Assembly (NCBI RefSeq): GCF_030384885.1
Contig: NZ_CP128614.1
Strand: one strand, 5' to 3'
Source: Escherichia coli
Lineage (GTDB): Bacteria > Pseudomonadota > Gammaproteobacteria > Enterobacterales > Enterobacteriaceae
Length of the DNA: 64,000 nt
In this document: positions 1 through 64,000 of the stretch, one piece after another
How the letters are laid out: every line of letters starts with the position of its first letter
Position numbering within the stretch: the stretch's first letter is position 1
Translations under genes and position numbers: made by a program
The notes under the pieces: model-generated
Told to the model about the DNA's origin: nothing
The model's database searches: none
The model's input: only the letters and a program-made list of their open reading frames with translations

Positions 1-187
1 TACAAAATACTGGATCAAGTGGAAGGAACGAAACCACCAAGAGATTAACCTTACCCGACATAGCAAAGTTCCAAAGAGGGAGTATCTGGGTTCTTACGCA
101 CCAAAAGTTGAGCTAATTGGTAATGCCAGAAAAGTAACGATCACTTGGCATCAGTTCAGCCCTTATAAAACAAGAGCGCCTAGTCAC

Positions 188-391
188 ATGTCAAAACGGG
201 TGCAACCAATGAAAAGTGGAAAATATTCTAAGAACTGTTTTGTAAACCATGCCAGCTGGGAATACGAAATGATTTCTGAAACGGAAGCATTGCTGGAGCC
301 TTACAGAGAAATGCTTGAGCTCTATCATTCAGCATATATCGAACTTGGACGAAAAATCCGTCAATACTCAAAAACTAAGGTGGCACAATGA
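188..391 (+). CDS. hypothetical small protein
   Basis: 67-aa ORF directly upstream of and co-directional with the transfer genes; no recognisable motif. Confidence 0.3.
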   Translation: MSKRVQPMKSGKYSKNCFVNHASWEYEMISETEALLEPYREMLELYHSAYIELGRKIRQYSKTKVAQ

Positions 392-1125
392 CCGACGCAA
401 TTATCACGGACAATGAGCGTATTAACATTGAACCAAAAGATGTAATGGTAAAAGGTTCAAATAAAAAGCAAGGCGTAAACGCTCAAACTTCTACTCAACG
501 TAGACCAGAGCACCAGGGTATGGCCAAAGTTATTATTAACCCCGGCACCCCAGATTTTAACCGGTTTTTAACTGCCAGAAATGGAGCAGTCATCAGAGGT
601 TTTGATGATGTGAGTATCGCTATTTCCTCTCTCTTTAAAACGGTTGATGCAGTTAAACATCCTGACCTTGTTCAGGCTATTCAGGATTGGTTCAACGAGC
701 TGCATGAAGAAAACAATAAGATGAAAGAAAATCTTGTTGCTTATATTAAGTCAATTGAGTTCGACAAGAATGACTCATTCATGTCATCAACTCAGTTTGT
801 ACCTTTCAGTTTTGAACCAGTACAACTCAACTTCAATAACCACAACACCATGAGGTTTTACAAGTACATCTTCGAGATGAACCAGCTCATGAACACAATG
901 TATGAGTACAACTCATTGGGTTTACTGGCTGTAAGCGACTATCCGGTTATGTCTCACAACATTATAAAGAGTATTAATTTATATGTTGAGAATGTGAAAA
1001 AGACTCTGAATGTTTCTCGCCGTAAGGATGGGCCATACAGTCCAGCAGAGTTCATCACCAAAGTAATGCAATATAAAAGTGTGCAGGCATACATTGCAGC
1101 CGAACTGTCAGGCAAACGTCGATAA
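388..1125 (+). CDS. conserved transfer-region protein, possible relaxosome accessory protein
   Basis: 245-aa ORF ending 4 bp before the relaxase ORF on the same strand; function not readable from sequence. Confidence 0.45.
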   Translation: MTDAIITDNERINIEPKDVMVKGSNKKQGVNAQTSTQRRPEHQGMAKVIINPGTPDFNRFLTARNGAVIRGFDDVSIAISSLFKTVDAVKHPDLVQAIQDWFNELHEENNKMKENLVAYIKSIEFDKNDSFMSSTQFVPFSFEPVQLNFNNHNTMRFYKYIFEMNQLMNTMYEYNSLGLLAVSDYPVMSHNIIKSINLYVENVKKTLNVSRRKDGPYSPAEFITKVMQYKSVQAYIAAELSGKRR

Positions 1126-1128
1126 GGT

Positions 1129-4100
1129 ATGATGATGAATTTCAGGGCGCTGTATTTATGTATTAAACGGATTTTGGGGATATTCTCATCTCAGGAGAAT
1201 GATGCAACCTCTGTAATGATTGAGGATATATCAAGCCTCTCTCCTTTTGCGCAGATTCTAGGAGATCAGAAGTACACTGTTCCTGATCATCCAAATCCAG
1301 AAGTCCTGAAATTCATCGAGTATCCAACTCGTCCGACGGGCATACAGACATTTAATGAACAGTCAATCCTGTCTCTGTATCGGGAAAAGCTGCACTCAAT
1401 TTCAATGATGTTAGCTATCAGCGATAGCGACATCAGGGACGATGCATATACATTTACTAATTTAGTATTAAAGCCCTTGGTTGAATATGTTCGCTGGATA
1501 CATCTTTTGCCAGCTTCCGAAAATCATCATCATAATGGTATTGGTGGGTTACTTTCTCACAGCCTGGAAGTGGCCATACTCTCTTTAAAAAATGCGCATC
1601 ACTCAGAACTGAGACCAATCGGATATCAAGATGAAGAAGTAGTCCGTAGAAAAGTATATCTCTATGCTGCGTTTATCTGTGGTTTAGTCCATGATGCCGG
1701 AAAGGTTTACGATCTCGATATTGTAAGCCTGAATTTAGCTAGTCCGATCATTTGGACGCCAAGCTCACAAAGTCTTCTTGACTGGGCACGTGAAAATGAC
1801 GTGGTTGAATACGAAATCCACTGGCGAAAGCGTATTCATAATCAACATAATATCTGGTCCAGCGTTTTCCTTGAGCGAATCCTAAACCCGGTATGTCTTG
1901 CATTTTTGGATCGGGTAAATAAAGAACGTGTTTATTCAAAAATGATCACCGCCCTAAACGTTTATACTGATGGGAATGACTTTTTGTCTAAATGCGTGAG
2001 GACCGCTGATTTCTATTCTACTGGTACAGACCTTAATGTTTTACGTGACCCTATCATGGGTCTGCGTTCTAATGATGCAGCAGCAAGGGCCATTAGTACC
2101 ATCAAGCACAACTTTACCAGTATCAATATCAACAATTACAATGCTAAGCCTATGCACATCATTATCGTAAATGGTGAGGTATACCTTAACGAGAACGCAT
2201 TCCTTGATTTTGTTCTCAATGATTTCGAATTACATAAATATAACTTCCCTCAGGGAGAGGCTGGTAAGACGGTATTGGTAGAATCCCTAGTTCAACGTGG
2301 TTACGTCGAGCCCTATGATGATGAGCGTGTCGTTCACTACTTCATTCCGGGTATCTATTCGGAAAACGAAATATCAAACATCTTTAGAAATGGGATAGGG
2401 AAACTAGAATTCTATAACCTTCTTAAGCTAAGGTGGATTGGTTTAATCTTTGATTCCTATAAAATCCCTGACTCAGTGCCGGGTCTTTTTAGCGTTAATG
2501 CCAATAAAGACTTTATTTACATTGACGAGCAAAAAACAGTTACTGAATACAGAAGACCAGTGCCCGGTCGGGACGCTATAACTAAAATTACTGATACTGT
2601 TGAGACGGCTGTTCTTAAGGTTAATGATTTAGGCCGCTCCACTGCCTCTATTGATGTTGATATACATTCTAAGAAAAATGAAGGCTCATCCGACGATTTT
2701 GAGAAGAAAGCCGAAAGTGATAATGAAATTGATAATGACACGCAGATAGTTAAATCTGAGGGTGAGGAAGCAGCTGATCCTGTCATTCCTGATATAGAAG
2801 AAAGTGAAGATGAATCGGCAAAGGACACGGAATCCCATGTCCTGGTCAACCAACTTCATGAACTCCTTTTAAGCGCTCCACTTTCCAATGACTATATAGT
2901 GTGTGTAGATGCTGTCCCCTACCTCAACATAGATGCCACTATGGCATTGCTGCCGGGATTAGATGAAAAAGCATTTAGTGAAGAGCCCTATTTCCAACTG
3001 ACATTCAGAGAAGGCTCTCTCGATGGAATGTGGATAGTAAGGGACATTGACGATCTGCGTTTAGTCCAGCTCGGCGATAACTGCGCCGGGTTCCAGCTCA
3101 CCTATCATGAGCCAAGAAGGCCAACAACTTTAAAGTCACTTTTCAATACTTCTATGTATCAGGCATTAGTGATTAATGATGAGTCTTCTGTTGAAAACTC
3201 TGCCCCACGTCCAAAGCAAACGCTTGAGCTGCCTCCCCCACGTGTAAATGCAGTCGAAGAACATTCTGGCGACGTGGAATATCATGGAACCGATAGTGCA
3301 TCCGCGACTGGTCCGCTGAAAACTGAGGCTGTGGAATATGAACATTATCAACATCTTTTTGAGGAAGAAGATGAAGAGCATGAGATCATTGATTATACCG
3401 ATTTCACACAGCTTAGTGTTTCTCGGCCAGAAGTCGGTAGTTGTGCAACAAGCTCTTCGGTCCATAATGAAAAGCTTCTCCCCGAGCCGTCAGAATTACC
3501 AGAACTTAACCGAGAACAGAACGCTGATCCCCAGGGTACGATTGAACGCTCTATGGATGTTTCTGTAGGACAAGAAAACTCAGAACCAGATACTGAGGGT
3601 AACTGCCCACCACCAGCTGAAGTTGTGTATTCCCAGACCGAAGCAGCCGCAACCAGTGTGATGGCAAGTGAAGAGCCCGCCTTACCTCCTGTACTTGAAG
3701 AATCAAATGGAGAGCATGCGCCCACAGACGCTAAGGGGCATCATCTTTCGCCAGCACTGGCCAGACTGTTCGCCCCAACAGCACCGGTAGAAAAACAAAA
3801 TCCCAAGCGCAACCGGAATAAATCATCGGACAAAGCAGAAGTACAAAAACCAGCATCACCTGTTTCTGGTCACAATCTGAACAGTAAAGTCTTTGCAACT
3901 ACTGAATCAGACCAAAATGGTGAATTCTCGCTTATAAGCGAAGGTGACGTTACAGAGCTTGAATTTGTAGAAATTGCGTCAGTACTGCATCAAATTCTGT
4001 CCAAAATGGAGGTGGCGTTTAAAAGAAAGCGCAAAAACAGATTTATGGTAAGTACTCCTAATACTCTCTATCTGACCCAATCTTGCGTGGAAAAATTTGG

Positions 4101-4281
4101 GTCGCAGTTAGAGGCTCAAGATCTTTTCAATAAGCTTCCTCAGTACCTCGTTAATTCTGGTGCTGTGATCAATACAAAATGCCATGCATTTAACATGCCT
4201 ACTTTGCTGGCCGCATCAGACCGGGCGAAAGTGGACATTGAACGAATTATCAATAACCTGAAAGAGGCTGGGAACCTATAA
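1129..4281 (+). CDS. traI: MobH-family (HD-domain) conjugative relaxase, TraI-like
   Basis: 1050-aa ORF; His cluster HHHNGIGGLLSHSLEVA and HD motif GLVHDAGK in the N-terminal part as in MobH relaxases; long acidic low-complexity C-terminal half; stop overlaps the next start (ATGA); true start may be an internal Met. Confidence 0.7.
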   Translation: MMMNFRALYLCIKRILGIFSSQENDATSVMIEDISSLSPFAQILGDQKYTVPDHPNPEVLKFIEYPTRPTGIQTFNEQSILSLYREKLHSISMMLAISDSDIRDDAYTFTNLVLKPLVEYVRWIHLLPASENHHHNGIGGLLSHSLEVAILSLKNAHHSELRPIGYQDEEVVRRKVYLYAAFICGLVHDAGKVYDLDIVSLNLASPIIWTPSSQSLLDWARENDVVEYEIHWRKRIHNQHNIWSSVFLERILNPVCLAFLDRVNKERVYSKMITALNVYTDGNDFLSKCVRTADFYSTGTDLNVLRDPIMGLRSNDAAARAISTIKHNFTSININNYNAKPMHIIIVNGEVYLNENAFLDFVLNDFELHKYNFPQGEAGKTVLVESLVQRGYVEPYDDERVVHYFIPGIYSENEISNIFRNGIGKLEFYNLLKLRWIGLIFDSYKIPDSVPGLFSVNANKDFIYIDEQKTVTEYRRPVPGRDAITKITDTVETAVLKVNDLGRSTASIDVDIHSKKNEGSSDDFEKKAESDNEIDNDTQIVKSEGEEAADPVIPDIEESEDESAKDTESHVLVNQLHELLLSAPLSNDYIVCVDAVPYLNIDATMALLPGLDEKAFSEEPYFQLTFREGSLDGMWIVRDIDDLRLVQLGDNCAGFQLTYHEPRRPTTLKSLFNTSMYQALVINDESSVENSAPRPKQTLELPPPRVNAVEEHSGDVEYHGTDSASATGPLKTEAVEYEHYQHLFEEEDEEHEIIDYTDFTQLSVSRPEVGSCATSSSVHNEKLLPEPSELPELNREQNADPQGTIERSMDVSVGQENSEPDTEGNCPPPAEVVYSQTEAAATSVMASEEPALPPVLEESNGEHAPTDAKGHHLSPALARLFAPTAPVEKQNPKRNRNKSSDKAEVQKPASPVSGHNLNSKVFATTESDQNGEFSLISEGDVTELEFVEIASVLHQILSKMEVAFKRKRKNRFMVSTPNTLYLTQSCVEKFGSQLEAQDLFNKLPQYLVNSGAVINTKCHAFNMPTLLAASDRAKVDIERIINNLKEAGNL

Positions 4282-6365
4282 TGTCAGATTCGAAGAGGAC
4301 TAACCTCCATGCACAAGAGAATTTTTATCGGCCTATTCTTGAGTATCGTAGTGCCTCAATACTTTTGATTTGTTCGGTTTCTATGCTTTATATGGGACTT
4401 TCTTCAGACGGACTGGACATCGCCCCAATAGTTCTGTTCACCTCAATATTGCTTTTTTTGCTGTGCCTTTATCGTTGCAAAACAGCAGCGCCATTCTTGA
4501 TGGCTCATTGGCGTGTATTCAAGCGACATTTCATGTTCGTTAGTCTTGATTCACTGCGTGTAATTAACAAAAGTAACTTTTTCTCCAATGAGCGAAAGTA
4601 TCGTCAACTGGTTCAGGATTATCAAAATAAAAATAAGGATATACCCGAGCGAAAGTCCTATTTTTGTGATGGGTTTGAGTGGGGCCCGGAACATGCGGAT
4701 CGGGCATATCAAATAGCTAACCTCTCCAGTGATAAACGTGAGATCGAGTTGCCATTCGTCTTCAACCCAATTAAGAGACATTTTGACGCAATGGCTCGTA
4801 AGATGGGCGGCAGCAATGCAATTTTTGCTGTGGAACGTAGGGAACCCATATTTGTAACTGAAGACAATTGGTTTGGTCATACTCTGATAACCGGAAACGT
4901 GGGTACCGGGAAAACGGTGCTACAGCGTTTACTAAGCATTAGCATGCTTCATCTTGGTCATGTTGTTGTTGTCATAGATCCAAAGAACGATGCAGAGTGG
5001 CGAGAATCTCTAATGGAAGAGGCTAAGACCCTCGGTCTTCCTTTCTATAAATTTCATCCTGGCCAGCCAGCATCTTCGGTCTGTATTGATGTCTGCAACA
5101 CCTATACTAATGTTTCTGACCTAACATCTCGTCTTTTGAGCTTGGTGACAGTTCCCGGTGAGGTTAACCCATTCGTTCAGTATGCCAAGGCTCTCGTTTC
5201 CAATGTGATTTCCGGGCTTTCTTACATAGAGAAAAAGCCTTCTATTTATCTGATTCACAAGAACATGAAAAGCCACATGTCTATTGTGAATCTTACAGTC
5301 AAGGTAATGGAGTCATGTTACGCGAGATATTATGGTTACGATGTCTGGACCGAAAAAGTTAAGTACGTCGCTAACGAAACCTTGCCGGTACGTTTCAAGC
5401 GTCTCGCTGAATGGTTTACGGCTCATTTCATGAATTACGAGGGGTCCGAACAAATAGACTGGTTAGATACTGTTTCCCAGCTTATTGATTACTCAATGTC
5501 CGACCCAGAGCATATGGCTAAAATGACCGCAGGTATTATGCCTGTTTTCGATATGCTCATTGAAAAACCTTTAAATGAGCTTTTATCTCCTAACCCGAAC
5601 TCAGTATCATCAAGAGAAATTGTAACAAGCGAAGGGATGTTCAGCACTGGCGGGGTGCTATACATTTCGCTTGATGGCCTTTCAAACCCCGATACAGCAG
5701 CTGCTATTTCTCAATTAATAATGTCAGATCTGACCTCCTGTGCCGGTAGTCGCTACAACGCTCAGGATGGTGATATGTCAGCTAATTCCAGGATAAGTAT
5801 TTTTGTTGATGAGGCACACTCAGCCATTAACAACCCTATGATTAACCTTCTGGCGCAGGGTCGTGCAGCGAAAATTGCACTGTTTATTTGCACCCAAACC
5901 ATCTCCGACTTTATTGCTGCGGCAAGTGTTGAAACTGCCAATCGAATTACGGGGCTCTGCAACAATTATATAAGCTTGCGAGTCAACGATACTCCTACTC
6001 AGACGCTTGTTGTAGAGAACTTTGGTAAGAGTGCGATAAGCACAAATATGGTCACTTATACGACCGGTTCAGAAACATCTTTGCCGCATAATAACTTCTC
6101 AGGTTCAATCTCAGAAAGAAAGCAGACAACTTTAGAAGAGAGTATTCCAAAGGATCTCTTGGGTCAGGTCCCTATGTTTCACATAGTTGCCAGGCTTCAA
6201 GATGGCAGGAAGGTTGTAGGCCAAATCCCTATTGCTGTTGCTGAGAAACAAATGAAGCCAAACACAACTCTGTCGGAAATGCTTTTCAAGAAGGCCGGAA
6301 AAGTTACTTTGCGTCAAAATCTCGATATCAAAAATCTTAATAAATTTCTAAGGAAGTTTCATTGA
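4281..6365 (+). CDS. traD: conjugative coupling protein (T4CP), TraD-like
   Basis: 694-aa ORF; N-terminal hydrophobic segments, Walker A GNVGTGKT and Walker B-like SIFVDEAH; translationally coupled to the relaxase gene. Confidence 0.8.
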   Translation: MSDSKRTNLHAQENFYRPILEYRSASILLICSVSMLYMGLSSDGLDIAPIVLFTSILLFLLCLYRCKTAAPFLMAHWRVFKRHFMFVSLDSLRVINKSNFFSNERKYRQLVQDYQNKNKDIPERKSYFCDGFEWGPEHADRAYQIANLSSDKREIELPFVFNPIKRHFDAMARKMGGSNAIFAVERREPIFVTEDNWFGHTLITGNVGTGKTVLQRLLSISMLHLGHVVVVIDPKNDAEWRESLMEEAKTLGLPFYKFHPGQPASSVCIDVCNTYTNVSDLTSRLLSLVTVPGEVNPFVQYAKALVSNVISGLSYIEKKPSIYLIHKNMKSHMSIVNLTVKVMESCYARYYGYDVWTEKVKYVANETLPVRFKRLAEWFTAHFMNYEGSEQIDWLDTVSQLIDYSMSDPEHMAKMTAGIMPVFDMLIEKPLNELLSPNPNSVSSREIVTSEGMFSTGGVLYISLDGLSNPDTAAAISQLIMSDLTSCAGSRYNAQDGDMSANSRISIFVDEAHSAINNPMINLLAQGRAAKIALFICTQTISDFIAAASVETANRITGLCNNYISLRVNDTPTQTLVVENFGKSAISTNMVTYTTGSETSLPHNNFSGSISERKQTTLEESIPKDLLGQVPMFHIVARLQDGRKVVGQIPIAVAEKQMKPNTTLSEMLFKKAGKVTLRQNLDIKNLNKFLRKFH

Positions 6366-7474
6366 TGGATGAAAAAATTGTCCTGACGCGCCAGCAAATT
6401 TTAAGCTCTGCACTAAAAGTCAGCAAATGTCGCTCGCTCGTAAAAAGGCGCTTTCAGTCTTTGGGTTTAAAGTACGCAGATTCTCAGGAAGTTCGAGATC
6501 GGCTAACTAAGATAGAAAAAAACGCGTTTCATCATTTGGGAAAATTTTGTCAGAGCAACGATATCGATTCCCTATTCTCCATGGCAAATACCCTGTCTGA
6601 GCTTTTCCTTTTAAAGGGAGAGTTGATCACGACTGATCCCTTTGGGGACCGTGAAACCAGCTACTGGTCGGTACCACAAGGTTCATGCCATGAATGGATT
6701 CAATCGCTGACCACCAGCGAAGGTCCTGAACGTAAATTCGTTAGTTTCCGTATTTCTTTCGATAACAATGACGAACGGTGTGATCTTGTAAAGAAGAATG
6801 CCCGTATGCTTGGTTGTTATCTTTTGCCTTATTTCGTCGATTTGACACGCACGGTGGGCGCATTCATTAATTTGCCAGGTAGTGTCTCTTTTAAACAAGT
6901 ACAGCGCATCAAACCCCAGATTCATCCAGAAACAACACATAGTCATATAGTTACTATTGAGGACTCTCCCTTTCTTTCTCGGTTAAAATTTAAAATCATT
7001 ACTGCCATAGATCGGCTTCCTGACCCTAATGGCCTTTATACAAACACCTTTAACAGCATTATTGACCGTGCACTGCTGACTCATCTCAAAACCGAACAGG
7101 AAAAAATAGATAGTCCAAGAGTCTGCAAAAATGTGATTTCGGCTTTTGCCGACTCAACTCTTTCTCTGCCGGTGTTTAACATCGGCCTAAACGAGCAGTA
7201 CAGATACTGGACGCCGTGGGGCATCAACTTTATAGAATTTTCCCGCCAGGCCGCAAAAGTAAGGACCGCTGTATTTGTTCCTGATGTGGGACAGATCGAG
7301 TGGAAAAGCGCAGAGCATAAAGAACTGGCGGAGTTAAGCCTCATCGACCAAATCATACCTAAACAGTACCACTGGCTCCTGGGTATCCCGACGATGTGGC
7401 GTAACAACTATTGCAATCACGATCAGAGGCTAGCTCTTTTTCGTGAATGGAGGGAAAGCAATGGCTGCGGATAA
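6362..7474 (+). CDS. hypothetical protein of the transfer module
   Basis: 370-aa ORF overlapping the traD stop by 4 bp; no motif recognised. Confidence 0.5.
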   Translation: MMDEKIVLTRQQILSSALKVSKCRSLVKRRFQSLGLKYADSQEVRDRLTKIEKNAFHHLGKFCQSNDIDSLFSMANTLSELFLLKGELITTDPFGDRETSYWSVPQGSCHEWIQSLTTSEGPERKFVSFRISFDNNDERCDLVKKNARMLGCYLLPYFVDLTRTVGAFINLPGSVSFKQVQRIKPQIHPETTHSHIVTIEDSPFLSRLKFKIITAIDRLPDPNGLYTNTFNSIIDRALLTHLKTEQEKIDSPRVCKNVISAFADSTLSLPVFNIGLNEQYRYWTPWGINFIEFSRQAAKVRTAVFVPDVGQIEWKSAEHKELAELSLIDQIIPKQYHWLLGIPTMWRNNYCNHDQRLALFREWRESNGCG

Positions 7475-8123
7475 TACAAGCAGAGCAGCAGTGCTCAGAA
7501 CAATGCTTTTTTTTGGCATGGTCATTTATTTTGGTTACAGCCTGGCTTTCCAGAATACTGAGGAGCTCAAATATCAGATTACTCAGGAGGTTAATGCAAG
7601 CCGGTCCATCATATCAAATGACCGTTGGAAGTCTGTTATTGCAAATAGTGAAGCGACTTTAAATTGGTTGGTACATGACTATAAGTTAATTGACTATCTG
7701 AATACTATTCTGATCCCTGACACCAAAAAACCAGCCAGAGGTATTAACATTGTTGCTGAAAAATTTACCTCTATTAATTACACTATGGCCAAAAACATAC
7801 CCCTCTTACTTTATCAGTCCATTTTCCGGTGGAACTTAATCCTGGGGTGGCTAATCGTTTTTCTGCCCTATCTATTTGCCATGCTAGCAGATGGAATGTA
7901 CCAGTGGAAATTGAAGAGGTACGTATTTGGTAAGGTTACAGTTCAGTTTTATCGTATTTGGTTTCGAGCATTTTGGGTGATCAGTGCTTTAACGATGGTC
8001 TACCTGGTCATGCCGAATATGTCACTATTTAACAATATCGCTCAACTTTTCCCACCAGTCGCTTTATTGATACTGGGAATTGCATTGAATCGCTTGTGGT
8101 CTAACTTTCAAAAACTCATGTAA
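7443..8123 (+). CDS. integral membrane protein
   Basis: 226-aa ORF with several long hydrophobic segments (e.g. LRTMLFFGMVIYFGYSLAF, LILGWLIVFLPYLFAML); overlaps the upstream gene. Confidence 0.5.
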   Translation: MNGGKAMAADNTSRAAVLRTMLFFGMVIYFGYSLAFQNTEELKYQITQEVNASRSIISNDRWKSVIANSEATLNWLVHDYKLIDYLNTILIPDTKKPARGINIVAEKFTSINYTMAKNIPLLLYQSIFRWNLILGWLIVFLPYLFAMLADGMYQWKLKRYVFGKVTVQFYRIWFRAFWVISALTMVYLVMPNMSLFNNIAQLFPPVALLILGIALNRLWSNFQKLM

Positions 8124-8133
8124 AGGTGGTCAG

Positions 8134-9315
8134 ATGTTAAGCAGTAAAAAAAGGAAGTCCCCTACAAATATCAAAGAATCGCTCAATGATAACGCTGACC
8201 GTTTTTATAAGATGTTTCGCATTCATACCACGGCAAAAGTTGCTATGTCGCTAATTGCCATGACCGCTGTAGGGTTTTCTTTCTACAATCTTTACGAACA
8301 ATGGCAGGACGCTGAAGGGAAGAAAGACCATATAGCTGTAATACGGATTTCTGGCGAGATGGGTACCGGCTCGGAAACGGGCGATGGAACAGTGATCGCA
8401 ACAGCTCTTGCCAAAGCTTACAATAATCCCCATGCCAAAGCAGTTATTATCGAGGCAGAGTCAGGTGGTGGTGGTCCCTCTGACGCCATCATTATTTACC
8501 GCCAGATAAACGCGCTTAAAAACCACCAGCCACAGATTGAACGCGTATCAGATGCCGGTTGCTCTCTTTCATCTGTAGCCGCTGACAAGAGTAACAAAAC
8601 CGGGAGCACAGAACGTGGCGATGAAGCACGGTCGAAGCAAAACTCCCTCGAAGTACTCTCCAGCGGTACCGGTCGTTTTTTCTCTGATATCGCAGACTCA
8701 TATAAACCAATCATCGTTAGTGTGAAAGGCATATGCGCATCCGCATGCTATTACGCGGTATCGCCCGCTGATGCAATTTATGCCGACAGTAATGCCCTGA
8801 TCGGTTCTATCGGTGTGCGTATGGACCACTGGAATCTGTCAGAGATCATGAGCACAGTAGGCGTCAAGAATGAGCCCCTTACGGCCGGTGAGTTCAAAGA
8901 TGCTCTTGACCCCTTCCACCCATTGTCCGATTCAACGAGGGAGTTCATGCAGAAGGAGATCCTGAACACGATGCATGAAAAATTTATAACTGATGTTGAA
9001 CTTGGACGGGGTAAAAAGCTTCTCTCGCGTCATGATGCCGATGCTGTTTCTCTCTATTCAGGCCGTGTATGGCCAACACCTCAGGCAGTTAAGTACGGCC
9101 TGGTGGATGGAGATCTTACGTCAGTAGAGATCCGTACACGTCTTTCAAAAATGTACTCCACTGACACGTTCAAAAACTACAATGAGCCTCATCGTAATCT
9201 CCGTTCTGCACTCGGCATGCTGATGAGCCTGTCTTCAAATATTGAGAGCCTTACCGGTACCACTACCCGCTTGGTAGAATCTGTTAATGCCACCAGCTAC
9301 CCCTCTGTGAGGTAA
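8134..9315 (+). CDS. S49-family (SppA-like) serine peptidase
   Basis: 393-aa ORF; N-terminal membrane anchor; segment GICASACYYAVSPADAIYADSNALIGSIGV resembles the signal-peptide-peptidase catalytic region. Confidence 0.55.
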   Translation: MLSSKKRKSPTNIKESLNDNADRFYKMFRIHTTAKVAMSLIAMTAVGFSFYNLYEQWQDAEGKKDHIAVIRISGEMGTGSETGDGTVIATALAKAYNNPHAKAVIIEAESGGGGPSDAIIIYRQINALKNHQPQIERVSDAGCSLSSVAADKSNKTGSTERGDEARSKQNSLEVLSSGTGRFFSDIADSYKPIIVSVKGICASACYYAVSPADAIYADSNALIGSIGVRMDHWNLSEIMSTVGVKNEPLTAGEFKDALDPFHPLSDSTREFMQKEILNTMHEKFITDVELGRGKKLLSRHDADAVSLYSGRVWPTPQAVKYGLVDGDLTSVEIRTRLSKMYSTDTFKNYNEPHRNLRSALGMLMSLSSNIESLTGTTTRLVESVNATSYPSVR

Positions 9316-9316
9316 C

Positions 9317-10048
9317 ATGGATGCTTTCAATCTGCTGTGGAGCATTACGGGGGTAGCTTTCATTATCCTTATTTTCGTCGTGTTGCTGTGTCTGTTGGGT
9401 TTTATGACCTCTGCCATAGCGGAACGGCGGACTGCAAAGGCAATTGAATCTGGGCTTCCTGAAGAAGCTCAGGGGCTACTTAGTGATCTCACCTTTCAGT
9501 TGTCGGCTCATAGCACTACTCAGGTTGATCACATTCTCGTAGCCCCACATGGTATATACGTCATAGAGCAGAAAAACTACGTAGGCAAGCTCTACGGTAC
9601 TCTGGAGGAAAGCCACTGGCGGAAATGGACTCAGTCCCGAACCCTCAAGTTGCAGAACCCGTTTAAGCAAAACCAGGGGCACATCAGGGCTATTCAGTCT
9701 GCTCTTAAGGCTAGAGAACTGGAATGTATCAATGTCGTCATCATAAACGGACGTTGTAAGTTTGATGGCATCAAGCCGGAATGGTTATGTATGGGGATGG
9801 ACGATTTTATCCATAAAGTCAAACAACGACGAGGGCTACGGTTGTTCACACCGGAGTCTGTTCAGCACATCTGTTCGGTGTTGAAGTCAACAAGGAAGTC
9901 GCCAGGGCTCTATACGGACCTTACTCATATTCACAACATAACGACAAAGTACAAAGCCCCGATGAAATTCGAGCAACGAGTAACATACATTCTGCTCAAC
10001 TTTATCCATTATCTGTGGGCAAGTCTGTTCACTAAGCAGAAGCCTTAG
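9317..10048 (+). CDS. NERD-domain protein (predicted nuclease-related)
   Basis: 243-aa ORF; N-terminal TM helix then HILVAPHGIYVIEQKNY...HWRKW, matching the NERD signature as recalled. Confidence 0.55.
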   Translation: MDAFNLLWSITGVAFIILIFVVLLCLLGFMTSAIAERRTAKAIESGLPEEAQGLLSDLTFQLSAHSTTQVDHILVAPHGIYVIEQKNYVGKLYGTLEESHWRKWTQSRTLKLQNPFKQNQGHIRAIQSALKARELECINVVIINGRCKFDGIKPEWLCMGMDDFIHKVKQRRGLRLFTPESVQHICSVLKSTRKSPGLYTDLTHIHNITTKYKAPMKFEQRVTYILLNFIHYLWASLFTKQKP

Positions 10049-10086
10049 CGCTCTATCATTGGTAAGGCTGTAAAATGTCTGCAAAA

Positions 10087-10120
10087 GGCCCCATCGGTAA
10101 ATTGTTGGGGCTTTTTCTTT
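10087..10120 (+). terminator. rho-independent terminator after the transfer operon
   Basis: GC stem GCCCCA...TGGGGC followed by TTTTTCTTT, about 40 bp after the NERD gene stop. Confidence 0.6.
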
Positions 10121-10334
10121 GCGTAGTTCTGATACGGTTTATCCTGTGGAGCATTATGGCCACCAGCCAGCTGGTGACTGGCCAACGCTTTGTATGACGT
10201 AGCCTACTCAGGGCAGGCTATTTTAGAGGGACCGATTTTTATCCGGGCTAATTTAGAAAGAGATAATTTGAACTTAGGCGGGCTGACCACCAGCAGAGAG
10301 GTAAATCACTAGCCGGTGATATTGACAGAAGTCG

Positions 10335-10697
10335 TCAGGGGTTTAACGCCGGAATATTTTGCCAGGCCTCCTGCAAGGTCTGCAAGACTTCTACAAGTGA
10401 TAGTGACGGCCACAGGACTGTTTCCGTCATTATCACTCCAGGTGGCTCGCACTCTACTGGTACCAGAATTAAAACAACACGAGTTCCTTTTACCTGGTAG
10501 GCAAGGTTTACTGCCGGTTGGCGGTAGGAGGCCAGTACACCCTCACCATATTGAGCAGGGTTACTTGCCCAGTTCCGCACCATTGCATACACCTGAGGCA
10601 TATACCGACTATCCAGATCCCCTTTGGGCCGTCTGAACGGCACGATTTCTTCTGAGCGGTAGGTGGTCGTTGTTGTATTGGTTGTCATCTTTGTCAC
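10335..10697 (-). CDS. hypothetical protein
   Basis: 120-aa ORF preceded by a strong RBS (GGGGAGGTG); Thr-rich N-terminus; likely start is the internal ATG. Confidence 0.4.
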   Translation of the reverse strand: MTKMTTNTTTTTYRSEEIVPFRRPKGDLDSRYMPQVYAMVRNWASNPAQYGEGVLASYRQPAVNLAYQVKGTRVVLILVPVECEPPGVIMTETVLWPSLSLVEVLQTLQEAWQNIPALNP

Positions 10698-10753
10698 CTC
10701 CCCTGTTCGTCCATTTAGAGTTTTAAGCTGCTTTACACATCACACTCAACTGA

Positions 10754-11038
10754 TTATTTAAGCTGGTCATCGTCTCTGGCCAGCATAGCCCAACCATTCG
10801 ACTGGTTTTCGCGGGAGTAAGGATTCATTTCAAAATAACTATCTACCGCGTCGCTGTCCGCAACAGAACTGTTGTTAGCTCTCTTTGAACCCTGAACCAC
10901 TACAGCATCAACCTCTGCGGCTTTCCCGTTGCGCTGTACCAGGATTTTAACCGTCTTGGGCTTACGTCTTGCGAGCAGTTTGTTGGCGATAAAAAGCACA
11001 ACAATCCAGGCCAAAAGCACGTATAAAAATTTATTCAT
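10754..11038 (-). CDS. small membrane-anchored protein
   Basis: 94-aa ORF with one N-terminal TM helix (FLYVLLAWIVVLFIANKLL) and a basic juxtamembrane patch; palindromic motif 164 bp upstream. Confidence 0.45.
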   Translation of the reverse strand: MNKFLYVLLAWIVVLFIANKLLARRKPKTVKILVQRNGKAAEVDAVVVQGSKRANNSSVADSDAVDSYFEMNPYSRENQSNGWAMLARDDDQLK

Positions 11039-11201
11039 AATGCCCTCCTTTGTATGTGATTATTATACCTGCTTCCATTGCAGGCCAAACAGGTTCGGTG
11101 TATGAAAAATAGACTTCTCTCCGGCGTATAGCAATCTACTTACTGATCTGTTTTCGTATCAAACTGTATGGCATAACCGAGGGGCGTACGTGGTGAGTCA
11201 G

Positions 11202-11212
11202 AAAGTTACTTT
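11202..11212. promoter_or_regulatory. palindromic motif AAAGTTACTTT, copy 1
   Basis: exact 11-bp palindrome, 164 bp upstream of the minus-strand gene starting at 11038. Confidence 0.55.
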
Positions 11213-11394
11213 TCCGTAATAGTTAATTTCAGATCCTTCTTCCAGTTACGCTTCAGTATAAAACCGATACCCTCTAATTCAGCATCCTTCACGTTTAATA
11301 CGCTTCACTTTAAGGCAGGGCTTTTCGGTTGATATGAATTCTTTTTCCGGTTGCTGGACATGGGTTTCATCCTGATAGTTAAAATTGCAGGCTA

Positions 11395-11697
11395 TCAGTC
11401 ACCACCACCACCTCCTCCTCCTCCTCCTCCACCGCCACCATCACAACCACCAGCTATGCTATTTTCACCATTACAATCACCTCCGAGGGGGTTCAAATGG
11501 CTGCTCCCCTGTAGATGGTGTCCTTGCCAGATCGAACCCGAACCAGCGCCTCCTGAGCGTCTTTGCTTGCCCTGAGGCAATTGTGCAGGCTCACCAGCAC
11601 CGGCGGTCCCAAAAATGTCCCGGGCAATTTTATAAAGAAGGTAAAAAGGTACGCCCAGCATCATAAAAAAGATTACTGAAAATATTACACGTTCCAT
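11395..11697 (-). CDS. small membrane protein with C-terminal poly-glycine tail
   Basis: 100-aa ORF; N-terminal TM helix then a Gly-rich tail ending GGCDGGGGGGGGGGGGGD, encoded by a (GGN)n / (CCT)6 triplet repeat; plus-strand ORFs over the same repeat read as poly-Pro or poly-His, so the coding strand is uncertain. Confidence 0.35.
   Translation of the reverse strand: MERVIFSVIFFMMLGVPFYLLYKIARDIFGTAGAGEPAQLPQGKQRRSGGAGSGSIWQGHHLQGSSHLNPLGGDCNGENSIAGGCDGGGGGGGGGGGGGD
11399..11440. repeat. triplet simple-sequence repeat, (CCA)3(CCT)6 on the + strand
   Basis: caccaccaccacctcctcctcctcctcctccaccgccacc read directly. Confidence 0.8.
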
Positions 11698-12129
11698 TGA
11701 TGATCTCCTGTCTTGTGAGAGACCAGTTATATCAGGGTGATTCAGTATTTCCGTTTAGAAAAGAGTACTAATTTGGCCCTGTTCGATCTTAATTTGCCAT
11801 CCGGGAAAAAGTCATAGGGATAGGCCTGCCAGAGTCAATAACTTCCAGTGATCTGGAGGAGACCCCGGCTCTCTGAGCCCTCATGGATGGTACGGCTTTA
11901 CCCCCTGTAAACAGATTCACGTTCCGCAGGACAAACATCGACTACTGACGTCTCATATTTGCTGACGCTAATCCGACGTCTCATTGCCGTCTGCTTGTTT
12001 TCTTTAAAGGGTGTATTAGACGAATATCAAATCGGAATGGTAGGGGATGTGTGGGCACCATGCCCGGCCCTCTTTGAGCATCTGAGAGATTGGAGACCTA
12101 GCCGGGTAAGATAGCTACTTTCTTACGGG

Positions 12130-12498
12130 TTACCCTTCAAATCCAAAGACGAAACGGACGCTGCCGTTCTCCACGTGGAGACGCTTTACTTCTTCGACAA
12201 ATTCCTGGATCACCTCTCCGGCGTTATCGGGTGGTATGGCTGACAAAATTTCTTCCGAAGTCAGCCATGAGTATGAATGTTCACCGAATAAATCATCATC
12301 TTCGGACGGTATATCATCAGGTAATCCGCGTAATGCGTGGATAAAAACTGCTGATGTGCTCGCCCTTTCACGATCTACATCAAATCCGAGCCAGGCAAAG
12401 TGGAGATATGATCGGTCCCCTTTATAATTGCTTGATAAATTAATCCATTTACCAGGCTTTTCTTCCCTTTGAAATCGCCAGCAGATATCAACGCCCAT
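12130..12498 (-). CDS. hypothetical protein
   Basis: 122-aa ORF, acidic, no motif recognised. Confidence 0.4.
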   Translation of the reverse strand: MGVDICWRFQREEKPGKWINLSSNYKGDRSYLHFAWLGFDVDRERASTSAVFIHALRGLPDDIPSEDDDLFGEHSYSWLTSEEILSAIPPDNAGEVIQEFVEEVKRLHVENGSVRFVFGFEG

Positions 12499-12662
12499 TA
12501 AGAAACTCCATTACTATCGTTCGTATGAGATAACTATCATTTCAGAATACTATGACTTCTTCCCGTATAGAACTAATCGCTCACGCCAACTGGGCGAAGC
12601 CAACCGGTTCCGCCACTTCGCTCATTGGTTTTTAGGCGTAAGCACTGAAGCCAGTCTCCATG

Positions 12663-13205
12663 CTAACTGGCGAGCCTGCGAAAGTCAGACTCGTTGTTAT
12701 AAAGCGGCATATCGTAAGCGGTGTCTGAAATGAACATGCGGATCTGCTCAAGCGTCATGCCACAATGAAAACGGTTTACGCTCACATTGGCCCGGGGGAA
12801 GTCAGCACAAAACGCATTCAAAACATTTTCATGGACAATGCCAATGTTGATCAACGCAGCTGGCCCGTTGTCACGGAAGGATACGACACGGAATCCCCCA
12901 TACCAGCCTGAATGGGAGAAAAATGAAAATGCGCCGGATGCCAGACCATTAGACAGGTCATAGCGCAATTTCCCGCACAGAGACTGGCTGTCTTTGCTGT
13001 ACACGCGATTAATGAAAATACCGGGACCAACTTCTACCGGCTGCTTGTTGCTTGCTAAACACGGAAAGCCCACCAGCGAAACCTCCCTTTCTCCTGACCA
13101 GTTTACCTGATACCCGGCAGTGAGAAAGTCCGTCAGTTCTACGCCAGAAAGAGCATTAATGGCCGCGATATCGGTAGTCAAAATATTTACGTTTTTCATA
13201 TTCAT
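12663..13205 (-). CDS. hypothetical protein
   Basis: 180-aa ORF; next gene downstream of 13267..13704 on the same strand. Confidence 0.45.
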   Translation of the reverse strand: MNMKNVNILTTDIAAINALSGVELTDFLTAGYQVNWSGEREVSLVGFPCLASNKQPVEVGPGIFINRVYSKDSQSLCGKLRYDLSNGLASGAFSFFSHSGWYGGFRVVSFRDNGPAALINIGIVHENVLNAFCADFPRANVSVNRFHCGMTLEQIRMFISDTAYDMPLYNNESDFRRLAS

Positions 13206-13266
13206 CTCATCTTTATTCTAAAGTGCGTTTTTTGTCTATCAGCCCGAGGATTGAAAATTTGAATAT

Positions 13267-13704
13267 TTAATGTGACAGATAAATACCTGTCACTTTTTCA
13301 AAAACAGCCTGTAATTGAATATCGAGAGAGTTCATTTTAAAATCCACCAGCTCAGCTTTATTATCGCAAACCAAATAAAAATAGGAGTCAAATGCGTCTG
13401 TATCTTCATCTTTAAAAATACGGAAGGAATTAATTTTATCATGCCCTTCAAATTCGGCATGAATACCATAGCGAACCGAGCCGTCATCGAACTGAACAAC
13501 CCGTCGTACAGAATTAATCCGGACGTACTGTTTTAAGGCCCTCGCGAAATCGGCATTTAACGCCAACGCTCGTAAGATTGAATCAGCGGTTTCATTCTGC
13601 TTTTTACGATCGTATTCAAATATCCCACAGCCGGTGTTACGAAAGACCGGCTGAAGAGCATTAACCAGGTTGAAGGAATCCACGTTTCTGTCGTTTCTGT
13701 ACAT
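13267..13704 (-). CDS. hypothetical protein
   Basis: 145-aa ORF. Confidence 0.45.
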   Translation of the reverse strand: MYRNDRNVDSFNLVNALQPVFRNTGCGIFEYDRKKQNETADSILRALALNADFARALKQYVRINSVRRVVQFDDGSVRYGIHAEFEGHDKINSFRIFKDEDTDAFDSYFYLVCDNKAELVDFKMNSLDIQLQAVFEKVTGIYLSH

Positions 13705-13748
13705 GAGATATCTCCTGCCCCTCCGCTATACGAAGGGGCTTGATAGGG

Positions 13749-14045
13749 TTACTGCCAGGCTGCGATCACTTCTTCGCACTGGAAATGAGATAAGCACTGC
13801 TGGAGTAGAAGAGCCAGCACCGCTGTGTTAGGGACGCGATTGTTACACCACGCGTTGAAAAGCAGCTGCCATGGACCGGCATAATACCCGGCCAGTTTCT
13901 TTTTTTGTTTAGCTGTACGGCAGCGGGAAATGGCCTGCTGATAAAGGCTTTCATTCTCATCACCAGCCCGTTTTTGCAGAGTGCGATAAATATACGAATA
14001 AAGACTGTCAGAACAGTTTGAAGCGTACGCCAGTTGTTTTTTCAT
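13749..14045 (-). CDS. hypothetical protein
   Basis: 98-aa ORF. Confidence 0.4.
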   Translation of the reverse strand: MKKQLAYASNCSDSLYSYIYRTLQKRAGDENESLYQQAISRCRTAKQKKKLAGYYAGPWQLLFNAWCNNRVPNTAVLALLLQQCLSHFQCEEVIAAWQ

Positions 14046-14165
14046 AATACCTCCTGTTTAGAAGTATTATATGTAAACAGCCTCAGCGGCTAATAACCCG
14101 TAGCAATATAATTTGCATTTTTTCTATTTCTGAAGACGCTTTTTAAATTAATATTTACTGAGTTA

Positions 14166-14444
14166 TCACAACTTATTATTCTTCCCGTCTGCTGTTTTAT
14201 TAATCCCCCAGTTAGTAATCACGCCAAGTCGGCGCAATTTTTCACGTTGTTCATAAATAAAAAAATCGCCAAGGCAGTCTTTTAAAACTTCACTATCCTG
14301 ATATTTTATTTTTTGAAGCATCCTCGCAACTATGGCGCGTTTCAGGAATATGGCTGCATCAGACTCAAGCATTTGTGAGGACTGTCTGACGGTCTCCTGC
14401 ATGTCGACGATACTGCTGAGCTTTCGTCTGACCACGCTTAGCAT
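14166..14444 (-). CDS. hypothetical protein
   Basis: 92-aa ORF. Confidence 0.4.
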   Translation of the reverse strand: MLSVVRRKLSSIVDMQETVRQSSQMLESDAAIFLKRAIVARMLQKIKYQDSEVLKDCLGDFFIYEQREKLRRLGVITNWGINKTADGKNNKL

Positions 14445-14628
14445 AGTGTCCGGGAACCGCTTAGCGGCTGAATGTAACCCGCAACAACGTTACGCATTGT
14501 TTTACTCACTGCAATTTTCCATTTAAGTCTGTTTGTTCCACCAGCTGCTAACATCAGCGTTATTCATCCTGAGGTTTCGCCCGCGATTGACAGATCAGAG
14601 GCAGCATGGATGAAATTGCCAGAGTAGA

Positions 14629-14910
14629 TCACTGCATACGCGAATAGTGGTTTGTATTCAGTTCTGCGTTTGCCTGCTTTTCCAGTGCTGTCATAACCCG
14701 GCGGAGCATCGCCAGAGCCTGAACAGGCGAGCTCCCAAACTGCACTTTCACTTCAGCCGTATCATGATCCTGAATCAGGTCGAGTATATTCACTTCGATC
14801 CCTGCCCCGTTTTCATCTTTTGCCGTGCACTGAATACTTACCCGGGTCACCGAATCCGTCAGGACTGGCAGTGGGTTAGTTTTGTCTACGTTGATAACAG
14901 CCTTCTTCAT
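14629..14910 (-). CDS. hypothetical protein
   Basis: 93-aa ORF directly downstream of the ParB-like gene. Confidence 0.45.
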   Translation of the reverse strand: MKKAVINVDKTNPLPVLTDSVTRVSIQCTAKDENGAGIEVNILDLIQDHDTAEVKVQFGSSPVQALAMLRRVMTALEKQANAELNTNHYSRMQ

Positions 14911-14975
14911 TGCCCTGTTTCCCCTTGTCCTGAAAAAGTTACCGACCCGTCCGGATGGAGGGGTCGGTCAGAAAA

Positions 14976-16160
14976 TCATGACTGTCCCTTGTTCATCTTA
15001 TCAGCATGCTTACGCAGGTACTCTTTCAGGTCAGCATGAGCGTTGATGATATCGTTCATTTCATCATTGGTCAGAACAAGCGTGTAAGTATCAGTACTGA
15101 CAGATTCACCTTCTTTAAGCTTGGCTTCTTCAGCAATACGTTCAAAAATCGGGATCGCGGTGTCTGCAATGACGGTCACAGTCTTTTTGTTCAGAACGCT
15201 GGACATGGAAGGTGCTTTACCTGCCGGGTTCTGTTTAGGAGCGCTGTCCTTTGGAGCTGGAGCCGGTTCCTGTACCGGTGGCGTATCCAGCGTCTCCGTA
15301 TTGCTTTCATCGTTCAGTTGATCCGGTACCGGGGTGTTATCGGTAGTATCATCTGCCGGTTGCTCAGCACCGATGTTTTCCGGAGTCTGCGGATCTGCCA
15401 TGCGCTCTTCTACCTTGGCAGCTTTGACGAATTTCAGCGTGTTTTTCGTCGCCTTGCCATAGATGGAGATCGCTTTGTTGATGTTATCTACCGCATCCTC
15501 ACCGCTGTACATATACTCGTCCAGTGCAACGTACATGCTCACCTGATCGCTCACAAGCATGGTCTGTAGTTCAGAAGGCAGGTCCAGTACGCGAACCATC
15601 TGGCGAAGATGCTGCTCTGATTTACCACGTTTTTTTGCCAGTTCCGCAAAGGTCTTAGGCTCTTCTTTATCTTCAACCAGACGCTTAATTGAAAGCGCTT
15701 CAGCTACGACAGACAGCGCCAGGTTGGAGTTGCCGGTCAGGGTGAAGAGTTCTGCTTTTGAAGCGCTACCGCGAAACTCTTCGCAGCGAATACGAGTAAT
15801 GCGTTCACGCCCTTCTGCTTCCAGCTGGCGGTTTGCAATAGCGATGGAACGGATACGGCAAGCCCCCTGACGCAGTACAGGTACGCCATTAACCATCTGA
15901 ACAACGATAGGCGTCACGCTGAACGGGTCTTCCATGTAGGCATCGGCCAGGCTGTTCAGGTGTTCCACAACGTGAGGCATTGAATAGTAGAGCTCGCCCA
16001 TACCGGCCGTGCGGGTGTTAAAGCCTTCCTGCTCTACAACAACCGAAGGGTCAATGATAAGGCCGTTGCCTTTACGGGCACCGTTACCAGTGCGTTCCAG
16101 GTAACCACGAAGGCTGATTTCGTTGCTGTTGTTTTTTACTTCAGTTTCGATTGCGGACAT
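14976..16160 (-). CDS. ParB-like protein with an acidic, Pro-rich linker
   Basis: 394-aa ORF; N-terminal region with GFNTR and RIRSIAIANRQ resembles a ParB/Srx-type domain; central low-complexity acidic/Pro-rich segment; two copies of the palindromic motif upstream. Confidence 0.5.
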   Translation of the reverse strand: MSAIETEVKNNSNEISLRGYLERTGNGARKGNGLIIDPSVVVEQEGFNTRTAGMGELYYSMPHVVEHLNSLADAYMEDPFSVTPIVVQMVNGVPVLRQGACRIRSIAIANRQLEAEGRERITRIRCEEFRGSASKAELFTLTGNSNLALSVVAEALSIKRLVEDKEEPKTFAELAKKRGKSEQHLRQMVRVLDLPSELQTMLVSDQVSMYVALDEYMYSGEDAVDNINKAISIYGKATKNTLKFVKAAKVEERMADPQTPENIGAEQPADDTTDNTPVPDQLNDESNTETLDTPPVQEPAPAPKDSAPKQNPAGKAPSMSSVLNKKTVTVIADTAIPIFERIAEEAKLKEGESVSTDTYTLVLTNDEMNDIINAHADLKEYLRKHADKMNKGQS

Positions 16161-16250
16161 TTTTGTTCTCTTTTTTGGTTGGTTGTTTAACTGCGCTACA
16201 ACACAACAATACCAGGTTCGACATTTTTCCTAATAGGTTGCGGAGAAGAA

Positions 16251-16261
16251 AAAGTAACTTT
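16251..16261. promoter_or_regulatory. palindromic motif AAAGTAACTTT, copy 2
   Basis: 91 bp upstream of the ParB-like gene start. Confidence 0.55.
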
Positions 16262-16376
16262 TTTTAAAAATTTTCCTGAGGCAATACTACTCGATCCGTC
16301 CGTTTTAAATCTTCACAACAGTGGGCCGTTTTTACGTTTAAGCAAAATAACTGGTTCAGAAGGTGACTCAGAGAGA

Positions 16377-16387
16377 AAAGTTACTTT
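16377..16387. promoter_or_regulatory. palindromic motif AAAGTTACTTT, copy 3
   Basis: 217 bp upstream of the ParB-like gene start; extended context GAAAAGTTACTTTTCCGGTTG. Confidence 0.55.
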
Positions 16388-17261
16388 TCCGGTTGTCTGG
16401 GCCAGTGATGGGAGAGTGGCAGGACAGGAATGGCTAAACCGGTGCGGGTCTCTTGTAAGTCGCAGGGGATTCAGGAGATATAGAGGTAAACTGGTACGTT
16501 CAGTTTTTGGATTGAGCCGGGCTTTTGGCCCGGGCTTAAGGAAGCAGAAATTTGAACGAACTGGCAGGTAATGCTTTATGCCGCCGACAGCTGGCCGTCA
16601 GTGCTTTGCTGTTCTGGTTTGACAGTTGGGGGATAACCGGCAGTTAGCCGCTGGCATTCCGCATCACAGAAAGCCCTGAGGTTGCTGAAGACGGACTCCA
16701 TGAAATCAGCATGAGCATACGAGTCTACAGGACGTGTCTTGTTATCTTTCATCTTGTTCTCCTCAATCATTATTAAAACCAGCGGATTTAGTTTCTGGCG
16801 CTCCATCTGCTGACCGGCTTTCCCAGAGAGCAGCGATGTGTCGGGTTCTTTTTCTCATTTTATCGTTTTCATCGGGCCCATCCGGGCGTATAAGAGACCG
16901 ATTTGGCATGTTTAGGAAACGTACTGGCGTAATTAAAAGCTGAGGTTGGATTTGGAATAAAAGGATGCTTTTCCCGTTTGTCGGGTCTTTCGCCACCGCT
17001 GCACGATGATTCTGTCAGGCATTCTGCGCCCTCCCAGGCTGCACATCTGGAAACAAGCGTTGGGATGTTCCCTTCCCCTGCTCACCGTAGAAAGATCGGC
17101 AAGTCCCGACGGTCGTTCCGTACGAGCCGGGTCCAAATAATGAATAAATAAAACGCCGCTTCAATTGTATTGACAATAGAAGTCAGGAGGATCATAGTGT
17201 CATTCATGGTGCGGCTTTCGCACCACCGCCCCGGCGGTACCGGGCAGAACTGGAGTACCTC

Positions 17262-18206
17262 ATGAAACTTTCCCGTCAGACGACTTCTGATACTTCTGTT
17301 GATGGCCGTTCACGCGCATATGCCTGGGGCCGTGTCCATTATTTCATTATCGAACATGCACCAATGGCTGAGCTGGTCGCTATTGACGAGCTGCTGGAAA
17401 AAGCTGGCTGGAGCAATGACGGCTGTCCGAACTATGAGAAAGATGACGAGTTTGGTAATGCTGGTTACAGCTGTGGTTACTGGATCGATATTGACAGCGT
17501 GGGAAGCTTCAAGGCTGACTACAAACGTCTTAAGGGGGAGATTAGTGCGCATATCGCCTCAAAGGCGGCAGAGGTGGAGATCCGCGTACTGGACTCGATG
17601 TCCGACAAAGAATGTAAAGATGTTGCCTCGGTGGCATCTACTGTTCGCCGTGACTTACGTACGCAGTCCGAATCGCTTCATTCACTGCGTACAATCGTAA
17701 CGGTTGATCATTACAATCCCTATGTGACCACCAGCCGCCCGCTGAGCATTTCCGCCTGGACACTTATCCACGACTGTCTGAAAACAGGCACCATCAATGA
17801 CGTCTGTTCACGGTTGAGTTCATTAATCCTGCACTCTGAAGCCGCGATTGCCCGTTGTAAGGGAAGCTCCGACTACTCTTCGGAACACGCTCAGCTATCG
17901 TTTTTTGCTGGTAACGACTATGTCACCAGACGCACCCTTGTTGATGCAGCTCACGAAGAGGCTCTGCGAATGAACCGCCGCTTTGATGAACGCATTGCAA
18001 TGAACGCGGATTCTGATGCCAGAAGGCTCCAGTGCGAATTCAACCTTAGCAACCATGTCGTACAGCGTAGGACCGTTGAATCTGCTCATATCCAGGCACT
18101 CAATGAAGACGTCACCCGTTCACAGGCGGAACCACGCTGCCCTGGAAAGCTTCTTCTGAATATGACCAGTCATGAGGAAGTGCGGGACTCACTGAGCGCC
18201 TGTTAG
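17262..18206 (+). CDS. hypothetical protein
   Basis: 314-aa ORF, first gene of a short plus-strand block; no motif recognised. Confidence 0.5.
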   Translation: MKLSRQTTSDTSVDGRSRAYAWGRVHYFIIEHAPMAELVAIDELLEKAGWSNDGCPNYEKDDEFGNAGYSCGYWIDIDSVGSFKADYKRLKGEISAHIASKAAEVEIRVLDSMSDKECKDVASVASTVRRDLRTQSESLHSLRTIVTVDHYNPYVTTSRPLSISAWTLIHDCLKTGTINDVCSRLSSLILHSEAAIARCKGSSDYSSEHAQLSFFAGNDYVTRRTLVDAAHEEALRMNRRFDERIAMNADSDARRLQCEFNLSNHVVQRRTVESAHIQALNEDVTRSQAEPRCPGKLLLNMTSHEEVRDSLSAC

Positions 18207-18302
18207 TCCAGCGACACCCCCTGCGGCTCTACTACCGGGCCGCAGTCTGCTCCTGCCCAGATGGTGCCAGTGGTGTAATGAATTTGTTTAATAAGGCTAA
18301 GT

Positions 18303-18905
18303 ATGATGAATAAAGAACAACTAATCGACAAACTGGAACGCGTGGTATGTGGTCAGTACTCCTACGAAATGCAGGAGCTTGCGTATTCGGCCCTCTGCTG
18401 CATTAAAGGCACCCCGGACGACTGCGCTAAGTTCCCTGTTACGCGTCCGCTGCCTGACACCTTAGTGGACGTATGGGACGAAATCGGGCAATACCTTGGC
18501 ACAGGCAAAGCCATTGAAACTCGCAGTTGCGGCGTTTCGCTTCTGCTTCATGGACACTGCTACGATTCAAATCATGTGCTTTACTGGCGCAATGCTGGCG
18601 CACTTCCAGCAGCTTGCGATACGCCACTGGCTGGTGGGTCTCGCAAACTGTTCACCTGCTCAGCCTGTGGAGTGGACGGTCTGGATGAACCACCTGAAAC
18701 CAGTTGCCACTGCTGCACAGAGGGGGCCCACTGGGTTGAGAGCAGGCTCTTCACCTCCGGGCAGGCAGACCCTGAAGAATTTAGACCCGTGGCGGTCGTG
18801 AAAGAGTGTGCAGGCTCAACGCCGGATGATCGGCTCATCTGGAGTGTGATTGAACAGCTCAACGGCGAACTGGCGGAAGGCGATAAACTATTTAAGCGAC
18901 GCTGA
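18303..18905 (+). CDS. hypothetical Cys-rich protein
   Basis: 200-aa ORF with clustered Cys (CSACGVDG...CHCC), possibly metal-binding. Confidence 0.45.
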   Translation: MMNKEQLIDKLERVVCGQYSYEMQELAYSALCCIKGTPDDCAKFPVTRPLPDTLVDVWDEIGQYLGTGKAIETRSCGVSLLLHGHCYDSNHVLYWRNAGALPAACDTPLAGGSRKLFTCSACGVDGLDEPPETSCHCCTEGAHWVESRLFTSGQADPEEFRPVAVVKECAGSTPDDRLIWSVIEQLNGELAEGDKLFKRR

Positions 18906-18958
18906 CAGATCACGGCAGCATTTATAACAGACGAACTCCAGAATAATTTAAAGCAACC

Positions 18959-19315
18959 ATGAACATGAAAAAGCCCAAAGCTGCATTACAGAATGCCATG
19001 AAAGAAGATGTGCCAGCTGTGACACAGATTCAGATGCGATCTACGGTTTCCAGAAAGGTTCGCTATGTAAAACAGGCAAATCGAGAGGGTCTGAAATTAT
19101 CTGAGTGGATGTCGCGGCATCTCGACGCTGTCTGTGATACCGCAGATGAGATTCATAAAGGCAAACGCTCAACTCCGGTTGCGCCTGGGAAGATTCCCCC
19201 AGAGGTATACCAGGTGATATACGATCAGTGCGGCGGGTTCGTGGAGTGTGATGCTAATGCCCAGGTTATCTGGGAAGCCTGCCGTAATGCCATTCTTAAC
19301 GGAGACAAAGGGTAA
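18959..19315 (+). CDS. hypothetical protein
   Basis: 118-aa ORF. Confidence 0.4.
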   Translation: MNMKKPKAALQNAMKEDVPAVTQIQMRSTVSRKVRYVKQANREGLKLSEWMSRHLDAVCDTADEIHKGKRSTPVAPGKIPPEVYQVIYDQCGGFVECDANAQVIWEACRNAILNGDKG

Positions 19316-19345
19316 ACGGCAGGTATCGCCTGTCATTTTACCCTT

Positions 19346-19564
19346 GTGAGGACAATACTGATGAACCATGAGAGCCGAACTGTATACCTGAACACGGCCA
19401 TTGAGGCCCTGCTGAAAGCTGAGGCGGCTCTGAACGATCTGGCATTAGCCTATGAGCTTAAACCTGATGAAAAGGCAAGCGCATGCCATCCCAGAACCGG
19501 CACACTTTCCACTGCGTCCCAGGTAAAAAAACTCCGCCGTGTCCTTGAGAAGCAGAAGGTATGA
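19346..19564 (+). CDS. hypothetical small protein
   Basis: 72-aa ORF. Confidence 0.35.
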   Translation: MRTILMNHESRTVYLNTAIEALLKAEAALNDLALAYELKPDEKASACHPRTGTLSTASQVKKLRRVLEKQKV

Positions 19565-19573
19565 AGGGCTGCA

Positions 19574-19876
19574 TCAGCCAGGCCCGGATATAAATACATG
19601 CTCTGCCAGGTGAGTACCACTGCCCGGTAGCCGAATGATAAGTTTTGATTTCACGGTTGCAATTTCTCCCTCTGGCATCACTGCTCCACGATGCACCCCG
19701 ATCAGCTTAGCGTCTGAAAATGAAGATGCACCGGACCTGCATGAAGCGGAACGGTGCCCAGCTGAGTGTTTGTGGGCACAATGAACCGCAATTTCATGAT
19801 GGGAATGAAAGATGGCTGGTGGCCCGCTGATATGAACGCTTACCCTGCATAACGTTACTAACCACAATCTTTTCAC
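19574..19876 (-). pseudogene. possible degenerate RadC-like (JAB/MPN) remnant
   Basis: 100-aa ORF with VH...AHKHSAG, reminiscent of the RadC AHNHPSG region but with the HxHx7Sx2D signature not intact; weak. Confidence 0.2.
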
Positions 19877-19913
19877 TAAAAGAAAAAAGGGTTCCTCCGC
19901 TTTAGAGGAACCC
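19876..19913 (-). terminator. rho-independent terminator (minus-strand sense), probably the displaced hok terminator
   Basis: stem GGGTTCCTC...GAGGAACCC followed on the minus strand by a U-run (plus strand AAAAAA at 19883-19888); adjoins the IS186 insertion site. Confidence 0.5.
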
Positions 19914-19969
19914 TTTCAAAAGGTGCCGATGGCATACTAATCCACACCCTGAAAAGAGGGGGGTTGCCC

Positions 19970-21309
19970 CCATAAGCGCTAACTTAAGGGTTGAACCATC
20001 TGAAGAATGCGACGCCTCGGTGCCTCGTTAAGACGATGCCTCGCGTTCTTCAATTGCGTTTTGTAGGCTGTCAGGGATACTGTCCCACGAATGGCCACCT
20101 GTAAGCTCCAGATGACCATTTTTGTTATTCTCCACAACGAGTTAGTTCTTCTTTTCGGATCCGGCACTTCTGGGGGGGAAATCCAGCGATGGCTGGATTA
20201 TGTCGTCAATTAAAAATGCGGCGAGTAGATTAGCAAATATCCACGCTTTCGCGAGTTCAGGTTCCTTTGCACGCAAAGCATCCAGGTGCAGCAAACTTTT
20301 GAGCCGCTTAAAAGCCAGTTCAATTTGCCATCGCAGACGGTAACAATCAGCCACTTGCTCTGCTGAATATTCATCTTCCGGTAATGATGTTAGCAATAGC
20401 ACATGGCCCGCTGCTTCCAGCGTTTCCGCCTGAACTACTCGTCCTTTTCGACGATTCTCGCTGAGCAGTCGGGTTTTACTGATTAATGCTTTTTCGGGAG
20501 GAAGTGATACGGCAATGAGACGTGCCGGAAAGGGAGCTCCGGCTTTTTTATTACCTGAATTGCCTATCATTACAGTGGTTTCACCGTTCTTACCGCAATC
20601 CAGCCCGCGCAGAAAACCCATCATGTCAAAGCGCATTCCTTCTGCAGTTAACCAGCGCAATCCTCGCCAGTGAACCCGGACGATATAATCAGCTTCTCCA
20701 AAAGCAAGTGAGCGGATACATTCGGGACGCGAACCGAATCCCCGGTCAGCAATGCGTATCTCGTCTGCCGTTTGCGCAAATCGGTCCAGCCGTTCAGCGT
20801 CTCTGCTGTCGGTTAGCTCAAAATCAGTGAACTGACAGGTATGAGGATCATATCCCATATGTAGTCGCCATTCAGCGCTGCCGCCCCCGGGCGCACTGAT
20901 TGCTGTTCCATCGACAAGACGCAATCTCTTTCCGCTTGTACAACCCGTAACTGCGGCGCGTACAGCAAGTGTTTGTGCGGCAAGTATGCCAAACCAGTCG
21001 GCGGCATTCCGCAGCCGCTTCAGGAGAGCCACGTCAGATAATGTTGCAACGTCATGGAGCTGAGCCCATGCAGTGACTTCACGTAATGACATCCCCCCGG
21101 GGCCGTAAGCCAGCCCCAGACGTAGCAGAGTTGCAGCATCACGAATTTCGCGGCGGCGGGTTAGAGCCCCGGCATTACGTGCCGAAGTATCCAGTTCTTC
21201 GGGCTTACCAATATGGGCCAGAATTGCTGACCAGTTATCGTGAGAGTAATTCATCGGCACGTTAAATCATATCAGGCGTAATACCACAACCCTTAAGTTA
21301 GCGCTTATG
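19970..21309 (-). mobile_element. IS186 (IS4 family) insertion sequence
   Basis: about 1340 bp bounded by perfect inverted repeats CATAAGCGCTAACTTAAGGGTTG (19970-19992) and its reverse complement (21287-21309); flanked by a direct duplication of about 12 bp (GGGGGTTGCCCC) within a GC-rich palindromic target. Confidence 0.85.
20142..21260 (-). CDS. insL: IS186 transposase (DDE, IS4 family)
   Basis: 372-aa ORF filling the IS; N-terminus MPMNYSHDNWSAILAHIGKPEEL recognised as IS186 transposase from memory. Confidence 0.85.
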   Translation of the reverse strand: MPMNYSHDNWSAILAHIGKPEELDTSARNAGALTRRREIRDAATLLRLGLAYGPGGMSLREVTAWAQLHDVATLSDVALLKRLRNAADWFGILAAQTLAVRAAVTGCTSGKRLRLVDGTAISAPGGGSAEWRLHMGYDPHTCQFTDFELTDSRDAERLDRFAQTADEIRIADRGFGSRPECIRSLAFGEADYIVRVHWRGLRWLTAEGMRFDMMGFLRGLDCGKNGETTVMIGNSGNKKAGAPFPARLIAVSLPPEKALISKTRLLSENRRKGRVVQAETLEAAGHVLLLTSLPEDEYSAEQVADCYRLRWQIELAFKRLKSLLHLDALRAKEPELAKAWIFANLLAAFLIDDIIQPSLDFPPRSAGSEKKN

Positions 21310-21332
21310 GGGGTTGCCCCCCTCTTTGTCAG

Positions 21333-21491
21333 CTACTTACCGGATTCGTAGGCCAGGATAGCAAATACCTCCCTTGTTCCGTCTTTCATCCGCAACTCGC
21401 AAAGCGAGTTTCGTGTGAGCCAGGTGAATATCAACAGCGTTAAACAAACTATTAATATGCACAAAACAATGGGTTGGTTCGGCATTTTCAT
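21333..21491 (-). CDS. hok: Hok/Gef-family type I toxin
   Basis: 52-aa product [52 protein letters not shown], close to plasmid R1 Hok as recalled; the listed 71-aa ORF is an upstream extension. Confidence 0.7.
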
Positions 21492-21589
21492 GGCCTTCTT
21501 CTCCTTGCATTTAAGCAGGCAAGAGGCTACGCTGTGTGTGACTAGCATACAGGGGCCTCGGGTTGTACTGACCCCAGAAAGTTGGACAG

Positions 21590-22441
21590 TTAAACACGAG
21601 GCATATAGGTCTGATTCCGATATTCAATTGGAGTCAGACCTTTTAATTTCAGGCTAATTCTTCTGCTGTTGTAGTATTCAATATATTCCGTAACAGCATC
21701 CTTCAGCTCGCTTATATTACTGAACTCATCAAGATAAAAACACTCCGACTTTAAGGTTCCAAAGAAACACTCCACCACAGCATTATCCAGACAATTGCCT
21801 TTTCTGGACATGCTTTGTTTAATACCATGTTCTTTAAGGATATTTTGATATCTTCTCATACGATACTGCCATCCCTGGTCAGAGTGCAGAACAGGATGCT
21901 CGTGAGGATTAAGCTTTTTGAATGCCTGATCGAGCATATTCTCGACCATGTTCATCACTGGTCTTTCCGAAAGGCTGTAAGAAATAACTTCGTTGTTGAA
22001 GAGATCTATTACTGGAGACAAATACAGCTTGCGCCCATTGACTGCAAATTCAGTAACATCGGTAACCCACTTCTCGTTTGGCCGCGTAGCCTTGAAATCT
22101 CTTTGGAGAACATTGGGGGCGGTTTGCCCTACCTCTCCTCTGTAAGAGCGGTATCGCTTGACCTTAATCGCTGCCTTCAGTGAGAGGATTCCCATCAGGC
22201 GCTGAACAGCTTTATGGTTAATCTGTTTCCCTTCTCGATGAAGAGACAGCGTTACCCTACGGTATCCGTATCGGCCTCTATTCTCATGATAAATCTCACC
22301 AATACGCTTTTTAACGTCCGCATACTTGTCAGGCTTGCTGAGAGCCTTTAGATGGTAATAAAACGTACTGCGCGGTATCTCCGCAGCCCTGAGAAGCTCA
22401 TCAAGAGGATAAAACTGCCTTAGCTCGTTGAGTACTTTCAC
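21590..22441 (-). CDS. insK: IS150 transposase OrfB (DDE catalytic domain)
   Basis: 283-aa ORF overlapping orfA in the -1 frame; integrase-core motifs ([16 protein letters not shown]) typical of IS3 OrfB. Confidence 0.85.
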
Positions 22442-22959
22442 TTTTTCGTGGGATGAGCTAAGGCTTTCAGCTTTTTTAGATACACAAGCCGCGTTTCAAG
22501 AAATCGAACTTGCCTTTCAAGATCCTCAATGCGTCGGTCTTTTGACAGCTCCAATGCTGATGCCGCTTTTTCTGGATCAACTGATATTGCAATGTTTCTT
22601 TTGGTGCCAATCTTGAGCGCGCGTAAACCAGCTTCTCCGCGCTCTTCATAAACCTTCAGCCACCTGGCTACAGAACCACTACCAGCAAGCATAAAGTGAG
22701 CAGCAGCCTGATTAAGGGACATGTGCTGCTCGATCACCGCTTTCACGACCTTAATACGCAACTCAGGATCAGCACTAACACCTTTAGGTTTGGGAATTAA
22801 ACCTTTTTCTCCATGTTTTTCATAGAGGGCAACCCATGTCCTGACCTGGGTTCGGGGGACACCAAAACGTGCCGAGATGATCCTGTAACCATCATCAGTA
22901 GTGAAGTAGTGATTCACGACTTCAAGGCGCTTTTCAAAAGGGTATTTTGGCTTTGACAT
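22438..22959 (-). CDS. insJ: IS150 transposase OrfA (HTH)
   Basis: 173-aa ORF MSKPKYPFEKRLEVVNHYF... recognised as IS150 InsJ from memory. Confidence 0.85.
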   Translation of the reverse strand: MSKPKYPFEKRLEVVNHYFTTDDGYRIISARFGVPRTQVRTWVALYEKHGEKGLIPKPKGVSADPELRIKVVKAVIEQHMSLNQAAAHFMLAGSGSVARWLKVYEERGEAGLRALKIGTKRNIAISVDPEKAASALELSKDRRIEDLERQVRFLETRLVYLKKLKALAHPTKK

Positions 22960-23291
22960 ATCAGGGGCTATTCCATTTCATCGTCCAACAAAATGGGTGC
23001 AGTACAGGTTAATTGAAAAATTACTCGGGGCTTTCTGCTTTTACCACAGTCAAACAGTGTTACCGCTGGCTGGGGCAAAAGCCTCCAGCACCAGCGTCAT
23101 TATATCACTCTGCCCTGATCAGCCAAACACCCTGCCTGCATAAATCATTGATTTATAATTTATTTGACATGAGTCACTTCCGGTTGTCGGAGACAGTCTT
23201 TTTACACTAAAGAAAAGGGTAACGGGCAGCTGCTTGGTCGGAACATACAGTGCAGTTCCTGCCCGTTTAATTTCCGGATGCAATGGTAGGA

Positions 23292-23897
23292 TCAGGAGGC
23301 ACTGGTTCCGTTGATTAGGGAAAGCTTATGTGCCTGAATACGGCTGTATTCGAGATGGGATGGAATATTACAGATGCGCTCCAGTCGATCATGCAGCCTC
23401 GTGTAGGTCAGTCGATGAATACCGGACATTTCATCAAGTAGCCAGCGCTTGATGTAAGGGTTACAGGAAAGCCGGGCAAGATCGTCGTCATCCACTTCGT
23501 CAAAGAACCAGTACTGCTCCATCGGGACTACCTGAAATATCCACGGCCGGGGATAGTCCCCTGTGACAACCAAAAACCATGCGAGAAAGCATAGACACAG
23601 CTCAACGATCATCAGCATCGAAAATTGCGAATAACTTAGACCAGGCACATAGGGTGAACTATCCGCAACATACCCCCTGAACAATTCCGCCACAAGGTAG
23701 CCCAATAGCGACAAGGCCAGCATCAGGGTCAGGATTAATCCCCCATTAAACGCTACCGAAGCCTTTTGAACCCGATCAGGTGCTGTCCGGCTGCGATAGT
23801 TGGTCACTACTCTTTCTACAAGTGCCCTTATGGCAGCCTGTTCTTTACTGACATCAGCTCCGGAAAAACCGGACGGGCTTTTATTTAATTCAGTCAT
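23292..23897 (-). CDS. membrane protein, unknown function
   Basis: 201-aa ORF with two or three TM helices (GLILTLMLALSLLGYLVAELF, MLMIVELCLCFLAWFLVVT). Confidence 0.5.
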   Translation of the reverse strand: MTELNKSPSGFSGADVSKEQAAIRALVERVVTNYRSRTAPDRVQKASVAFNGGLILTLMLALSLLGYLVAELFRGYVADSSPYVPGLSYSQFSMLMIVELCLCFLAWFLVVTGDYPRPWIFQVVPMEQYWFFDEVDDDDLARLSCNPYIKRWLLDEMSGIHRLTYTRLHDRLERICNIPSHLEYSRIQAHKLSLINGTSAS

Positions 23898-24112
23898 ACC
23901 CCACTCCTGTTATGTGCTCTACTGAACAAACACGTAGATCATACAGAGCTCACGGACGCACTCCTGCCAGATAAAGGAGGGAATTTGGCTGTAAGACGGT
24001 TAGCCAACAGTTCAGGTTATGCGTGGGATCCGGCCAGTCAGAAAGGATTCCGTTATTAACAGGCAAGGTTAAAGGCAGATGGACGTTGAAATTGTGGATG
24101 CTAAAAGGGGTA

Positions 24113-24394
24113 TTACTCTTTTTCCTGCATAGCGGCTTTTTCAGCCCGGGTGGCCAGGCGAGCATTTCCGAAAGGTTCACGGACAAGCAGGGGCTTCTCC
24201 TTCTTCCAGCCCCTGATAGCCGTTTCTCCAAAACGACGTGGTGCATTGCCGTTCCAGCGAGCAATCACATGATTATCATGAATTTCTATAATGACAACGG
24301 GGTGGACAATGACCGTTGTAATGGTGGTATTTCCCATTTTGGTACGGGTTACAGACCAAACCTGCATCCCGGATTCCAGCTGGCTGATTTTCAT
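24113..24394 (-). CDS. hypothetical protein
   Basis: 93-aa ORF. Confidence 0.4.
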   Translation of the reverse strand: MKISQLESGMQVWSVTRTKMGNTTITTVIVHPVVIIEIHDNHVIARWNGNAPRRFGETAIRGWKKEKPLLVREPFGNARLATRAEKAAMQEKE

Positions 24395-24768
24395 ATTATA
24401 TCCTTAAGCCAACACGAACTGCGCCACAAAAATTAATGTGGCGCAATTTACCATAAACAATAAACATCAGATACCCGTGAAGAGATTTCCCTTTATTTTA
24501 AAATTCTTCTGGAGAAAAAATGATATTTCCAGAAGAAGTCAGCGAAATTCAGAAACGGCCATCACAATGGTGCTGCGCTGACGCTGGCGTTCTGCCTTGC
24601 GCTGCCTGCGGCGATAGATCTATTTTGCGCTGACGTAAGGGCAGTCCTCACGGGTATACCAGCAGCAGCCGCAAGGTTCGGGCCGGGGTTTTCCGGCAAG
24701 TCCAAATGGTTTCATCAAGTCACCTTTTTAATATTTTTAATGGCAAGATACTTCCCTAACACATTGTT

Positions 24769-25080
24769 TTATCGCATATAACGCTGTTGCATAAACAGAT
24801 ACAGATAACCCTCAGGAGAAAACATGCAAAGGTTATCAGTGATAACCGCATCCAGATACCGAGTGTCAGTCTGTAAACGTTTTATCACCAGAAAATGTGC
24901 TGCCGCAGCCTTAATGCCAGAACTACCGTTTACAACATTATGTATACCCGCTTCGAATAACGAACGAGCATGAATTACCTTTTCCCGGGCCGCTTCGATC
25001 TCCGCATTAATAACGCATTGCCGCGCCTGGATGACTGCCTCTCCGGTTAAATCGCGGAAATTCATTAGAGATGTGATCAT
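24769..25080 (-). CDS. hypothetical protein
   Basis: 103-aa ORF. Confidence 0.4.
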   Translation of the reverse strand: MITSLMNFRDLTGEAVIQARQCVINAEIEAAREKVIHARSLFEAGIHNVVNGSSGIKAAAAHFLVIKRLQTDTRYLDAVITDNLCMFSPEGYLYLFMQQRYMR

Positions 25081-25302
25081 GATTAACTCTCCAGATTATG
25101 TGGAATCATTATAACAACTGGCATCCCGCCACAAATAACCTGAGAAAAATTCTTTGAAATATTCCTATATATAAGGAATTACAGTCGGAAAAGAAACGAT
25201 GAAATAGCGCCGACCGCTTAAAATCGATAAATTAAAATGGACGGCACTGGAATGAAAAACTGAAAGTAGTAAGACCGTAATTATCCTTCACGGATGTAAG
25301 CT

Positions 25303-25503
25303 TTATAAGAGGAGTACTGGCAAAGCTTTGCCAAGTACTTCGGCGGTTGTGTCTACGATTTTACGGATGTCATCGATCTGCGAAGGCTTATTCAACACCA
25401 CCGTAAAAAGCTCTCCTTCGTTATCAGCCTGCTCGCAGTTTCCGTATCGGCTCCCGTCGTACAGCTGCACAATACGTGACATAGAAGACTTTGTTTGTTT
25501 CAT
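25303..25503 (-). CDS. hypothetical small protein
   Basis: 66-aa ORF immediately downstream of 25543..25767. Confidence 0.4.
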   Translation of the reverse strand: MKQTKSSMSRIVQLYDGSRYGNCEQADNEGELFTVVLNKPSQIDDIRKIVDTTAEVLGKALPVLLL

Positions 25504-25542
25504 GGCTTTGCACCTGCTTTTAGGCAGTTTGGTTACTGGTTA

Positions 25543-25767
25543 TCAGAAGCTGGTTTCATGCGCTTCCGGCTGGGACACGAACTGGTATTTGACGCCGCCA
25601 GGCACACCTACTGCTTCGGCAATAGAGTCGCAAAGCCGCGATAAATCATTTAGTGTCATCGGATATTCAATATCTACAGAATATAAAGCACCTGCATTTT
25701 CAGCATCTTCGATGTTTTTATACTGGGCACTAAATATAGCAATGGTCTGAATTTCGTGGTTATGCAT
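25543..25767 (-). CDS. small acidic protein, paralog of 30732..30971
   Basis: 74-aa ORF sharing the block PMTLNDLSxLCxSxAxAVGxPGGxKY with the 79-aa ORF about 5 kb away. Confidence 0.5.
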   Translation of the reverse strand: MHNHEIQTIAIFSAQYKNIEDAENAGALYSVDIEYPMTLNDLSRLCDSIAEAVGVPGGVKYQFVSQPEAHETSF

Positions 25768-25821
25768 GAACCGGTCCTTATTAAATTATAAAAGCCACCC
25801 GAGAGTGGCCTGAGTTGAAAC

Positions 25822-26025
25822 TTAAATCTGTGAAGTATTTTTGAGAGATTTTTTGCGATCCAGATGCCGGGCAACAATGGTTCCGATAACAAGTAGCATG
25901 ATGACCGCACTGAAGAAGGTGCTGTCAGGGACGCCCTGGAAAAAATCACTGAAACTGTAAACAATAAAAATCAATGCGCAAAAATAGAAAACGATACGAA
26001 CATAAGGGGTAAAAAACATTTTCAT
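25822..26025 (-). CDS. small membrane protein
   Basis: 67-aa ORF with two hydrophobic helices; palindromic motif 141 bp upstream. Confidence 0.45.
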   Translation of the reverse strand: MKMFFTPYVRIVFYFCALIFIVYSFSDFFQGVPDSTFFSAVIMLLVIGTIVARHLDRKKSLKNTSQI

Positions 26026-26165
26026 CGGTTGCCTTCCATTCAGGGAGAATTCTCAGTAATTACATCACACCTGAAGAGAAACTATTTTCGTATAAATGAG
26101 CATTTTCGACATATCAGAGGGGGGGTTTACTCATAAATGAGGTAGTAAGGGTCACACTTGAGGTG

Positions 26166-26176
26166 AAAGTTACTTT
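26166..26176. promoter_or_regulatory. palindromic motif AAAGTTACTTT, copy 4
   Basis: 141 bp upstream of the minus-strand gene starting at 26025; context AAAGTTACTTTCCTGGCTG. Confidence 0.55.
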
Positions 26177-26204
26177 CCTGGCTGCGAACGAACTATCTCA
26201 AATG

Positions 26205-26498
26205 TTAGAGGTGTGCGTTCGCCTTGAGAGCCTCATGCCCTGAGGAGCTCAACTTGAGCCGATAGTATAAACCTGGCTCCAGATGGCTTGCTGGCTGGCA
26301 TAACTCCACGAGGCCGAGCCGGAACAGGACCGGAGAGCTCCTGCACGTCACATCATCAGGATTCCCCATAAACGTACGCCGTTCTCTGGCCCGTCTGAAA
26401 TTGCCAGAGATATCATAGACCGTGCCGGATGCCATCCGTCGTAACACGTAAATCTGTGCCATTGTAAGCTTCTGGGCGGAACTGCTTAAACCTGACAT
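26205..26498 (-). CDS. hypothetical protein
   Basis: 97-aa ORF. Confidence 0.4.
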   Translation of the reverse strand: MSGLSSSAQKLTMAQIYVLRRMASGTVYDISGNFRRARERRTFMGNPDDVTCRSSPVLFRLGLVELCQPASHLEPGLYYRLKLSSSGHEALKANAHL

Positions 26499-26577
26499 AC
26501 CTTCCCCTCCTTATATAAAACAATCCGCCAGCAGCTCGACTGGCGGACAATGTTTGACTGGCAACAGCAAGGACATA

Positions 26578-27069
26578 CTATTTAGTGACAAGTTTGATCT
26601 TGGTTTCACTCATTCGAAGTCGAAACTCCTGAAAACCCTGCTCTACCGCTAACTCCAGCCACTCAACGGGAATGGTATAGCTACAATCAGACCCACCCAA
26701 AGCGGCATCACAAGCGTAATCCCAGTCCTCATCCAGTTTTGGATTCATCCCCTGGGCGTAAGCCACAGTATCGCGGGATGCGGGAGAGCCCTCAAGCTCA
26801 GCATTAGTGATCAGGTATACACCATGACTGTGCGCGAGAAGCACTTTTGGCACCAGATGTGTGCTGGCAATTTTTGAGGATGAGGGAAAGAAAACCCTAC
26901 CAGCTTTACGCGCCTCTTCTTCAGTCTGTCCCTCAGCGTTAAGGAGGGCTCCCCCCGGATAGCATGCCGGGTCATAGATCTGATCTGCGGTGACCGAAAA
27001 CGTTTTTGCGGTGCGAATTTCTTCGATCAGTTTATTAATATCCGCCATTTCAAATACGAGAGTGGTCAC
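26578..27069 (-). CDS. hypothetical protein
   Basis: 163-aa ORF. Confidence 0.45.
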   Translation of the reverse strand: MTTLVFEMADINKLIEEIRTAKTFSVTADQIYDPACYPGGALLNAEGQTEEEARKAGRVFFPSSSKIASTHLVPKVLLAHSHGVYLITNAELEGSPASRDTVAYAQGMNPKLDEDWDYACDAALGGSDCSYTIPVEWLELAVEQGFQEFRLRMSETKIKLVTK

Positions 27070-27073
27070 AGGC

Positions 27074-27421
27074 TTACTCTCCCTCTTCAGTGGACAACAT
27101 CAGATACTTTGTTGCCAGCAGAAGCTCTCCCACATCCTTGAGGGACAATTCAGCTTTGCCTTCTACGGCAAGCTGCAAGCGCTGTCGAATTGCATGAACA
27201 GAATCTGAAGATAAAGATGCCATTTTGCGCAAAACGGCATTAGCCTTTTCTACAGCAGGATACAGAATTTCTGAGTTGGTATTATCTTCGTCATTATCAA
27301 AGATAATTTCAGAATCCATATTGATGTTATCTTCAAGCCAGCTTGAAAGCACTTCAAGTAATGACATCACCTTTTCAATTTGCATATCGCCTCCTCTGTT
27401 AATGTGAAACAAATATAACAA
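27074..27421 (-). CDS. hypothetical acidic protein
   Basis: 115-aa ORF, 5 bp downstream of the previous ORF. Confidence 0.45.
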   Translation of the reverse strand: MLYLFHINRGGDMQIEKVMSLLEVLSSWLEDNINMDSEIIFDNDEDNTNSEILYPAVEKANAVLRKMASLSSDSVHAIRQRLQLAVEGKAELSLKDVGELLLATKYLMLSTEEGE

Positions 27422-27900
27422 AGTGGCTTACCCGGCTAATAACCTGAGCAGAAAGTTTTCGCACTTTGTTTGAAAACAACTTTTCTGCTCAGGTTAATGT
27501 TAAAGTCGCTGTGTAAAAGATAAAGGGCACTAAAGATGATTTAAGCATCAAACAGACTAAATCGGATTCCGTCTTTTATATCGCTTTTAAAATAGAATGA
27601 ATGAAATATAAATTTAGCGTTTATGATTGAACGCTGTAGAGGTTGATTTATCCAGTGATATTCAGTTTGGGGCCTTAAAAAGGTTTTATTTTGGATTCGA
27701 ATTACAAAGGGAGCACCGACATTTTTCTGGGGGCTCCCGCAGAGAAAAAGCGGTGAGGCTATGAAGACGAAGAGGAGGTATTCGACGAAATACTGTATGG
27801 CCACAGGAGAGCTTCAGCACCCATATCCTGCCGTCTCGCTCGCCTGTAATGATTTCAACATGTACAACGTCATACCACGTAGTTGTATTTCTCACTTTGT

Positions 27901-28221
27901 TTATGCTTCCTGACACCGTGTGAACGCAATCTTCGTCTGGATGCGTTCATAGATGGAAAACTGCCTTTCAATGGAACCGGCATTAGACAGTAATTCATGA
28001 AGCTCAGCAGAGTCTGTATCGGGAACGATAGCTACAGAAACTCCATATCTCCGTCCAATTTTGATTAGGTGCGCAAGCTGTTCTTTTTCGGATTCTGTGA
28101 GCATTGCCAGATCTCTTCCGGACACCTGCTCTATAAACGAACCAAGGTTTTTGGGAAAAAAGGGTTCGGCATCAGAGTTATGTGCTGGGCGCGTCTGCGG
28201 CTTATCGAAGCTATTGGGCAT
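27901..28221 (-). CDS. hypothetical protein
   Basis: 106-aa ORF; palindromic motif 152 bp upstream. Confidence 0.45.
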   Translation of the reverse strand: MPNSFDKPQTRPAHNSDAEPFFPKNLGSFIEQVSGRDLAMLTESEKEQLAHLIKIGRRYGVSVAIVPDTDSAELHELLSNAGSIERQFSIYERIQTKIAFTRCQEA

Positions 28222-28372
28222 GAATAGAACCTATACAGTTAGAGAACTGGAGAATGGATAAAGACTCTATGAAAATCAGTTGTGCTACACTCGAATGCTA
28301 ATCAAGCTTTATGATGGCTTTAGTAGGGATGGCCGTCAACTTAAACCGATAAGAAGGGAGCCATTTATCGTT

Positions 28373-28383
28373 AAAGTAACTTT
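28373..28383. promoter_or_regulatory. palindromic motif AAAGTAACTTT, copy 5
   Basis: context AAAGTAACTTTCCCGGATG; 152 bp upstream of the gene starting at 28221. Confidence 0.55.
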
Positions 28384-28400
28384 CCCGGATGATGCTCTTT

Positions 28401-28628
28401 TTACGAAATAAGTTTCTCACACTCCTGTATAAGAGTCGCCCTGGAACGAGATCGACTGGCTTTGCTTAATGAAGAGCGTAGTTGATGTTCATCAACCCCA
28501 TCAGCGATAAACTGACCGATTTTTGTTTCAAGCCGCTGCATTGCCTCGTAAAGCTTGGCATCCGCATTATTTTTAAGAAACCTCAGTATATAATCAGCAA
28601 TAATTTGGACGGGAGTGAACTTATACAT
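28401..28628 (-). CDS. hypothetical small protein
   Basis: 75-aa ORF. Confidence 0.4.
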   Translation of the reverse strand: MYKFTPVQIIADYILRFLKNNADAKLYEAMQRLETKIGQFIADGVDEHQLRSSLSKASRSRSRATLIQECEKLIS

Positions 28629-28855
28629 TATGTATCCTTAAGACGTTGTGTTAAATGATTCAAAAAAATTTATAACCAGACGTAAATTATTATACATAAG
28701 TAAGCACTTTAGCTAACAAGCTGGAGGAGTGAATTTCGGTTAGCAACTATATTTTAGAAGCTGATTGCTGAATAGACAAAGCCCGGCTTACCGGGCATTC
28801 ATTTAATTAGATGCTAGAAATCTGACCCGTCGTCTGACTTTTATTCCAGGCAGAG

Positions 28856-29467
28856 TTAGGAACTAATAATGATGGCCTGGTCAGTTTGAGGAAGCCGGTT
28901 TCCTCTGATAAATGCAGGGTGGTTTAAACGAGAAGAAGAAATGGTCATCGCCAGAAATGTCTCTTCACGCGAACGCAGAAATTCCCCCCATGAATAGGTT
29001 TCCCATACGTCGTGAGAAAGGTCGGATTCCTTTATGTACCGGGATTGCATTGTTGGCTCAAAATCGACAGGGGCTAAACTGTCATAGGATGGATGAACAC
29101 GGTACCCCAATCCCTCCTCCGTCTGATGGTATGCATGTGCCAAAAGGACATCGTGGGAGACCAGGTCATAGTCGTTGTCCTGAACGAGCGTTTTTACGGT
29201 ATGACTAATTTCCCCAAAGCCGTCTATTTCCCAGAGCGTTATCATTGTGAACTCAGCTAAAGTTCGTGGGCTCTTTACCAGAAAGCCATTTAATGCTCGT
29301 CGCCCCTTCAGCATGCCAACGTGGTAGGTCTTGTTGGGATAGGGTTTCATTGCCACCAGCGAATCAGCTTTAAGCTCAAGTGACAATTCAGGGACAGACA
29401 CGGACATGAGAGTACACTTGTTTTTCATATGGTGAAGAATACGTGGCACAAGATGCAGATACATCAT
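28856..29467 (-). CDS. hypothetical protein
   Basis: 203-aa ORF. Confidence 0.45.
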   Translation of the reverse strand: MMYLHLVPRILHHMKNKCTLMSVSVPELSLELKADSLVAMKPYPNKTYHVGMLKGRRALNGFLVKSPRTLAEFTMITLWEIDGFGEISHTVKTLVQDNDYDLVSHDVLLAHAYHQTEEGLGYRVHPSYDSLAPVDFEPTMQSRYIKESDLSHDVWETYSWGEFLRSREETFLAMTISSSRLNHPAFIRGNRLPQTDQAIIISS

Positions 29468-29578
29468 TTTCTCCTTTTATGGATATAACTGGCAGATCCT
29501 CAGCAGCATCAAAATAGTTAATAGACTTTTTTAATTGGTTAACCACTGTTGATTGACTTGTTTTATGTCTCTGAGAAA

Positions 29579-30145
29579 TTATTCGTTTTGTTTCTGTTCG
29601 TTATACTGCTCAAACCAGAAGACGACCGGTTTTACTACAATATGAAGCAAACCAAAACGTTCTGCGGTACGGAAATTCACGCTATATGCGCGAGCCCGTT
29701 CAACCTGTTTGGTAATTTCATTTCTCATTCCTTCAACACTAAAAGCTCCTTTAAAAAGGTTGCAGGGAGCGCATGATGGAAATAAGTTTTCTATTGCATG
29801 CAGTTCAGGGTGCATAACCTTACCCGTACTTCGGGCAACATGAGTTACGCCGCTGCCGACCGGGGCTCTCACCAGTTCAAAGTCGCGTCGAACAGGCTCA
29901 ACATGATCGGCATGCCACCCTTTTTCAGGAAGCTTGCAACCACAATAGGCACAACGCCCCCCAAATTTCATTCGCAGCTCAGCTCGCTGTATTTTAGAGA
30001 TCTTATTTTTAGGTTTTGAGAACCTACCATCAGGTGATTCCGCTTTGGATAACTTTGCTGAGGGCTCAGGTAACTCAACTAAATTCCCGTTGATATTTAT
30101 CACCTTGACCATATCATTTTCCGCCTTTACTAATCTCACGGGCAC
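29579..30145 (-). CDS. HNH endonuclease
   Basis: 188-aa ORF with CAYCGCKL...WHADHVEPV...NLFPSCAPCN (CxxC, H-x-DH, CxxCN), a classical HNH motif arrangement. Confidence 0.6.
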   Translation of the reverse strand: MPVRLVKAENDMVKVININGNLVELPEPSAKLSKAESPDGRFSKPKNKISKIQRAELRMKFGGRCAYCGCKLPEKGWHADHVEPVRRDFELVRAPVGSGVTHVARSTGKVMHPELHAIENLFPSCAPCNLFKGAFSVEGMRNEITKQVERARAYSVNFRTAERFGLLHIVVKPVVFWFEQYNEQKQNE

Positions 30146-30172
30146 AGGAGCTGGCTTAAGTAACCGCTGAAG

Positions 30173-30361
30173 TTAACAGCCACTGACTGCCTCTACCCAG
30201 ACCTTCTGTTTATACTCAATAGGCCACCCCTCTTTATCTGCCCGGATGACGCAATCATTTACCGTGGTGCGTGACCGGATACGAACATCAAGCGGAAGCG
30301 AATCGTTATCCACACGAGCCTGTGCCTCATTTAAAATGCGTAAAAACATCTCTTTGGTCAT
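30173..30361 (-). CDS. hypothetical small protein
   Basis: 62-aa ORF overlapping the next gene by 4 bp. Confidence 0.35.
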   Translation of the reverse strand: MTKEMFLRILNEAQARVDNDSLPLDVRIRSRTTVNDCVIRADKEGWPIEYKQKVWVEAVSGC

Positions 30362-30669
30362 TCAGATACCCCCTCAACTTTGCGAATTTTGATCAGATGA
30401 GGGCGATTCAGTTTACAAAGTTGTTCTGTCGCTTCATCAATCGAATTGAACCGATGAGCCTCTTCGATATTTAAAGTCCAGTATTTCGCTTTCCCTTCTC
30501 CCAGATCGGACTCAAAATAATTTCGCTTTACATCCATTTTTTTAGGCCTGCCATTTATCTTGACGACATTATGTCTGTCATCAAAAAGAAATTCGTCCCC
30601 CTCAAAAGTGATTAATACAAATGGCCCCTCAGGCTTGGAAGTCCGGGGACTTCCCATTTTCAAAGTCAT
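30358..30669 (-). CDS. hypothetical protein
   Basis: 103-aa ORF. Confidence 0.45.
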   Translation of the reverse strand: MTLKMGSPRTSKPEGPFVLITFEGDEFLFDDRHNVVKINGRPKKMDVKRNYFESDLGEGKAKYWTLNIEEAHRFNSIDEATEQLCKLNRPHLIKIRKVEGVSE

Positions 30670-30731
30670 ACTTCAGCCTCTCGATAGAACTCATGAAACC
30701 TCAAATTAAAATGGACTCACACCACACTGAT

Positions 30732-30971
30732 TCAGTATTCCTCCTGAACCCCATTAGGCTCTGTTGTGATTTCATATTTAATACCGCCAGGTGCTCCCAC
30801 AGCGTCCGCGACCGACTCACACAGCAGCGAGAGATCGTTGAGGGTCATTGGGTGTTCAATGTCCAGCGTGAAGAGTTTCCCGGCTTGCTTGGCGGCTGTC
30901 TTGTCAGCATGTTCAGCATTAAAAAGGTATACGGTGTGTTTTTCCTGAGCGGGGGTATTTTGATTTTGCAT
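30732..30971 (-). CDS. small acidic protein, paralog of 25543..25767
   Basis: 79-aa ORF with the shared block PMTLNDLSLLCESVADAVGAPGGIKY; palindromic motif 133 bp upstream. Confidence 0.5.
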   Translation of the reverse strand: MQNQNTPAQEKHTVYLFNAEHADKTAAKQAGKLFTLDIEHPMTLNDLSLLCESVADAVGAPGGIKYEITTEPNGVQEEY

Positions 30972-31103
30972 TGATGATCCTTTTGTTTAGTTCCCCGATT
31001 CCGGGGGTGAGTGAATTAATTTAAATTTATATTTGTCTGGTTTAATTAGAACGTTTCCAGGCTATGCGTAAACAGGTAATGCAAAGGCTGTATCAACAGG
31101 ATT

Positions 31104-31114
31104 AAAGTTACTTT
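31104..31114. promoter_or_regulatory. palindromic motif AAAGTTACTTT, copy 6
   Basis: context AAAGTTACTTTTCTGGATG; 133 bp upstream of the gene starting at 30971. Confidence 0.55.
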
Positions 31115-31220
31115 TCTGGATGCAGCAACGCTTGGACATGATGTCCACATTACATCACGATCAAAGCTAAGTTTTTTTTGTATAACCCCTTCATTTTCGT
31201 GTGTTTCGCGTTTCAGACGC

Positions 31221-33176
31221 TTATACGACCTGCCTGACCATCCTCATCAGAAGGCGGTTTAACAGTCCTTTCGCTGTCGGGCGATTGCTATCGACATAGT
31301 AAAAACCTGTTTTGGTCGTACCGTGAGCACTGCTCAGCACCCTCAGTTCCCAGATAACGTCACGGATAACGCCGCCATTTTCTGGCTTAAGGCATTCAGA
31401 TAAATGGCGCATGAAACGAGCTCTTACGGCACGGTAATAGCGGAACTCCTCTGGCTGGTTAGTATTTTCTTTCACCCGGAGTCGCTGGTTACACAGAGTT
31501 AGAACTGCATCCATCATTCCCGCCTTCAGCTTCGCCTGGATCGCACCTTGTTGCTGTTCCCTCTCACCTTCGAGTAACGTTAAGATTCTTTCTCCGAGTG
31601 CCGTCTTGTTGTGTACGTGCAACTGTACACAGGCAGCTACGCATGCCCAGAATCTGAACTTTTTTATCTGTCCACGCAATTTCCGGGCTACAACCTGACG
31701 GTATGCAGTATCGCTGAGTATTTTAAAACGCCGACTGGCAACCAGCTCTGGAAGCGACACTCTTTCGCCTATCCCCAGGCGGGAAAAGGTTTGTCCCCGT
31801 TGTGCGAGACGATGATAGACAGCGCCCTTCCCTTTTGAAATTCGGACCGCGCCATAACGAAGAAGATACTGAGCAGCAGTCGTTGGAGTAAACTCACCGT
31901 CAGCGATGCTCTGGCGTAACCCGTCGTATTCATGCCAGATAATCCAGGACGCCGTATCTTCTTCAACAGTCAGCTCATCCTCTTCCTCGAATGCCACGAC
32001 GACAGAACTGCTCTCTCCGGTCTTTAGGCTACGTGAAGCCCTGGGGTCAGCCTGCCCGTCAAAATAGGTCATCAGCGGCAACGTATCAGTCAGTCCATCA
32101 TAAGCTGTACCGAACCGGCCTCCGGGCAGTTTCATCCAGAGTGGAGCTGGCATTGGTGTACGGGCCACAGGCAGCATGTCAGGCTCATCCTCAAGAAGGT
32201 CCAGATCGGCCTCTTCCCAGACTCTGCGATAGATCTCAATTGCCCGAAACGGGCGAGGGTTGAAACAGTGCAACGACCAGAGGAAATCAACGTGGATCAC
32301 GTTTGCTTCATGTACAAGCCGAAATTGTGGCTCAGCCATACGACGGTTATAAGCCGTATCGTCCACCTCGCCGGAAAGTAGCTTTCTGCGATGCTTTGCC
32401 GCACGTCTGGCTTCAACATAATCAAGGCTGCAACAGACATGAAAAAGACGTTCAGTCAGGGACGAAGAAAAGATATTGGGTTGAAGACGCACATACCCGC
32501 CTTCGAACACTTTACGACCGATATAATCCCGCAGGCTCCAGTCGTACTGGATCTTAGAAAGAAATCGCTGAAGACGACTTAGGCCTGCCTGATAACCATA
32601 TTTCTCAGGGTCAGTGCGAAGGAGCGTTTCCATTGAATGGTCAACCCCTACGGCTGTGCAAAGCGAGCACCCATATCTAGCCCCACAAGCTGAGGTTCGC
32701 GTGGGTTTCTCCGGCGACCAGATACACTCTCCGGTGGCGTCTTTATAAAGCGTTGCCAGGCTGAAGTTATCCGGCATAAAGCTTGGTAAAGGGAAGCGGG
32801 ATTCGGAACCACAGGCCATTAGAAAAGACCAGATGTCCTGAGTGCGCCACTCCTTTACTGGATAGAGTTCACCACCGTGCTCAGTCAGGGTTACTTTCCT
32901 CGCCTGCCCTCCCATTTTGAGGATATTTCCGGCCCTTCGGGCACTTTCATCATCCCTGGAGCCCAGCATCAGGCATACCCTGCTTCGTACGGATGCCGGG
33001 GCGTTTTTTAGATAACGAGCTTTGGCCTTGCGCAGGGGGGCGATTTTGTAGTCACAAACTACTACCACACTGTTACAGTGTAGAAATTCTGGAAGGCGGT
33101 GCCAGTGTTGGTTTAGGATAATGTTAACAATTTTTCCAGAGTTTTCAGAGAAAAGAGATTTTGAGTGACAAACCAC
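31221..33176 (-). pseudogene. PAPS-reductase-family (DndC/IbrA-like) gene lacking its N-terminal P-loop region
   Basis: 651-aa ORF with GSRDDESARR, EWRTQDIW and CGARYGCSLC motifs of the PAPS-reductase fold but no SGGKDS P-loop; in-frame stop 6 codons upstream of the annotated GTG start (read directly), so the N-terminal part is not encoded here. Confidence 0.5.
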
Positions 33177-33418
33177 TGATGTTTTCCAGAATCACTTTCT
33201 CTTAGAAGATCGATAAAGTCTGTCTATGGGGAGGATCGTCTCCCAGGGTGAAGTCAGTCCACTTCACCGAGTTGCTTCCCCATCGGTGGGTTCTTCAAAA
33301 GGGCAACATGGCCGCCCTCCAGAGGTGAACGTACCTTATGCCTATGTACCAAGCCTTAGATTCCTGATAGTTCTAAGGGCGAGAAATAGCAAACTTACTT
33401 GAAAATTGACTCTGAAAT

Positions 33419-34525
33419 TCAAGCTTCAGCTAGAATAAACTTCCGTTGCTCATCTTCGCATTTATAACATGCGAAATATTTGATTGTTTCCATATCACCA
33501 GTCACATACTCATCACAATGTGGACAGTTAACTGCTGACCATCCTCTATCAAAGCATGAAACACAACTCCACTGACCTTCAATATAGAAAACTGAATTTG
33601 GAGCGTGCTGACATACGTGACAACCAGCGACACATTCGCCACCTTCCTCCCACCAATCATCACCCGTTACATATATGTCGCGACACAATTTTATTAAGAT
33701 ATTTGTGGTGATCTCATGAGCACATTGTGGACATTTATTGATGTCAGGACTGAAAAATTCGAATGGTACTTTACAGTTTGGGCAAGGCAAAGTATCAGTG
33801 ACTTGCTCTACCGCAACGCCCTGCGATTCGCAAACAAGACATTCATAATCATCTCCCCATTTATGAGTATCATTAACTTTACCGGCTTCAAGGCCACATT
33901 GACGGCACTTAACTATTTTAATTTTTTTTAATCTTAAGACGTCAATTTCCTTTGAAAGCTCATTGAATCGGGTGCTGAGGAACTCTTTTTGTTGCAGCAT
34001 TCTCTTATGCACACGCTCAAACTCTTCCTTAAATTTAATAAATTCATCTTTCCATTCAATAGTGAGTAAATTATATAAATGGTGCCATGAAGACCATTGT
34101 TGAGCTACAACCCCTGCTTTATTAGCTTGAGCGCTTGAATATCCAGTGTGTGCAAAGTGAACAATTTGGTTCCTATGCGCACCTAACGTTCTGAACTCAT
34201 CAAGGATACTGTCATCAAGTTTAATGCCAATAACAGTTTTAAGACGTTGAACAGCGTCACTAAAATACACAGAATTAAAGTCACCAACGCTAAATTTTTG
34301 TTTATTAGCTTTGCCAGGATCATCTAATATTAAAGTCCAATGTTCGAGCATTAACCTTGCTTTTAAGAAAAGTTCAATGGCTGTATAGAAATCAACAATC
34401 GAATTTTTGGGTCTTATATTTAAATCATCAATTGACGACTCAAGAAAATCTATAGCATTTATCACTAAAGAATCAAAAAGTTGTTCATTGCTCTGTACTG
34501 TTTGCTTAATGTATGTGCGTGCCAT
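33419..34525 (-). CDS. multi-Cys zinc-ribbon protein, unknown function
   Basis: 368-aa ORF; helical N-terminal half; C-terminal half has at least six CxxC pairs (CRQC, CLVC, CPNC, CPQC, CHVC, CVSC, CPHC, CYKC); very AT-rich coding sequence. Confidence 0.5.
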   Translation of the reverse strand: MARTYIKQTVQSNEQLFDSLVINAIDFLESSIDDLNIRPKNSIVDFYTAIELFLKARLMLEHWTLILDDPGKANKQKFSVGDFNSVYFSDAVQRLKTVIGIKLDDSILDEFRTLGAHRNQIVHFAHTGYSSAQANKAGVVAQQWSSWHHLYNLLTIEWKDEFIKFKEEFERVHKRMLQQKEFLSTRFNELSKEIDVLRLKKIKIVKCRQCGLEAGKVNDTHKWGDDYECLVCESQGVAVEQVTDTLPCPNCKVPFEFFSPDINKCPQCAHEITTNILIKLCRDIYVTGDDWWEEGGECVAGCHVCQHAPNSVFYIEGQWSCVSCFDRGWSAVNCPHCDEYVTGDMETIKYFACYKCEDEQRKFILAEA

Positions 34526-35023
34526 AATGCCTCTTGATTATATTGCCCTTCGAATGTTGAACATTATATCTTTAGAGGCAATATTTTGTCACATCCCACG
34601 ATATTTTGGAGCTGAATTATTTGATCAGGCTTACACAATCTTTCTTCTCTATCCCCATTTACCTTTTGCTCTGTTACCTGCGTTGAAATGGTTGATGACC
34701 CACTAATACTGTACTCTGCCTCTTGTATAAATACATTTCAACATAAGATTGGCAAAGTAATCCTCCATAGTAGCTGCTTGAGTGGTTGATTGTCGGAATA
34801 GTGCATAGCCATTTTGGTCAGCAGAAAGCGCTGTTACCGAATGACTTGATCGTAGTACGTGTCTACTCGCCTACCAGAACTGCTGTCCTCTCATCAACTA
34901 TCTGTATAGGACCATTTGAAACATCAGATATATTTTCAGAAATCTCCTGTTAGCGTGATGGTGACTATCTTAGCTGAGAAGGATTACGAATATATTCTTA
35001 CATCATATTCTTTGAGGTGAAAG

Positions 35024-36247
35024 CTATCTATAATTTTCCAGATAGCAAGTGTCTTTGAATGCATTATAATTGCCAATTTCTTGGTTTATTTCAATTTCAT
35101 AATCTAAGCTGACAATAGGTATTTCAACACCATTTAATAAAAGAGACTCTTGATTTTTCTTCCATTTTTTGTTTTCATTCCATGCTAATTCACTTTTGTT
35201 CTCGGGGTCTCCCATTACTTCAATTTTGATACCTTTTAAAGTAAATGTACAATAAAATGATTTGATGTTTTCTGATGTGGTTTTAAACAACTCCCCTTTG
35301 ATACCAGGGTTGATTAACTTGCATATTTCATTAGCCCCTTTCTCCGTTGTTATGATATCAATATCATTTGCATAAATTTGAACGCCTTGTAAGTACCTAT
35401 TAGCCCCACCAGTTATACTCCAATCCTCCTCAATCGGTTGGAGTAATAATGTTAATTCTGTAATTGCGTCGATCAATTGTTTGCTTTGAAAGTTATTTTT
35501 ATTATAAAGCCGTTGAGCCCAGGTTTGTTTTATTTGCATACTGTGTTTTAAATAAATTGCATTATTAATGCTTGGAGCTGTAAATATCTCATGTTCGTAT
35601 TTAGAATATATGTAAGATAGATATTCTGGTGCTTTGCGATTATTAATCTCTATGAATCCATCTATTTTTTTCATCTCATTGTGGGCGTTGAAAAAACCTG
35701 ACACTTCTGAGAATAAATTATAGAAATTATTTATGACTAGCATCCCAAATATGGCGCGGCTATACTGAAAATCTAAATTATCAGTCAGCGTGGTATACAT
35801 AATAATAATTATACTAACTAGTAGTAGTATTGTTAGTAATAAATAGAATAACTTCTGCTGGAAAGCTTTAATATATAAGATAGAGTTCCAGTATGCATTC
35901 TCTTGTATGAGTGTTATTAACCTCTCTGCACGAAAGCCATTTTTATTTTCCGCATTACCATCAATGTAGAGTCGCTCTCGGTAAAAATTTTCCTCGCCTA
36001 TAATACCTCTCAGCATTTCTAATCTTTTTGTTTCTATAGCCTTAGCTGCATACGAAGTTTTAAAATGCATTGCAAACCAAGTGAGGAGTTGTATTATAAA
36101 CGTGAGGGTTGCAATACCGTAGAGCCAATGAGAATTCAAAAAAATCCCGACGATCGATAAGCAGGAAATCATTAATGTTGAATAACTGATAGACTTAGAT
36201 AAAAAGTCAACTCTATCAAAATAAAAACTACTGTTTTTTGATTCCAT
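35024..36247 (-). CDS. membrane-anchored predicted nucleotidyltransferase (4TM N-terminal domain fused to a Pol-beta-like NTase)
   Basis: 407-aa ORF; about four TM helices in the N-terminal 180 aa; C-terminal ITGGANRYLQGVQIYANDIDI fits the minimal nucleotidyltransferase motif hG[GS]-x(9-13)-DhD; AT-rich. Confidence 0.5.
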   Translation of the reverse strand: MESKNSSFYFDRVDFLSKSISYSTLMISCLSIVGIFLNSHWLYGIATLTFIIQLLTWFAMHFKTSYAAKAIETKRLEMLRGIIGEENFYRERLYIDGNAENKNGFRAERLITLIQENAYWNSILYIKAFQQKLFYLLLTILLLVSIIIIMYTTLTDNLDFQYSRAIFGMLVINNFYNLFSEVSGFFNAHNEMKKIDGFIEINNRKAPEYLSYIYSKYEHEIFTAPSINNAIYLKHSMQIKQTWAQRLYNKNNFQSKQLIDAITELTLLLQPIEEDWSITGGANRYLQGVQIYANDIDIITTEKGANEICKLINPGIKGELFKTTSENIKSFYCTFTLKGIKIEVMGDPENKSELAWNENKKWKKNQESLLLNGVEIPIVSLDYEIEINQEIGNYNAFKDTCYLENYR

Positions 36248-36582
36248 TTCTCTATCTTGCTCACTTTTTTTTGTATTTTTACATACGAATTGACAATGTC
36301 AAGATGTAGGGGGAATAATTTGTTCATAACGCATGGGGAGTAAATAGTTCCTATGAACCAATCATGTCATGATTTTCCACATAACGTGGTGTCAACTACA
36401 AGGCATAATAATCTCAGACATTAGTTCGGATGCTTGTCTCGTAAACTCGAGCTTAAACTTTTAATACTTTAATTGTTATGGCTCAGTCGTTACTGAGAAA
36501 GCTAATTTTGTAAAATAACCACCTACCTTACAGGTGCTAACGGATGCGCAAGCCATTGAATTATCTGGAAAATTCAATGAGT

Positions 36583-37053
36583 TCAATGATTATTTTTTTC
36601 TTCTAATTTTTTTATGACATTCCCATGCTTTTTACCACACCATGCTTGTTTCCTACCCATAATAAGCAAAACCATTGGCTCGGTCGCTTTCAGTCCGGTT
36701 CGCCAAGACCTTAGATCAGTACTTGATGGCTGTGGGAAATCTTCGGGATGCGTATGCCATTCGCCCAAATAGACTAGAAAACCGTCTGATTGCTGAAATA
36801 AGTCATCCACTTTTTGCTGGTGATGTTTGCTTTTTCTTTCTATTCGTAATCGCGATCTTATATCACCTGCGCCTGGTTCTGATATGTGGGTGATGACAAT
36901 GTGTTTCCCACGACGTTCTCCAATAAGGATTCCTCCTGCCTCGGTACTGGCATGATGTAATTGACGATATAAATACAACCGCTGCACAACATCACTCATG
37001 ATGACGACATGATTGTAATCATCATCGATAAAAACTAACTCAGTTATGTTCAT
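36583..37053 (-). CDS. cap3: CBASS Cap3 (JAB/JAMM isopeptidase)
   Basis: 156-aa ORF with EWHTHPEDFPQPSSTD (HxHx7Sx2D JAMM motif); overlaps the cap2 stop by 14 bp. Confidence 0.75.
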   Translation of the reverse strand: MNITELVFIDDDYNHVVIMSDVVQRLYLYRQLHHASTEAGGILIGERRGKHIVITHISEPGAGDIRSRLRIERKSKHHQQKVDDLFQQSDGFLVYLGEWHTHPEDFPQPSSTDLRSWRTGLKATEPMVLLIMGRKQAWCGKKHGNVIKKLEEKNNH

Positions 37054-38809
37054 TGCAGATAGGACAGTTAGGCTGATGTGGCAAAAACTGAGGTTTCAGT
37101 GAACGTCCACCTTCTAACATATGCTCGTTGTAAGTCCATTTGAGGTCAGGCTCAAGAGTACTCAAGACTGCCTGTTGAGCCAAAGATGCCGTTATATTAC
37201 TCACCGCCGCATCATAAGATGTGTATGTGCTACCACAACTTTTATTTTTTTCACTTGAGATATCGAGGTTGTAAAATCGGGAATCGATACCATTATGGTA
37301 TTTTGCTGGATTAGTAACCATACATCCATAGCAGCTTCGGCCATCATCGATTAAAACTTTGGATGCTCGTCCATTACCATCATTGAAGGCGTGGATAATA
37401 ATAGGTCTTTGCTCACAGGGAATCTGTCTTACGATAGCCGCAATACGCTTGGAAACAGGAGGTCGACCTGTTGCATCGATAATAATGTCATATTTTTTCA
37501 TAACATCAATACTGATGGGGAATTGCTTATAAAATCCTTCTACTCTGGTCTGTAAATGCACAGAGTCTTGAAGTTTTGTTGCGAGTGAGAGCGCTTTGGA
37601 CCACCCAAAATCATGTGAAGGTAAAATGTGACGACCAAAATTACTAGGACGGTAGATATCATCATCAAATAAATGCAGTAAACCTTTCCCACAACCGGCA
37701 CCGTTTCGGAGTAACAATTCTGCAATATACCCACCAATGGTTCCGCAACCAACTAAAGCTATACGCTTATCGGATAAGCATTCTTTGCTTCTCCTTTGGG
37801 CATTTCGGCTAAGGAGGGTTGCCATATCAGCGCGAACCACACCCAATCGTTTATATGAGGCGCATACATTTTTACCAGCTAACAATGTGGCAAGTTTGGA
37901 CGTTGATTTTTTAGCTGATCTCTTGTGCCTTCTGAAATCAACAGCGTTAGTATTTAACTCAATATAGATGGCAAATATATCTTGATTGAAAATGTCGAAT
38001 AAAAAAATATATCTTTTCTTCCCCTCTGTTGTGATGTAGTGAACCACTCTGTCCCTGGCATTATGGTCCGCATTTTCTAGCCAGTCCAGTAATTCGCGGA
38101 ATGAAGTCGGTGGCCATTTCATCCCAGCAAGACGATTAGGGTTTACAGAAATATAATGAGTGTTGATAGAATAATTTTTCAAAGATTCTTGACGAAGGTA
38201 TCTTTGATTAAGCCATTTTTTTAAAATGGTTTCAGAGTCCTCGGGAGAGGATTCTTGGACAGTTATATATTCTAGCCTGGGAGAACCATCAGGAAATGTT
38301 GACTCTGAAAACAGTGTCTTAAGTCTGATCCCGCGGCTTGCTTTTGATAAAATATATAAACTATCACTAGGTCGCCAGTAAGTTGCAAATTCACCTTCGA
38401 GTTCTCTCTTATCATTCAGGCCATTAGTAGCGGCTAAAACTGAATTAATCAGTGTTCGGTGAATCTGGGCATCGACTTCTTTGTACGTACCCTCAAGGTT
38501 GTTTGGATCCCAATCAGCTTCCAACTGCTCTACATAACAGAGAATTCCTTCTTGGCTTATGTGAGGCATAAGGCGATCTCTGAACTTTTCAGGCAGATCA
38601 ACTATGCAAGCTAATGGCAGTTCCGTAAAAGGATCTGGCCGAATAACTAGTGCTACATTGAAATTTCCGGCTTCGGTTTCATATTCTTTCGTATAATAGC
38701 CTTTCAGGCGTTCCTGACTGTGTAGGAACGCCTTTTCAGGAAGTTTGCGGGCTAGCGTATAGCGATACCCGCACTCTATCATCATTTTATGGAGCCTTCC
38801 TTCCTCCAT
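37040..38809 (-). CDS. cap2: CBASS Cap2 (E1/E2 ubiquitin-like conjugation enzyme fusion)
   Basis: 589-aa ORF; Rossmann/ThiF-like ALVGCGTIGGYIAELLLRNGAG in the C-terminal half; start overlaps the CD-NTase stop. Confidence 0.75.
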   Translation of the reverse strand: MEEGRLHKMMIECGYRYTLARKLPEKAFLHSQERLKGYYTKEYETEAGNFNVALVIRPDPFTELPLACIVDLPEKFRDRLMPHISQEGILCYVEQLEADWDPNNLEGTYKEVDAQIHRTLINSVLAATNGLNDKRELEGEFATYWRPSDSLYILSKASRGIRLKTLFSESTFPDGSPRLEYITVQESSPEDSETILKKWLNQRYLRQESLKNYSINTHYISVNPNRLAGMKWPPTSFRELLDWLENADHNARDRVVHYITTEGKKRYIFLFDIFNQDIFAIYIELNTNAVDFRRHKRSAKKSTSKLATLLAGKNVCASYKRLGVVRADMATLLSRNAQRRSKECLSDKRIALVGCGTIGGYIAELLLRNGAGCGKGLLHLFDDDIYRPSNFGRHILPSHDFGWSKALSLATKLQDSVHLQTRVEGFYKQFPISIDVMKKYDIIIDATGRPPVSKRIAAIVRQIPCEQRPIIIHAFNDGNGRASKVLIDDGRSCYGCMVTNPAKYHNGIDSRFYNLDISSEKNKSCGSTYTSYDAAVSNITASLAQQAVLSTLEPDLKWTYNEHMLEGGRSLKPQFLPHQPNCPICNEHN

Positions 38810-40110
38810 CAGCCGCTTACCATCGTGGTGTTAATTTTTACAGGCGCCTGCTCCTTAGACGGGGAGATTTGAAATGCAGGAGCCGCAGCAATTGAAGTTA
38901 TTAACGAGGCATTAGTTACTCGTTTTCCAAACGCATTGTTTATCTTACGTAATGCTTCTTCCCTGCTACTTGAACTCTCTGCATCAAGCAAAATCCCCTC
39001 TAAATTTCTCATGGTTTCAACGATGGTTCTCTGATGTACGTTATGATCGCATTCGGCAGGGAAAAGTAACTTTTCATCAGTATCGTCGGGACTTTCCAGA
39101 CCGCGACAGAATTCATTAGGTAGTAATCTTGCAACTAGTTTCATCGTCCCTGTGAGGTCTGAACCATTATGTGCTTCTCTGTCGAGGATGTTTACAACTG
39201 CAGCCATCAGGCTAATAGATGAAGGACCTCCCACTTCCCATTGGGCATCTCTCCAGGCCTTCATAAAGCGGCAAATTGAACGGAGATGACCGCCAATACG
39301 CTTGCAACTATCATTAAACCAATCTTCAACAATTTTGGGGTCGCTGATCGACCACCTTCTTGCACCCTGACGCAGCGCTAAATTAACTTTGTCAGGTTCT
39401 ACTAGATATGCCTCGCGCATATCCATGTTTGCTGATAAAGACTCGAACATGGAGTCGGCACTTTTTATGATGTGTGCTGAATCGGCTGCAGTTTGTTTGG
39501 TCTGAAATTGCTCTTTGGGGATCGCATACATCGGTACGTCGATGTGTGTTTTCTCGTGAGGAATTTTGATGCGTCCGCAGGTGTTTTTTTCTTCATATAC
39601 CCATCCATCGTTTTCAGCCTCTAACGATTTCAGTGACGTATCAACGAGCAGAAGAAGTAAGGTGTGCCCAATACTGGGTTCGGATTCAAAGACCGTCATT
39701 GGCATGTAGGTGCCGTCATCGATATCCATTTCCTGACCCGGGTGAAAAGGTCTGTTTAACGTATCGTATTGAAAACTCCCTTGGGTCCAGAAGCGAGGTT
39801 GAAATTTGATGAAGTCATCACGAGCTACATCTTCCATTTCAAAAATGAGTCGAGCGAGAGTCTCACGGTCTGAGGGAGAGAGGTAGCGAACATTAGTTTG
39901 CTCCAGTTTAAATCTAACGCTTTCAAGCGTCAGAGTTTGCTTTCTGGCGTCTGTAGCAATTTGACGAGCTTCTTTAAACACATCCCTCGTTCTTTCACGG
40001 ACTTTCTGGCGAAGTGCTTTCAGTTTGTCGGATTCAGTCTTACCCAATTTTAGTTTACTGATTAAGCCATCCACACTATGGCTGTAGTAATTGTTAAAAT
40101 CCCAACGCAT
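38809..40110 (-). CDS. dncV: CD-NTase, DncV-like cyclic dinucleotide synthase
   Basis: 433-aa ORF; NTase motif QGSFQYDTLNRPFHPGQEMDIDDG; long stretches match Vibrio cholerae DncV as recalled (MRxxWNFxxYY N-terminus, RFWTQGSFQYDTLNRPF, C-terminal NxAFGxRVTN...STMVSG). Confidence 0.85.
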   Translation of the reverse strand: MRWDFNNYYSHSVDGLISKLKLGKTESDKLKALRQKVRERTRDVFKEARQIATDARKQTLTLESVRFKLEQTNVRYLSPSDRETLARLIFEMEDVARDDFIKFQPRFWTQGSFQYDTLNRPFHPGQEMDIDDGTYMPMTVFESEPSIGHTLLLLLVDTSLKSLEAENDGWVYEEKNTCGRIKIPHEKTHIDVPMYAIPKEQFQTKQTAADSAHIIKSADSMFESLSANMDMREAYLVEPDKVNLALRQGARRWSISDPKIVEDWFNDSCKRIGGHLRSICRFMKAWRDAQWEVGGPSSISLMAAVVNILDREAHNGSDLTGTMKLVARLLPNEFCRGLESPDDTDEKLLFPAECDHNVHQRTIVETMRNLEGILLDAESSSSREEALRKINNAFGKRVTNASLITSIAAAPAFQISPSKEQAPVKINTTMVSG

Positions 40111-41180
40111 CAGTGGATCTCCTGCGCATTCATGCGCTTAAAGGGTTTTGCGGGAGTAGTGAAAAAATTCTTAAGCTTCTGATCTTGAGCGAACTCAACA
40201 TTGGCGAGCTGCCTTCCCCTTGCGCTTAAATTTTCAAGGGAACTCTTCGTGGCATTATCCAGGGTGATATCACTGGCTGCTTCATTGGGGATAATTTCAT
40301 CCAGGTAGATGTAGTTATCCACCGCGTCATGGAGCATAAGCTCACGCTGTAGCATATTTTTATGAAGATGCTGGTTAGCTGTCATGGTTGTAAGCACCAG
40401 CCGTTTTCCCATACCCCAGAGACGACAGTAGCCATTCCACCATGTTTTGCTCAACAACTTTGGACTAAGTGAATACTCTTCACCAACAGTACCGATATTA
40501 AGTATATGTATGTCTTTATGGGTGACGCTGAAGTCAGAATTCATATCCCTGAAAACTTCCAGAAGTCCTATGTAGCTGGGGTTGTTTGCGACCAGACCAC
40601 CATCGGCAAAATATGCGCGGAGATCCTCACAATAGTGTGGGGAAAAATACGTTGGCGCGGCTGAGGTTGCCAGTGCGGCATCTATCAATTTAAGAGGCCC
40701 ATCACGAGTAAAATCTGGGTTGTGTGGTGTCTTGAAAAACTGCGGTTTTCCTGTTGAAAGGTTTACTGCCGGGATCATTACTCGCCGGGTTAGGTCATTG
40801 AATGTGGTTTCAGCCCCAATCATTTCTTGAATTGTTTCGCGAAGAGGATGGCTGCGGTAGATAGGAGCACAAAGTGATCTAAGCAAGTTGGTCAGGGACC
40901 ATCTTTTGGGAAAAATGTCATTCGCCCTATCGAAGAACACTCGTTCCAGCTCACGGGCACTTTTTCCTGTAGCAAGGCCGAGAGCTAATATGCCGCCTAT
41001 TGATGTCCCTGTAATGAGGTCAAAATAATCGCCAATTTTAATATCCTGATTAGGGTATTTGCTGGCAAGTATCCTCTCAATCTCAGAAAGGACACTGATC
41101 GTAAACATTCCCCTGGCCCCCCCGCCATTAAGACTTAGTATCCGCACGCCATAGTGATTTCCTGCACTTATGTCAGACAT
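40110..41180 (-). CDS. capV: CBASS effector CapV (patatin-like phospholipase)
   Basis: 356-aa ORF with patatin motifs GGGARG (oxyanion), GTSIGG (GxSxG nucleophile) and DGG; stop overlaps the dncV start. Confidence 0.85.
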   Translation of the reverse strand: MSDISAGNHYGVRILSLNGGGARGMFTISVLSEIERILASKYPNQDIKIGDYFDLITGTSIGGILALGLATGKSARELERVFFDRANDIFPKRWSLTNLLRSLCAPIYRSHPLRETIQEMIGAETTFNDLTRRVMIPAVNLSTGKPQFFKTPHNPDFTRDGPLKLIDAALATSAAPTYFSPHYCEDLRAYFADGGLVANNPSYIGLLEVFRDMNSDFSVTHKDIHILNIGTVGEEYSLSPKLLSKTWWNGYCRLWGMGKRLVLTTMTANQHLHKNMLQRELMLHDAVDNYIYLDEIIPNEAASDITLDNATKSSLENLSARGRQLANVEFAQDQKLKNFFTTPAKPFKRMNAQEIH

Positions 41181-41630
41181 AGCCAGCTCCCCTCGGAAAG
41201 ATAGCTATAAGATATGTCCGCTTTTGTAGTTTTCAATGTACAAATAACCAGCAAATTTGAAATATGGTTAAAATAACTGCGTTATGGAAATTAATTGAAT
41301 ATTAATTCTTATTTTTGTTTTCCTGATGGAATTAAAATCTAAGTATGTCATTTTCTGGCTAATTTTACGAAAGGAAAATCCATGGCACATGCAGCCATCA
41401 CCTCACTCAGTCTTGGCTACATGAAACAATCTTGGTGTTATCACCGGTGAGCAAGGAATTGAGAGCTAAGCCTTGAAACAGAGGCATATGTGGGAAAGTC
41501 AGTGGAAAAAATGATGGATCCTAATCTCCCTGTTCAATCGTAACGAATTATCGCCCTTTACTCTTTTCCAGATCCGACTTGGATGTTGTTCATCCAGGCC
41601 GCTAAACGTTGCTGTCGCCGGGCCATCTCG

Positions 41631-41927
41631 TCACCATTTCTCCTGTCTGGCGGGCAAATTTTCCAAAGATTTATTCTCTCCCGACGGCATCATTTCTGAT
41701 GAATTTGCCATCGATGAAAGGCTGATTTCTACTCCCAGCACGGTAAACACTTTGAACAGGCGTTCAATACTCGCACTGGCTGGATTGGCCTCCAGACGAG
41801 CATAGGTTTGCTGGGTCACACCTAACCTTTCAGAGACGTCTTTTTGCGTCAGCCCATTCGCTTTACGAAAGCCAAGCAGCATTGGACGCAATTGGGTAAG
41901 TATTTTTATCGGATAAACATTTTTCAT
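41631..41927 (-). CDS. HipB-like XRE-family HTH regulator
   Basis: 98-aa ORF; LGFRKANGLTQKDVSERLGVTQQTYARLEANPASASIERLFKVFTVLGVEISL aligns with E. coli HipB as recalled; no hipA-like gene follows; lies 450 bp upstream of capV on the same strand. Confidence 0.6.
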   Translation of the reverse strand: MKNVYPIKILTQLRPMLLGFRKANGLTQKDVSERLGVTQQTYARLEANPASASIERLFKVFTVLGVEISLSSMANSSEMMPSGENKSLENLPARQEKW

Positions 41928-42201
41928 CGTGGGTAGGCCTCTATATGGTTTGATACACCCTGTAAGCTGTGTTTACATAATTACACCTTAAAAGCTGTTA
42001 AATCAAGATTACAGCTTAAAAGCTGTTCAAAAGTCATAACAGCCTGTTGCTATTAATATGGACAGGAAGAATACGTAGCACTGGCAGACGCAAACCAGAC
42101 TTGGATTGATAACGGCCACTGCTGTTTATTGTTGAATCCGTCTAACCTAATTCCAGTTCAACTATTGAAATAGAACCGGCATAGCGGATACATTACGCAC
42201 G

Positions 42202-42600
42202 TTGTTACCTTGTATCATCAGGATGCCGTTGACTGTGTTTATCAGCCGTGAAGTCATTTCCAGAATCGTGCTTATCATCATGGCTGTTGCCGTGCTGAGC
42301 AGTTCGCTTATGGTAAAACCACAGGCTGTCTACAATCTCCAGGATACAACATCCATCAGTGACCATCAGCACGACAGCGATGAACCGCTGAATGAGCACG
42401 ATCCGTTACAGTTCCACTCGCACGGTAATGTGCATCACCTCAATGCCGATCATTCCCACGATCTGAACAAACTCTTCACGCTGACTGCTTTGCAGGCCTG
42501 GAACGCAGGCATGCGGGCGACGTTCGCGCTAAGTTCAGAACAAATCCTGCGGGTCCCCCAGGCGACCCCCGAACGCCCTCCGAGATCCCTGATTGCGTAA
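42202..42600 (+). CDS. His-rich secreted or membrane protein (possible metal binding)
   Basis: 132-aa ORF with a hydrophobic N-terminus and His/Asp-rich segment HQHDSDEPLNEHDPLQFHSHGNVHHLNADHSHD. Confidence 0.35.
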   Translation: MLPCIIRMPLTVFISREVISRIVLIIMAVAVLSSSLMVKPQAVYNLQDTTSISDHQHDSDEPLNEHDPLQFHSHGNVHHLNADHSHDLNKLFTLTALQAWNAGMRATFALSSEQILRVPQATPERPPRSLIA

Positions 42601-42643
42601 TAACTTCCGTTAATTCGTTATTATTCAATTTGTAAGGGTTTTT

Positions 42644-43043
42644 ATGAATACCAGCCTCGATATACAGGGCCGGTTGAACGGTGGCCTGCTTTCAGCTCAG
42701 GCGCGTTCGGCTTGTCTGTTTTTCCTGTTGTTACTGCTTTTCTACAGCCAGGGCGCGTATGCGCACGACGTGGCGGAGGGCGACAAAGGGTACATCCAGG
42801 AAATCACCGGGATTATCGTCAATGCACAAAGGAGCGTGGGTAACGCTGGAAGGTAATGTTATCAGCCAGCAGGATGAGTGGTACACCTTCCGTGATCCAA
42901 CCGGCACCATCAAAGTGCGCATTCCTCAGAAGGTCTGGAACGGGCAGCACTTCGATGCTCAGGATTTGGTGCGGGTGAGTGGGCAGGTAATTCATGAGAA
43001 TGGTGCTACGAGCCTTGATGTAGGTGTGATTAGCAAGCCCTGA
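42644..43043 (+). pseudogene. YgiW/YdeI (BOF, OB-fold) family periplasmic protein, frameshifted
   Basis: signal peptide in frame 1 (42644..42856) and the OB-fold body (AWVTLEGNVISQQDEWYTFRDPTGTIKVRIP...) in another frame (to 43043); frames switch near 42820-42850. Confidence 0.5.
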
Positions 43044-43235
43044 ATTCCATCAAAACAAGCGGTACTTATAATAACCTTCATCCCGAGCGTGATAGCGCAT
43101 CACAACTTCGAGACTTTCTTCAAGGAATATATACGTCTGGGCATAGGACTCTCCATTATGAGAGTCCAACTAATGAGGGCAATGTATCGATCTGAGTATG
43201 AGATTGCTTTGTGGACTAAGGCAGAAATGAGCCTT

Positions 43236-43547
43236 CTAAGGCTGATCCTTCTTCAAGATTTTGATGAGTTCGATTTGCTGTTGTTCAGACATGTTAGCGA
43301 TCAGGCGAGCTAACTCTGCAGTCGTTTCGTTCTCGCAAAAGAAGTAGTTGATCGGTACCCCAAGTTCATCAGCCATACGCTTAAGAGTATCAATGTCAGG
43401 AGTATGTCTCCCCTTCTCGTAGTGGTTCATGCGGCCACTCGCTGAACTTGGTTCCATGCCAATTCGGATACCCAATTCTTTCTGAGTGATCCCGGCATAC
43501 GTTCTGGCAGCCTTGAGCCTGTCAGGTATCGGATTTGGGTGAGCCAC
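43236..43547 (-). CDS. XRE-family HTH transcriptional regulator
   Basis: 103-aa ORF with HTH LKAARTYAGITQKELGIRIGMEPSSASGRMNHYEKG; divergent from the helicase operon. Confidence 0.6.
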   Translation of the reverse strand: MAHPNPIPDRLKAARTYAGITQKELGIRIGMEPSSASGRMNHYEKGRHTPDIDTLKRMADELGVPINYFFCENETTAELARLIANMSEQQQIELIKILKKDQP

Positions 43548-43572
43548 GAAGTCATCATCATTGCCTTAGAGT

Positions 43573-43623
43573 ACTTAGATTGTCTAAGTTTCGTTGGTTT
43601 CTGTATACTTAGCAATTCTAAGT
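43573..43623. promoter_or_regulatory. two 17-bp palindromic operators in the divergent promoter region
   Basis: ACTTAGAttgTCTAAGT (43573-43589) and ACTTAGcaattCTAAGT (43607-43623), same half-sites, 17 bp apart, between the XRE gene and the helicase-operon start. Confidence 0.6.
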
Positions 43624-43646
43624 TTACTGATTTGGAAGTTTTAACA

Positions 43647-44216
43647 ATGAAGTCTGCAGTGAAGTTGCACCCTTATATTTATAATTTGTTGATAGAAAGA
43701 GATTTTGATGAGTTCGGTGCTATCCATCTCAGGGACGCTTTGCTGAAGATTACAGATTCATATGCTGATGTAACTGAAGCCAGAAAATTCATCCGCCGAC
43801 AACTTATCCGGCTGGAGGCATTGGGCTTCATTTTTAAAATTGAAAATAGCAGTGGGCGTCCGAAGATCCTGTACAAGAAAACGGAAAGCTTCTATTCAAC
43901 GACTTTCATACCAAGAAAATTGCCAAGTAACTCGCGCCTGGCTGCTGTGCCCGAAAATGTGAAACTACACGTTTTGGATGTCGATCTGTTCTTAATGGAC
44001 CTGACAAAAGAAAAAACTGTCCATGAGGCCAAACTTGCCGTCATTCTGAGTGAAATTGAAGAGTACCAGTCTCTTATGGAGCGTTTTCCCAGTAGACGGA
44101 GCTGCTTTATTGAACTCCATCAGCACGCAAAAAATCAGTCCGCCGCTTTGCTTGGCAGGGTTACTGCTTTATCGAAAGTGCTAGGTCAGCTTAGCGATGG
44201 GGATTGCGCATGCTGA
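43647..44216 (+). CDS. hypothetical protein, first gene of the helicase operon
   Basis: listed ORF 43539..44216; likely start is ATG at 43647 (MKSAVKL..., RBS-like GGAAG upstream) since the upstream part overlaps the divergent XRE gene; no catalytic motif recognised; 13-bp overlap with the helicase gene. Confidence 0.5.
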   Translation: MKSAVKLHPYIYNLLIERDFDEFGAIHLRDALLKITDSYADVTEARKFIRRQLIRLEALGFIFKIENSSGRPKILYKKTESFYSTTFIPRKLPSNSRLAAVPENVKLHVLDVDLFLMDLTKEKTVHEAKLAVILSEIEEYQSLMERFPSRRSCFIELHQHAKNQSAALLGRVTALSKVLGQLSDGDCAC

Positions 44217-45598
44217 GGGAGTGGCAGAAAGAATGCTCTGAAGCAGCGCTAGAAAAATATCAATCTGGATCGCCGCACTTTCTATGTCTTGCCAGTCCTG
44301 GTGCAGGAAAAACCGTGATGGCTGCTGAAGTTGCCAGGAAAATGCTGGAGCTGAAACTAGTAGATCTCATCCTATGCTTTGCACCTTCATCTGTGGTGGT
44401 TGCATCCATTGAAAGTACTTTCTCCCATATTCTTCAAAGGAACTTTAATGGTGGTCTTGGTGCAGTAGGTGCTGCGTATACTTATCATAGCTTGATGTAT
44501 TTCGATAAAAGCTTCTGGAAGTCTTTGCAGATGCATCGGGTATTAGTTATTTTCGACGAAATCCATCATTGTTCTGGCGATTCGCTGGATAATGCTAATG
44601 TGTGGGGCGGGGAAATCCTTTCTCAAGTTCAGCAATGTGCCAGTTACTCTTTGGCACTAACAGGGACTCCATGGCGAACTGATAGTACTCCTATAGTGCT
44701 CTCAAATTACACTGATCCGGATGGGGAGATCTGTTGTGACTATGTATATGGACTACATGAGGCTATTGTCGATGGTGTTTGTCGTAAACCTAAAATCGCC
44801 TTGATAAACAGCAATAATTTAGTATATTCATCAAAGGATAATGTTCAGTTTTTTGGTTCCATCACAGATTTCCTGAGTGAAACCGTTGCTTCGTATCAAT
44901 CAATAATTTGGCATCCAGAAGCAATGAAGTATGTACTAGAAGCTGGATGTAAAAAACTTAACGAAATACGCAAAGTTAATTCTGATGCGGGTGGTTTAGT
45001 TGTTGCTTCTTCAGTCGAGCATGCATATAAGCTACTGAATATTTTGGAAAAAGAGTTTGACCAAACAGCGATAATTGTGACGTACCACGATCGAGATGCT
45101 TTGGCTAAGATTGGATATTATCGGCAATCAACTACAGAATGGATTGTTAGCGTTGGTATGATTAGTGAGGGCACAGATATCCCCAGGCTACAGGTCTGCT
45201 GCCATTTGAGTTCTGTCAAAACAGAACTTTACTTCAGACAAGTATTGGGCAGGATATTACGGGTGAATCAGAGTGAAAATCAGGAAGCCTGGTTATTTAC
45301 AATGGCTACAAATGAACTGACATTATTCTCAAACAGATTGGCCGAAGATTTACCTGAAGATTATAAAGTTATGCAACAACAATCTGATGATTGGTCATTC
45401 CCTACAATTGATTCTCAGTCTATGCCTCCAGAGTTTGTGCGGAAAAATGGTATATCTAAAATAAAAGAGATTGATTTAGAAATGGATATTGGTGAAATAA
45501 CTACATCGTCACCTACGATTTCAAGTCAAACAAAACAACTAAAAATGGGCTCAATGCATCAACAAGTGATAGATGCATTTTTATTTTCAATTATTTAA
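44204..45598 (+). CDS. SF2 DExH-box helicase
   Basis: 464-aa ORF with Walker A ASPGAGKT, motif II IFDEIHH, LTGTPWR, and motif VI FRQVLGRILR. Confidence 0.65.
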   Translation: MRMLREWQKECSEAALEKYQSGSPHFLCLASPGAGKTVMAAEVARKMLELKLVDLILCFAPSSVVVASIESTFSHILQRNFNGGLGAVGAAYTYHSLMYFDKSFWKSLQMHRVLVIFDEIHHCSGDSLDNANVWGGEILSQVQQCASYSLALTGTPWRTDSTPIVLSNYTDPDGEICCDYVYGLHEAIVDGVCRKPKIALINSNNLVYSSKDNVQFFGSITDFLSETVASYQSIIWHPEAMKYVLEAGCKKLNEIRKVNSDAGGLVVASSVEHAYKLLNILEKEFDQTAIIVTYHDRDALAKIGYYRQSTTEWIVSVGMISEGTDIPRLQVCCHLSSVKTELYFRQVLGRILRVNQSENQEAWLFTMATNELTLFSNRLAEDLPEDYKVMQQQSDDWSFPTIDSQSMPPEFVRKNGISKIKEIDLEMDIGEITTSSPTISSQTKQLKMGSMHQQVIDAFLFSII

Positions 45599-45654
45599 TT
45601 TTTTATCGTATGCCGTAAACGGTTTGAAGAGTGAATTAACGGCATTGATTCAAG

Positions 45655-45975
45655 TTAAAACTGGCTAGTTACGGCCAGTTTCCCTAGGGAACTATAGTTT
45701 TTATCTATACAACGTGAAGCTAAAGAAGAGTGAATGATTGCCTTTTTTGTAACTAATTTTATTTTTAACTCCTCAAGCTTGTCTTTTAATGATTTATTTT
45801 CCTCTTCAAGAAATGATATTTTTACTAGTGATGCCCTTAATAAGTCATTGAGCTGGTGATGTTCTGAAGCCATTTGACGGAGTCTTTTTCGAGGGGGCTG
45901 AAAGCGTTCTGCAGGCACTGTTAGTGGTATAAAATATGCCCACGACTGTATTCCTGTTGTGTGGTAATTCCTCAA
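45655..45975 (-). CDS. small coiled-coil protein (partial paralog of 45993..46433)
   Basis: 106-aa ORF; MASEHHQLNDLLRASL...EEENKSLKDKLEELK parallels MAAEHHQLSHALRVARSRIEALEQEIKALK in the neighbour. Confidence 0.4.
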   Translation of the reverse strand: MRNYHTTGIQSWAYFIPLTVPAERFQPPRKRLRQMASEHHQLNDLLRASLVKISFLEEENKSLKDKLEELKIKLVTKKAIIHSSLASRCIDKNYSSLGKLAVTSQF

Positions 45976-45992
45976 TGAAAAGAAGTGAATGC

Positions 45993-46433
45993 TTATTTTA
46001 TTCTTACTATCTGGCCTTGTTTTAAAGCTTTTATCTCTTGTTCCAGCGCTTCAATACGTGAACGTGCAACCCTCAGCGCATGGGAGAGCTGATGATGTTC
46101 AGCCGCCATCACTTCCAGACGACGTTTCATATCAGATGCTTTTACACGGTACTGAATTTTCACTTTACGCTCTTGGTTAAATTTATGTCGCAGGGCTTCC
46201 TGTGACTGATGAGTTAGCCTGCCCTGAGGGGATATTTTTAACCGCAGAATTTCCTCCTGGACGCGTGACTTAAATGCCCCGTAGTAGTAACAGGTTCCGT
46301 TTCCCAGCCCGGCCTCCTCTTCAACAGCACGCACCGACAACTTTCGGTTGTCAGGGATACGTTTTGTCTGACCATCAAGGATCCGTTGTAGTGCAGCTTC
46401 AAGTTTAAGGAGTGTATTTTCTGATTTGCTCAT
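45993..46433 (-). CDS. small coiled-coil protein downstream of the recombinase genes
   Basis: 146-aa ORF overlapping the stop of the 720-aa gene by 4 bp. Confidence 0.45.
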   Translation of the reverse strand: MSKSENTLLKLEAALQRILDGQTKRIPDNRKLSVRAVEEEAGLGNGTCYYYGAFKSRVQEEILRLKISPQGRLTHQSQEALRHKFNQERKVKIQYRVKASDMKRRLEVMAAEHHQLSHALRVARSRIEALEQEIKALKQGQIVRIK

Positions 46434-48592
46434 ACGCCTGTCACCTTAATGGGATGTTCATATGTGTCATAGCCAATCCCATGATCCTGCATAACCCGTT
46501 CCGCAGCCCGGATTTGAGTGATACAGTGGGCATACTCACTGATGCTTAGATCCGTCTGTTGCTGAAGATACATTATCAAAGCATTATGACGTTGCTGCCA
46601 CCACATGGCCTTATCCGTATCGATAATGCTTCCACCGCTACGACAATCCACGCAGAATGCAGGGTTGACCACACCATCCATATCGCAGTCATAGCCGTTT
46701 TTGCAGTAACTATGTAGCGTTCCATGCAAAGTAAGTCGTTTTTCCCTGACCAGTCGATAGAGATTATCCCAGCTACTGTAGATCACAGGCTTATCATTAC
46801 GCATAGCTAGAATGGCTTTGCCAAAACTTCCGCTGAGTTGACTATCCCCGTTAAACCAGCTGTCAAAAAGACTAGTTGTCTGTTCGAGCCTTGCTTCATT
46901 CAGTAATTTAATCAGTTCGCTGTCCACCTGTATTGATTGTAGCCGTGCTTCAACAGCACCGTTCCCATACCATTCACTCATTCGCAGGCTGAGGTGTTTA
47001 AACTGTTGTTTGATTGCGATGGGGTGTCCGAGCTGGTTACGTACGGCAAAGCAGGCGAAAGTTCTTCGAAACTGATGGGTTAAAAGGGGCCAGGCCTCTC
47101 CTGTTCTGATCTTATCTTCTATAGCCCCCCTGTCCCGAGGGTTAAGCTGACGGCACTCTGCGAGTGCCTGTTTATCAACAATAGCACCCACATGTCTGGA
47201 AAAATTTTTTAAACGGTCGTTCCACTTGCTGCGTGAAATGAGGACAGGCAGGTTTTTTCTTTGGTACTGGCTGAGCCACAGATTTCCTGCTGTCTCAGTA
47301 AGCGTATCAGACTGCCCTGGGTCGTTGCTGTGAACCGCTATTTTTAACAGCTGTTCACGAGCACACGCGCTGAGAGCCGTCGCAAGCGATATGGCTTTTT
47401 CAACAATAGGGCTTGCCAGCCATTCTTCATTTTTTTTCCCGGCAGCCAGTTTGTGGGTTGCTGCGCTTACCGAGTGAAAATCCTGTCCATTAATGGTGTA
47501 GGTGTGAAAACTGTCCACATGCAATTCAAATATTTCGCTGACTCTCATTCCTGTGAAAGCACCACAACAAATAAAACAGGCTGCCTGAAGTTGAGCACGA
47601 AAACTGACGAGCCAGTTACCGTCTGCTGCGCTACTGGGCAGGAGTCCTGTTCCGGTGAGATGGTTTTTGATTAGGGTATTTTGCGACCGGGGTGTCGCTT
47701 TATTAATTTCTTCTACATATTCTTTTGAACATAATTTCCCCTGTCCGTTAGTCAGCCATGTCCACTTACCTGTAAGTATTTTATAGTCAACAACGGCACG
47801 CCCGATATCATAATTAGACTGCAGTTCACGTTCTAGCTGGGCTAGTGTTTCTCTGTGGGGCCATGCAAGCTCGACAAGTCTAACGGCTTCTCCATAGAGT
47901 ATATTTGCTATTGCCTGGGGGATGGCCAGGGTTTGCCTGTGTTCTGCTTTATTTTTAGCTGACAGTTTTTTGGCTGTCTGTTTGTAGTTCAGCTGTGGCA
48001 GGTCAAGCTGGAAAGGAAGCCATGAATTTAGTCTTTCGACTGACTGTAGTGCAGAGAAAATCAATTCAACAGTTCGCTTACTAAAGGCTTCACGTTCGAT
48101 ATCGTTTTGTAGCTTTTGCCATATCTCGGGTTTATTGAAGTCAGACAGGCACGTGCTGCCACTATGCAAAAGCGTTAATAAACTCTTTTTTAACCCTAAA
48201 TTGAATCGGGAGGTCAGTGTTGACAGCTTGCAGTCTTTTCCGGAGTGATAATTTTGCTCAAATATCCATCCATATACGATAAGCTTCGCCTGAAGGAGAA
48301 GCGCCGGAGCGGACTCCAAATAGGTAAAGTTAAATTCACGCTGGTTTTTATCCGTTCCCTTATCTGAAGCAAAGGGGCTACAGTCCCAGCAATTTTGACC
48401 AAAATATGCTCGCGTGATGTTATGTTTATCGATACATATTGGGAGCTTATCGAGCGCAGACCAGTTTTTGTTTTTTATCAGAAGTAAAATATCTTCTGTG
48501 GCTCCATACGTCAGAGCGTCTTTATGAAATGAGTTCAACAGAATAGCCATAGTGATCCTTATGTCATATCTGTGCTTTGCACATCTGACCAC
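46430..48592 (-). CDS. tyrosine-recombinase-like protein (third of three tandem genes)
   Basis: 720-aa ORF with AFTGMRVSEIFEL (box I Arg) and LTHQFRRTFACFAV (HxxR) in the C-terminal half. Confidence 0.55.
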   Translation of the reverse strand: MVRCAKHRYDIRITMAILLNSFHKDALTYGATEDILLLIKNKNWSALDKLPICIDKHNITRAYFGQNCWDCSPFASDKGTDKNQREFNFTYLESAPALLLQAKLIVYGWIFEQNYHSGKDCKLSTLTSRFNLGLKKSLLTLLHSGSTCLSDFNKPEIWQKLQNDIEREAFSKRTVELIFSALQSVERLNSWLPFQLDLPQLNYKQTAKKLSAKNKAEHRQTLAIPQAIANILYGEAVRLVELAWPHRETLAQLERELQSNYDIGRAVVDYKILTGKWTWLTNGQGKLCSKEYVEEINKATPRSQNTLIKNHLTGTGLLPSSAADGNWLVSFRAQLQAACFICCGAFTGMRVSEIFELHVDSFHTYTINGQDFHSVSAATHKLAAGKKNEEWLASPIVEKAISLATALSACAREQLLKIAVHSNDPGQSDTLTETAGNLWLSQYQRKNLPVLISRSKWNDRLKNFSRHVGAIVDKQALAECRQLNPRDRGAIEDKIRTGEAWPLLTHQFRRTFACFAVRNQLGHPIAIKQQFKHLSLRMSEWYGNGAVEARLQSIQVDSELIKLLNEARLEQTTSLFDSWFNGDSQLSGSFGKAILAMRNDKPVIYSSWDNLYRLVREKRLTLHGTLHSYCKNGYDCDMDGVVNPAFCVDCRSGGSIIDTDKAMWWQQRHNALIMYLQQQTDLSISEYAHCITQIRAAERVMQDHGIGYDTYEHPIKVTGV

Positions 48593-50334
48593 AGGGGATG
48601 TCGTCCTTCATCAGCAAGTTTTCGACGGGCATGTTGTAGTGTTTTTTGATTCAGTAATTTCAGCCTGCTATCAATGTTTACGATGGTCTGGCCAAAGTTT
48701 TTTGTGTAATGGGCTTTATCCAGGTGAAGGTATTGTGATTCTTCCAGATATTCACGGAAGCTTAACACGCACCATAAATCCGTTACTGATTCGACCAGAA
48801 CCTGATGTTTGCAACTCCAGCAGTTTAACAGGTCAGCACAAGCCAGCGTTTCTTCCGGGGGGATCAGCCCGTTTCTCCTGGCCCGGGAAGTGAACATCGT
48901 GGCCATTGTACCAGCCGTGTCGTTACAATAACTTCCATGGGAGTTTCGTACGGGAGGCGATGCTCTTCTGACATAGGCCTCATATGCCAGCACGCTGACC
49001 TTTTGTGCTTCACGTACTTTCTGTTTTGCAGATTCAATACTCTGCCTGTCCCGGACAACCTGTTCCAGTGTCTGGCTGGTATCCCGGTTCATTTGATTGT
49101 TCTCGTAGGGGTTACCATCAGAATATGCCTGACGGATAGTTTCGGGGGTATTATCAAGCAGTAGTGCAGCCTCGACCGGGCCCTTCAGCGCCAGTGTCAG
49201 ATGACTGCCGGTGGCCCGAAAGCGCCTGGTGACCGGCCACAGCCTTTGCCCTAAGTCGTCTGTCATGGGGAAGTGTACAGAGAGCCAGCTACTTTTGAAG
49301 TCATTCAGCAGGCAGGAACTCATCATCTGGACGCTTTTTTTCCGATGACTATAGGTCGGTAAGAGCAGGCCATCCGGGCCGGGGTCTAACAACGTTGACG
49401 CAGTAATGAGCTGGTCAAAAAACTGTGTTGCGTATTTGGGTATTTCCAGCCGATTGTTGTCACCTATCTCAACAGAGATTGTTTTAAATGCCCGGCGCTT
49501 AAAGGCTGGCATCTGATGCCAGTTATCTGATGGTGTATGGCTGCTGAGTGTCGGTCTTTTTAATGTGTACAGGATGGAGCTGTTGCTCCATGTGTAATAA
49601 CTGAGCAGGTATGCGGCTGCATAAAATAATTTTGATACACCGCTGCGTACAGGATACGTTTTCCCTTTCCAGCAAAAAGTCATTGTTGCTGTGATACCGC
49701 TGGCTTTGATATGTGAATCTGGGTCAAGAATAAACTGGGAGTAAAGTTGCCTGAACAGTCCTCTTAGTAAAGGGAGTAATTTTTTCAGGTCACCATCGCT
49801 ATATCCTCGTGTGGGCTCTGATTGTGTATTTCCCGGGTTTTTAAACCCTGACGTAAACTTTGTACTCCGCCCCATCCAGTTGTATAAGGTTGTCAGGTCT
49901 GCCTTTATCCTGGAGGCTGTGCTGTCTTTGATTTCGCCCCTCCTTTGACGAAGTAAATGACATTTCAACTCTCTGATGAACGTGCTCTCAGACAGGGGGA
50001 TAAGTGCTGGCACCTGACTGTCACAGAAAGTAAAATGCTTTCTTGCAGCATTAAAAATATTATACTTTGTTGCAGGTGTGACATCTTCATGGCCAGTAAT
50101 TGCAATAAACAGTGACTGTACAATGTCATCCCGTGCCAGTAATTGCTCATCCCCCTGTTTTATCAGGTTGGTTTTGGGTATGCCCTTATAGCGAAAGCGG
50201 TTAAAATCTAACAGGGTATGAGCATTGGCGCCATTGCGTATTGGTATACAGAGGTGTTCAACCCAGGGCGTTGTGAGTTTTAATTTGCTGCTCATACTTT
50301 CACTCCAGTAGTGCTCTGTGCATAATTTCATCAA
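48559..50334 (-). CDS. recombinase-module protein (second of three)
   Basis: 591-aa ORF overlapping both neighbours; catalytic motifs not clearly readable. Confidence 0.45.
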   Translation of the reverse strand: MMKLCTEHYWSESMSSKLKLTTPWVEHLCIPIRNGANAHTLLDFNRFRYKGIPKTNLIKQGDEQLLARDDIVQSLFIAITGHEDVTPATKYNIFNAARKHFTFCDSQVPALIPLSESTFIRELKCHLLRQRRGEIKDSTASRIKADLTTLYNWMGRSTKFTSGFKNPGNTQSEPTRGYSDGDLKKLLPLLRGLFRQLYSQFILDPDSHIKASGITATMTFCWKGKTYPVRSGVSKLFYAAAYLLSYYTWSNSSILYTLKRPTLSSHTPSDNWHQMPAFKRRAFKTISVEIGDNNRLEIPKYATQFFDQLITASTLLDPGPDGLLLPTYSHRKKSVQMMSSCLLNDFKSSWLSVHFPMTDDLGQRLWPVTRRFRATGSHLTLALKGPVEAALLLDNTPETIRQAYSDGNPYENNQMNRDTSQTLEQVVRDRQSIESAKQKVREAQKVSVLAYEAYVRRASPPVRNSHGSYCNDTAGTMATMFTSRARRNGLIPPEETLACADLLNCWSCKHQVLVESVTDLWCVLSFREYLEESQYLHLDKAHYTKNFGQTIVNIDSRLKLLNQKTLQHARRKLADEGRHPLWSDVQSTDMT

Positions 50335-51679
50335 GCATAGAGATTTTTTCTTTCAGGGCTTCTTTAGTTTTTAGATAGCGTAAATACTTCCATGTTGTTG
50401 ATTCATTTTTATGCCCCATCCATTGCATCAGCAGGCTGAGTGCATCGGCAGGCTCTATGCCCGCAGTAAGTAGACTGTACAGGCGATACGTTGCATAACT
50501 GCACCTCAGGTCATGAAACTTATGGTCAAATGCGATCCCTGAATTAATCATTTTTTTTCGCAATTCACCAAATCGGGCACCCGTGCTCTGTGGGGTACAG
50601 GGGGAGCCCTGCTGACTAATAAATAAGGGTTCATTTTGAATGGCAGAAACTAAAGATTCAGATCTGATTTTGTCTGAAAAGAGTGTTCCGGGTACGGTTT
50701 TTATTTCTTGCTGACCCATTTTTAACATCGCTTTAATACGCATCTGTAATTTATCAAAGCGGGTCATTCTTCTTTCGCTAATGGCATAGTGCTGTAATTT
50801 ATCTAAAAGAGTATTAGTTATTTCAATCGTTCTTGTTTTATTATATTTAGTGGGTACACCGTTACTAGGTCCAATAGTGATTTCGTAGTGGGTACGTGAT
50901 TCGGTTCTTTGTACAGCCTGATTTAACGCAGTTAAGGTAAATCCTGTGGCTTCTTCAATTCTGAGCCCACATTGTGCTGCCAGCAGACAAATAAGCTGCA
51001 TTTCAACTGAGGTCTGGCTAAGATGGATTGCAAATTCTGTAAGCATTGTTTGCGAAAGTGGTGATAATCTGCGAATATTCAGACTGTTAGAGTCTTTAGG
51101 GACCCTGATACGTAAATCCGTTGTCTGTACGAAAAATTTTGGCTTCATATGTGCCAGTATGTCGTTATTTCTGAATCTGACAAATTCTATGTCAAAGGGT
51201 TTGTTTGTTTCCGTTACCGGAAAGTAGTGCTCATACGCTGCCCAGAGATAGAACTGTACAAGATGACATATATAGGTATTAGCCGTGGAAAAAGCGATTT
51301 CTCCAGTTTTGACCTTTTTTAGCAGCCCATCATTACGGTAGCGATAGGCAGGTTTTAATGCTTTTACTGCAGGAAAGTTATCCCATGCAAGTTCTTCAGA
51401 CTCCAAAAAGCACCAGTAAAATTTTAACGCTCTTGCATAAGAGCTAAGGTTTTCCAGTCTTTTTTCAGCTTTGAGATGTATAAGCCATTGATTTACAGGT
51501 TCTATATAATTACCATCATAACCATACAATGTAGGAAGTGGACCCACATTTCGTCCCCCCCTGAATTCAATCGATTCATCTGTAGTAATGATATCACCAC
51601 CAATAAATACATCTGCTGAGTTGAGTAAATAAGCCAAGAATGCAGACCTCCAATGGTTGTAAACTTCTGCCATGCTCAT
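50300..51679 (-). CDS. tyrosine recombinase / integrase (first of three)
   Basis: 459-aa ORF with CGLRIEEATG (box I Arg), HKFHDLRCSYATY (HxxR) and C-terminal WKYLRYLK Tyr region. Confidence 0.65.
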   Translation of the reverse strand: MSMAEVYNHWRSAFLAYLLNSADVFIGGDIITTDESIEFRGGRNVGPLPTLYGYDGNYIEPVNQWLIHLKAEKRLENLSSYARALKFYWCFLESEELAWDNFPAVKALKPAYRYRNDGLLKKVKTGEIAFSTANTYICHLVQFYLWAAYEHYFPVTETNKPFDIEFVRFRNNDILAHMKPKFFVQTTDLRIRVPKDSNSLNIRRLSPLSQTMLTEFAIHLSQTSVEMQLICLLAAQCGLRIEEATGFTLTALNQAVQRTESRTHYEITIGPSNGVPTKYNKTRTIEITNTLLDKLQHYAISERRMTRFDKLQMRIKAMLKMGQQEIKTVPGTLFSDKIRSESLVSAIQNEPLFISQQGSPCTPQSTGARFGELRKKMINSGIAFDHKFHDLRCSYATYRLYSLLTAGIEPADALSLLMQWMGHKNESTTWKYLRYLKTKEALKEKISMLDEIMHRALLE

Positions 51680-52783
51680 TCTCCAAAGCCTGATGCTGTT
51701 TCCCCGGAAGATAACAAGAAAAGACCGGGTGTGTGGCTATGAAGAAGATCCTGTATAACTTGAAGAACATGTCCCCGGACATTATATTTCAGTGACATAC
51801 CTTAGTTATGTTTAGCTCATCTTCAGCGAAAAGCCAGTACCAGATTAATCATCTGGAAGAGGTGAGCATCTGTTAAGTTTAGACAATATTTCCCGGAACG
51901 AGAAACTAGCTGGAAAAATGGAAGAGGAAGGTATGAATCAGCGTTTCATCTGGTTTGCGGAAAACAGAGACAAAAAGTATAGGGAGGATATCGATGCTAA
52001 CATATTTTCTCAATGAGATAATGTGTGATAGTAATTTAATGCTTATGTAAAATTGGGCTACCCATTGAAAGAACCAAGAATCAATATAACTGGATAGATG
52101 TTTTGGATGAATTGTTCCTTCAGAAATAAGTGGGGTCTACATACTTTATCAGGTTCAACAGTCTGATACAAAAGATAGTACAACCTCAGTGCCTGGCTGT
52201 TTAGCGCTGGTTTTAAAAGGTTAATCAAAGGTTTTGAAGGAAGGATGATTGAGCAGTAACAGCCTTATGAAGGTTGTATACATTGATACTGCGTGCCCGG
52301 AGAGAAAATGAGAGGGTGAGGCATCGGTTTCACCCTCTCATCAGCCGCTGATATGCTGATGGAAATAAACCACTAGGGCGTACTACTGTATGCTAGATCC
52401 CTTTTAATTTAATCATCTTCTGATTTGTATACAACAACTTTGATTGAGATTTTATTTTTGACAGACGTAACTTATTTTGGCTGAAAAGTTGTATTCGCTA
52501 CCCTCATGAAATTAAAATATGCGGAGTACTTTCTGCCCTGAAAAAGACGCTTCCGTGAAAAGCAGATAAACCCTGATGAGAAAAGATGGTGATCACTAAC
52601 TGACTAGTAGTGATGTTAATTCACGTTTTTTGATTTTTAAGTTCGATACAACTACGTGATAATTTATAGTTTTTATGGGAAAGTGATGCGTTTTACTGAG
52701 GGGTGGCATTCTTCAGTAGGGTAAAAATTAATCTTCCTACAAATTAGTTCTTATATATTGAGATGCTTGGAAAGAATCCGGAC

Positions 52784-53032
52784 TTATGAGTATACGCCAT
52801 GCTCTAAACGCAAAATTAATGATACGACCATTAAACCTCCCTCTTCAGGGTCAATGGCTTCAGTGGGTGTTTTCCAGGCTAATGCTCTGTTAGAGGTATT
52901 GCACCATTTCAAAGCAGAATCTCTGTTCCCCTCAAAAAGCGCTAACGCTTTTAGATGTAGAACACTTTTGGTCATCATCTGTGATCCTGAATGACTTTTT
53001 AGTACTTCAAAAAGGTTGCTTCGTAGAGTCAT
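52784..53032 (-). CDS. DUF2384-like protein (toxin-binding domain of Xre/ParS/MbcA-type antitoxins)
   Basis: 82-aa ORF; DSALKWCNTSNRALAWKTPTEAIDPEEGGLMVVSLILRLEHGVYS fits the recalled DUF2384 consensus (W..P.ALGG.P..L..T..G...V...L.RIEHG); no RES-type partner ORF downstream; palindromic motif 115 bp upstream. Confidence 0.5.
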   Translation of the reverse strand: MTLRSNLFEVLKSHSGSQMMTKSVLHLKALALFEGNRDSALKWCNTSNRALAWKTPTEAIDPEEGGLMVVSLILRLEHGVYS

Positions 53033-53146
53033 TGTTTCGGGTCGTTACGAACTCAACTGTGGCAACCTTGCTTGTCATGATTTCCGAACCTACCTGTCGG
53101 GGCACAGATAATGCCAGCAAAGATACTATTCCATACGCTATCCCAA

Positions 53147-53157
53147 AAAGTTACTTT
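53147..53157. promoter_or_regulatory. palindromic motif AAAGTTACTTT, copy 7
   Basis: 115 bp upstream of the gene starting at 53032. Confidence 0.5.
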
Positions 53158-53396
53158 TCTATAGCAACCTAAACCAGTGTGGTTGTGACCAGTCCCCGGT
53201 ATTAAACACCATAGTCAGTTAGTAATATCAGTTTTCTTTCTTTATCCCATTTTGCCAGTCTATTGCAAACTCCGCTGGCGTCAGAAAATTCAGTGAGGAA
53301 TGAGGCCGACATGCTCTGCACTCTGACCTGATAGCATAAAAAAACTGGCTTTTTAGGCCAGTTTTACAGAGTTGCAAAGGTGTAGGTATAGTTTTT

Positions 53397-53969
53397 CTAC
53401 ACTAACGTGTCATGGTAGGTTGAGCACTGACGGGTTGAAGAATTAGTCCAGGTCGGAAGTCCACGTCCAGTCAGAATGCGGCCTACCCAGCTCTGCGTAA
53501 GAGACGGTTGGGCGACAAGGACTGTGACCGGTAGCTGGTGTTCAGCAATGAACATTCTAAGCTGGTTGAGAACCTGTGAAGCCTGATAGTGCATCTCAGG
53601 GTTTTCGATCAGCGTATCGGACATCTGAATGAAATGATGTTCGCTGATATTTGTGCCGTTACGTACTGCCCTGATCAATGCCATCAGAAATAGGTGAAGA
53701 AGAGAATGGGAGTCTTTACCGCCACTGTATCCCACGCACATCGTCCATCCGTCCGTAATAGCCTGATAAATAGCAGATGTGGCTGACGTGACCAGAGAAG
53801 AAAGACTCACAGTCTCCTTTTCATCGGTATAGTTCAGATCGGCATCGGTTGTCAGGGTCTCCCAAACATCAGCCCATTTATCATGTTTCAAAATGGCAGC
53901 ATTAGCCGCCTCAGGAAAAATAACTTCTGAGGGTAATTCAAGGAATGAGTCACTTTTTTCAATAAACAT
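53397..53969 (-). pseudogene. N-terminal fragment of a PAPS-reductase-family (DndC/IbrA-like) gene
   Basis: 190-aa ORF with P-loop YSGGKDS and DT/PE motif (SDTLIENPE) but none of the downstream fold motifs; those are found in the 31221..33176 ORF. Confidence 0.5.
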
Positions 53970-54141
53970 ATATTTTCCTGAACCACGGCATATGCTGCAT
54001 CACTGATATTTTTATTAGAACTTTAAAATAACTACAGCGCAACCATTTAGCGAAATTATATTAAATCAAAATCACGCAAATTTAATTCTTAAATAGATTT
54101 AAAATAAAAACCCATTGTAATTTAATCTCCCAGCACAGCTA

Positions 54142-54591
54142 TTAGATATAGGTTGGTGGTGTAATAAAAGCCGTGACATTTGTTTTCAACTCAGACAGCG
54201 GAATTGAAGGAGTGTTAAGAGTCATGTCATCACCACAATGGCGTGGTAGAGCAGAAAGCTGAAATGAATCTTTCATCACCCTAATAACCGGGCATTCCGT
54301 ACGTGCTGATGGCATTACTTCCCGCAGCATCGCTTCCTGCCTTGTGCTATCGCTATGCTTATATTCATCCTGGTCTGTTATTTCTTGAATTTCATCTTCA
54401 CCACAAAATGACCAGTTAGCGTCATAGAAGTAAAACTCAGTTAACTGAAGATCGTTTTTTTTCACGTATGTCGCCAATTTGCGGATACGCTGTTCAAGCA
54501 TTGTATCTATCCGTAAGGAAACACTTTGCGGAACATCACTTGCAAAGTCATTGATGCAAACAACGGTAGATACTATGAATTTATTGGTCAT
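54142..54591 (-). CDS. hypothetical protein
   Basis: 149-aa ORF. Confidence 0.45.
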   Translation of the reverse strand: MTNKFIVSTVVCINDFASDVPQSVSLRIDTMLEQRIRKLATYVKKNDLQLTEFYFYDANWSFCGEDEIQEITDQDEYKHSDSTRQEAMLREVMPSARTECPVIRVMKDSFQLSALPRHCGDDMTLNTPSIPLSELKTNVTAFITPPTYI

Positions 54592-54642
54592 GGCAGGCTC
54601 CAGGCCACCGGGGGAACCGGTGGCTACGGTTATCAGGCAGGC

Positions 54643-55434
54643 TTATGCGCCGCAAAGGGTGTCAAGGGAAGGAAGAAGCTTGCTCAGCTTGTCGTAATCG
54701 AGCGGAGACAGTTCTGTAACGAGTTCGACCGAAAGACTGGTGTTGTCTTCTTCACTCAGAATATAGATTCCGTCTTCTGGCTCTTTTCCGGCACATGCCT
54801 TCAGTCGTCTGTTAACGACCTCCTGGGCTGAATCCGCTACGTCGCAGCTCAGGACATAGCTTGCCACATAGCTGCTCTCACCGTGGTAATGCGTCACTTT
54901 ACACAGAGCATACTGGATACCGGCTTTGTGAGCCTCATTCATGAGACGAGAAAACTGACAGCCATCCTGGTAATAGTGGGTATCCTTTGTGACCAGAATA
55001 GTCATACCCCCAAATTCATCTGTCCGGCTTTTACTGCATGTAAATGCAGCAGTAATTGTTACCATTTCCGGGAGGTCGAATACCGACAGCACGGCAGTTG
55101 TGAGGCAAATTGCATGGTCAAGATCAATAGTCTCTCCATGAAAAACTGACAGCCCACTGCTGTTAACTTCTGTTGCGAACGACAGTTCATAATTACAGTC
55201 TGGGCAGGATGGTTGCCCAAAGCTCGGCTCTGAAGGGTCATACTCAGGGTGGTTCTCAATAATACTGAGAATCAGCTTCTCAGTCAGAGAACAATCTGCC
55301 AGTGGCTTATCAATCAAACGCTCACCTTCTGCAATTTCTGCTTCGGTAACGAATGTGATTGCTTCTTGTGCCATTTTAGCCTGCTCCTGAGTGCAGGGAA
55401 TAATAAACGACGCCAGAGTATAATTATCTGCCAC
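54643..55434 (-). CDS. hypothetical protein
   Basis: 263-aa ORF, acidic. Confidence 0.5.
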   Translation of the reverse strand: MADNYTLASFIIPCTQEQAKMAQEAITFVTEAEIAEGERLIDKPLADCSLTEKLILSIIENHPEYDPSEPSFGQPSCPDCNYELSFATEVNSSGLSVFHGETIDLDHAICLTTAVLSVFDLPEMVTITAAFTCSKSRTDEFGGMTILVTKDTHYYQDGCQFSRLMNEAHKAGIQYALCKVTHYHGESSYVASYVLSCDVADSAQEVVNRRLKACAGKEPEDGIYILSEEDNTSLSVELVTELSPLDYDKLSKLLPSLDTLCGA

Positions 55435-55660
55435 AGTTGACTCCTTGATTATTTAATTAATGTATTTGATGAGAAGATCATAACAAACACACTACTACCA
55501 ACTAATAACCTGAAGTCGTTTTTTTAGAAAAAATATTAAGAAGAATATGAACACCACCTCATCTTAAATTAATATTGTTCAGGATTAATATTCATTTTTG
55601 CAAATAAAATCCGCCAGACGGCGGCTTTTATAAAGAGGGAAATATCATTGGAAGCTGAAA

Positions 55661-55918
55661 TTACTTCACGGCAGGCCGACAAATTACGCGACTGCTGTGA
55701 GCTGAAGCGAAACTTGTAGAGGAAACTATAATCACCTTTTCTAAGTCGTCGGCACTGTCGGCAATATGATGCCGAAAAGCCTCCTCTGCATCACCAGGGG
55801 AATCGGCTTCGACCGGGTAGGCCTGATCATCATCATCAAACATAATGCGCCCGGAAATGAGATAAAGTCGGCTCAAATCTGGCGTCGCTGCGCTCGTGCT
55901 TCGTTCGTTCAGATTCAT
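55661..55918 (-). CDS. hypothetical small protein
   Basis: 85-aa ORF. Confidence 0.35.
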   Translation of the reverse strand: MNLNERSTSAATPDLSRLYLISGRIMFDDDDQAYPVEADSPGDAEEAFRHHIADSADDLEKVIIVSSTSFASAHSSRVICRPAVK

Positions 55919-55983
55919 TTTTTCTCCGTCTGTTGCTCGTAAAAAGAATGACGCCGGTTTAAAAGGCGTCGCCAGGGTTCAGG

Positions 55984-56310
55984 CTAAAACGCAGGGTTGC
56001 CATCGAGGAAGCTCATTGGCTGGCCAATAGCGGATGCCACCCTGAGAATTTCACCTGGTGTGGCATAGCGCAGCATTTCTGAGCGTCCAAATTTCTGATA
56101 CTCATCTACTGACATCTTTCTCCACTCGGGGTGAGGATCTTTTCCGCACAGTGACCAGTTGCTTTCAGAGGAATCACGACGGAGAACGTACACATCAAGC
56201 GAGGCTGTAAGCCCGCTTCCATATCCCCGCTGCGCTACAATACGAACCTGAGAACCATCGTCGCGTTGCAACGTCTGGGTTAATTTCGTGATAGGATCCT
56301 GAGAATGCAT
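55984..56310 (-). CDS. hypothetical protein
   Basis: 108-aa ORF; palindromic motif 207 bp upstream. Confidence 0.45.
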   Translation of the reverse strand: MHSQDPITKLTQTLQRDDGSQVRIVAQRGYGSGLTASLDVYVLRRDSSESNWSLCGKDPHPEWRKMSVDEYQKFGRSEMLRYATPGEILRVASAIGQPMSFLDGNPAF

Positions 56311-56516
56311 GCCATTTACCTCGTTTTTAAAAGAATTACCGTAAGTAAATGATACCGAATCGAGAATTCTGGCTAATAGGTCAGAAGAAAAAATATTGCA
56401 TATTTTTGAAGTGTAGGATAATGATTAGAATAAAATGGCCTGAATAAATCGTTAGCTTTAACTCTGCTTATTTCAGAAAAACTCTGAATTAGTAGTGATG
56501 GAAAACGACGCGGTGA

Positions 56517-56527
56517 AAAGTAACTTT
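56517..56527. promoter_or_regulatory. palindromic motif AAAGTAACTTT, copy 8, with extended arms
   Basis: GGTGAAAAGTAACTTTTACACC is a 22-bp near-perfect inverted repeat centred on the core. Confidence 0.55.
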
Positions 56528-57152
56528 TACACCGCAATTCAGAAAAAAGTTTCAGTTAGTCACATTACGAATAACCCGGCTTACTTTCGCATGTGCGTTC
56601 CCCTGCATGTTAAAGTAAAGCCCTCCGGGCAGACTCGTCGCCCACTTAACGCCTCGCTCAGCCATACGCTTCGGTGTTTCCAGCCAACCACGAGGAATAT
56701 TGCCCGGAACGTTACCGATAACCCGTCAAATGCATGCTGCTACCCGGATGCCGCCGGGAATATCGCATTTGGATTCAACAATATGCATGACCTCAGATAA
56801 AGCACCATGCCGCTGGACATGATCGCCAATGTGCAACTCGATAGGAGAAGCCATTTCTGAATCTGACTTCATATCTGTCCACCTTTAATTTAGAAACCGT
56901 CTAAATTACCAAATTAGTTAATCCAACAACATCTGTATCACAACCATCAATTTGTTTTTGTTGGGTCTATATCGTAGAAACAAGTGAATAATGAATACAC
57001 TCGTTAATACAGACAACCGGAAATGAATGACTACCTGATTATCTCAGCGGTATATGCTAAGCCGTTAATATTGCCATTCTCTGGTGGAACCACTGCTAAA
57101 TGAATAAACCGTTTGTCGCTTCAAACCACTTTATCAAAACCGTTAACTTGCA

Positions 57153-58403
57153 TTAAGTCCGATACAGTTCGGCGAGCTCATCCAGCATGGGGTTACTCTT
57201 ATATCCCGGTGCGGCCGTAAAAAGGTTTCGGGAAATCGCCAGCCACTCCATGATTTTGTCCGTCGCCAGCCAACGTCTGCCAAGTCGCTCGGCTGCGATG
57301 GGGACTTTATGCAAGCCAGCGAAGGGATCTACAACAAGATCTCCCGGCTCTGTCAAAAACTCAATCAGAAACGCTGCAAGCCTGGTAGGAGACGTTGCAC
57401 CGTGCAGCGGAAAACCGAGCTCGCGGGCAATGGAATGGCAAAATCTCGTATCAGCGCAGCTATTGCCGTAAAACAAAGTATTCTTGGGGATCGTTCCTTC
57501 TGTTTTATTTCCAAAGGAACCGCTTTTAAGCTGGTACGCCCCATCACCATAAAAGGTCGTGCGATTTTCACCGCCTGCTGCCTGCAATTTTAGATGCTGG
57601 TCTGAATGCGGTTGTAGTACACGTAAGTTGTTTGAACGAACCTTACTCGCATCATTGGTAAACCACAGCACAGGCTCATACGATGAGCAGAGCTGCACCC
57701 GTTGCTTACATGCCCAGTGCGTTGGCGATGGGGGCTTACTGCGATTCACCCACTGAAGCCTGTCCATGAGCTCAAGCCCCAGCTTGTCACATAATGCCAG
57801 TGTCAGACGCTCCAGATACAGAGAACGTGAAGGCCTACCCCTATTAAAGCTATCTTGAGTGATATTCAATGCCACACTTGCGCCCGGTACAAGCTGTTTC
57901 ACGATCGGTTCGAGGATACGCAGAAGCCAGTCAATATAAGCCTGCTCGCCACGCCCCCCTCCGTGCCCGTAGTCTCTTGAATTTCGAAGGAGGTAAGGTG
58001 GCGAGGTCAGGCAAAGATGAATTTGCTCGGTGATATTGCTGAAGAAGGCATAGGCGTTTCCAAAAACCGATGCCCCAAGAGAAGTTGAGAAACCGACAAC
58101 ACAGAGCTTTTCCCATGACTCATGCAGGTTTGTTTTCGTCTTAGAGGCGTATCTCCAGACGCCCCGTTTTTCTGGAACGCGTTCGATGACCCCGGCCTGA
58201 CGGAGAGTCTGCTGAAACCAGCGAACCTTATGTTTGACGCCGCTGGTTCTGGTTTTATCTGACCCAAATTCTTTCAGTTCGTGCAATTCGGCATCCGACA
58301 TGCCAGTTTTACGCTGCACTTCGCGATAAAGCTCGTCGTTGGTCAACGGCGATTCGGAGGCAGCGTAGATATGCGCAATTAAGTCCGTATTAATCGTACT
58401 CAT
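57153..58403 (-). CDS. DNA methyltransferase (N6-adenine or N4-cytosine class)
   Basis: 416-aa ORF with catalytic motif IV LCLTSPPY preceding SAM-binding motif VVDPFAGLH (beta-class order). Confidence 0.7.
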   Translation of the reverse strand: MSTINTDLIAHIYAASESPLTNDELYREVQRKTGMSDAELHELKEFGSDKTRTSGVKHKVRWFQQTLRQAGVIERVPEKRGVWRYASKTKTNLHESWEKLCVVGFSTSLGASVFGNAYAFFSNITEQIHLCLTSPPYLLRNSRDYGHGGGRGEQAYIDWLLRILEPIVKQLVPGASVALNITQDSFNRGRPSRSLYLERLTLALCDKLGLELMDRLQWVNRSKPPSPTHWACKQRVQLCSSYEPVLWFTNDASKVRSNNLRVLQPHSDQHLKLQAAGGENRTTFYGDGAYQLKSGSFGNKTEGTIPKNTLFYGNSCADTRFCHSIARELGFPLHGATSPTRLAAFLIEFLTEPGDLVVDPFAGLHKVPIAAERLGRRWLATDKIMEWLAISRNLFTAAPGYKSNPMLDELAELYRT

Positions 58404-58571
58404 CAGCCATCCTAATGGGGATACAGTTATTATATCGGCCTGATGGTTGGAAGTGAGATTACTAAATCAGACCGATCTGGTTTGTTGAAGACTTTGCCAA
58501 ATCATGCAGCACAGCTGGGCTTGCACAGAGCGAGCCGGGCTCCTTTAGCGGAGACACCTTCGCAAGTTGGA

Positions 58572-59192
58572 TTAATCAGCCTCAAGATTCTGGAACTCAA
58601 TGAGCTTTTGCTCACACTCCTCCCTGCCCCACGATCCCTGCCAGTCACAGATGTCCCGGTACTTACTTTCCAGCTTATCCATCTGTGCGAGATTAGCTGT
58701 TGCGAAGTCTGTCCATATGTCATGCCAGCAAGCGTTGTACGTAACGCCAGCTGGTGGACAATACTCCATTGCATCAGCATTAATAATTTCAACGCGAAGA
58801 TCGGTTGCAAACGAGGCTGCAACGAGGTTAATAACATCCTGTTCTTTTTCGATTACCGTGACATGGGTTACATCGTCTTTCTGAAGAATGGCGTGGAGCA
58901 CCATACCAAGACCAAGACCATTAATGAGCACCCGCCCGGTGGCTCGCTCTATAAAATCCTGGCAGGTTCGGATCTCCATCGGGGTATTGGACATCACCAC
59001 ATCCCAGCCGTTGGACAAGCGGCGATATCTACCGGGCGGGATAAACTCATCTGTATTACCAGTACACTCGGCACGAAGGGCGAGGGTCAGCGCCTTATCT
59101 GTGGTAATTTCGAAAGTGTCCAGTTTCCAAGTTCCGGACTTGCCGTCTTTAACGGGTAAATCAGAAAAGCAGCTCTTCATCGAGGCAACCAA
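58572..59192 (-). CDS. SAM-dependent methyltransferase-like protein
   Basis: 206-aa ORF with Gly-rich VLINGLGLGMVLHAIL resembling class I MTase motif I; substrate unknown. Confidence 0.5.
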   Translation of the reverse strand: MVASMKSCFSDLPVKDGKSGTWKLDTFEITTDKALTLALRAECTGNTDEFIPPGRYRRLSNGWDVVMSNTPMEIRTCQDFIERATGRVLINGLGLGMVLHAILQKDDVTHVTVIEKEQDVINLVAASFATDLRVEIINADAMEYCPPAGVTYNACWHDIWTDFATANLAQMDKLESKYRDICDWQGSWGREECEQKLIEFQNLEAD

Positions 59193-59335
59193 AATTCCAG
59201 TAGTTTTGTTACGCTGAACCTACCACAAACCCGCTCTTAATGAAGGCATCAGGAGCGATAGCGATCTTTGAGGCATCGTTTAAAACAGCGGCATCCTGTA
59301 ACAGACACCCGATATTTTTTTTAATGCCGCAGGTG

Positions 59336-59593
59336 TTAAAGGTAGCGTTGCAAAGTTGCAACATCTTCAGGGGCAACCTCCACGCAGCTCCTGACACTGT
59401 AGTGATTTTCGCCGTTGTAGTCATAAACCCCACCGTCTTCAAAACTCAGCTGTTCAACCTCGCCAGCACACTCGGAAATCAGTGCCGTCTGGCAAGCATT
59501 TTTCTCACAATCGCTGACGAGTATACGAACATAGCTTTTCTCATGGTCGCCGTTACGGTTCTGGATCTTTACGATAAAGTGTTTTTCAGACAT
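59336..59593 (-). CDS. hypothetical small protein
   Basis: 85-aa ORF. Confidence 0.4.
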   Translation of the reverse strand: MSEKHFIVKIQNRNGDHEKSYVRILVSDCEKNACQTALISECAGEVEQLSFEDGGVYDYNGENHYSVRSCVEVAPEDVATLQRYL

Positions 59594-59657
59594 TTGTGCC
59601 TCCAGCTCAGGTTGAGGTTAATTTAGCGTTGCCCCGGTTCACCGGGGCAAGAATAAA

Positions 59658-60086
59658 TCAACCCTTAATGAAATTGTGCCCCCAGGTGTTAGGCTTAAAT
59701 GCCTGCTCTTTGATATATGTTTTCATTACCTTGCAGGTTTTTTTCAGGGCTTTGGTATTGGCATCGGTTACTGGGATAAAATGGCGAGAATGACGGTTTT
59801 CCCGGTACTGCTTATCAGCGTTTGGGTCAATTGCTTCGCTTTGCAGGAGCCCTTCGTGCCTGCCAATTACTATTACGTAGTTCATTTCACCTGAAACACG
59901 ATCCGTGAGTAATTGAAGGGAAATATCAGCTGCTCGCGTGGCCTGGCTTGCAGATATTTTTGCATGCAAGAAAGCCCCCTTTCTGAATTTGGCCGGAGTT
60001 AGCCCTGTAATATCCTCAACACTAAAATTAAGTGAGGAAAGAATTGAAAATAAGTCGCAGCTAATGACTTCAGTATTATTAGGCAT
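59658..60086 (-). CDS. hypothetical protein
   Basis: 142-aa ORF. Confidence 0.45.
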   Translation of the reverse strand: MPNNTEVISCDLFSILSSLNFSVEDITGLTPAKFRKGAFLHAKISASQATRAADISLQLLTDRVSGEMNYVIVIGRHEGLLQSEAIDPNADKQYRENRHSRHFIPVTDANTKALKKTCKVMKTYIKEQAFKPNTWGHNFIKG

Positions 60087-60180
60087 TTTACCCGTCCCCG
60101 TCCATATTCATGATACGGTAATGATACCAGGTCGATATCATTACCTAATAACTTGGTGAAAGAAAATCTGTAATTTTTAG

Positions 60181-60558
60181 TTAACTAAAATTAATAGTCT
60201 CAATACTGCTCAAGAATTCTTTTTTTACGTCCGGTGTAAAAGGTATACGTTCAATGTATTTATAAAGTGTCGCAAATGTTTTGGGTTCAATGTTTCGGGA
60301 GATAATGTCATCAATCGGATCTTCGAACATATTGATAAAGATATCGACATGCTGCTCTCCGCTTTCTGATGCCTTTGAAAGAAGACTGACCACTTCAATG
60401 TAGCGATTATCCTGCTCTGCAATGAACAACCAGTGCCCTTCGTTAAAGGCGGGTGCAGCGCTGTAGCGTTTAACAACAATTTCTGAAAGATTATATCCTG
60501 CCTGATTCAGCAGATTATTAAAGTTGAGTTGAGTTGAAATCACGTCTAACGTTTTCAT
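60181..60558 (-). CDS. hypothetical protein
   Basis: 125-aa ORF; palindromic motif 171 bp upstream. Confidence 0.45.
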   Translation of the reverse strand: MKTLDVISTQLNFNNLLNQAGYNLSEIVVKRYSAAPAFNEGHWLFIAEQDNRYIEVVSLLSKASESGEQHVDIFINMFEDPIDDIISRNIEPKTFATLYKYIERIPFTPDVKKEFLSSIETINFS

Positions 60559-60728
60559 AAAACCTCCTTTTCATCTGTACTTATTATACTGTTACCCAAC
60601 CCCCAGCTAATAACCTCCCAGCAAATTTTCAGAAAAAAAACACCGCCTTTTATTTAAGATTGAACACATCCTTTTTTAATACCAACAATGATTATGAAAC
60701 CACAATGTAAGTGAAGCGCCATTATGGA

Positions 60729-60739
60729 AAAGTAACTTT
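60729..60739. promoter_or_regulatory. palindromic motif AAAGTAACTTT, copy 9
   Basis: 171 bp upstream of the gene starting at 60558. Confidence 0.5.
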
Positions 60740-60965
60740 TGTGCAGCTCATAAATTTTATTTATTAGTTACGTTCCTTTGTCTTGTGGTCGAAGTTCATC
60801 AGGCGAGGCCTAAGAAGAATATGTGTGGTTTCAGCCAATGCGGTGATCGGGCATTATAATTTGGTCGGGCTATTATACGTGGGTAAAGGTAGTGGTAGGG
60901 AGAGGATCAGGTTAAATTGCATTTTCCCGGTTGCCTTCCCTGGCCTACCGGTTTCAGGTCAGACG

Positions 60966-62009
60966 CTAAGACCAGCGGTAATACTTAAAGTAGTCCTCAT
61001 TTACAGCCAAAAACTCCCTTAAACCGTTCATTAATCCCTTTTCAAACGCTGTAACGATAAACCGGTATCCGTCCAGTGTTTCAATGTAGTAGATCCCGCC
61101 CGGTGTTATTCCAACATGCAACACCTCGGCTGTCATCATAAACTGGCCTTCCGGAAAATCATGCGACAGGTATATAAAACCCGTCGTGGCCGGTGCGGGT
61201 GTGGCATTCACTAAGACACCGTTAAACTGCTGCCCGTGCCTCGCCGGTACAAGCTCACTTCCCCTGGTTGACTTATCGAGCAGCCCCTTAACATCTTTTT
61301 GCTCTTTAGATGAGGTATAGCCCCGCACATCACTCCCATCACCTGGGCGAGAGCCGGTGCCGACATGTGCAAGACGACGGTAAGCGCTGCGCATATTGAT
61401 GTGGCAGGATGCCCCGGCTCTACCCTGAAGCCTTACGCCAAAATCTTCGCAAAGTAATAAAATCTGACGTAGCTGGTGTTCATACACGGACGCAGAAAGT
61501 GAAAGGTTGAAACTGGAAAAGGTCAGTTCTAAAACCTTTTCCCGTTTGTCATTGAAATGTGCTTCCAGCCTGATGATTGGCTTTTCCGACATTGCAAAAG
61601 CTTTGTCCGTTGCTCTGTACCGGCATTCATCTCCGAAACATTCTTCAACAACGCTGGCTATAACCGTGTCGTGATCGCCATCTTCCGGAGCTGGCACAAA
61701 GATTTCAAATTGTGCCGGTGTCTCCGGCTCCAGCAGAACGGGATATAAACGCGGAGAATTAAGCAATGCGCATTCAGAATTAATGAGCTTAACCCAGGCG
61801 CTTTTGTCGTCCGGATCCTTAAGCTGCTGTCCAAGGTTATCGCAAAAGTCTACTATCTGACGGGTATGCTCATCCGTGACTGCACAGATCAGGTTAAGAC
61901 CATGCGTGGCCATACTCAATTCCCGGGTTCGGGACTGGGAATTGATCGACCAGGGGTTAAGTGAAAGCGAAATAGGGCTTATGGAAGGGACGACCGTCTC
62001 ATTCTGCAA
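60966..62009 (-). CDS. hypothetical protein downstream of the HigB-like gene
   Basis: 347-aa ORF, 146 bp downstream of the HigB-like toxin gene on the same strand; no HTH recognised. Confidence 0.5.
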   Translation of the reverse strand: MQNETVVPSISPISLSLNPWSINSQSRTRELSMATHGLNLICAVTDEHTRQIVDFCDNLGQQLKDPDDKSAWVKLINSECALLNSPRLYPVLLEPETPAQFEIFVPAPEDGDHDTVIASVVEECFGDECRYRATDKAFAMSEKPIIRLEAHFNDKREKVLELTFSSFNLSLSASVYEHQLRQILLLCEDFGVRLQGRAGASCHINMRSAYRRLAHVGTGSRPGDGSDVRGYTSSKEQKDVKGLLDKSTRGSELVPARHGQQFNGVLVNATPAPATTGFIYLSHDFPEGQFMMTAEVLHVGITPGGIYYIETLDGYRFIVTAFEKGLMNGLREFLAVNEDYFKYYRWS

Positions 62010-62155
62010 ATCTGTAAGCTGGCAGTTCGCAGTAGGCTTCGGGGAAAGGGTACTAAATATGTAACTTGCCTATTGTTTAGTACTGGCCTGGATATAAAAC
62101 ATCGCGTCCATGCTTGTATCCCGGGATGAAATTGAAAATAGCTTCATTTTTAACC

Positions 62156-62452
62156 TTAATGGATGAGCGATTTATAGTCATGTGCTGACAAATGGACATT
62201 ATGTGCGCCATCATTCCATTCAAAGAATAATCGATACTTAGAGTTTACTCGAATGGAGGAATAACGGTTTGACGTCATTCTTAAGCGTTCATAACGCAAG
62301 CTGTTGGATAATAACTCCCGCTCACTCTGGACATTATCCAGCGTTTCGAGTCGACACAGAATCGCGTTAATAATTTCAGAAGGAATACCTGCCGTTGTTT
62401 TTCCATTACGGAAGAACTTTTCAAGCCGTCTGTCTTTAAATGAATGGATCAT
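62156..62452 (-). CDS. HigB-family (RelE/ParE superfamily) toxin-like protein
   Basis: 98-aa ORF; pattern MIxSFKDxxLEKFFxxGxxxGIP...YSSIRVNxKYRLFFEWxDG...HDY matches the recalled killer-protein HigB family. Confidence 0.55.
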   Translation of the reverse strand: MIHSFKDRRLEKFFRNGKTTAGIPSEIINAILCRLETLDNVQSERELLSNSLRYERLRMTSNRYSSIRVNSKYRLFFEWNDGAHNVHLSAHDYKSLIH

Positions 62453-62501
62453 AGTTCCTCCGTAATAATTGACCTTAAAATTAAATTAAAAGGGCTTTGA
62501 A

Positions 62502-62972
62502 TTAATGAATCCCTAAAATGCGGGCGGCGACTGCCAGCTGCTTATCACTTAACTGACGCTGGTGGGTTAAAGAAGACTTAAGGCTTTCCAGAAAATTATT
62601 ACTGCTGGATTGCTGGGTGATTGCATCAACCATTTTTTGATGAGATCTGCACCATGCATTGAACGCAGAGTTGTGGGCGTTTTCAGTCCTCAAACGCTCG
62701 TTTTGCAAGGATGCTGACACTTTGCGGGCAGCTTGAGCATTAATGCGGTACAGCGCATTCAGCGTGTAAGCAGTGCGGGTCGTTTCGAGGCTGTAACCCG
62801 TGGCTTTACAAGCCATACAGCGACTTCTATAAAAATGCTTACGCTCTCCCCGACCATTGCATTTATCGCAAAGAATACGAAAAGTATATTCCGCAGTACC
62901 TTTTACAGAATCAACACAGCGGATTTTTGCGCTGGAGATTTCAATTCCACTGCGATCATAATATTTGGTCAT
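62502..62972 (-). CDS. hypothetical protein with a CxxC zinc-ribbon-like motif
   Basis: 156-aa ORF with CDKCNGRG...CMACKATG. Confidence 0.45.
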   Translation of the reverse strand: MTKYYDRSGIEISSAKIRCVDSVKGTAEYTFRILCDKCNGRGERKHFYRSRCMACKATGYSLETTRTAYTLNALYRINAQAARKVSASLQNERLRTENAHNSAFNAWCRSHQKMVDAITQQSSSNNFLESLKSSLTHQRQLSDKQLAVAARILGIH

Positions 62973-63406
62973 AATGTGATTCCTCCGGTTAGTTCTGGAG
63001 TAATCATGACAGAATGAATCTACTGGCTAATAACCTGAGAGTAAATATTTTAAAAAAACATTGAGAGAGGGTCTGCAAATTTATACACGAAGGATTCAAA
63101 TATAATTTTGTTTAAAAAATTAAGAGCATTCTGAAGTAAAAGTGCATCAAAAAGCATTCATGGATAAATCATGTACTGGTGCCAGCCATTTAAACGCGGG
63201 CATTGTTCCGGAGTGATTAAACGGTTTAGCATCATAGATTAAAACCAAAAGGAAGGCGTCCTTCCCGTCTCGGGAATATTACTTTCCCGTTTGCAATTTA
63301 AGAGCCACTTAATGAGAAAGTAATAATTAAGTCATGCTCAACTCTACATATTACATTGAGGATGGCGTAACAGGGTACGGCATACTACCGCACCCTTCTG
63401 AAGAGC

Positions 63407-63814
63407 TTATGTTTGAGGGAATTCTATAGCAAATGTGGCCGTGCCAGATTGACCACTTACAGCGGGAGTAACGGGATACGTGCGCTCTTCACCATTACCA
63501 AGATCCAGTGACAGCGATTTAGTTTCACCAGGCTGGACCGTAACTCCGGCAACCGTAACGCCGAACTGGGCATTTTTCTGAACAGTCAGGGTTCCGTTTA
63601 ACTGTCCGGTAATGATAGAACCGTCCTGACGCCGCAACACACTGGTTCGGATGATGGCCAGCGGCGTGTTGTCCGTTGCTTTCAGTGCTACGGCTGTGGC
63701 CAGCGTCTTGAGATTATCCAGCATAATCAGATTCGCAGGCTGGTAGGTAAAATTAAGCGTTTTAGTGGTCCGGTTACCTGATTCGTCAATAGCCAGTGCC
63801 TCCAGATGATACAT
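63407..63814 (-). CDS. C-terminal part of a larger Thr/Gly-rich beta-type surface or tail-like protein (partial)
   Basis: 135-aa ORF rich in T, G, V and Q; an overlapping minus-strand ORF in another frame (63727..63921) suggests the gene extends toward the window edge or is frameshifted. Confidence 0.3.
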   Translation of the reverse strand: MYHLEALAIDESGNRTTKTLNFTYQPANLIMLDNLKTLATAVALKATDNTPLAIIRTSVLRRQDGSIITGQLNGTLTVQKNAQFGVTVAGVTVQPGETKSLSLDLGNGEERTYPVTPAVSGQSGTATFAIEFPQT

Positions 63815-64000
63815 CTGTCCCGATTCGTCAGTGTTGGGGAAGATTCTGGGGTATTCCGGAATAAAGACATCCTTGGATAACGGCGTGAATGCCAGGGTGA
63901 CCTTTTCAGAGTTAGGTCCACCAGCGAGCTGAAGCGATGTCAGGGAAGCATCCCCAGAGGCATCAGTAACGCTTATGCGAAGGTTCTCAAGCCCTTTAAC

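Follow-up and report, generated by a model that had tools for sequence, protein, structure and literature searches.

The closest described system is the Tra1 H operon of the IncHI1 plasmid R27, with the gene order traH-R0121-traI-traG-R0118-traJ-R0116-R0115, together with its R478-type counterpart in IncHI2. R0121, traI, and R0118 are named as H-operon genes in published papers, and traH is the same gene as R0122. TraH of R27 has been described as a MobI-like factor, and the relaxases of IncHI plasmids have been assigned to MOBH11 (bioRxiv 10.1101/2025.04.21.649884).

The Dtr regions of the MOBH12 systems, that is, IncC/IncA, SXT/R391, and Rts1 (IncT), also contain a MobI next to oriT, a MobH relaxase, a coupling protein of the SXT_TraD type, and a small gene that separates the coupling protein from DtrJ/TraJ (DUF4400), and they are likewise served by an F-type mating-pair apparatus. 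In Rts1, the DUF4400 gene is needed for transfer and not for mating-pair formation, and it is homologous to traJ of R27 (PMC10838148).

Gene Content and Order of the Operon

The window analyzed is a stretch of 64,000 nucleotides of Escherichia coli DNA (contig NZ_CP128614.1). Its positions 1-10048 carry eight tightly packed genes on the plus strand, and all gene junctions are either overlaps or gaps of no more than 10 nt. The genes, and the one that follows them, are:

1..391, plus strand: 3′ part of mobI/traH (R27 traH, R0122); open frame 2-391, 129 of 161 codons, the 5′ end being cut by the window edge
388..1125, plus strand: AcaB-like protein of 245 aa (R27 R0121), similar to AcaB in fold and profile
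1129..4281, plus strand: traI, MobH (MOBH11) relaxase of 1050 aa (NF041494, PF07514); RefSeq start 1135
4281..6365, plus strand: traD (traG in R27), type IV coupling protein of 694 aa (TIGR03743, PF10412, PF12696)
6362..7474, plus strand: conserved 370-aa gene (R27 R0118); RefSeq start 6365
7443..8123, plus strand: traJ/dtrJ, DUF4400 inner-membrane protein (PF14348); RefSeq start 7461
8134..9315, plus strand: S49 (SppA-like) serine peptidase of 393 aa (PF01343; presumed R27 R0116)
9317..10048, plus strand: NERD-domain protein of 243 aa (PF08378; presumed R27 R0115), the last gene of the operon
10335-10697, minus strand: convergent gene downstream of the operon

The genes after the NERD gene are located on the opposite strand. 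The same eight genes in the same order and orientation make up the H operon of R27 and its R478-type IncHI2 counterpart, and nothing material differs between them. The order is also identical in IncHI1A, IncHI1B, and a Buttiauxella-type relative. The equation of the S49 gene with R0116 and of the NERD gene with R0115 is presumed from gene order and counting. With high confidence, we assign the region to the Tra1 part of an IncHI2 conjugative plasmid as its Dtr (DNA transfer and replication) operon, equivalent to the R27 H operon from R0122 to R0115.

An HD-type relaxase, a coupling protein, an S49 peptidase, and a NERD protein had been named in the initial annotation. All four are located where it had put them and pass the profile searches, but the list was incomplete, as the genes at 388-1125, 6362-7474, and 7443-8123 (DUF4400) had been left unitemised. 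The module also does not start at 388, because positions 2-391 already belong to the 3′ part of mobI/traH. A promoter and terminator scan of positions 1-10800 performed no better than on shuffled sequence and gave no operon boundaries.

Between IncHI2 and IncHI1, the proteins of the operon share 63-83% identity. The synonymous sites are saturated (pS about 0.8), and for this reason pN and pS are given instead of dN/dS. The pN values are 0.11 for traD, 0.17 for the S49 gene, 0.21 for traI, and 0.24 for the NERD gene, the last of which is under purifying selection.

MobI/TraH and the Origin of Transfer

The full mobI gene of an identical plasmid (L001, 8906-9391) matches PF19456 (MobI) with 79.5 bits and is annotated as MobI(A/C). 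By analogy, mobI/traH would be the factor which recognizes oriT and recruits the relaxase. An array of CATAGGGTCACTTTT repeats is located upstream of mobI/traH, and the same array is found in R27-type relatives, with the variant TGTGGCACTTTT of the repeat in one lineage (L017). The oriT is located outside the window, off its left edge, presumably in the intergenic region just to the left.

The MobH Relaxase

TraI matches the MobH model NF041494 with 255.6 bits (cut-off 200) and the Pfam family TraI_2 (PF07514) with 113.8 bits (E 1e-32; cut-off 23.9). The HD-type catalytic domain is N-terminal (about 60-410). It contains the HD signature LVHDAGK at 186-192 (H188, D189, and K192) and the histidine motif HHHNGIGGLLSHSLE at 133-147 (H134, H135, and H144). 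The key residues of both motifs are invariant across 10 aligned MobH relaxases, and the full set of residues invariant in the same 10 is Y65, H125, E131, H134, H135, H144, H188, D189, K192, H240, and D294. Garcillan-Barcia et al. reportedly gave in 2009 the MOBH motifs as L-x-H-D-x-G-K and H-x-x-x-G-G-L-x-x-H-S-L-E. The HD homology on which the earlier reading of this gene depended is therefore present, both in the MobH and TraI_2 profile matches and in the HD motif.

The long acidic tail ascribed to the relaxase was recovered in part. Residues 501-950 are acidic, with a net charge of about -59, but the stretch is not terminal, as the last 100 residues are basic. Compared with the MOBH12 relaxases of IncC/IncA, SXT/R391, and Rts1, those of IncHI form the MOBH11 sub-clade and have a dissimilar C-terminal domain. 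The relaxase class of MOBH2 and PFGI-1-pKLC102-ICEclc was tried and rejected (TIGR03760, 60.7 bits against a cut-off of 161.4), and with it falls the suggested likeness to the PAPI-1/pKLC102 class. A sequence search of the PDB with TraI returned no homologue.

Coupling Protein, the 370-aa Gene, and DtrJ/TraJ

TraD exceeds the cut-off of the SXT_TraD model by far (TIGR03743, 676.8 bits against 366), and it also matches PF10412 and PF12696. It has an N-terminal transmembrane segment (45-63), a Walker A motif GNVGTGKT (205-212), and an IFVDEA motif at 507. The 370-aa gene that follows has a shorter homologue (181-233 aa) at the same position in relatives outside IncHI. DtrJ/TraJ matches PF14348 (DUF4400) with an E value of 1.2e-12 and contains three hydrophobic segments (127-145, 172-190, and 195-213). 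Relatives of DtrJ/TraJ are essential partners of the relaxase and the coupling protein, and in published work TraJ is the essential DUF4400 protein.

An AcaB Homologue within the Operon

The 245-aa protein is similar to AcaB (PDB 6N8B) in fold and in sequence profile, with an identity of only about 11%. Its residues 1-41 are disordered and are followed by a strand-helix-helix unit and then by a helical bundle. The unnamed gene after mobI/traH is a homologue of acaB. Matches of the protein to FlhB/SctU and JetA were weak and were set aside in favor of the far stronger match to AcaB.

AcaB of IncC is a transcriptional activator of conjugation, and the disordered N-terminal extension of 41 residues distinguishes the IncHI protein from it. 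The genomic positions also differ. In IncC, acaB is near traN, whereas the AcaB-like gene of IncHI is inside the Dtr operon by oriT, between mobI and traI. Control of conjugation in IncHI is known to involve TrhR/TrhY and HtdA, and there is no AcaCD homologue among the reported regulators. For IncHI, no target of the AcaCD type is known. The AcaB-like protein most likely binds DNA, as a putative regulator or accessory factor of the relaxosome.

The S49 Peptidase

The product of the seventh gene matches PF01343 with 99.2 bits (cut-off 24.9). It is not SppA proper, as it stays below the cut-offs of all SppA-type equivalogs (TIGR00706, 121.2 against 155.45 bits; TIGR00705, 96.1 against 311.45; SohB, 54.9 against 259). 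Similarly to SppA of Bacillus subtilis and E. coli, it has the S49 domain, the positions of the Ser/Lys dyad, and an N-terminal membrane anchor. Unlike SppA, it is plasmid-borne in a transfer operon and carries an IncHI-specific, low-complexity insert of 60 residues (about 131-188).

Ser203 is aligned with the nucleophile serine of SppA from B. subtilis, and K255 with the alanine of ...GAHAD..., which reportedly is the K199A substitution carried by PDB entry 3RST. Five lineages share S203, K255, and G112-G113-x-P115 without change. The N-terminus is basic, and a hydrophobic segment at about 34-55 remains below the threshold of the transmembrane scan. From hydropathy and charge, the protease domain is presumably periplasmic, and the protein is predicted to be a Ser/Lys protease that is anchored in the membrane and has its active site intact.

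The position of the gene is kept over long distances. Seven distant homologues were sampled (29-32% identity in alignments that cover most of the protein). In five of them, the S49 gene immediately follows DtrJ within an unchanged order of seven genes, and in the other two it does not adjoin DtrJ. Two distant plasmids also place it directly after DtrJ. This order occurs in distant plasmids of Vibrio, Shewanella, and Motilimonas and in metagenomic plasmid-like contigs. In several relatives, the S49 gene marks the junction to traL-traE-traK-traB. The S49 gene of IncC and pAQU-like plasmids belongs to another cluster, beside a gene of the DsbA family, a neighborhood which fits a role of the peptidase in envelope maturation.

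The S49 protein is as conserved as the coupling protein (against IncHI1B, 49% identity for S49, 47% for traD, and 48% for dtrJ). The initial annotation had suggested that both the S49 and the NERD protein may be element-specific accessories. For the S49 peptidase this does not hold, as the same order recurs in distant plasmids; judged from these neighborhoods, it is inherited with the transfer module well beyond IncHI. A literature search on the function of the S49, NERD, R0118-like, and AcaB-like genes, including peptidase roles in IncHI, MOBH, and IncC conjugation, found no functional study.

Instead of general peptide clearance, the peptidase could act specifically on a transfer protein, for example by trimming the precursor of the TrhA pilin or by processing periplasmic portions of either DtrJ or the coupling protein. 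The retained adjacency to dtrJ, the position at the traL-traE-traK-traB junction in several relatives, and a conservation equal to that of traD and dtrJ speak for such a substrate. In addition, mating-pair formation of Rts1 needs two dedicated peptidases, so MOBH1 systems do recruit extra proteases. However, IncC and pAQU-like plasmids keep the S49 gene away from the Dtr and pilin genes, and Rts1, with 32 conjugation genes, has no reported requirement for an S49 peptidase. We consider a dedicated transfer substrate possible, though rather doubtful.

The NERD Protein

The last gene encodes a protein which matches PF08378 with 77.8 bits (cut-off 22.1). It carries a transmembrane helix near its N-terminus (12-30) as well as a nuclease-like motif, D71 ... 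E84-x-K86. D71 is invariant in alignment A2, and E84-Q85-K86 is kept in the three NERD proteins of IncHI. A sequence search of the PDB with this protein found no homologue.

The NERD gene is present in IncHI1, IncHI2, IncHI1B, and the Buttiauxella-type relative and absent from the other relatives compared. Its orthologues at the same position share 63% (IncHI1) and 32-35% (IncHI1B) identity. The operons of IncC/IncA, SXT/R391, and Rts1 are all devoid of a NERD gene. A hypothetical gene after the S49 gene of a Vibrio plasmid was considered as a NERD candidate and rejected (21% identity and no conserved motif). Across the relatives compared, NERD alone is lineage-specific, being confined to the IncHI lineage.

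In PADLOC, the NERD protein obtained only matches of 20-24 bits, to the NERD part of PglW and MkoA, and the S49 protein had no match. These results bear on another explanation, according to which the S49 and NERD genes are a passenger pair with a role in defence, exclusion, or anti-defence, riding at the end of the operon and unrelated to conjugation. NERD domains do occur at the N-termini of defence proteins, and the protein gives weak matches to the PglW, MADS6, and MkoA models, but these matches extend over no more than the NERD domain of far larger proteins and are far below the cut-offs. In favor of the passenger reading, the NERD relatives outside IncHI are not located in transfer operons, and natural IS insertions exist in the S49 gene.

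Both genes are also reportedly not among the R27 essentials. Lawley et al. are said to have mutagenised in 2002 14 ORFs of R27 Tra1, of which 9 were essential, with traH, traI, traG, and traJ on the side of the H operon. From this mutagenesis, and from the lack of tra names for the S49 and NERD genes, both appear dispensable. On the contrary, the S49 gene stays directly after dtrJ in lineages of about 30% identity which lack NERD, so the two are no obligate pair, and both are packed tightly against the transfer genes. A passenger pair is therefore an unlikely explanation.

Proposed Mechanism

The steps proposed for the Dtr operon are inferred by homology with R27, IncC, SXT, and Rts1. MobI/TraH would recognize oriT to the left of the window and recruit the MOBH11 relaxase TraI. 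Using a tyrosine and its HD-type metal center, TraI would nick oriT. The complex of relaxase and DNA would then be passed on to the trh-encoded type IV secretion system, which is of the F type, by the coupling ATPase TraD/TraG and the membrane protein DtrJ/TraJ acting together. The S49 peptidase may contribute envelope maturation or peptide clearance for the transfer apparatus, and the host proteases SppA and SohB probably back it up. The IncHI-specific, membrane-tethered, nuclease-like NERD protein probably acts on DNA at the membrane and would not be required for transfer.

A further proposal is put forward only tentatively. The S49 peptidase may be an unrecognised component of the MOBH1 Dtr system, which either cooperates at the inner membrane with the coupling protein and DtrJ or takes part in pilus maturation, and the AcaB-like protein may be an unnamed relaxosome or regulatory factor which reads the oriT repeats. 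If so, two proteins would be missing from the accepted list of components for IncHI conjugation and related systems, both hidden so far by host-protease redundancy or by assay conditions.

Among the main vehicles of mcr-1, mcr-9, and carbapenemase genes are the IncHI2 plasmids, whose transfer this operon starts. The sequence itself adds nothing new. Its by-products are at the level of annotation, namely the AcaB homologue, the S49 peptidase that travels with the module, and the NERD gene found only in IncHI, and all three are targets for dissecting or inhibiting IncHI conjugation.

Replicon Context of the Operon

The operon is already known and ordinary, being near-unchanged in about a thousand database plasmids. 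In PLSDB, 985 plasmid records have a DNA identity of at least 99% to the transfer operon, and the matches whose typing was consulted are IncHI2. Over window positions 1-19500, the identity to the circular IncHI2 plasmid p14EC029b, typed as IncHI2A, MOBH, and MPF_F, is 99.99%. The blocks 1-19971, 21309-33053, and 53415-64000 of the window are collinear with this plasmid, in which repHI2 is located about 10 kb past the right end of the window; repHI2 is absent within the 64 kb themselves. In complete genomes of E. coli, the operon is plasmid-borne at 244 out of 248 places.

The region had been likened to the transfer region of a MobH-type ICE. The MobH relaxase and the gene order of MOBH1 transfer modules bear out part of this description, but the operon is a plasmid module of the MOBH1 group and no ICE, because its counterpart is the Tra1 H operon of plasmids of the R27 type. 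Membership in an integrative conjugative element such as those of the SXT/R391 or PAPI-1/pKLC102/SPI-7 families is highly improbable and effectively refuted: the coupling protein passes the SXT_TraD model, the relaxase is MobH as in SXT/R391, the order traI-traD-orf-traJ is common to SXT and Rts1, and 4 of the 248 E. coli places are chromosomal, but the collinear plasmid with its repHI2 and the other 244 places stand against it, as do the failure of the PFGI-1-class relaxase model given above, the failure of the TOL-type TraD model (166 against 647 bits), and the location of the single tyrosine recombinase seen in the window, which is part of a separate insert.

This unrelated insert of 20 kb (33054-53414) carries a CBASS system. 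The copy studied is located on a rarer variant of IncHI2, with the CBASS-bearing insert placed elsewhere in the backbone.

Organization and replicon of the operon

In the ORF map, positions 1-10048 of the window hold a run of plus-strand genes whose ends overlap or almost touch, and beyond 10048 the neighboring genes lie on the opposite strand. The four components named in the initial annotation (relaxase, coupling protein, S49 peptidase and NERD protein) are real and correctly located, and profile searches uphold each of them.

Genes of the operon (coordinates, strand, description)
188/2-391, +, mobI ORF at the left edge, matching MobI
388-1125, +, 245-aa gene (ORF map)
1129-4281, +, MobH relaxase (traI), 1050 aa; NCBIfam MobH model 255.6 bits, cut-off 200; Pfam TraI_2
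4281-6365, +, coupling protein (traD), 694 aa; SXT_TraD model 676.8 bits, cut-off 366
6362-7474, +, unnamed R0118-type gene (ORF map)
7443-8123, +, DUF4400 protein, now named DtrJ-like, 226 aa (profile search)
8134-9315, +, S49 peptidase, 393 aa; PF01343, 99.2 bits
9317-10048, +, NERD-domain protein, 243 aa; PF08378, 77.8 bits

The relaxase is indeed of the HD type, since LVHDAGK and the histidine-rich GGLLSHSLE are both present, and these motifs are invariant across ten aligned MobH relaxases of related loci. Its supposed long acidic tail exists as an acidic stretch (residues 501-950, net charge about -59) but is not terminal, the final 100 residues being basic.

The region had been likened to the transfer regions of ICEs, a comparison that is not borne out. 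A megablast search of window 1-10500 matched 1230 plasmids in PLSDB, with an identity of >=99% for 985; these are mostly conjugative plasmids of 220-300 kb from Escherichia, Salmonella and Enterobacter. Plasmid p14EC029b (typed IncHI2A, MOBH, MPF_F) is 99.99% identical to window 1-19500 and collinear with its later blocks, with repHI2 located further on. Among complete E. coli genomes the region occurs in 243 out of 5426, at 244 plasmid and 4 chromosomal places. Window 2-391 is an open frame corresponding to mobI, which is annotated in p14EC029b as 161 aa, with the first 32 codons outside the window (full-length protein matching PF19456, 79.5 bits). Left of it in that plasmid are divergent trh genes (TrhH, a TraG_N protein and a thioredoxin-like protein). 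Based on this identity and collinearity, the plasmid locations in E. coli and the mobI and trh neighbors, the region is assigned to Tra1 of an IncHI2 plasmid and not to an ICE; an ICE origin of the module is extremely improbable. This is the usual Dtr operon of IncHI2 plasmids, sequenced many times over, and is therefore already known.

A DDE_Tnp_1 transposase gene (20142-21260, minus strand) lies within window 19972-21308, where p14EC029b has IS150, and thus one backbone position holds differing insertion sequences. Some otherwise identical IncHI2 plasmids (NZ_CP119735.1/NZ_CP119741.1; database matches H1, H2, H38 and H174) have the S49 gene split by IS5, and others carry IS66, IS100, ISApl1 or ISVsa5 elsewhere in the region.

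The oriT region and correspondence with R27

No oriT is possible inside the window upstream of 388, because the DNA there is mobI coding sequence. The trhR-mobI intergenic region, to which the oriT of R27 has been mapped, contains in p14EC029b (locus L001, 8471-8640) six CATAGGGTCACTTTT 15-mers of alternating orientation, a count reached in 0 of 100 shuffles. Segment 8471-8640 is some 360-530 bp, and the array about 380-500 bp, outside the left end of the window. The same motif is found in IncHI1 (locus L002, 2472-2642), and in a related lineage (locus L017, 464-683) TGTGGCACTTTT arrays replace it.

Tra1 of R27 comprises three operons (R, F and H); traH is R0122, and R0121, traI and R0118 belong to the H operon, with R0121 induced 8.3-fold at 25 C (PMC7366339). 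The relaxases of IncHI1 and IncHI2 form sub-clade MOBH11, and TraH is the MobI-like factor of R27 (10.1101/2025.04.21.649884, a 2026 preprint). In a deletion study of Rts1, the DUF4400 protein, which aligned with TraJ of R27, was essential for DNA transfer and dispensable for mating-pair formation (PMC10838148). R0115, R0116 and R0118 also appear among the Tra1 loci that a comparative preprint reports as conserved (10.1101/334409). By gene order, counting down from R0122, R0116 would correspond to the S49 gene and R0115 to the NERD gene. Lawley et al. in 2002 reportedly found 9 of the 14 Tra1 ORFs of R27 essential, those on this side of oriT being traH, traI, traG and traJ.

Distribution of the S49 and NERD genes

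All eight genes, in unchanged order, are present in an IncHI1A plasmid (S49 72-73% and NERD 63% identical), an IncHI1B Klebsiella plasmid (46-49% and 32-35%, respectively) and a Buttiauxella-type relative. Outside IncHI, the relatives compared keep the S49 gene and lack the NERD gene. For instance, Vibrio gigantis p1 and Shewanella pSA70-3 show a gene at the MobI position, an AcaB-like gene, traI, traD, a small ORF, DUF4400 and S49. Seven distant S49 homologues were sampled from the database search (29-32% identical in alignments that cover most of the protein); five are located in the order MobI-ORF-TraI_2-T4CP-(ORF)-DtrJ-S49, usually followed by traL-traE-traK-traB, and the remaining two elsewhere on plasmid-like contigs. 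None of the non-IncHI NERD relatives examined lies in a transfer operon. Since S49 is kept and NERD absent beyond IncHI, gene content marks S49 as a widely conserved companion of the module and NERD as an addition of the IncHI lineage. The suggestion that both genes are element-specific thus holds for NERD, confined to IncHI, and fails for S49, which follows DUF4400/DtrJ in distant plasmids without NERD.

In IncC and pAQU-like plasmids an S49 gene of 26-40% identity is placed in a different cluster, directly followed by a DsbA-family gene (L005 6935-8770 and L007 7791-9641, respectively). A thermonuclease-family gene is located a few genes past this pair, whereas the IncHI S49 is paired with the nuclease-like NERD gene instead. 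A predicted protein of 509 aa (P0001) joins DUF4400 to S49 and matches the window proteins at 100% identity. Its source is one Logan contig of 1.9 kb; a frameshift or a misassembly across the 10 nt that separate the two genes is the probable cause.

Protein features, selection and proposed roles

In an alignment of five lineages, S203, K255 and G112-G113-x-P115 of the S49 protein are invariant. The nucleophile serine of Bacillus subtilis SppA (3RST) aligns with S203, and K255 is opposite an alanine, which we take to be the K199A substitution of that crystal form. A hydrophobic stretch follows the strongly basic N-terminus, which suggests anchoring like that of SppA, with a protease that would lie outside the cytoplasm. 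Scores fall under the SppA and SohB equivalog cut-offs, and a low-complexity insert of 60 residues is found in the IncHI proteins but not in the others aligned. In the NERD protein a strong N-terminal transmembrane helix precedes ERRTAK, and D71 and E84-x-K86 are present.

The comparison of IncHI2 with IncHI1 is saturated at synonymous sites (pS about 0.8); its pN values are 0.11 (traD), 0.12 (dtrJ), 0.17 (S49), 0.21 (traI) and 0.24 (NERD). Relative to IncHI1B, S49 shows the same degree of conservation as traD and dtrJ. Judging from these divergences, the S49 and NERD genes are therefore both kept by selection.

For homologues, the literature has established MobI/TraH-dependent recruitment of the MobH relaxase to oriT, coupling via TraD/TraG and an essential role of DtrJ/TraJ. 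The AcaB-like protein would bind DNA, as a regulator or a relaxosome accessory factor. The S49 protease may act for the transfer apparatus in envelope maturation or in the clearance of peptides, with host enzymes as a probable backup; plasmid thioredoxins are reported to be redundant with host DsbC in a comparable way. A specific role in processing pilin or the T4CP is doubtful. The NERD protein would have DNA at the membrane as its target and would not be needed for transfer, and it is improbable that S49 and NERD are a passenger or defence pair.

The AcaB-like gene

Positional orthologues of each of the two unnamed genes were aligned and structures predicted. The model of the 245-aa protein (pLDDT 75) has a disordered N-terminus, a strand with two helices and a helical bundle, and its family profile finds AcaB by sequence (E 1.1e-8). 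In IncC, acaB is near traN and activates acaDC (PMC8373056); the homologue here lies between mobI and traI. A literature search for AcaB together with IncHI found no paper taking this link as its subject. What the region still has to offer is the homology of its R0121-type gene to AcaB and the conserved linkage between S49 and the block of relaxase, coupling protein and DtrJ.

A 20.4-kb insert

Window 33054-53414 is a 20.4-kb segment missing from the collinear IncHI2 plasmid, whose PAPS-reductase-family gene it interrupts. Among its genes is a type II CBASS operon, all of it on the minus strand, and the segment looks like an integrative defence island.

Features of the insert (coordinates, strand where given, description)
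33419-34525, HEC-08/DUF3644 candidate (PADLOC)
36583-37053, -, cap3 JAB, CBASS operon
37040-38809, -, cap2 E1/E2, CBASS operon
38809-40110, -, DncV-like cyclase, CBASS operon
40110-41180, -, capV patatin, CBASS operon
44204-45598, ResIII/DEAD helicase
46430-51679, three large tandem ORFs, the last a tyrosine recombinase

The whole insert is present in just one of 72,556 PLSDB plasmids (NZ_CP053569.1, 99.4%).

Follow-up and report, generated by a model that had tools for sequence, protein, structure and literature searches.

The 64-kb window analysed here (the whole stretch of DNA, not a single feature within it) carries many copies of a short palindrome, AAAGTWACTTT. What kind of replicon does this word belong to, and is it confined to the region in which it was noticed? 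Which protein would recognize it? What would such binding do to the genes nearby? The word is an undescribed, strongly conserved DNA word of the backbone of IncHI multidrug-resistance plasmids, with about 42 sites, and no description of it was found in the literature. The window does not belong to a chromosomal island: it is IncHI2 (R478-type) plasmid backbone that adjoins the Tra1 transfer genes. As to its function, we favour a reading to which we give about an even chance: on the grounds of sequence, a structural model and analogy, the full element AAAAGTWACTTTT would be where an IncHI-encoded DNA-binding protein of the ParB/KorB family specifically docks or loads, most likely the one called paralogue A below.

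Distribution and conservation of the word

The window holds 12 exact copies of AAAGTWACTTT, against 0.06 expected by chance, and none of 100 shuffles of the window attained this number. The first-pass annotation had listed nine copies, every one of them intergenic. All nine were found, each in non-coding DNA 91-217 bp upstream of the first ORF of a minus-strand unit, but three further exact copies (4570, 6300 and 39063) had been overlooked, and because these lie in genes the intergenic rule fails for the full set. The sites, given without strand and exact unless marked as a variant, and the gene of the candidate binder are as follows.

3132..3142: central-base variant AAAGTCACTTT (central C), within the MobH relaxase gene (1129..4281, +)
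4570..4580: exact palindrome, intragenic in the traD coupling-protein gene (4281..6365, +); the traD site is conserved in R27 (s173222 -> R27 103600)
6300..6310: exact palindrome at the traD 3' end, 60 bp ahead of the next gene start; conserved in R27 (s174952 -> R27 101870)
11202..11212: non-coding, 164 bp ahead of ORF 10754..11038 (-)
14976..16160 (-): orphan ParB-fold protein of 394 aa, paralogue A, candidate binder
16251..16261: exact palindrome, proximal site of autoregulatory type, with the start codon of paralogue A 91 bp downstream
16377..16387: exact palindrome, distal site, 217 bp upstream of paralogue A, with TCCGGTTG flank
26166..26176: non-coding, 141 bp ahead of ORF 25822..26025 (-)
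28373..28383: non-coding, 152 bp ahead of ORF 27901..28221 (-)
31104..31114: non-coding, 133 bp ahead of ORF 30732..30971 (-)
39063..39073: intragenic in ORF 38809..40110 (-), in a defence-island insertion of ~20 kb
53147..53157: non-coding, 115 bp ahead of ORF 52784..53032 (-), in the insertion ~300 bp from its right end
56517..56527: 207 bp ahead of ORF 55984..56310 (-), within a longer inverted repeat that is imperfect
60729..60739: 171 bp ahead of ORF 60181..60558 (-)

Two longer features had also been reported. A 19-nt context, AAAGTWACTTTYCYGGWTG, said to be shared by four copies, is exact in three, and the fourth (26166) has one mismatch. The 22-bp inverted repeat at 56517, GCGGTGAAAAGTAACTTTTACACCGC, exists but is imperfect, its arms being 90% complementary with a one-base asymmetry. 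The + strand orientation is seemingly favoured in the window; this is not general.

The word is by no means restricted to the window. The IncHI2 plasmid pKP121-1-mcr (239 kb) and the IncHI1 plasmid R27 each have 42 exact copies, it is the top 11-mer on both, and central-S variants add seven sites on the former and four on the latter. Copies are spread over the tra, oriT, ter and Ig-like gene regions, and the word is also dense on IncHI1B/FIB plasmids, a Yersinia plasmid and others. It was absent from the 47.6-kb resistance region and from IncC. The sequence flanking the copies extends the 11-mer to a 13-bp palindrome, A-AAAGTWACTTT-T (6-1-6), with A at -1 in 28 of the 42 copies and T at +1 in 25.

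Of the 42 copies, 25 are in non-coding DNA, which makes up only ~21% of the sequence (p = 4.7e-8), mostly 80-230 bp upstream of start codons; the remaining ~40% are intragenic and use all three reading frames. When IncHI2 is compared with R27, 19 of 21 alignable sites are identical (~0.8 expected by chance) while their flanks are 72% identical, and intragenic sites are among those conserved. Thus the sites are real, specific to the backbone, non-randomly positioned and under purifying selection.

These results bear on the regulator first imagined, a single dimeric protein that would use the word as a classical operator for the cargo genes of this region only. The nine copies upstream of minus-strand units would suit such a repressor, and the palindrome, the upstream enrichment and the purifying selection do fit a symmetric dimeric protein, but there is no island. 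A scan for enrichment had been put forward as the test. Because the density in the window equals that of the whole plasmid (12 per 64 kb and 42 per 239 kb), specificity for an island is refuted, whereas the host chromosome and the placement of the sites show no such uniformity: the motif is absent from the 150 kb scanned of the E. coli K-12 chromosome and enriched in non-coding DNA (p = 5e-8 when rounded). The conserved intragenic copies also speak against an operator confined to cargo genes, as does the lack of any fixed spacing to promoter hexamers: a sigma-70 promoter scan near the sites scored no better than shuffles, and the sites are ~100-200 bp from start codons. The network is not a classical promoter-overlapping operator regulon, and the cargo-gene reading is highly improbable.

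The first-pass annotation had offered structured promoters of the leading region as a second possibility; the copies would then be parts of single-strand (Frpo/ssi-like) promoters or priming signals on the transferred strand. The window does contain a leading-region-like, one-directional array of small ORFs adjoining Tra1/oriT, and as ssDNA the intergenic stretch 56311-56800 has an unusually stable fold (z -2.7 and -3.5). It is the only one to do so: the other seven of the eight motif-bearing intergenic regions fold no better than shuffled ssDNA (z +1.3 to -1.9). Moreover, the conserved unit is just 11-13 bp, a 5-bp stem with a 1-nt loop is unable to form a hairpin, and copies occur all round the plasmid and within genes, so that we regard this possibility, too, as very remote.

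Could a host factor, or an enzyme of the DNA-modification or restriction type, recognize the word instead? It is invariant among plasmids whose proteins have diverged to ~35% identity and whose hosts are all Enterobacterales, and several methyltransferase genes are close by. However, no host regulon is evident, because no copy occurs in the 150 kb of E. coli chromosome. The word is not known to match any enterobacterial transcription-factor or nucleoid-protein consensus, and its ten specified bases far exceed the known specificities of methyltransferases and restriction enzymes. A target of this kind is improbable.

Paralogue A and competing plasmid proteins

The plasmid encodes ParB-fold proteins, and their genes carry sites. 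Among them, the orphan paralogue A is the most likely candidate binder, as judged from its sequence and predicted structure; the annotation had already pointed to two copies (16251 and 16377) upstream of this ParB-like gene. The protein is composed of a ParB/Srx-type N-terminal domain, an HTH_ParB DNA-binding domain (Pfam E = 1.5e-5), a disordered linker of ~65 aa and a helical C-terminal domain. Its AF2 model has pLDDT >90 over residues 20-255, and the top Foldseek matches of the model are ParB-CTPgS, KorB-KorA-DNA (TM 0.65), Noc-NBS and Spo0J. The recognition helix SEQHxR(Q/K) is kept in all orthologues down to 44% identity, and S..H.R at 35%; wherever the word occurs, so does this conserved helix. 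Two to six sites precede the gene in five lineages, and the motif centre of the proximal one is 96-121 bp from the ATG in R27, KP-p1, the Yersinia plasmid and L142. In an element of 55% GC that carries a gene for a homologue with the SEQH helix, a near-cognate AAAAGTTAATTTT is located ~110 bp upstream.

In the nucleotide-binding region, the equivalents of Box II Arg80 and Arg82 are invariant, but Box II (GACRIRS) is without equivalents of Glu78 and Arg79, and Box III reads 'GN', not 'EN'. CTP-dependent clamping by paralogue A is uncertain because of these departures from canonical residues. In R27, gene order identifies R0104 as paralogue A, and this gene is expressed well at both 25 and 37 C. 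Any function of paralogue A is not essential for maintenance, since an IncHI2 derivative without it is still maintained and in deletion scanning of R27 incC alone was required for stability.

Another plasmid protein might bind instead. It could be one of the paralogues B (R0042) and C, the partition ParB of Par1, for which the sites would be dispersed centromeres of the IncA/C kind, or a non-ParB repressor that has escaped recognition. Paralogues B and C have the ParB fold signature GFNxR...RQGxCR. Paralogue B is among the highest-expressed genes of R27 and is induced in conjugation-promoting conditions; B-like genes have a site 80-130 bp upstream, which for paralogue B is exact in L147 and, in IncHI2 and R27, a conserved variant with one mismatch. 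Because of this upstream site and the very high expression, paralogue B alone, or several paralogues jointly, could bind. For the Par1 protein there is the precedent of IncA/C, where it is the partition ParB, not the orphan homologue of paralogue A, that binds the scattered sites (PMC10954446). Against these candidates, the recognition helices of B and C drift across lineages whose word is invariant. The ParB of Par1 is of a different, type Ia-like kind. A large repeat array of its own accompanies parAB, which has no site upstream and whose expression is unlinked to the backbone-wide circuit. We consider a binder of this group possible but unlikely.

The word might also be the target of the IncHI master circuit, that is, a box for the activator pair TrhR/TrhY or for their antagonist HtdA, which would explain co-regulation of the whole backbone with conjugation. 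In an htdA mutant of R27 at 25 C, 139 of 181 expressed genes are derepressed, 106 of them non-tra; the unaffected genes are those of the transposon, tet, cit, mucAB and parAB, and the palindrome is absent from these regions and likewise ahead of mucAB and parA. The H operon (mobI) is preceded by exact sites and trhA, in the AC operon, by a central-S variant. Against this reading, neither plasmid has a site within one mismatch at the TrhRY-dependent F operon, the Z operon of R27 and the AN operon have none, and the HtdA-independent R operon does carry one. No recognisable DNA-binding domain was found in TrhR, TrhY or HtdA with Pfam/NCBIfam, HtdA reportedly works at the protein level, and conserved intragenic sites are unexpected of a promoter-box activator. 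Such a box is decidedly unlikely.

Possible mode of action and known systems

If paralogue A is the binder, the ~42 sites per plasmid would form a network across the whole backbone, in which sites 80-230 bp upstream of many operons, the binder's own gene included, would permit action on promoters from short range. By analogy, the protein may load as a ParB-type clamp and then slide or spread, with either KorB-like repression or VirB-like relief of H-NS silencing as the outcome, and the intragenic sites may be extra loading points. What we infer here is the identity of the binder, whether it depends on a nucleotide and which way it affects regulation.

Several known systems resemble this arrangement in part. 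HerB/YfjB of F-like plasmids (PMC13370423) is likewise an orphan ParB-like protein among leading-region-type genes of a conjugative plasmid, CTP binding being a property of HerB. However, its monomer is much larger (~71.5 kDa), with an additional dimerisation domain D4, and it binds the host chromosome with no identifiable motif, whereas the IncHI motif is sharp and located on the plasmid, not on the sampled host chromosome. Noc, whose NBS-bound structures match the model of paralogue A, is a ParB paralogue uncoupled from partition with tens of palindromes replicon-wide, but the Bacillus subtilis system is chromosomal and the protein is membrane-binding with a role in cell division.

VirB, with its virS sites, is an orphan ParB-family protein of a large, AT-rich, H-NS-silenced and thermoregulated enterobacterial plasmid, the Shigella virulence plasmid; it loads at palindromes upstream of promoters, up to >1 kb off, and acts at a distance (PMC10770331). 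It differs in its site sequence and in activating a restricted set of virulence genes from just a few sites; anti-silencing is known for VirB, whereas for the IncHI protein anti-silencing and repression are both drawn from analogy.

The transfer systems of IncA/C plasmids are related to those of IncHI (MOBH relaxase, MPF_F). Their conserved backbone carries 12-14 scattered parS palindromes, mostly intergenic with four in ORFs, and the KorB-domain ParB of parAB053 binds parS and represses its own promoter, the sites adjoining activator boxes (PMC10954446). The 22-bp IncC site has AAAGT/ACTTT in its arms, but its core is TTTCACATGTGAAA. Furthermore, IncHI has ~3x as many sites, and binding in IncA/C falls to the partition ParB, whereas no role is assigned to the paralogue A homologue of IncC, an orphan.

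In KorB of the IncP-1 plasmid RK2, the operator OB is a 13-bp odd palindrome located 4 bp to >1 kb from promoters (PMC11790492). There are 12 such sites in RK2 against 42 in IncHI; no second dispersed motif that could be a KorA/TrbA-like partner operator was found on the IncHI backbone; and paralogue A, with its non-canonical Box II, is an orphan without an adjacent ParA, the IncHI partition systems Par1 and Par2 being separate. Sequence identity between the two proteins is ~18%, and binding, CTP use and repression by paralogue A are suggested by analogy. The likeness lies in the architecture: OB (TTTAGCSGCTAAA) and the IncHI element are both 13-bp odd palindromes, dispersed over the backbone as identical copies, some near promoters, some tens to hundreds of bp off and some far away or intragenic, with sites also at the gene of the binder (the candidate binder in IncHI). 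Paralogue A shares with KorB the ParB fold and the order of N-terminal domain, DNA-binding domain, long linker and C-terminal domain, and the KorB-KorA-DNA structure 8qa9 gives the best superposition on paralogue A among the top Foldseek matches.

The palindrome in the window and across IncHI plasmids

The window matches IncHI2 (R478-type, MOBH/MPF_F) conjugative plasmids, which are hosted by E. coli, Salmonella, Klebsiella and Enterobacter, at 100% identity. From a start within mobI (Tra1 region) it continues past the relaxase gene and traD into a long array of small genes that all point one way and are mostly uncharacterised. In this stretch the palindrome AAAGTWACTTT occurs in 12 copies, against 0.06 expected from dinucleotide-preserving shuffles, and one-mismatch matches number 17 against 1.8 expected. 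The first-pass annotation had listed nine copies upstream of minus-strand units. All nine are correct, each being non-coding and lying 91–217 bp 5′ of the first ORF of such a unit, but as a full set the list falls short by three copies:

Window 4570: palindrome within the + strand coupling-protein gene traD
Window 6300: palindrome within the + strand coupling-protein gene traD
Window 39063: palindrome within ORF 38809..40110

The original observation holds up and, taken in full, is more striking than was first described. Two details need amendment: the extended 19-nt context said to be shared by four copies is exact in three, with one mismatch in the fourth, and the 22-bp inverted repeat described at 56517 is imperfect.

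The array is interrupted by variable cargo, for which the sole full-length match is pMY490-mcr-9 (99%):

Window ~33055–53454: defence-type insertion of ~20 kb
Window 31221..33176 and 53397..53969: fragments of the PAPS-reductase-family gene split by the insertion

It carries CBASS-type genes (E2/UBC, DncV-like cyclase and phospholipase) as well as a DEAD-box helicase, an HTH regulator, a diguanylate cyclase and an Xre/MbcA antitoxin. Despite being variable cargo, the insertion holds two exact palindromes (39063 and 53147), against ~0.02 expected. Elsewhere in the window, a Hok-family type I toxin gene lies between insertions of IS421 (IS4-like) and IS150 (IS3-like) (20142-22959, 21333-21548), and 19885-19917 and 21607-21641 form strong terminator-like hairpins.

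The word is spread far beyond this stretch. The complete IncHI2 plasmid pKP121-1-mcr (239 kb) has 42 exact copies across its whole backbone, where AAAGTWACTTT is the commonest 11-mer; none was found in its ~48 kb IS26/integron resistance region. The flanks extend the element to a 13-bp 6-1-6 palindrome, A-AAAGTWACTTT-T (13-mer AAAAGTWACTTTT). The IncHI1 plasmid R27 (180 kb) likewise has 42 copies; the count is 13 within 41 kb and 18 within 40 kb on IncHI1B/FIB plasmid fragments, 5 within 40 kb in an IncHI1A-type region, and 7 within 21 kb both on a Yersinia plasmid and in another lineage. No copy occurs in the three 50 kb stretches sampled from the E. coli K-12 chromosome. The window is as dense in copies as the plasmid overall, so the word is not specific to this region. 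The earlier proposal of one dimeric regulator is reasonable, but its framing as a regulon of island cargo genes is wrong, there being no chromosomal island. A scan of a genome collection with AAAGTWACTTTN{20,50}AAAGTWACTTT gave, among the matches listed, unrelated tandem repeats from Bacteroidota, Clostridia and cyanobacteria.

Of the copies on pKP121-1-mcr, 25 of 42 lie outside annotated genes, against a non-coding share of ~21% (binomial p = 4.7e-8), and most of these are 80–230 bp 5′ of a start codon. Two copies in the oriT region flank the mobI–trhR intergenic space; others occupy the parM/trhO divergent region and positions upstream of htdT, trhF, terE, several Ig-like protein genes and many small ORFs. 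The 17 intragenic copies are spread over all three reading frames and specify differing peptides (KVTL/F, SNF, KLLL), which places the constraint on DNA, not on protein. Among 21 sites alignable between IncHI2 and R27, 19 keep all ten fixed bases, against a chance expectation of ~0.8, while their flanks are 72% identical; the two others differ by one base each. Site conservation, as read from this alignment, is a strong phylogenetic footprint. Even spacing of the sites is a weak signal (CV 0.73 on R27 vs 0.97 ± 0.14).

About 15 of 122 pooled sites form a subclass having a one-sided flank, YCYGGWTG or tCCnGG(t/a)TG, directly beside the palindrome; this frequency led us to reject the flank as an extension of the core element. 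It could be a half-site for a partner protein or the relic of a duplicated promoter module. Sites with the tCCnGG(t/a)TG flank are as follows:

Window: 16377, 26166, 28373, 31104
R27: 67018, 92113, 142406

Promoters, DNA structure and other repeats

A sigma-70 scan performed no better than shuffles (29 found vs 25.5 expected), but good TATAAT boxes, where visible by eye, lie 25–30 bp before the ATG, so that the palindrome would lie ~100–190 bp upstream of the promoter. The first-pass annotation had recommended defining its spacing to the -35 and -10 boxes; a motif-anchored upstream alignment shows no constant distance. It had also offered structured promoters of the leading-region kind as an alternative. 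Folded as ssDNA, 7 of 8 motif-bearing intergenic regions behave like shuffles (z +1.3 to -1.9), and a hairpin, Frpo-like or ssi element was therefore rejected; moreover, an 11-mer with a 1-nt centre is unable to fold as a hairpin. Only one of these regions is unusually stable when folded as ssDNA:

Window 56311-56800: z -2.7 on the + strand and -3.5 on the - strand, with nested inverted repeats round the palindrome, TCTGAATT...AATTCAGA and GCGGTGAAAA/TTTACACCGC

It could represent a true structured element, for instance a terminator or a signal of the ssi/Frpo type.

A co-repressor of the KorA/TrbA type would have an operator of its own at the core promoters. Word enrichment revealed no second dispersed motif common to R27 and IncHI2, though a degenerate one may escape this method, and scans of IncHI plasmids for 5-1-5 and 10-bp palindromes revealed no other over-represented palindrome. 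Two enriched words were rejected as candidates: AAAGCATTTG belongs to the RepHI iterons, and CTGGCGATTAAGGGGGTTAAAT, the second most repeated word family (~10 copies in IncHI2, ~20 in R27), is a local repeat array beside parAB. From a gap in the annotation, the latter array may sit in the ~3-4 kb gene-free stretch between trhC and parA, in which case it would be a candidate Par1 centromere or incompatibility repeat array. The RepHI iterons are AAAGCATTTGNATGAATG repeat arrays with a period of ~42-44 bp that flank a RepB-family initiator gene.

pKP121-1-mcr ~11636-15473: gene-free trhC–parA gap
R27 ~25338-28465: gene-free trhC–parA gap
R27 38388-40482: AAAGCATTTGNATGAATG arrays
pKP121-1-mcr 1147-1488 and 238887-238952: AAAGCATTTGNATGAATG arrays

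The incC determinant, part of a FIA-like replicon, is unrelated to the word.

Candidate binders and the HtdA–TrhR/TrhY circuit

What protein reads the sites? The gene with two sites upstream encodes paralogue A, an orphan ParB-fold protein of 394 aa:

Window 14976..16160, - strand: gene of paralogue A

It has a ParB/Srx-type N-terminal domain and, after it, an HTH DNA-binding domain, matching Pfam HTH_ParB (E = 1.5e-5) and, below the curated cut-off, TIGR00180 parB_part (E = 5e-7); Pfam KorB_C gives no match. In an AF2 model, residues 20-255 have pLDDT >90 and are followed by a disordered linker of ~65 residues (256-321) and a helical C-terminal domain (325-393), both predicted at a pLDDT of only 55-78. 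Foldseek matches to the model all belong to the ParB CTPase-clamp family, with E = 2e-8 to 1e-6 over ~220 columns to ParB, KorB, Noc and Spo0J; they include M. xanthus ParB–CTPγS, RK2 KorB–KorA–DNA, Noc–NBS, C. crescentus ParB–parS and Spo0J, and KorB–KorA–DNA superposes best among the top hits (TM 0.65). The protein has GFNxR at Box I and an invariant GN at Box III (canonical ENxxR), and in a profile alignment with B. subtilis ParB its GACRIRS aligns to GERRFRA of Box II. Nucleotide-dependent clamping by paralogue A would be plausible but uncertain, as the Arg80 and Arg82 equivalents are invariant while those of Glu78 and Arg79 are lost.

Several observations favour paralogue A as the binder. 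Its recognition helix, S-E-Q-H-x-R-(Q/K), is strictly kept in orthologues down to 44% identity, with S..H.R at 35%, which matches the invariance of the DNA word, whereas the helices of its sister paralogues B and C drift between lineages. Its gene is preceded in five lineages by two to six sites, the proximal one 96–121 bp from motif centre to ATG, and this too favours it. So does a homologue with the SEQH helix in an unrelated element of 55% GC, where a near-cognate AAAAGTTAATTTT lies ~110 bp 5′ of the gene. On R27 the paralogue A gene is at 92336..93541 and, going by gene order, is probably R0104, which is well expressed at 25 and 37 °C.

Every IncHI plasmid has the three orphan paralogues A, B and C (C being R0037 in R27) with a common GFNxR…RQGxCR, besides a separate Par1 ParB that is type Ia-like. 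Other observations count against paralogue A as the exclusive binder. B-like genes also have a site 80–130 bp upstream, and B (R0042 in R27) is very highly expressed. In both IncHI2 and R27, a one-mismatch variant, AAAGGTACTTT (AAAGTACCTTT on the other strand), lies ~81-95 bp 5′ of B, and its conservation suggests a deliberately weaker site:

pKP121-1-mcr 233287: variant AAAGGTACTTT
R27 45096: variant AAAGGTACTTT

A role of paralogue A in partition finds little footing: a partition ParB has a cognate ParA and is needed for stable inheritance, and no parA adjoins the paralogue A gene. IncHI plasmids have separate Par1 (parAB) and Par2 (parMR) systems, and a deletion scan of R27 for stability implicated only incC. 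In addition, pCFS3292-1 (NZ_CP026936.2), an IncHI2 derivative typed as non-mobilizable and having no relaxase, retains palindromes (5 in 25 kb) but appears to be without paralogue A, the best tblastn hit being paralogue B at 31.7%; going by these searches, it appears to be a natural plasmid lacking paralogue A that persists.

A different explanation takes the palindrome as the DNA element of the plasmid-wide circuit in which HtdA antagonises the activators TrhR and TrhY. According to a published transcriptome, mutation of htdA derepresses 139 of 181 expressed R27 genes, sparing the transposon, tet, cit, mucAB and parAB, and this unaffected set overlaps the palindrome-free DNA. The operons themselves fit poorly, however: the TrhRY-dependent F operon has no site in either IncHI2 or R27, the Z promoter has none in R27 and the AN promoter none, while the HtdA-independent R operon does have one. 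Furthermore, no DNA-binding domain was detected in TrhR, TrhY or HtdA, and HtdA reportedly works at the protein level. The circuit and the palindrome system may be layers of one network.

Known dispersed-site systems and the overall reading

On two plasmids the sites are laid out as in a KorB–OB-type network, with identical, backbone-confined palindromes in promoter-proximal, distal and intragenic positions. The reading we consider most likely, at about an even chance, is a KorB/VirB/Noc-like network of dispersed binding sites for an orphan ParB-fold protein; that paralogue A specifically is this protein is a tentative assignment, somewhat short of an even chance. A fuller and less likely version is a partition-independent ParB-family system, in which an orphan clamp, one of three paralogues, would load at ~42 invariant sites, patrol the whole backbone and set expression of nearly all backbone operons, possibly via H-NS/Hha silencing, thereby supplying the missing DNA-level part of the temperature-dependent HtdA–TrhR/TrhY circuit. 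Such a system, if true, would be the plasmid-scale counterpart of Noc or VirB, not of a centromere.

IncHI1, IncHI2 and IncHI1B plasmids are major vehicles for mcr-1, mcr-9 and NDM as well as for multidrug resistance in typhoid. The IncHI transcriptome is co-regulated almost as one unit, and no DNA element known from the literature would account for this. A search for the motif string returned unrelated papers only, a comparative-genomics preprint on IncHI mentions neither motif, palindrome nor ParB, and in the literature we found no account of AAAGTWACTTT or of the function of paralogues A, B and C; the small genes directly 3′ of the window's sites found no functional assignment in PHROGs. 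The 13-bp word, with ~42 copies, invariant in the family and absent from the sampled chromosome, is a concrete, mutable handle on IncHI regulation. It gives a testable role to uncharacterised orphan ParB-like proteins, a class topical through KorB, VirB, BisD and HerB, and could mark IncHI backbones by their sequence or be exploited as a decoy or titration target, in the way SGI1 does with the IncC parS.

The closest system by mechanism is KorB–OB of RK2, in which 12 identical 13-bp odd palindromes lie from 4 bp to >1 kb from promoters and KorB, a ParB-fold CTP clamp, loads at OB and slides to promoters (PMC11790492). VirB–virS and Noc–NBS are also relevant analogues, VirB being an orphan anti-silencer of the ParB family from a plasmid silenced by H-NS (PMC10770331). 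HerB of the F plasmid, an orphan ParB-like leading-region protein, lacks a motif and is directed at the host chromosome (PMC13370423). The IncHI case differs from the known systems in that its likely binder is decoupled from partition, there are three paralogues, its sites are three to four times more numerous, Box II is non-canonical and no KorA-type partner site is evident.

Remote homologues offer a hint of co-variation between site and protein. One ParB-like homologue with the helix TVEHVRQ has an array of a different word directly upstream:

Locus L146, 9186-9758: ~ten AAGAAAGTAAACGA copies in 1 kb, as 20-bp tandem repeats and one inverted pair

These copies have the AAAGTAA core in common with the IncHI word. 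The co-variation would be only suggestive on such a comparison, and the array may consist of iterons of the adjoining replication-type gene.

By plasmid lineage, the closest system is that of IncA/C, where 14 parS palindromes of 22 bp are scattered, four within ORFs, and are bound by a KorB-domain partition ParB that also represses (PMC10954446). The IncHI word was rejected as a member of this parS family: the IncC plasmid pNDM10505 has sites with a TTTCACATGTGAAA core and, in the 40 kb locus, no AAAGTWACTTT. The published parS, aACTTTCACATGTGAAAGTt (a 22-bp inverted repeat), has 7 copies in these 40 kb:

pNDM10505 locus: 293, 3877, 4336, 9651, 12987, 24031, 27446

Its outer arms, AAAGT/ACTTT, are nevertheless the pentamers of the IncHI palindrome in the opposite arrangement, and at 19944..20882 the same locus has the gene of an orphan paralogue A homologue whose recognition helix, SAEHVR, is similar.

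Follow-up and report, generated by a model that had tools for sequence, protein, structure and literature searches.

The sequence analysed here, referred to as the window, is a 64,000-nucleotide stretch of Escherichia coli DNA (contig NZ_CP128614.1). The region of interest corresponds, with full or almost full identity, to backbone DNA of the IncHI2 conjugative plasmids and matches 987 PLSDB records, in which the backbone matches span Escherichia, Salmonella, Enterobacter, Klebsiella and other genera. The coordinates of plasmid pSTM6-275 are those of the window across the locus and to at least ~21 kb, with divergence further on. Plasmids of the IncHI2 and IncHI1 groups are important vehicles of mcr-1, of ESBL and carbapenemase genes and of the multidrug-resistance genes of typhoid; the majority of their backbone genes are uncharacterised.

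The gene under study is one of a long series of hypothetical genes on the minus strand. The series is convergent with a plus-strand transfer operon comprising mobI, the mobH relaxase gene, traD and the genes for a DUF4400 (TraJ-like) protein, an S49 peptidase and a NERD protein. It adjoins a gene for a small transmembrane (TM) protein of 94 aa and is two genes away from the gene of the S49 peptidase, a membrane protein; a hok gene is located elsewhere in the window. In RefSeq the product is entered as WP_000442694.1, 'hypothetical protein', on the minus strand of pSTM6-275 and of hundreds of other IncHI2 plasmids, so that the existence of the open reading frame was already on record. A literature search retrieved no paper citing WP_000442694, WP_000442693 or WP_001572411, and a paper on IncHI2 evolution (PMC9599605) contains nothing specific on the gene. 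The features of the locus, all on the minus strand, are as follows.

11395-11697, minus strand: open reading frame of 100 aa with an ATG start, stop codon included (ORF list)
11705-11709, minus strand: Shine-Dalgarno sequence AGGAG, 7 nt before the ATG at 11695-11697 (read from the sequence)
11632-11688, minus strand: codons 4-22, predicted hydrophobic N-terminal TM segment of the signal-anchor type (Kyte-Doolittle, AlphaFold2)
11440-11631, minus strand: codons 23-86, a basic patch (K23, R26, K44, R46, R47) followed by a Gly/Ser/Gln-rich, predicted-disordered segment (composition, charge, AlphaFold2)
11401-11439, minus strand: 13 consecutive Gly codons, GGT GGC GGT (GGA)6 (GGT)4 (read from the sequence)
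11413-11430, minus strand: (GGA)6 core, (TCC)6 on the plus strand, the expanding or contracting unit (allele comparison)
11398-11400, minus strand: terminal Asp codon GAC, followed by the TGA stop codon (read from the sequence)

The product reads MERVIFSVIFFMMLGVPFYLLYKIARDIFG...GGCDGGGGGGGGGGGGGD, its full sequence is MERVIFSVIFFMMLGVPFYLLYKIARDIFGTAGAGEPAQLPQGKQRRSGGAGSGSIWQGHHLQGSSHLNPLGGDCNGENSIAGGCDGGGGGGGGGGGGGD, and it contains the peptide DIFGTAGAGEPAQLPQGK. The initial annotation, made from the sequence alone, had described a minus-strand frame of 100 aa with an N-terminal TM helix and a 13-residue C-terminal poly-Gly tail encoded by a triplet repeat, and all three elements are present. 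The frame is in the ORF list, the Kyte-Doolittle maximum over 19 residues is 2.24 at residues 4-22, and the plus strand across the tail reads (CCA)3CC(TCC)6 and onward. AlphaFold2, run on the single sequence, places a helix at residues 2-32 with block pLDDT values of 87-94. Block means after residue 30 do not exceed 54, and the product beyond the N-terminal helix is predicted to be disordered. Gly makes up 29% of the residues, two Cys are found in the segment of codons 23-86 (C75 and C85), and the AGGAG sequence is unchanged across 10 alleles.

Microcin V is synthesized as a Gly-rich precursor of 103 aa that has a C-terminal disulfide, and its immunity gene lies next to that of the precursor. 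The initial annotation had noticed a faint resemblance to Gly-rich bacteriocin-type peptides, which would make the product the precursor of a class II microcin or bacteriocin-like peptide, or a membrane-located immunity partner. The likeness consists of a length near 100 aa, the Gly content, the pair of Cys close to the C-terminus, separated by 10 residues, and the adjacent gene for a small membrane protein. However, a hydrophilic leader of 15-19 residues ending in GG, GA or GS is absent, as the initial annotation had itself remarked of a leader motif, and the place of the leader is taken by a hydrophobic anchor of 19-21 residues (helix at residues 4-22). Searches of Pfam, NCBIfam, PHROGs and PADLOC yielded no match, bacteriocin families included, and no gene for a C39-peptidase ABC exporter or a membrane fusion protein is annotated in the 50 kb of pSTM6-275 examined. 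According to the positive-inside rule, the tail would moreover remain in the cytoplasm. Since there is neither a double-glycine leader nor a nearby exporter, the bacteriocin idea fails, and we regard a microcin-type function as extremely improbable.

A second comparison is with the Hok-type toxins, which like the product are small plasmid-borne proteins with one hydrophobic helix. In this scenario the protein would be the membrane toxin of a module resembling type I toxin-antitoxin systems, held off by a 5' hairpin that sequesters the Shine-Dalgarno sequence or by an antisense RNA. A predicted hairpin of 8 bp does overlap the Shine-Dalgarno sequence, the context is that of a plasmid that also carries hok, and an Rfam scan of positions 9000-14000 returned as its single, sub-threshold match Mu-gpT-DE in the 5' untranslated region (11695-11737). 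That match scored 24 bits against a gathering score of 49, and the fold of the 5' untranslated region was not better than that of shuffled sequences (z = -0.83). Arguing further against a toxin is the length of the product, which with its long polar tail is twice that of the Hok-type toxins (under about 60 aa) and unlike known type I toxins, as well as the lack of a match to HOK_GEF or another toxin family. In addition, a transposon-truncated allele that keeps the TM helix is tolerated and widespread. A toxin is thus very unlikely.

Coding strand

Within the Gly tract the wobble positions of the GGN codons coincide with those of the CCN codons on the opposite strand, which makes the coding strand undecidable from the tract; to this extent the ambiguity pointed out in the initial annotation persists. 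Synonymous GGA/GGT changes in the tract were for the same reason dropped as coding-strand evidence, as they also fall on wobble positions of the antisense CCN frame. Over the whole open reading frame, by contrast, the ambiguity is resolved in favour of the minus strand. The minus frame is the only one of the six without stop codons over codons 1-86 and is open across all 300 nt. For codons 1-86, dN/dS against three diverged alleles amounts to 0.28 (L013), 0.19 (L014) and 0.46 (L009), values that fall within the range of the neighbouring genes (0.03-0.97, mostly 0.1-0.3). Variable sites outside the tail are distributed over codon positions 1, 2 and 3 in the ratio 6:3:12, and the substitutions in the TM segment of diverged alleles, V4I and I9L, are solely conservative. 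The frame shares its orientation with the long run of minus-strand genes and is annotated accordingly by PGAP. Outside the tract, the sequence evidence hence favours the minus strand.

The competing frame on the plus strand (11351-11575, 74 aa, TTG start) would encode a protein with a poly-proline run. In the in-frame alleles it is uninterrupted over 79-80 codons. Where it overlaps the sense frame, its omega is 0.29-0.45 and resembles the sense value, since the two frames share their wobble positions. The TTG start, however, is not preceded by a Shine-Dalgarno sequence, and the first ATG is lost in pZ96-1_1 (L006). The frame spans only the 3' 60% of the region, with three stop codons in its frame across codons 1-86, is oriented opposite to all neighbouring genes, and the antisense frame of the IncHI1 counterpart described below has no similar architecture. 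Translation of the plus strand therefore has next to no probability. The shared wobble positions and the similarly low omega of the poly-Pro frame over the 3' half were nonetheless counted against the reading of the minus strand as a gene.

The scan for promoters and terminators returned nothing convincing for the gene, and no sigma-70-like promoter was found in the 432-nt spacer upstream, which was likewise counted against it.

The glycine tract and its alleles

Tandem Repeats Finder delimits an array of period 3 at 11400-11452. In 100 block-shuffled windows no frame had a homopolymer run of more than 7 residues (mean of the longest runs 5.2), compared with the 13 observed, so that the run is far beyond chance. 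The (GGA)6 core is contained in the longest pure purine/pyrimidine run of the window (20 nt, 11411-11430), and ViennaRNA with the G-quadruplex option places the tract in two-tetrad G4s. As GGA accounts for only 15% of the Gly codons across 21 neighbouring genes, six GGA codons in a row indicate slippage as the origin of the expansion.

In-frame repeat polymorphism of trinucleotides is a well-known phenomenon, and the initial annotation had predicted that triplet slippage would change the tract length in frame and had proposed a comparison of related strains. This comparison bears the prediction out: natural alleles with 14, 13, 12, 9 and 3 Gly residues were recovered, all of them in frame. The form in the window, (GGA)6(GGT)4, and a second form, (GGA)4(GGT)6, both encode G13; (GGA)5 or (GGA)4(GGT)5 yields G12, and (GGA)2(GGT)4, found in 30 contigs, yields G9. 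G3 is represented by 2 contigs, and a form 3 nt longer in NZ_CP016838.1 was read as G14. Two copies are out of frame, the pSCE516-1 record by a 5-nt insertion and the diverged allele L009 by a 1-nt deletion. In the R478-type lineage the tail is interrupted (G6-D-G5-D), as it is in two more diverged lineages (G6-D-G6-D), and the interrupted tails with mixed codons are likely to represent the ancestral state.

Allele frequencies among 975 PLSDB records of complete plasmids were determined with allele-specific queries of 137-140 nt, allowing at most 1 mismatch. The G13 allele was found in 470 records and the R478-type allele in 426, together ~92%, with the remaining ~8% distributed over other forms. 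The tract is accordingly polymorphic but not hypervariable, and its length is for the most part stably inherited within a lineage. Hundreds of database proteins labelled 'partial' stop inside the tract because short-read contigs break in the (GGA)n run. Since such breaks are frequent, some of the variants, including singleton replacements of G by V, R, E, A or C, may be sequencing artefacts.

The tract invites comparison with the contingency loci of Neisseria, Haemophilus and Campylobacter, with which it shares a slippage-prone short tandem repeat in a coding sequence and length polymorphism among isolates. It could by analogy be an adaptive element in which slippage tunes the length of the tail or linker of a membrane-tethered peptide, with lengths selected by host or condition. 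The several in-frame alleles and the pure (GGA)6, which is more slippage-prone than the interrupted ancestral form, would be in line with such a function, and the breaks of contigs in the tract could mean length heterogeneity within a culture. However, poor Illumina coverage of GGA-rich DNA explains the breaks equally well. The tract differs from the contingency loci in that its repeat unit is one codon; length changes remain in frame and cannot switch expression on or off. One of two alleles is essentially unchanged in ~92% of the plasmids, which come from many genera, hosts and years. This dominance of two alleles implies that mutations are realised at a low rate and that the alleles are passed on along lineages, and no association with the host is visible. 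Adaptive tuning of the tail length is in our estimate improbable.

Counterparts in IncHI1 plasmids and disrupted copies

The genes that flank the open reading frame have homologues of 56-78% identity in ~270 IncHI1-type plasmids, and the slot between these homologues holds an open reading frame of the same design in R27, pHCM1 and p60214CZ_VIM. The slot is bounded on one side by a gene of 178 or 181 aa and a short variable gene, and on the other by the gene of a 94- or 104-aa TM protein, a gene of 117 or 118 aa and the NERD-S49-DUF4400-traD-mobH operon. The R27 frame is annotated as WP_000925846.1 (77 aa; MLLNIALILYVAVCLYLCLRNKKALYRSQGGGRQFTQSSKSGANTGESGFFLISGYSDTGVGGDSGDAGGGCGGGGD), that of pHCM1 carries no annotation, and p60214CZ_VIM contains an open frame of 91 aa with the end ...GGCGGGGDAGGGCGGGGD. 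Altogether, 271 plasmid records contain an IncHI1-type frame in the slot, in many of them unannotated. A Klebsiella IncHI1B/FIB plasmid with a NERD gene of 35% identity has no comparable frame in the slot, an observation counted against the gene.

The frames in the slot have in common the spacing AGGAG-N7-ATG, which is where gene callers start the IncHI1 frame, a predicted TM helix right at the N-terminus, a patch of basic residues and a Gly-rich polar tail (31-36% Gly). In all three lineages, Lys and Arg add up to 5-8 in the 25 residues after the TM segment and to 0-1 before it. The proteins end with Cys, a Gly run and a terminal Asp (in the IncHI1 form ...GGCGGGGD-stop), and almost every intact form recovered from IncHI2 or IncHI1 keeps an acidic residue at the C-terminus. 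An end in GGG and D or E is rare among open segments of 50 aa or more: a single one of 442 has it in the window, and a single one of 340 in the locus of R27, in both cases the frame in the slot. WP_000925846.1 of R27 and pHCM1 differs from the window protein in being shorter and in having the tail GGGCGGGGD, which is encoded by mixed codons instead of a pure triplet repeat. The mixed Gly codons of the IncHI1 and R478-type tails indicate that the Gly-rich tip is independent of the DNA repeat.

Two IncHI1-type lineages differ in the slot frame to the extent of 66% amino acid identity, yet they agree in all of the last 12 residues, where one codon differs synonymously. Omega between these lineages is 0.54 for the slot frame versus 0.13-0.32 for the neighbours, and this higher value was counted against the gene. 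Comparison of the IncHI2 with the IncHI1 proteins by BLASTP yields E=2.2, which is not significant, and at the DNA level the similarity is confined to a weak collinear match that spans the 3' end and the stop codon (E=0.08). Common ancestry thus rests on position, architecture and the C-terminal motif, and the frames are positional counterparts of shared architecture, not proven homologues. A microarray study of R27 (PMC7366339) gives its values by R-number, with 92/165 units for R0112 and 2633/2687 units for R0113.

Beyond these counterparts the gene is an ORFan. A tblastn search of PLSDB revealed no relatives outside IncHI2. Only the IncHI2 copies and low-complexity matches to long repetitive proteins were returned when 5.8 billion proteins were searched through a word index and when 1.8 billion representative proteins were scanned in full with HMMER. 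PDB sequence searches, like those of the family collections named above, produced no match, nor did searches of family and structure libraries with the IncHI1 counterparts.

In a widespread IncHI2 sublineage, a transposon is inserted after codon 49. The insertion carries a gene for a DDE transposase of 402 aa, followed by Glt-symporter, ABM and ArsR-type HTH genes, a content that we take to be that of one arm of Tn10. The truncated product (P0013) occurs in no fewer than 460 contigs and is listed by 717 blocks of the protein index, and split or partial copies make up ~3% of the PLSDB records. The persistence of disrupted and split copies implies that the gene is not needed for persistence of the plasmid. 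Frameshifted and insertion-disrupted copies also fit weak or no selection and were in this respect counted against the gene.

These observations bear on the possibility that the open reading frame is spurious and that no protein is made from either strand. In that case the tract would simply be a trinucleotide microsatellite within a long stretch of intergenic DNA, in a plasmid backbone silenced by H-NS, and any significance would lie at the DNA level, for example as a polypurine/polypyrimidine element prone to form H-DNA or G4s. The lack of homologues and of a family match, the missing promoter, the disrupted and frameshifted records, the purine/pyrimidine run, the predicted G4s and the end of short-read contigs at the tract are all compatible with this scenario. 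Arguing against it are a canonical Shine-Dalgarno sequence with ATG, a strongly hydrophobic segment of 19 residues exactly at the N-terminus, dN/dS below 0.5 in the sole stop-free frame, the synonymous differences in the terminal GGN and GAY codons, and the retention in IncHI1 of a frame of the same architecture despite ~30% DNA divergence of the flanking genes. A spurious open reading frame is unlikely.

Proposed nature of the gene product

In the model that we favour with moderate confidence, the open reading frame is a real minus-strand gene of the IncHI2 backbone that encodes a bitopic inner-membrane protein of ~100 residues, belonging to a fast-evolving accessory family of IncHI plasmids, with a Gly tail grown by slippage. 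The frame would be translated from the AGGAG-preceded ATG, and the anchor helix, with almost no N-terminal overhang and a basic cluster behind it, would adopt an N-out/C-in topology. By the positive-inside rule, the surplus of basic residues on the C-terminal side of the helix predicts a cytoplasmic location of the Gly-rich tail. This flexible Gly/Ser/Gln-rich tail of ~75 residues would end in Cys-Asp-(Gly)n-Asp-COOH. The family would occupy one fixed position in IncHI1 and IncHI2 plasmids, beside the gene of the small TM protein. The pure G13 run presumably arose by lineage-specific replication slippage of (GGA)n from an older interrupted tail such as G6-D-G5/6-D, and changes in tract length would only lengthen or shorten a flexible linker, which is apparently tolerated. 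As IncHI1 and IncHI2 both retain the Cys-Gly(n)-Asp-COOH tip, this tip is a likelier functional part than the exact number of Gly residues. The proximity of the gene to the transfer operon hints at a possible link to conjugation or to functions of the envelope.

A more far-reaching version of this model, to which we assign little probability, envisages a hitherto unrecognised, IncHI-specific family of N-terminally anchored membrane peptides in which the Cys-(Gly)n-Asp-COOH tip on its flexible tether is the functional module. The tip might dock onto the adjacent transfer or partition machinery or be processed by it, for example by the S49 peptidase, and (GGA)n slippage would adjust the length of the tether.

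What is new, and of modest weight, is the allele spectrum of the tract, the resolution of the coding strand and the often-unannotated IncHI1 counterpart. An IncHI ORFan that is probably a genuine membrane protein with a conserved, acidic-tipped poly-Gly end offers a small, defined target for knockout and localisation studies. Should the protein lack a phenotype, the tract would be no more than a common type of in-frame microsatellite, located in an accessory gene that the plasmid can do without. In practice the (GGA)n tract is a recurrent break point of short-read contigs and might be explored as a simple lineage marker that distinguishes G13-type from R478-type IncHI2 backbones.

Contig ends and predicted structure at the glycine tract

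The (GGA)n run, the slippage-prone core of the glycine tract, forms the contig end in hundreds of short-read assemblies, both in Logan and among NCBI drafts.

Window 11413-11430: contig ends within the (GGA)n run, as in the compared loci L016-L019

Proteins of 86-94 residues recorded as 'partial' arise because their contigs stop within the run; one of them, P0023, is listed by itself in 246 index blocks. The breaks could reflect coverage or polymerase trouble on GGA-rich DNA prone to form G-quadruplexes or H-DNA, or they could reflect length heterogeneity of the run within a culture. When the 3' end of the mRNA (window 11340-11487, minus strand) was folded with the G-quadruplex option of ViennaRNA, the GGA/GGT tract fell in several predicted two-tetrad G-quadruplexes, and the model energy was -78.7 kcal/mol, compared with -30.1 kcal/mol without that option; the former value is probably an overestimate by the model.

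At the other end of the transcript, a predicted 8-bp hairpin overlaps the Shine-Dalgarno sequence of the Gly-tract ORF. The fold of the 5' UTR is no better than that of shuffled sequences (z = -0.83), and the Rfam match to Mu-gpT-DE over this region (window 11695-11737, minus strand; 24.4 bits, E=0.022) lies below the family's gathering score of 49.

Interrupted and possibly rearranged copies

Two kinds of departure from the intact gene were encountered, one carrying an inserted element and the other, which may be an assembly chimera, joining the glycine tract to a plus-strand frame.

L010:4001-5463 (CP133279.1), corresponding to window about 11550: insertion that breaks the Gly-tract gene after codon 49
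Window about 11430 (minus) to about 10530 (plus): junction in P0041 and P0044

The element in L010 carries a gene for a 402-residue DDE transposase, followed by Glt-symporter, ABM and ArsR-type HTH genes, and from this gene content we take it to be Tn10-like. The truncated product of the interrupted gene, P0013, occurs in at least 460 contigs. In P0041 and P0044, 'partial' E. coli proteins, the start of the glycine tract (…GGCDGGG) runs directly into the frame read from the plus strand at 10316-10636 (RRPVHPHHIEQGYLP…). Such a junction requires that about 0.9 kb has been inverted or that the assembly is chimeric close to the tract.

Neighbouring genes and the IncHI1 counterpart

Window 10754-11038 (minus): 94-residue gene adjoining the Gly-tract ORF; N-terminal TM helix, then a basic patch (MNKFLYVLLAWIVVLFIANKLLARRKPK...)
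Window 12130-12498 (minus): 122-residue gene upstream of the Gly-tract ORF
L021:2501-2755 (pHCM1, NZ_CP029895.1): IncHI1 counterpart ORF, unannotated
L022:2478-2753 and 2659-2799 (p60214CZ_VIM): IncHI1 counterpart region

The 94-residue gene is conserved in IncHI1, where its product has 104 residues, and it and the Gly-tract gene are two small TM-protein genes that travel together. The backbone slot of the 122-residue gene is variable: the diverged IncHI2-like contig L013 lacks the gene and IncHI1 plasmids have a DUF905 gene in its place. Annotation of the IncHI1 counterpart is missing in many records besides pHCM1, and in p60214CZ_VIM PGAP calls in its stead a 46-residue ORF, which is read in another frame across the 3' end of the counterpart and is probably a mis-annotation. 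In the microarray supplement for the IncHI1 plasmid R27, R0113 gave a very high signal of 2633/2687 units at 25/37 C and R0112 gave 92/165 units (PMC7366339). R0113 is probably one of the small genes adjoining the counterpart, the match of R-numbers to ORFs being putative.

The wider window

Window 21333-21491 (minus): Hok-family type I toxin gene

According to the annotation of the IncHI2 plasmid pSTM6-275, which is collinear with the window across the Gly-tract locus, this gene sits between the IS421 and IS150 transposase genes. Over the first 50,000 bases only 36,315 are identical position for position between the window and pSTM6-275, consistent with an indel or rearrangement past about 21 kb.

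Follow-up and report, generated by a model that had tools for sequence, protein, structure and literature searches.

The 64,000-nucleotide stretch of Escherichia coli DNA analysed here (the window) carries a split hok/sok locus, which is located on an IncHI2 conjugative plasmid, adjoining mobI/mobH/traD, and not on the chromosome. It is real but ordinary, belonging to the known hok loci that IS elements are taken to have inactivated, and its order on the minus strand is hok promoter, IS150, mok/hok, IS186, fbi and terminator. This 4.1-kb double-IS arrangement is present with 100% identity in at least 23 complete E. coli plasmids. The hok ORF, IS186, IS150 and the terminator had been placed correctly in an earlier note on this DNA, to within 1-2 nt of the recomputed coordinates given below.

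The hok toxin ORF (21333-21491, minus strand) is intact and encodes 52 amino acids, as indicated by ORF calling, Pfam and alignments. Hok residues 8-48 of 52 match Pfam HOK_GEF (PF01848, E = 7e-18), and 36/52 residues (69%) are identical to R1 Hok; PGAP annotates only a 39-aa Hok from an internal TTG start. Comparisons with R1 were made via an IncFII plasmid whose Hok is 100% identical to the sequence that we take to be R1 Hok, and this plasmid served as the stand-in for R1-type hok/sok. A mok-equivalent ORF of 71 aa (21333-21548, minus strand) overlaps hok in frame and starts within the antisense target region. Its ATG at 21548, aligned to R1-type mok and K-12 hokC, has a GAGG Shine-Dalgarno sequence 8 nt upstream, and the frame is open through to the hok stop codon. 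The same in-frame arrangement is annotated for K-12 mokC, which ends at one common stop codon with hokC, whereas R1 mok is out of frame with hok. Both the mok ATG and the GAGG are still attached to hok despite the two IS elements. The double-IS plasmids examined have a hok ORF free of decay, which is expected for recent insertions and is also compatible with retained function.

Downstream of hok, a complete IS186/IS421 of 1339 bp (19971-21309, minus strand) was recognised by its 23-bp perfect inverted repeats, its length and the PGAP annotation. The copy is 100% identical to K-12 IS186A, and its transposase ORF (20142-21260, minus) lies on the hok strand. The characteristics of IS186 (IS4 family), i.e., a length of ~1.34 kb, 23-bp perfect ends and a 10-12-bp duplication at GGGG(N6-7)CCCC, are all found. 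The target-site duplication is 11 bp long, GGGGTTGCCCC, with the hok-proximal copy at 21310-21320 and the distal copy, which constitutes half of the post-stop GC hairpin, at 19960-19970. This hairpin lies 12 nt past the hok stop codon, and the gap between the stop codon and the IS186 end is 23 nt. The IS186 target has been described as GGGG(N6/7)CCCC, in either orientation (PMC5009759), and the single occurrence of GGGG(N6-7)CCCC in the 64-kb window is the hok hairpin; the published motif explains the IS186 hot spot. At the IncHI2 hok site, either orientation of IS186 is seen, flanked by the same duplication, with or without IS150, and the element has also inserted into homologous hairpins, namely those of K-12 hokC, K-12 hokE and an IncF hok.

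Upstream of the toxin gene, a complete IS150 of 1443 bp (21564-23006, minus strand) was identified by its ends, its duplication and the PGAP annotation, with insA (22438-22959, minus) and insB (21590-22441, minus) both intact. It is 98.8% identical to K-12 IS150 and shows the features expected of this IS3-family element: the 1443-bp length, imperfect TGTACTG ends, a 3-bp duplication and the insA/insB frameshift overlap. The duplication, GGT, is present as a mok-side copy (21561-21563) and a leader-side copy (23007-23009), and the element is read in the direction from the leader to mok/hok. The distance from the IS150 end to the hok ATG is 72 nt and to the mok start codon 15 nt. IS150 entered the Sok stem-loop in its 5' arm, a short way ahead of the mok Shine-Dalgarno sequence, and cuts sok ~23 nt past the inferred sok start as well as the sokT region of the leader. 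The earlier note had assigned IS150 to the region of the promoter, the mok start and the sok target, which proved right for the displaced promoter and the cut sok/sokT, but not for the mok start, which stays with hok. A composite transposon around hok was considered and rejected: the two elements belong to different families, their ends are unrelated, and each has a separate duplication.

The regulatory parts of the module are thereby distributed over three pieces. The hok promoter, TTGGCT-16-TATAAT preceded by TG (23099-23126, minus strand), scored 10/12 in a promoter scan, and its -10 box is aligned in the R1-type, hokC and IncF loci; it now faces the left end of IS150 and insA. The displaced 5' leader of the hok mRNA (23007-23092, minus strand), whose 5' end GGUGCUGG is tac, corresponds to the first half of the Rfam RF01794 model, and the promoter together with the first ~83-86 nt of the leader is now at 23007-23126, beyond IS150. 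The putative sok promoter, TTGCAT-17-TACGCT (21505-21533), and the first ~23 nt of Sok (~21541-21563) lie on the plus strand (21505-21563) and stay with the mok start and the hok ORF; they were placed by R1-type positional homology and the Sok fold, and the promoter is weak by consensus and under the scan threshold. The displaced 3' part of sok, assigned from the Sok fold, comprises the 3' arm of the stem-loop and a U-rich tail (23010-23045, plus strand). The reconstructed 64-nt Sok, whose gene is split in the window and whose promoter is sub-threshold, is predicted to fold into a stem-loop flanked by a free 5' tail on one side and a U-tail on the other.

On the other side of the locus, both a candidate fbi element, UCGGCACC (19922-19929, minus strand), which was located by MFE pairing and aligned with R1 fbi AAGCGCC, and the native rho-independent hok terminator are now beyond IS186. 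The terminator (19876-19917, minus strand; terminator scan and R1-type alignment) has a 14-bp stem at 19885-19917 and a T-run to ~19876; it forms the 3' end of the reconstructed 414-nt mRNA and is now 1.35 kb from the hok ORF. In the predicted MFE fold of this mRNA, nt 1-8 (tac) are paired with nt 368-375 (fbi), and in the window 3.2 kb lies between these partners. As the earlier note had proposed, the hok ORF is thus cut off from the regulatory sequences at both ends of its mRNA, from the promoter and leader by IS150 and from fbi and the terminator by IS186. Alignment with R1-type and chromosomal hok loci places the mok start on the hok side and fbi beyond IS186; an intact promoter, mok and fbi lying together between the two elements was looked for and is not present in the window.

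When both IS elements are removed in silico, a canonical hok/sok module is restored, consisting of the promoter, a 5' end predicted to pair with the 3' fbi, mok, hok, a putative Sok stem-loop and the terminator. Alignment of this sequence with R1-type hok/sok, K-12 hokC and an IncF hok fixes the -10 box, the 5' end, the mok ATG, the hok Shine-Dalgarno sequence, the post-stop hairpin, fbi and the terminator. The IS-free sequence occurs with 100% identity in IncHI2A plasmids, e.g., pM160133_p1, and at least 80% of the IS-free locus is present in one uninterrupted place in 70 plasmids. An Rfam scan of the whole window at the gathering threshold gave no match, because the hok leader is split: RF01794 is recovered as two separate half-matches of 46.7 bits (22930-23093) and 34.4 bits, in comparison to a gathering score of 59. 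The intact IS-free allele scores 81.1 bits, and the ancestral locus is therefore a member of the family and the window a disrupted one.

The restored module shares with R1-type hok/sok of R1/IncF the order of promoter, tac, Sok target and putative antisense stem-loop, mok start, hok Shine-Dalgarno sequence and ORF, GC hairpin, fbi and terminator, as well as the 52-aa Hok. In contrast to R1 hok/sok, the module in the window is in three pieces, and the post-stop hairpin of R1 (GGCGGGC...GCCCGCC) is devoid of the GGGG...CCCC motif. The closest precedents are the K-12 loci hokC (gef) and hokE with IS186 and hokA with IS150, i.e., the same two IS species, with IS186 in the homologous post-stop hairpin and, at hokA, IS150 in the sok/leader region. 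The passages of PMC6733600 and PMC7337300 that cite Pedersen & Gerdes (1999) state that hokA, hokC and hokE of K-12 are held inactivated by IS150 or IS186 near, not in, the ORF. The K-12 loci differ from the window in being chromosomal and in carrying one IS apiece; in addition, IS186 at hokC and IS150 at hokA have the opposite orientation, and the latter is without a visible duplication.

Double insertions are found in other hok loci, too. The chromosomal hokC of E. coli strains H7, 65COLEC and WCHEC005237 has the same two elements, with IS186 in the post-stop hairpin and an ACC duplication of IS150 directly before CGAGG; in H7 both are oriented as in the window. This hokC, located between dnaJ and nhaA, is another hok paralogue, with 18/52 identical residues. 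The K. pneumoniae plasmid pKp30E-NDM-1 (IncFIB/FII), which differs in plasmid family, host and hok allele (84% DNA identity), contains ISKpn8, an IS150-family element 94.4% identical to IS150, in the same orientation and 1-2 nt from the homologous IS150 position. It also has IS186 in the post-stop hairpin, oriented as in the window, and the duplications are 4 bp for ISKpn8 and 10 bp for IS186.

The combination of two IS elements at one hok locus, which the earlier note had considered out of the ordinary, is in fact common. With IS186 in either orientation, both elements are present in ~125 PLSDB plasmids and, at chromosomal hokC, in 248 of 5,426 complete E. coli genomes, to which the IncF plasmid of Klebsiella is added; the double-IS arrangement is found in plasmids of E. 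coli, Salmonella and Klebsiella. All intermediate allele states (intact, IS150 only and IS186 only) exist in plasmids. IncHI2 records with IS150 only number ~164 to 326, compared to 70 intact ones, and these allele-state counts are to be read as brackets, because the search reports coverage classes and not junction calls. IS186 occupancy is, as a rough estimate, similar in records with IS150 (~124 of 290-450) and without it (~52/122). The presence of hok/sok genes near mobile-element insertion hotspots has been reported for E. coli and K. pneumoniae (bioRxiv 10.1101/527788). A literature search on IncHI2 with hok and IS150, and on hokB with IS150, returned no report.

At nine or more hok loci, IS150-family insertions fall within one stretch of ~11 nt in the sok stem-loop, all in the same orientation. 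These are the IncHI2 hok (two IS150 variants and ISKpn8), chromosomal hokC, two IncF hok loci, Superficieibacter electus and two loci of [Erwinia] mediterraneensis. Nine of ten IS150-family insertions at hok loci share the orientation of the window, and an inverted IS150 at the site of the window occurs in at most one of 72,556 plasmid records. In a one-genome-per-species collection, 4/6 IS150-family right ends abut a hok leader, a small sample, as draft assemblies collapse IS copies and the scan gave six ends only. No description of a mechanism behind the IS150-family hot spot was found. The similarity of the target to the IS150 terminal repeats is weak, save for a subterminal 10-mer, and no claim is made from it; this 10-nt sequence, CACGAGGCAT, occurs both at the right end of IS150, in a subterminal position, and in the Shine-Dalgarno region of R1-type mok.

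The reading that we favour, with a probability of roughly 0.78, is that the hok/sok module of this IncHI2 plasmid, a type I toxin-antitoxin (TA) system of the post-segregational killing type, was taken apart in two independent events, in each of which the IS followed its own target preference. Insertion of IS186 into the GGGG(N6-7)CCCC of the post-stop hairpin parted the hok ORF from fbi and the terminator, and IS150, by entering the Sok stem-loop in its 5' arm, parted mok/hok from the promoter and tac and halved sok. Neither the 5'-3' lock nor the delayed activation that depends on processing, on which the killing of plasmid-free cells is based, would then be able to operate, and thus the module would be non-functional for plasmid addiction. 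We infer this loss of function from the anatomy of the locus and the K-12 precedent. The intact toxin ORF is probably silent or weakly transcribed by read-through from IS150, and a long read-through transcript across the elements, which are ordered on a single strand, is possible. K-12 gef (hokC with IS186) is reported to be still transcribed and antisense-regulated (PMC3562002), indicating that an IS186 insertion alone does not abolish expression.

A more specific association between IS and TA module, which we regard as rather unlikely, could also account for the locus. The IS150 family (IS150 and ISKpn8) would prefer the hok/sok leader in an orientation-specific manner, and the double-IS locus in the window would be one product of this preference and not random damage. 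The site, the 5' arm of the Sok stem-loop directly upstream of the YGAGGC of mok, could be recognised via its sequence or its structure, and the 10-nt identity of CACGAGGCAT may be relevant to targeting. In this case the transposase genes would be placed behind the constitutive hok promoter, and a chimeric Sok would keep the toxin silent, with the result that such insertions would be safe and hence common.

Adaptive inactivation is less probable still. It holds that a hok/sok knockout benefits the host or the plasmid, e.g., by removing leaky toxicity, and that selection drives the recurrence, in line with the excess of IS150-bearing over intact alleles among IncHI2 plasmids. Parallel IS150 insertions at hokB/sokB in the long-term evolution experiment were reportedly observed by Woods et al. 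in 2006. The disruption of hok/sok by mobile elements is perhaps a common adaptive strategy (Durrant et al., bioRxiv 10.1101/527788), and bioRxiv 10.1101/027086 names hokB/sokB as a locus on which selection commonly acted in the long-term evolution experiment. However, selection predicts scattered insertions of many IS kinds in promoter, ORF and leader, whereas two exact positions are seen: IS186 is exactly on its sequence motif, and the IS150 family is oriented one way only at the site in the window (one inverted record at most). Moreover, a second insertion strikes an already broken locus, and IS186 occupancy is similar with or without IS150. Database frequencies mainly mirror the clonal spread of successful plasmid lineages.

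It is very unlikely that the locus represents a rewired working module, in which a transcript from the hok promoter would run through IS150 into mok/hok, a chimeric Sok would still repress mok, and an altered TA system would survive while IS150 gains an external promoter. Such a system would draw on the common minus-strand orientation of the hok promoter, insA/insB, mok/hok and the IS186 transposase, on the retained mok Shine-Dalgarno sequence and ATG, and on the putative sok promoter with the ~23-nt 5' end of Sok. A 15-bp hairpin with a T-rich run on the plus strand (21607-21641), 43 nt inside IS150, is predicted to be able to terminate a chimeric Sok of ~100 nt. This model is wholly predictive, the sok promoter is weak by consensus, and the tac-fbi lock could not form on the same scale with 2.8 kb of IS sequence inserted; the orientation shared by nine of ten IS150-family insertions, which it would accommodate, is explained equally well by an asymmetric target. 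The misplacement of both elements beside hok by repeat collapse or a chimera has a negligible probability, since, although IS copies are well known for causing misassemblies, each of the two is bordered by a perfect target-site duplication, the identical arrangement occurs in dozens of independently sequenced complete plasmids, and intermediates and the IS-free locus exist.

Dismantling by two target-directed insertions would have consequences for the annotation of these plasmids. The label "Hok family toxin" that gene callers give to this locus would mask an addiction module that is almost certainly dead in this plasmid lineage, and TA inventories of IncHI2 resistance plasmids should not score the locus as a working stability system. 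The presence of IS150 and IS186 at hok loci is highly homoplastic, with the same site hit repeatedly and IS186 inserted both ways round, so that plasmid typing can draw little phylogenetic information from these insertions. The K-12 observation of 1999 is extended by plasmid-borne and cross-genus cases and narrowed to two precise hot spots.

The hok/sok locus of this IncHI2 plasmid is split by two insertion sequences, and reading positions 19500-23600 and listing the ORFs bears out the arrangement described in the earlier note. IS186 (19971-21309; 1339 bp) ends in perfect 23-bp repeats (CATAAGCGCTAACTTAAGGGTTG), is flanked by an 11-bp duplication (GGGGTTGCCCC) and is 100% identical to IS186A of K-12. 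IS150 (21564-23006; 1443 bp) is 98.8% identical to K-12 IS150 and flanked by a 3-bp duplication, GGT; the transposase ORFs of both elements are intact. The 254 bp separating them contain the minus-strand hok ORF (21333-21491), encoding a 52-aa protein with a Pfam HOK_GEF hit (E = 7e-18) and 69% identity to Hok of plasmid R1, while a mok-equivalent ORF begins in frame upstream, at ATG 21548. IS150 insA/insB, mok/hok and the IS186 transposase gene share the minus strand. The conserved start AAGGAGAAGAAGGCCATG of the 52-aa ORF is common to R1-type hok in the alignment and, judged by sequence, the toxin is under-called in the deposited annotation. PGAP predicts a Hok of only 39 aa starting at an internal TTG (window 21333-21491; 7834-8011 in record L001), and adds a 'DUF5431' pseudogene in a different frame.

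Deletion of each element in silico, together with one copy of its duplication, yields a 1305-bp ancestor. IncHI2A plasmids, among them pM160133_p1, contain this sequence uninterrupted and with 100% identity; 70 PLSDB records have 80% or more of it in one place. By alignment with R1-type hok/sok (from an IncFII plasmid with identical Hok), IS-free K-12 hokC and IncF hok, it was possible to place the -10 box and mRNA 5' end (GGUGCUGGAGGC), the conserved AAAGCCCCG...TTAACC within the Sok stem-loop, the GAGG and ATG of mok, the Shine-Dalgarno sequence and ORF of hok with the GC hairpin that follows its stop codon, the fold-back inhibition element fbi and the terminator. In a consensus scan, TTGGCT-16-TATAAT at 23126-23099 was recognised as the hok promoter and 19885-19917 as the stem of the terminator. 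The Rfam model RF01794 (gathering score 59) covers the leader as far as the AUG of hok; it scores 81.1 bits on the intact allele and gives two half-matches in the window, of 46.7 bits (22930-23093) and 34.4 bits (21489-21643); scanning the window at the gathering threshold returned no match. In the predicted minimum free energy fold of the reconstructed 414-nt mRNA, nt 1-8 pair with nt 368-375 (UCGGCACC, window 19922-19929), the same closure as that known between the 5' end (tac) and fbi of R1 hok mRNA. The reconstructed Sok of ~64 nt is predicted to consist of a ~9-nt free 5' tail, a stem-loop and a U-rich tail.

IS150 is inserted after mRNA nt 86, so that it immediately precedes the mok GAGG and stands 15 nt upstream of the ATG; seen from the opposite strand, it interrupts the 5' arm of the Sok stem. 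As a result, ~83-86 nt of leader and the hok promoter remain beyond IS150 at 23007-23126, facing insA, and the 3' two-thirds of sok are stranded at 23010-23045. One block still contains the translation start of mok, the ORF of hok, the inferred promoter of sok (21505-21533) and ~23 nt of Sok. IS186 occupies the hairpin 12-23 nt past the hok stop codon, shifting fbi and the terminator 1.35 kb away. Thus, both ends of the mRNA are interrupted, as had been proposed, with promoter and leader beyond IS150 and fbi and terminator beyond IS186. The accompanying statement that the region hit by IS150 carries the mok start needs correcting, because this start is retained next to hok.

For killing by R1 hok/sok, the full-length mRNA must be stable and locked, its 3' processing, by which fbi is lost, must be slow, and Sok must be unstable. 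Since promoter/tac and fbi/terminator are each displaced by over 1.3 kb relative to the ORF, and sok is cut, this mechanism should be unable to operate, and we infer that the killing function is lost at the double-IS locus. The hok ORF is unaltered in the variant double-IS plasmids examined. Residual hok expression via read-through from IS150 is possible and, more speculatively, the sok promoter could drive a chimeric antisense RNA ending at a hairpin and T-run inside IS150 (21607-21641). K-12 loci with the same elements are regarded as inactivated, according to the passages of PMC6733600 and PMC7337300 that cite Pedersen & Gerdes (1999), yet K-12 gef carrying IS186 alone is reported to remain transcribed and antisense-regulated (PMC3562002).

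A 4.1-kb stretch spanning the locus is 100% identical in many large E. coli plasmids, including pTBMCR421, which matches window positions 1-33053 with 100% identity; at least 80% of this stretch is found in one place in 24 complete E. coli genomes. Related records are typed as IncHI2A, MOBH and conjugative, and mobI/mobH/traD lie ~15 kb from hok, whose surroundings consist of small unannotated genes. These findings show that the locus sits on a plasmid and not on the chromosome. Elsewhere in the window, a 20.4-kb segment (33054-53417) is missing from the otherwise identical pTBMCR421 and splits a minus-strand DndC-like PAPS-reductase-family gene (31221-33176 and 53397-53969). It contains a type II CBASS set (phospholipase, 40110-41180; cGAS, 38809-40110; Cap2-like gene, 37040-38809), an HEC-08 candidate (33419-34525), a helicase-like ORF (44204-45598) and a three-gene operon (46430-51679) without a family match. 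Terminal inverted repeats are not obvious, and the GC content is 0.42 versus 0.46 in the rest of the window; the segment resembles a defence island.

Junction-spanning queries of the IncHI2 hok locus against PLSDB retrieved both elements in the window arrangement from 56 records (≥99.6% identity), to which the IncF double-IS case pKp30E is additional, and IS150 with inverted IS186 from ~68. IS186 alone occurs in the window orientation in 16 records and inverted in ~36, IS150 alone in between ~164 and 326 (a rank bracket), and the locus is intact in 70. Among 5,426 complete E. coli genomes, 248 have both elements at the chromosomal hokC. Two ISs at one hok locus are thus commonplace. The presence of all four states and of both IS186 orientations requires several independent IS186 events, and the seemingly similar IS186 occupancy with and without IS150, in rough numbers, argues that the second hit does not depend on the first. 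The E. coli H7 chromosome (NZ_CP010171.1) showed IS186-hokC-IS150 at ~1,499,227 and ~2,148,198 in separate searches, which may reflect a duplication or an assembly problem. In the IncHI2 plasmid pA-CRECL421 of Enterobacter hormaechei (L011, ~2440-2560), hok is gone exactly from the ATG onward; leader, mok start and promoter are kept and adjoin unrelated DNA beside an ISNCY-family transposase gene, a third, distinct route of toxin loss within the same plasmid family.

The IS186 site follows the published target GGGG(N6/7)CCCC, for which Lee et al. (2016, PMC5009759) saw insertions in either orientation and only 54 occurrences across the E. coli genome. Within the 64-kb window, this motif is found once, in the ancestral hok hairpin GAGGGGGGTTGCCCCCCTC. 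At IncHI2 hok, IS186 is found with or without IS150, and its two orientations share one 11-bp duplication (pSTM6-275). The homologous hairpin also holds IS186 in K-12 hokC and hokE, in the IncF plasmid pKp30E-NDM-1, and in H7 hokC, there in the orientation opposite to K-12 with the same duplication. In pDR162-CEF-A (L014), the IS186/duplication junction at window position 21309 is one G shorter, which could be a sequencing error in the G-run or an independent insertion with a 10-bp duplication; IS186 duplications at a single target are known to vary in length (title of Sengstag et al. 1986).

The IS150-family insertions show a narrow, oriented hot spot. Written in hok sense with the duplication in brackets, the junction is ...CAATTA[ACC] / [ACC]CGAGG both for IS150 in the E. 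coli lineage of IncHI2 and for ISKpn8 (94.4% identical to IS150) in the Enterobacter lineage, ...CTATCA[ACC] / [ACC]CGAGG for IS150 in chromosomal hokC, and ...CATTAA[CCCA] / [CCCA]CGAGG for ISKpn8 in IncF pKp30E. In IncF pA0086 (R1-type hok), IS150 lies 10 nt further upstream with [TTC]; IS150-family elements adjoin GAATGAGGCC in Superficieibacter electus and ACCTGAGGC at two loci of [Erwinia] mediterraneensis. All of these read from leader to mok, and in p4281_EMB the IncHI2 site is occupied by a second IS150 variant. The opposite orientation was seen only in K-12 hokA, without a duplication, and the query for an inverted IS150 at the IncHI2 site gave at most one plasmid record. In a one-genome-per-species collection, a hok leader adjoins four of the six IS150-family right ends that were found.

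Several further observations concern these junctions. The [Erwinia] mediterraneensis record L019 contains tandem hok leaders (92-245 and 638-789); RF01794 gives 43.8 bits for the first, which an IS150-family element truncates, and 104.6 bits for the second, which is intact. A 454-bp contig of Methylobacillus sp. MM3 (L021) joins an IS150 right end to a hok-type leader in the K-12 hokA orientation; by eye, its flank seems very similar to the leader of K-12 hokA, and the contig is probably E. coli K-12 contamination of that assembly. The subterminal right end of IS150 (window 21594-21603) contains CACGAGGCAT, a 10-nt sequence that recurs unchanged in the R1-type mok Shine-Dalgarno region (leader in L012), so that two inverted copies lie ~35 nt apart after insertion. 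This identity could be due to chance (rough expectation ~0.1) or be tied to target choice.

Durrant et al. reported mobile-element insertion hotspots near hok/sok genes in E. coli and K. pneumoniae; no description of a mechanism behind the IS150-family hot spot was found in the literature. The locus is a further case, here plasmid-borne, of the kind described in 1999, and some freshness lies only in the IS150-family site, in its precision, its orientation and its recurrence across genera.
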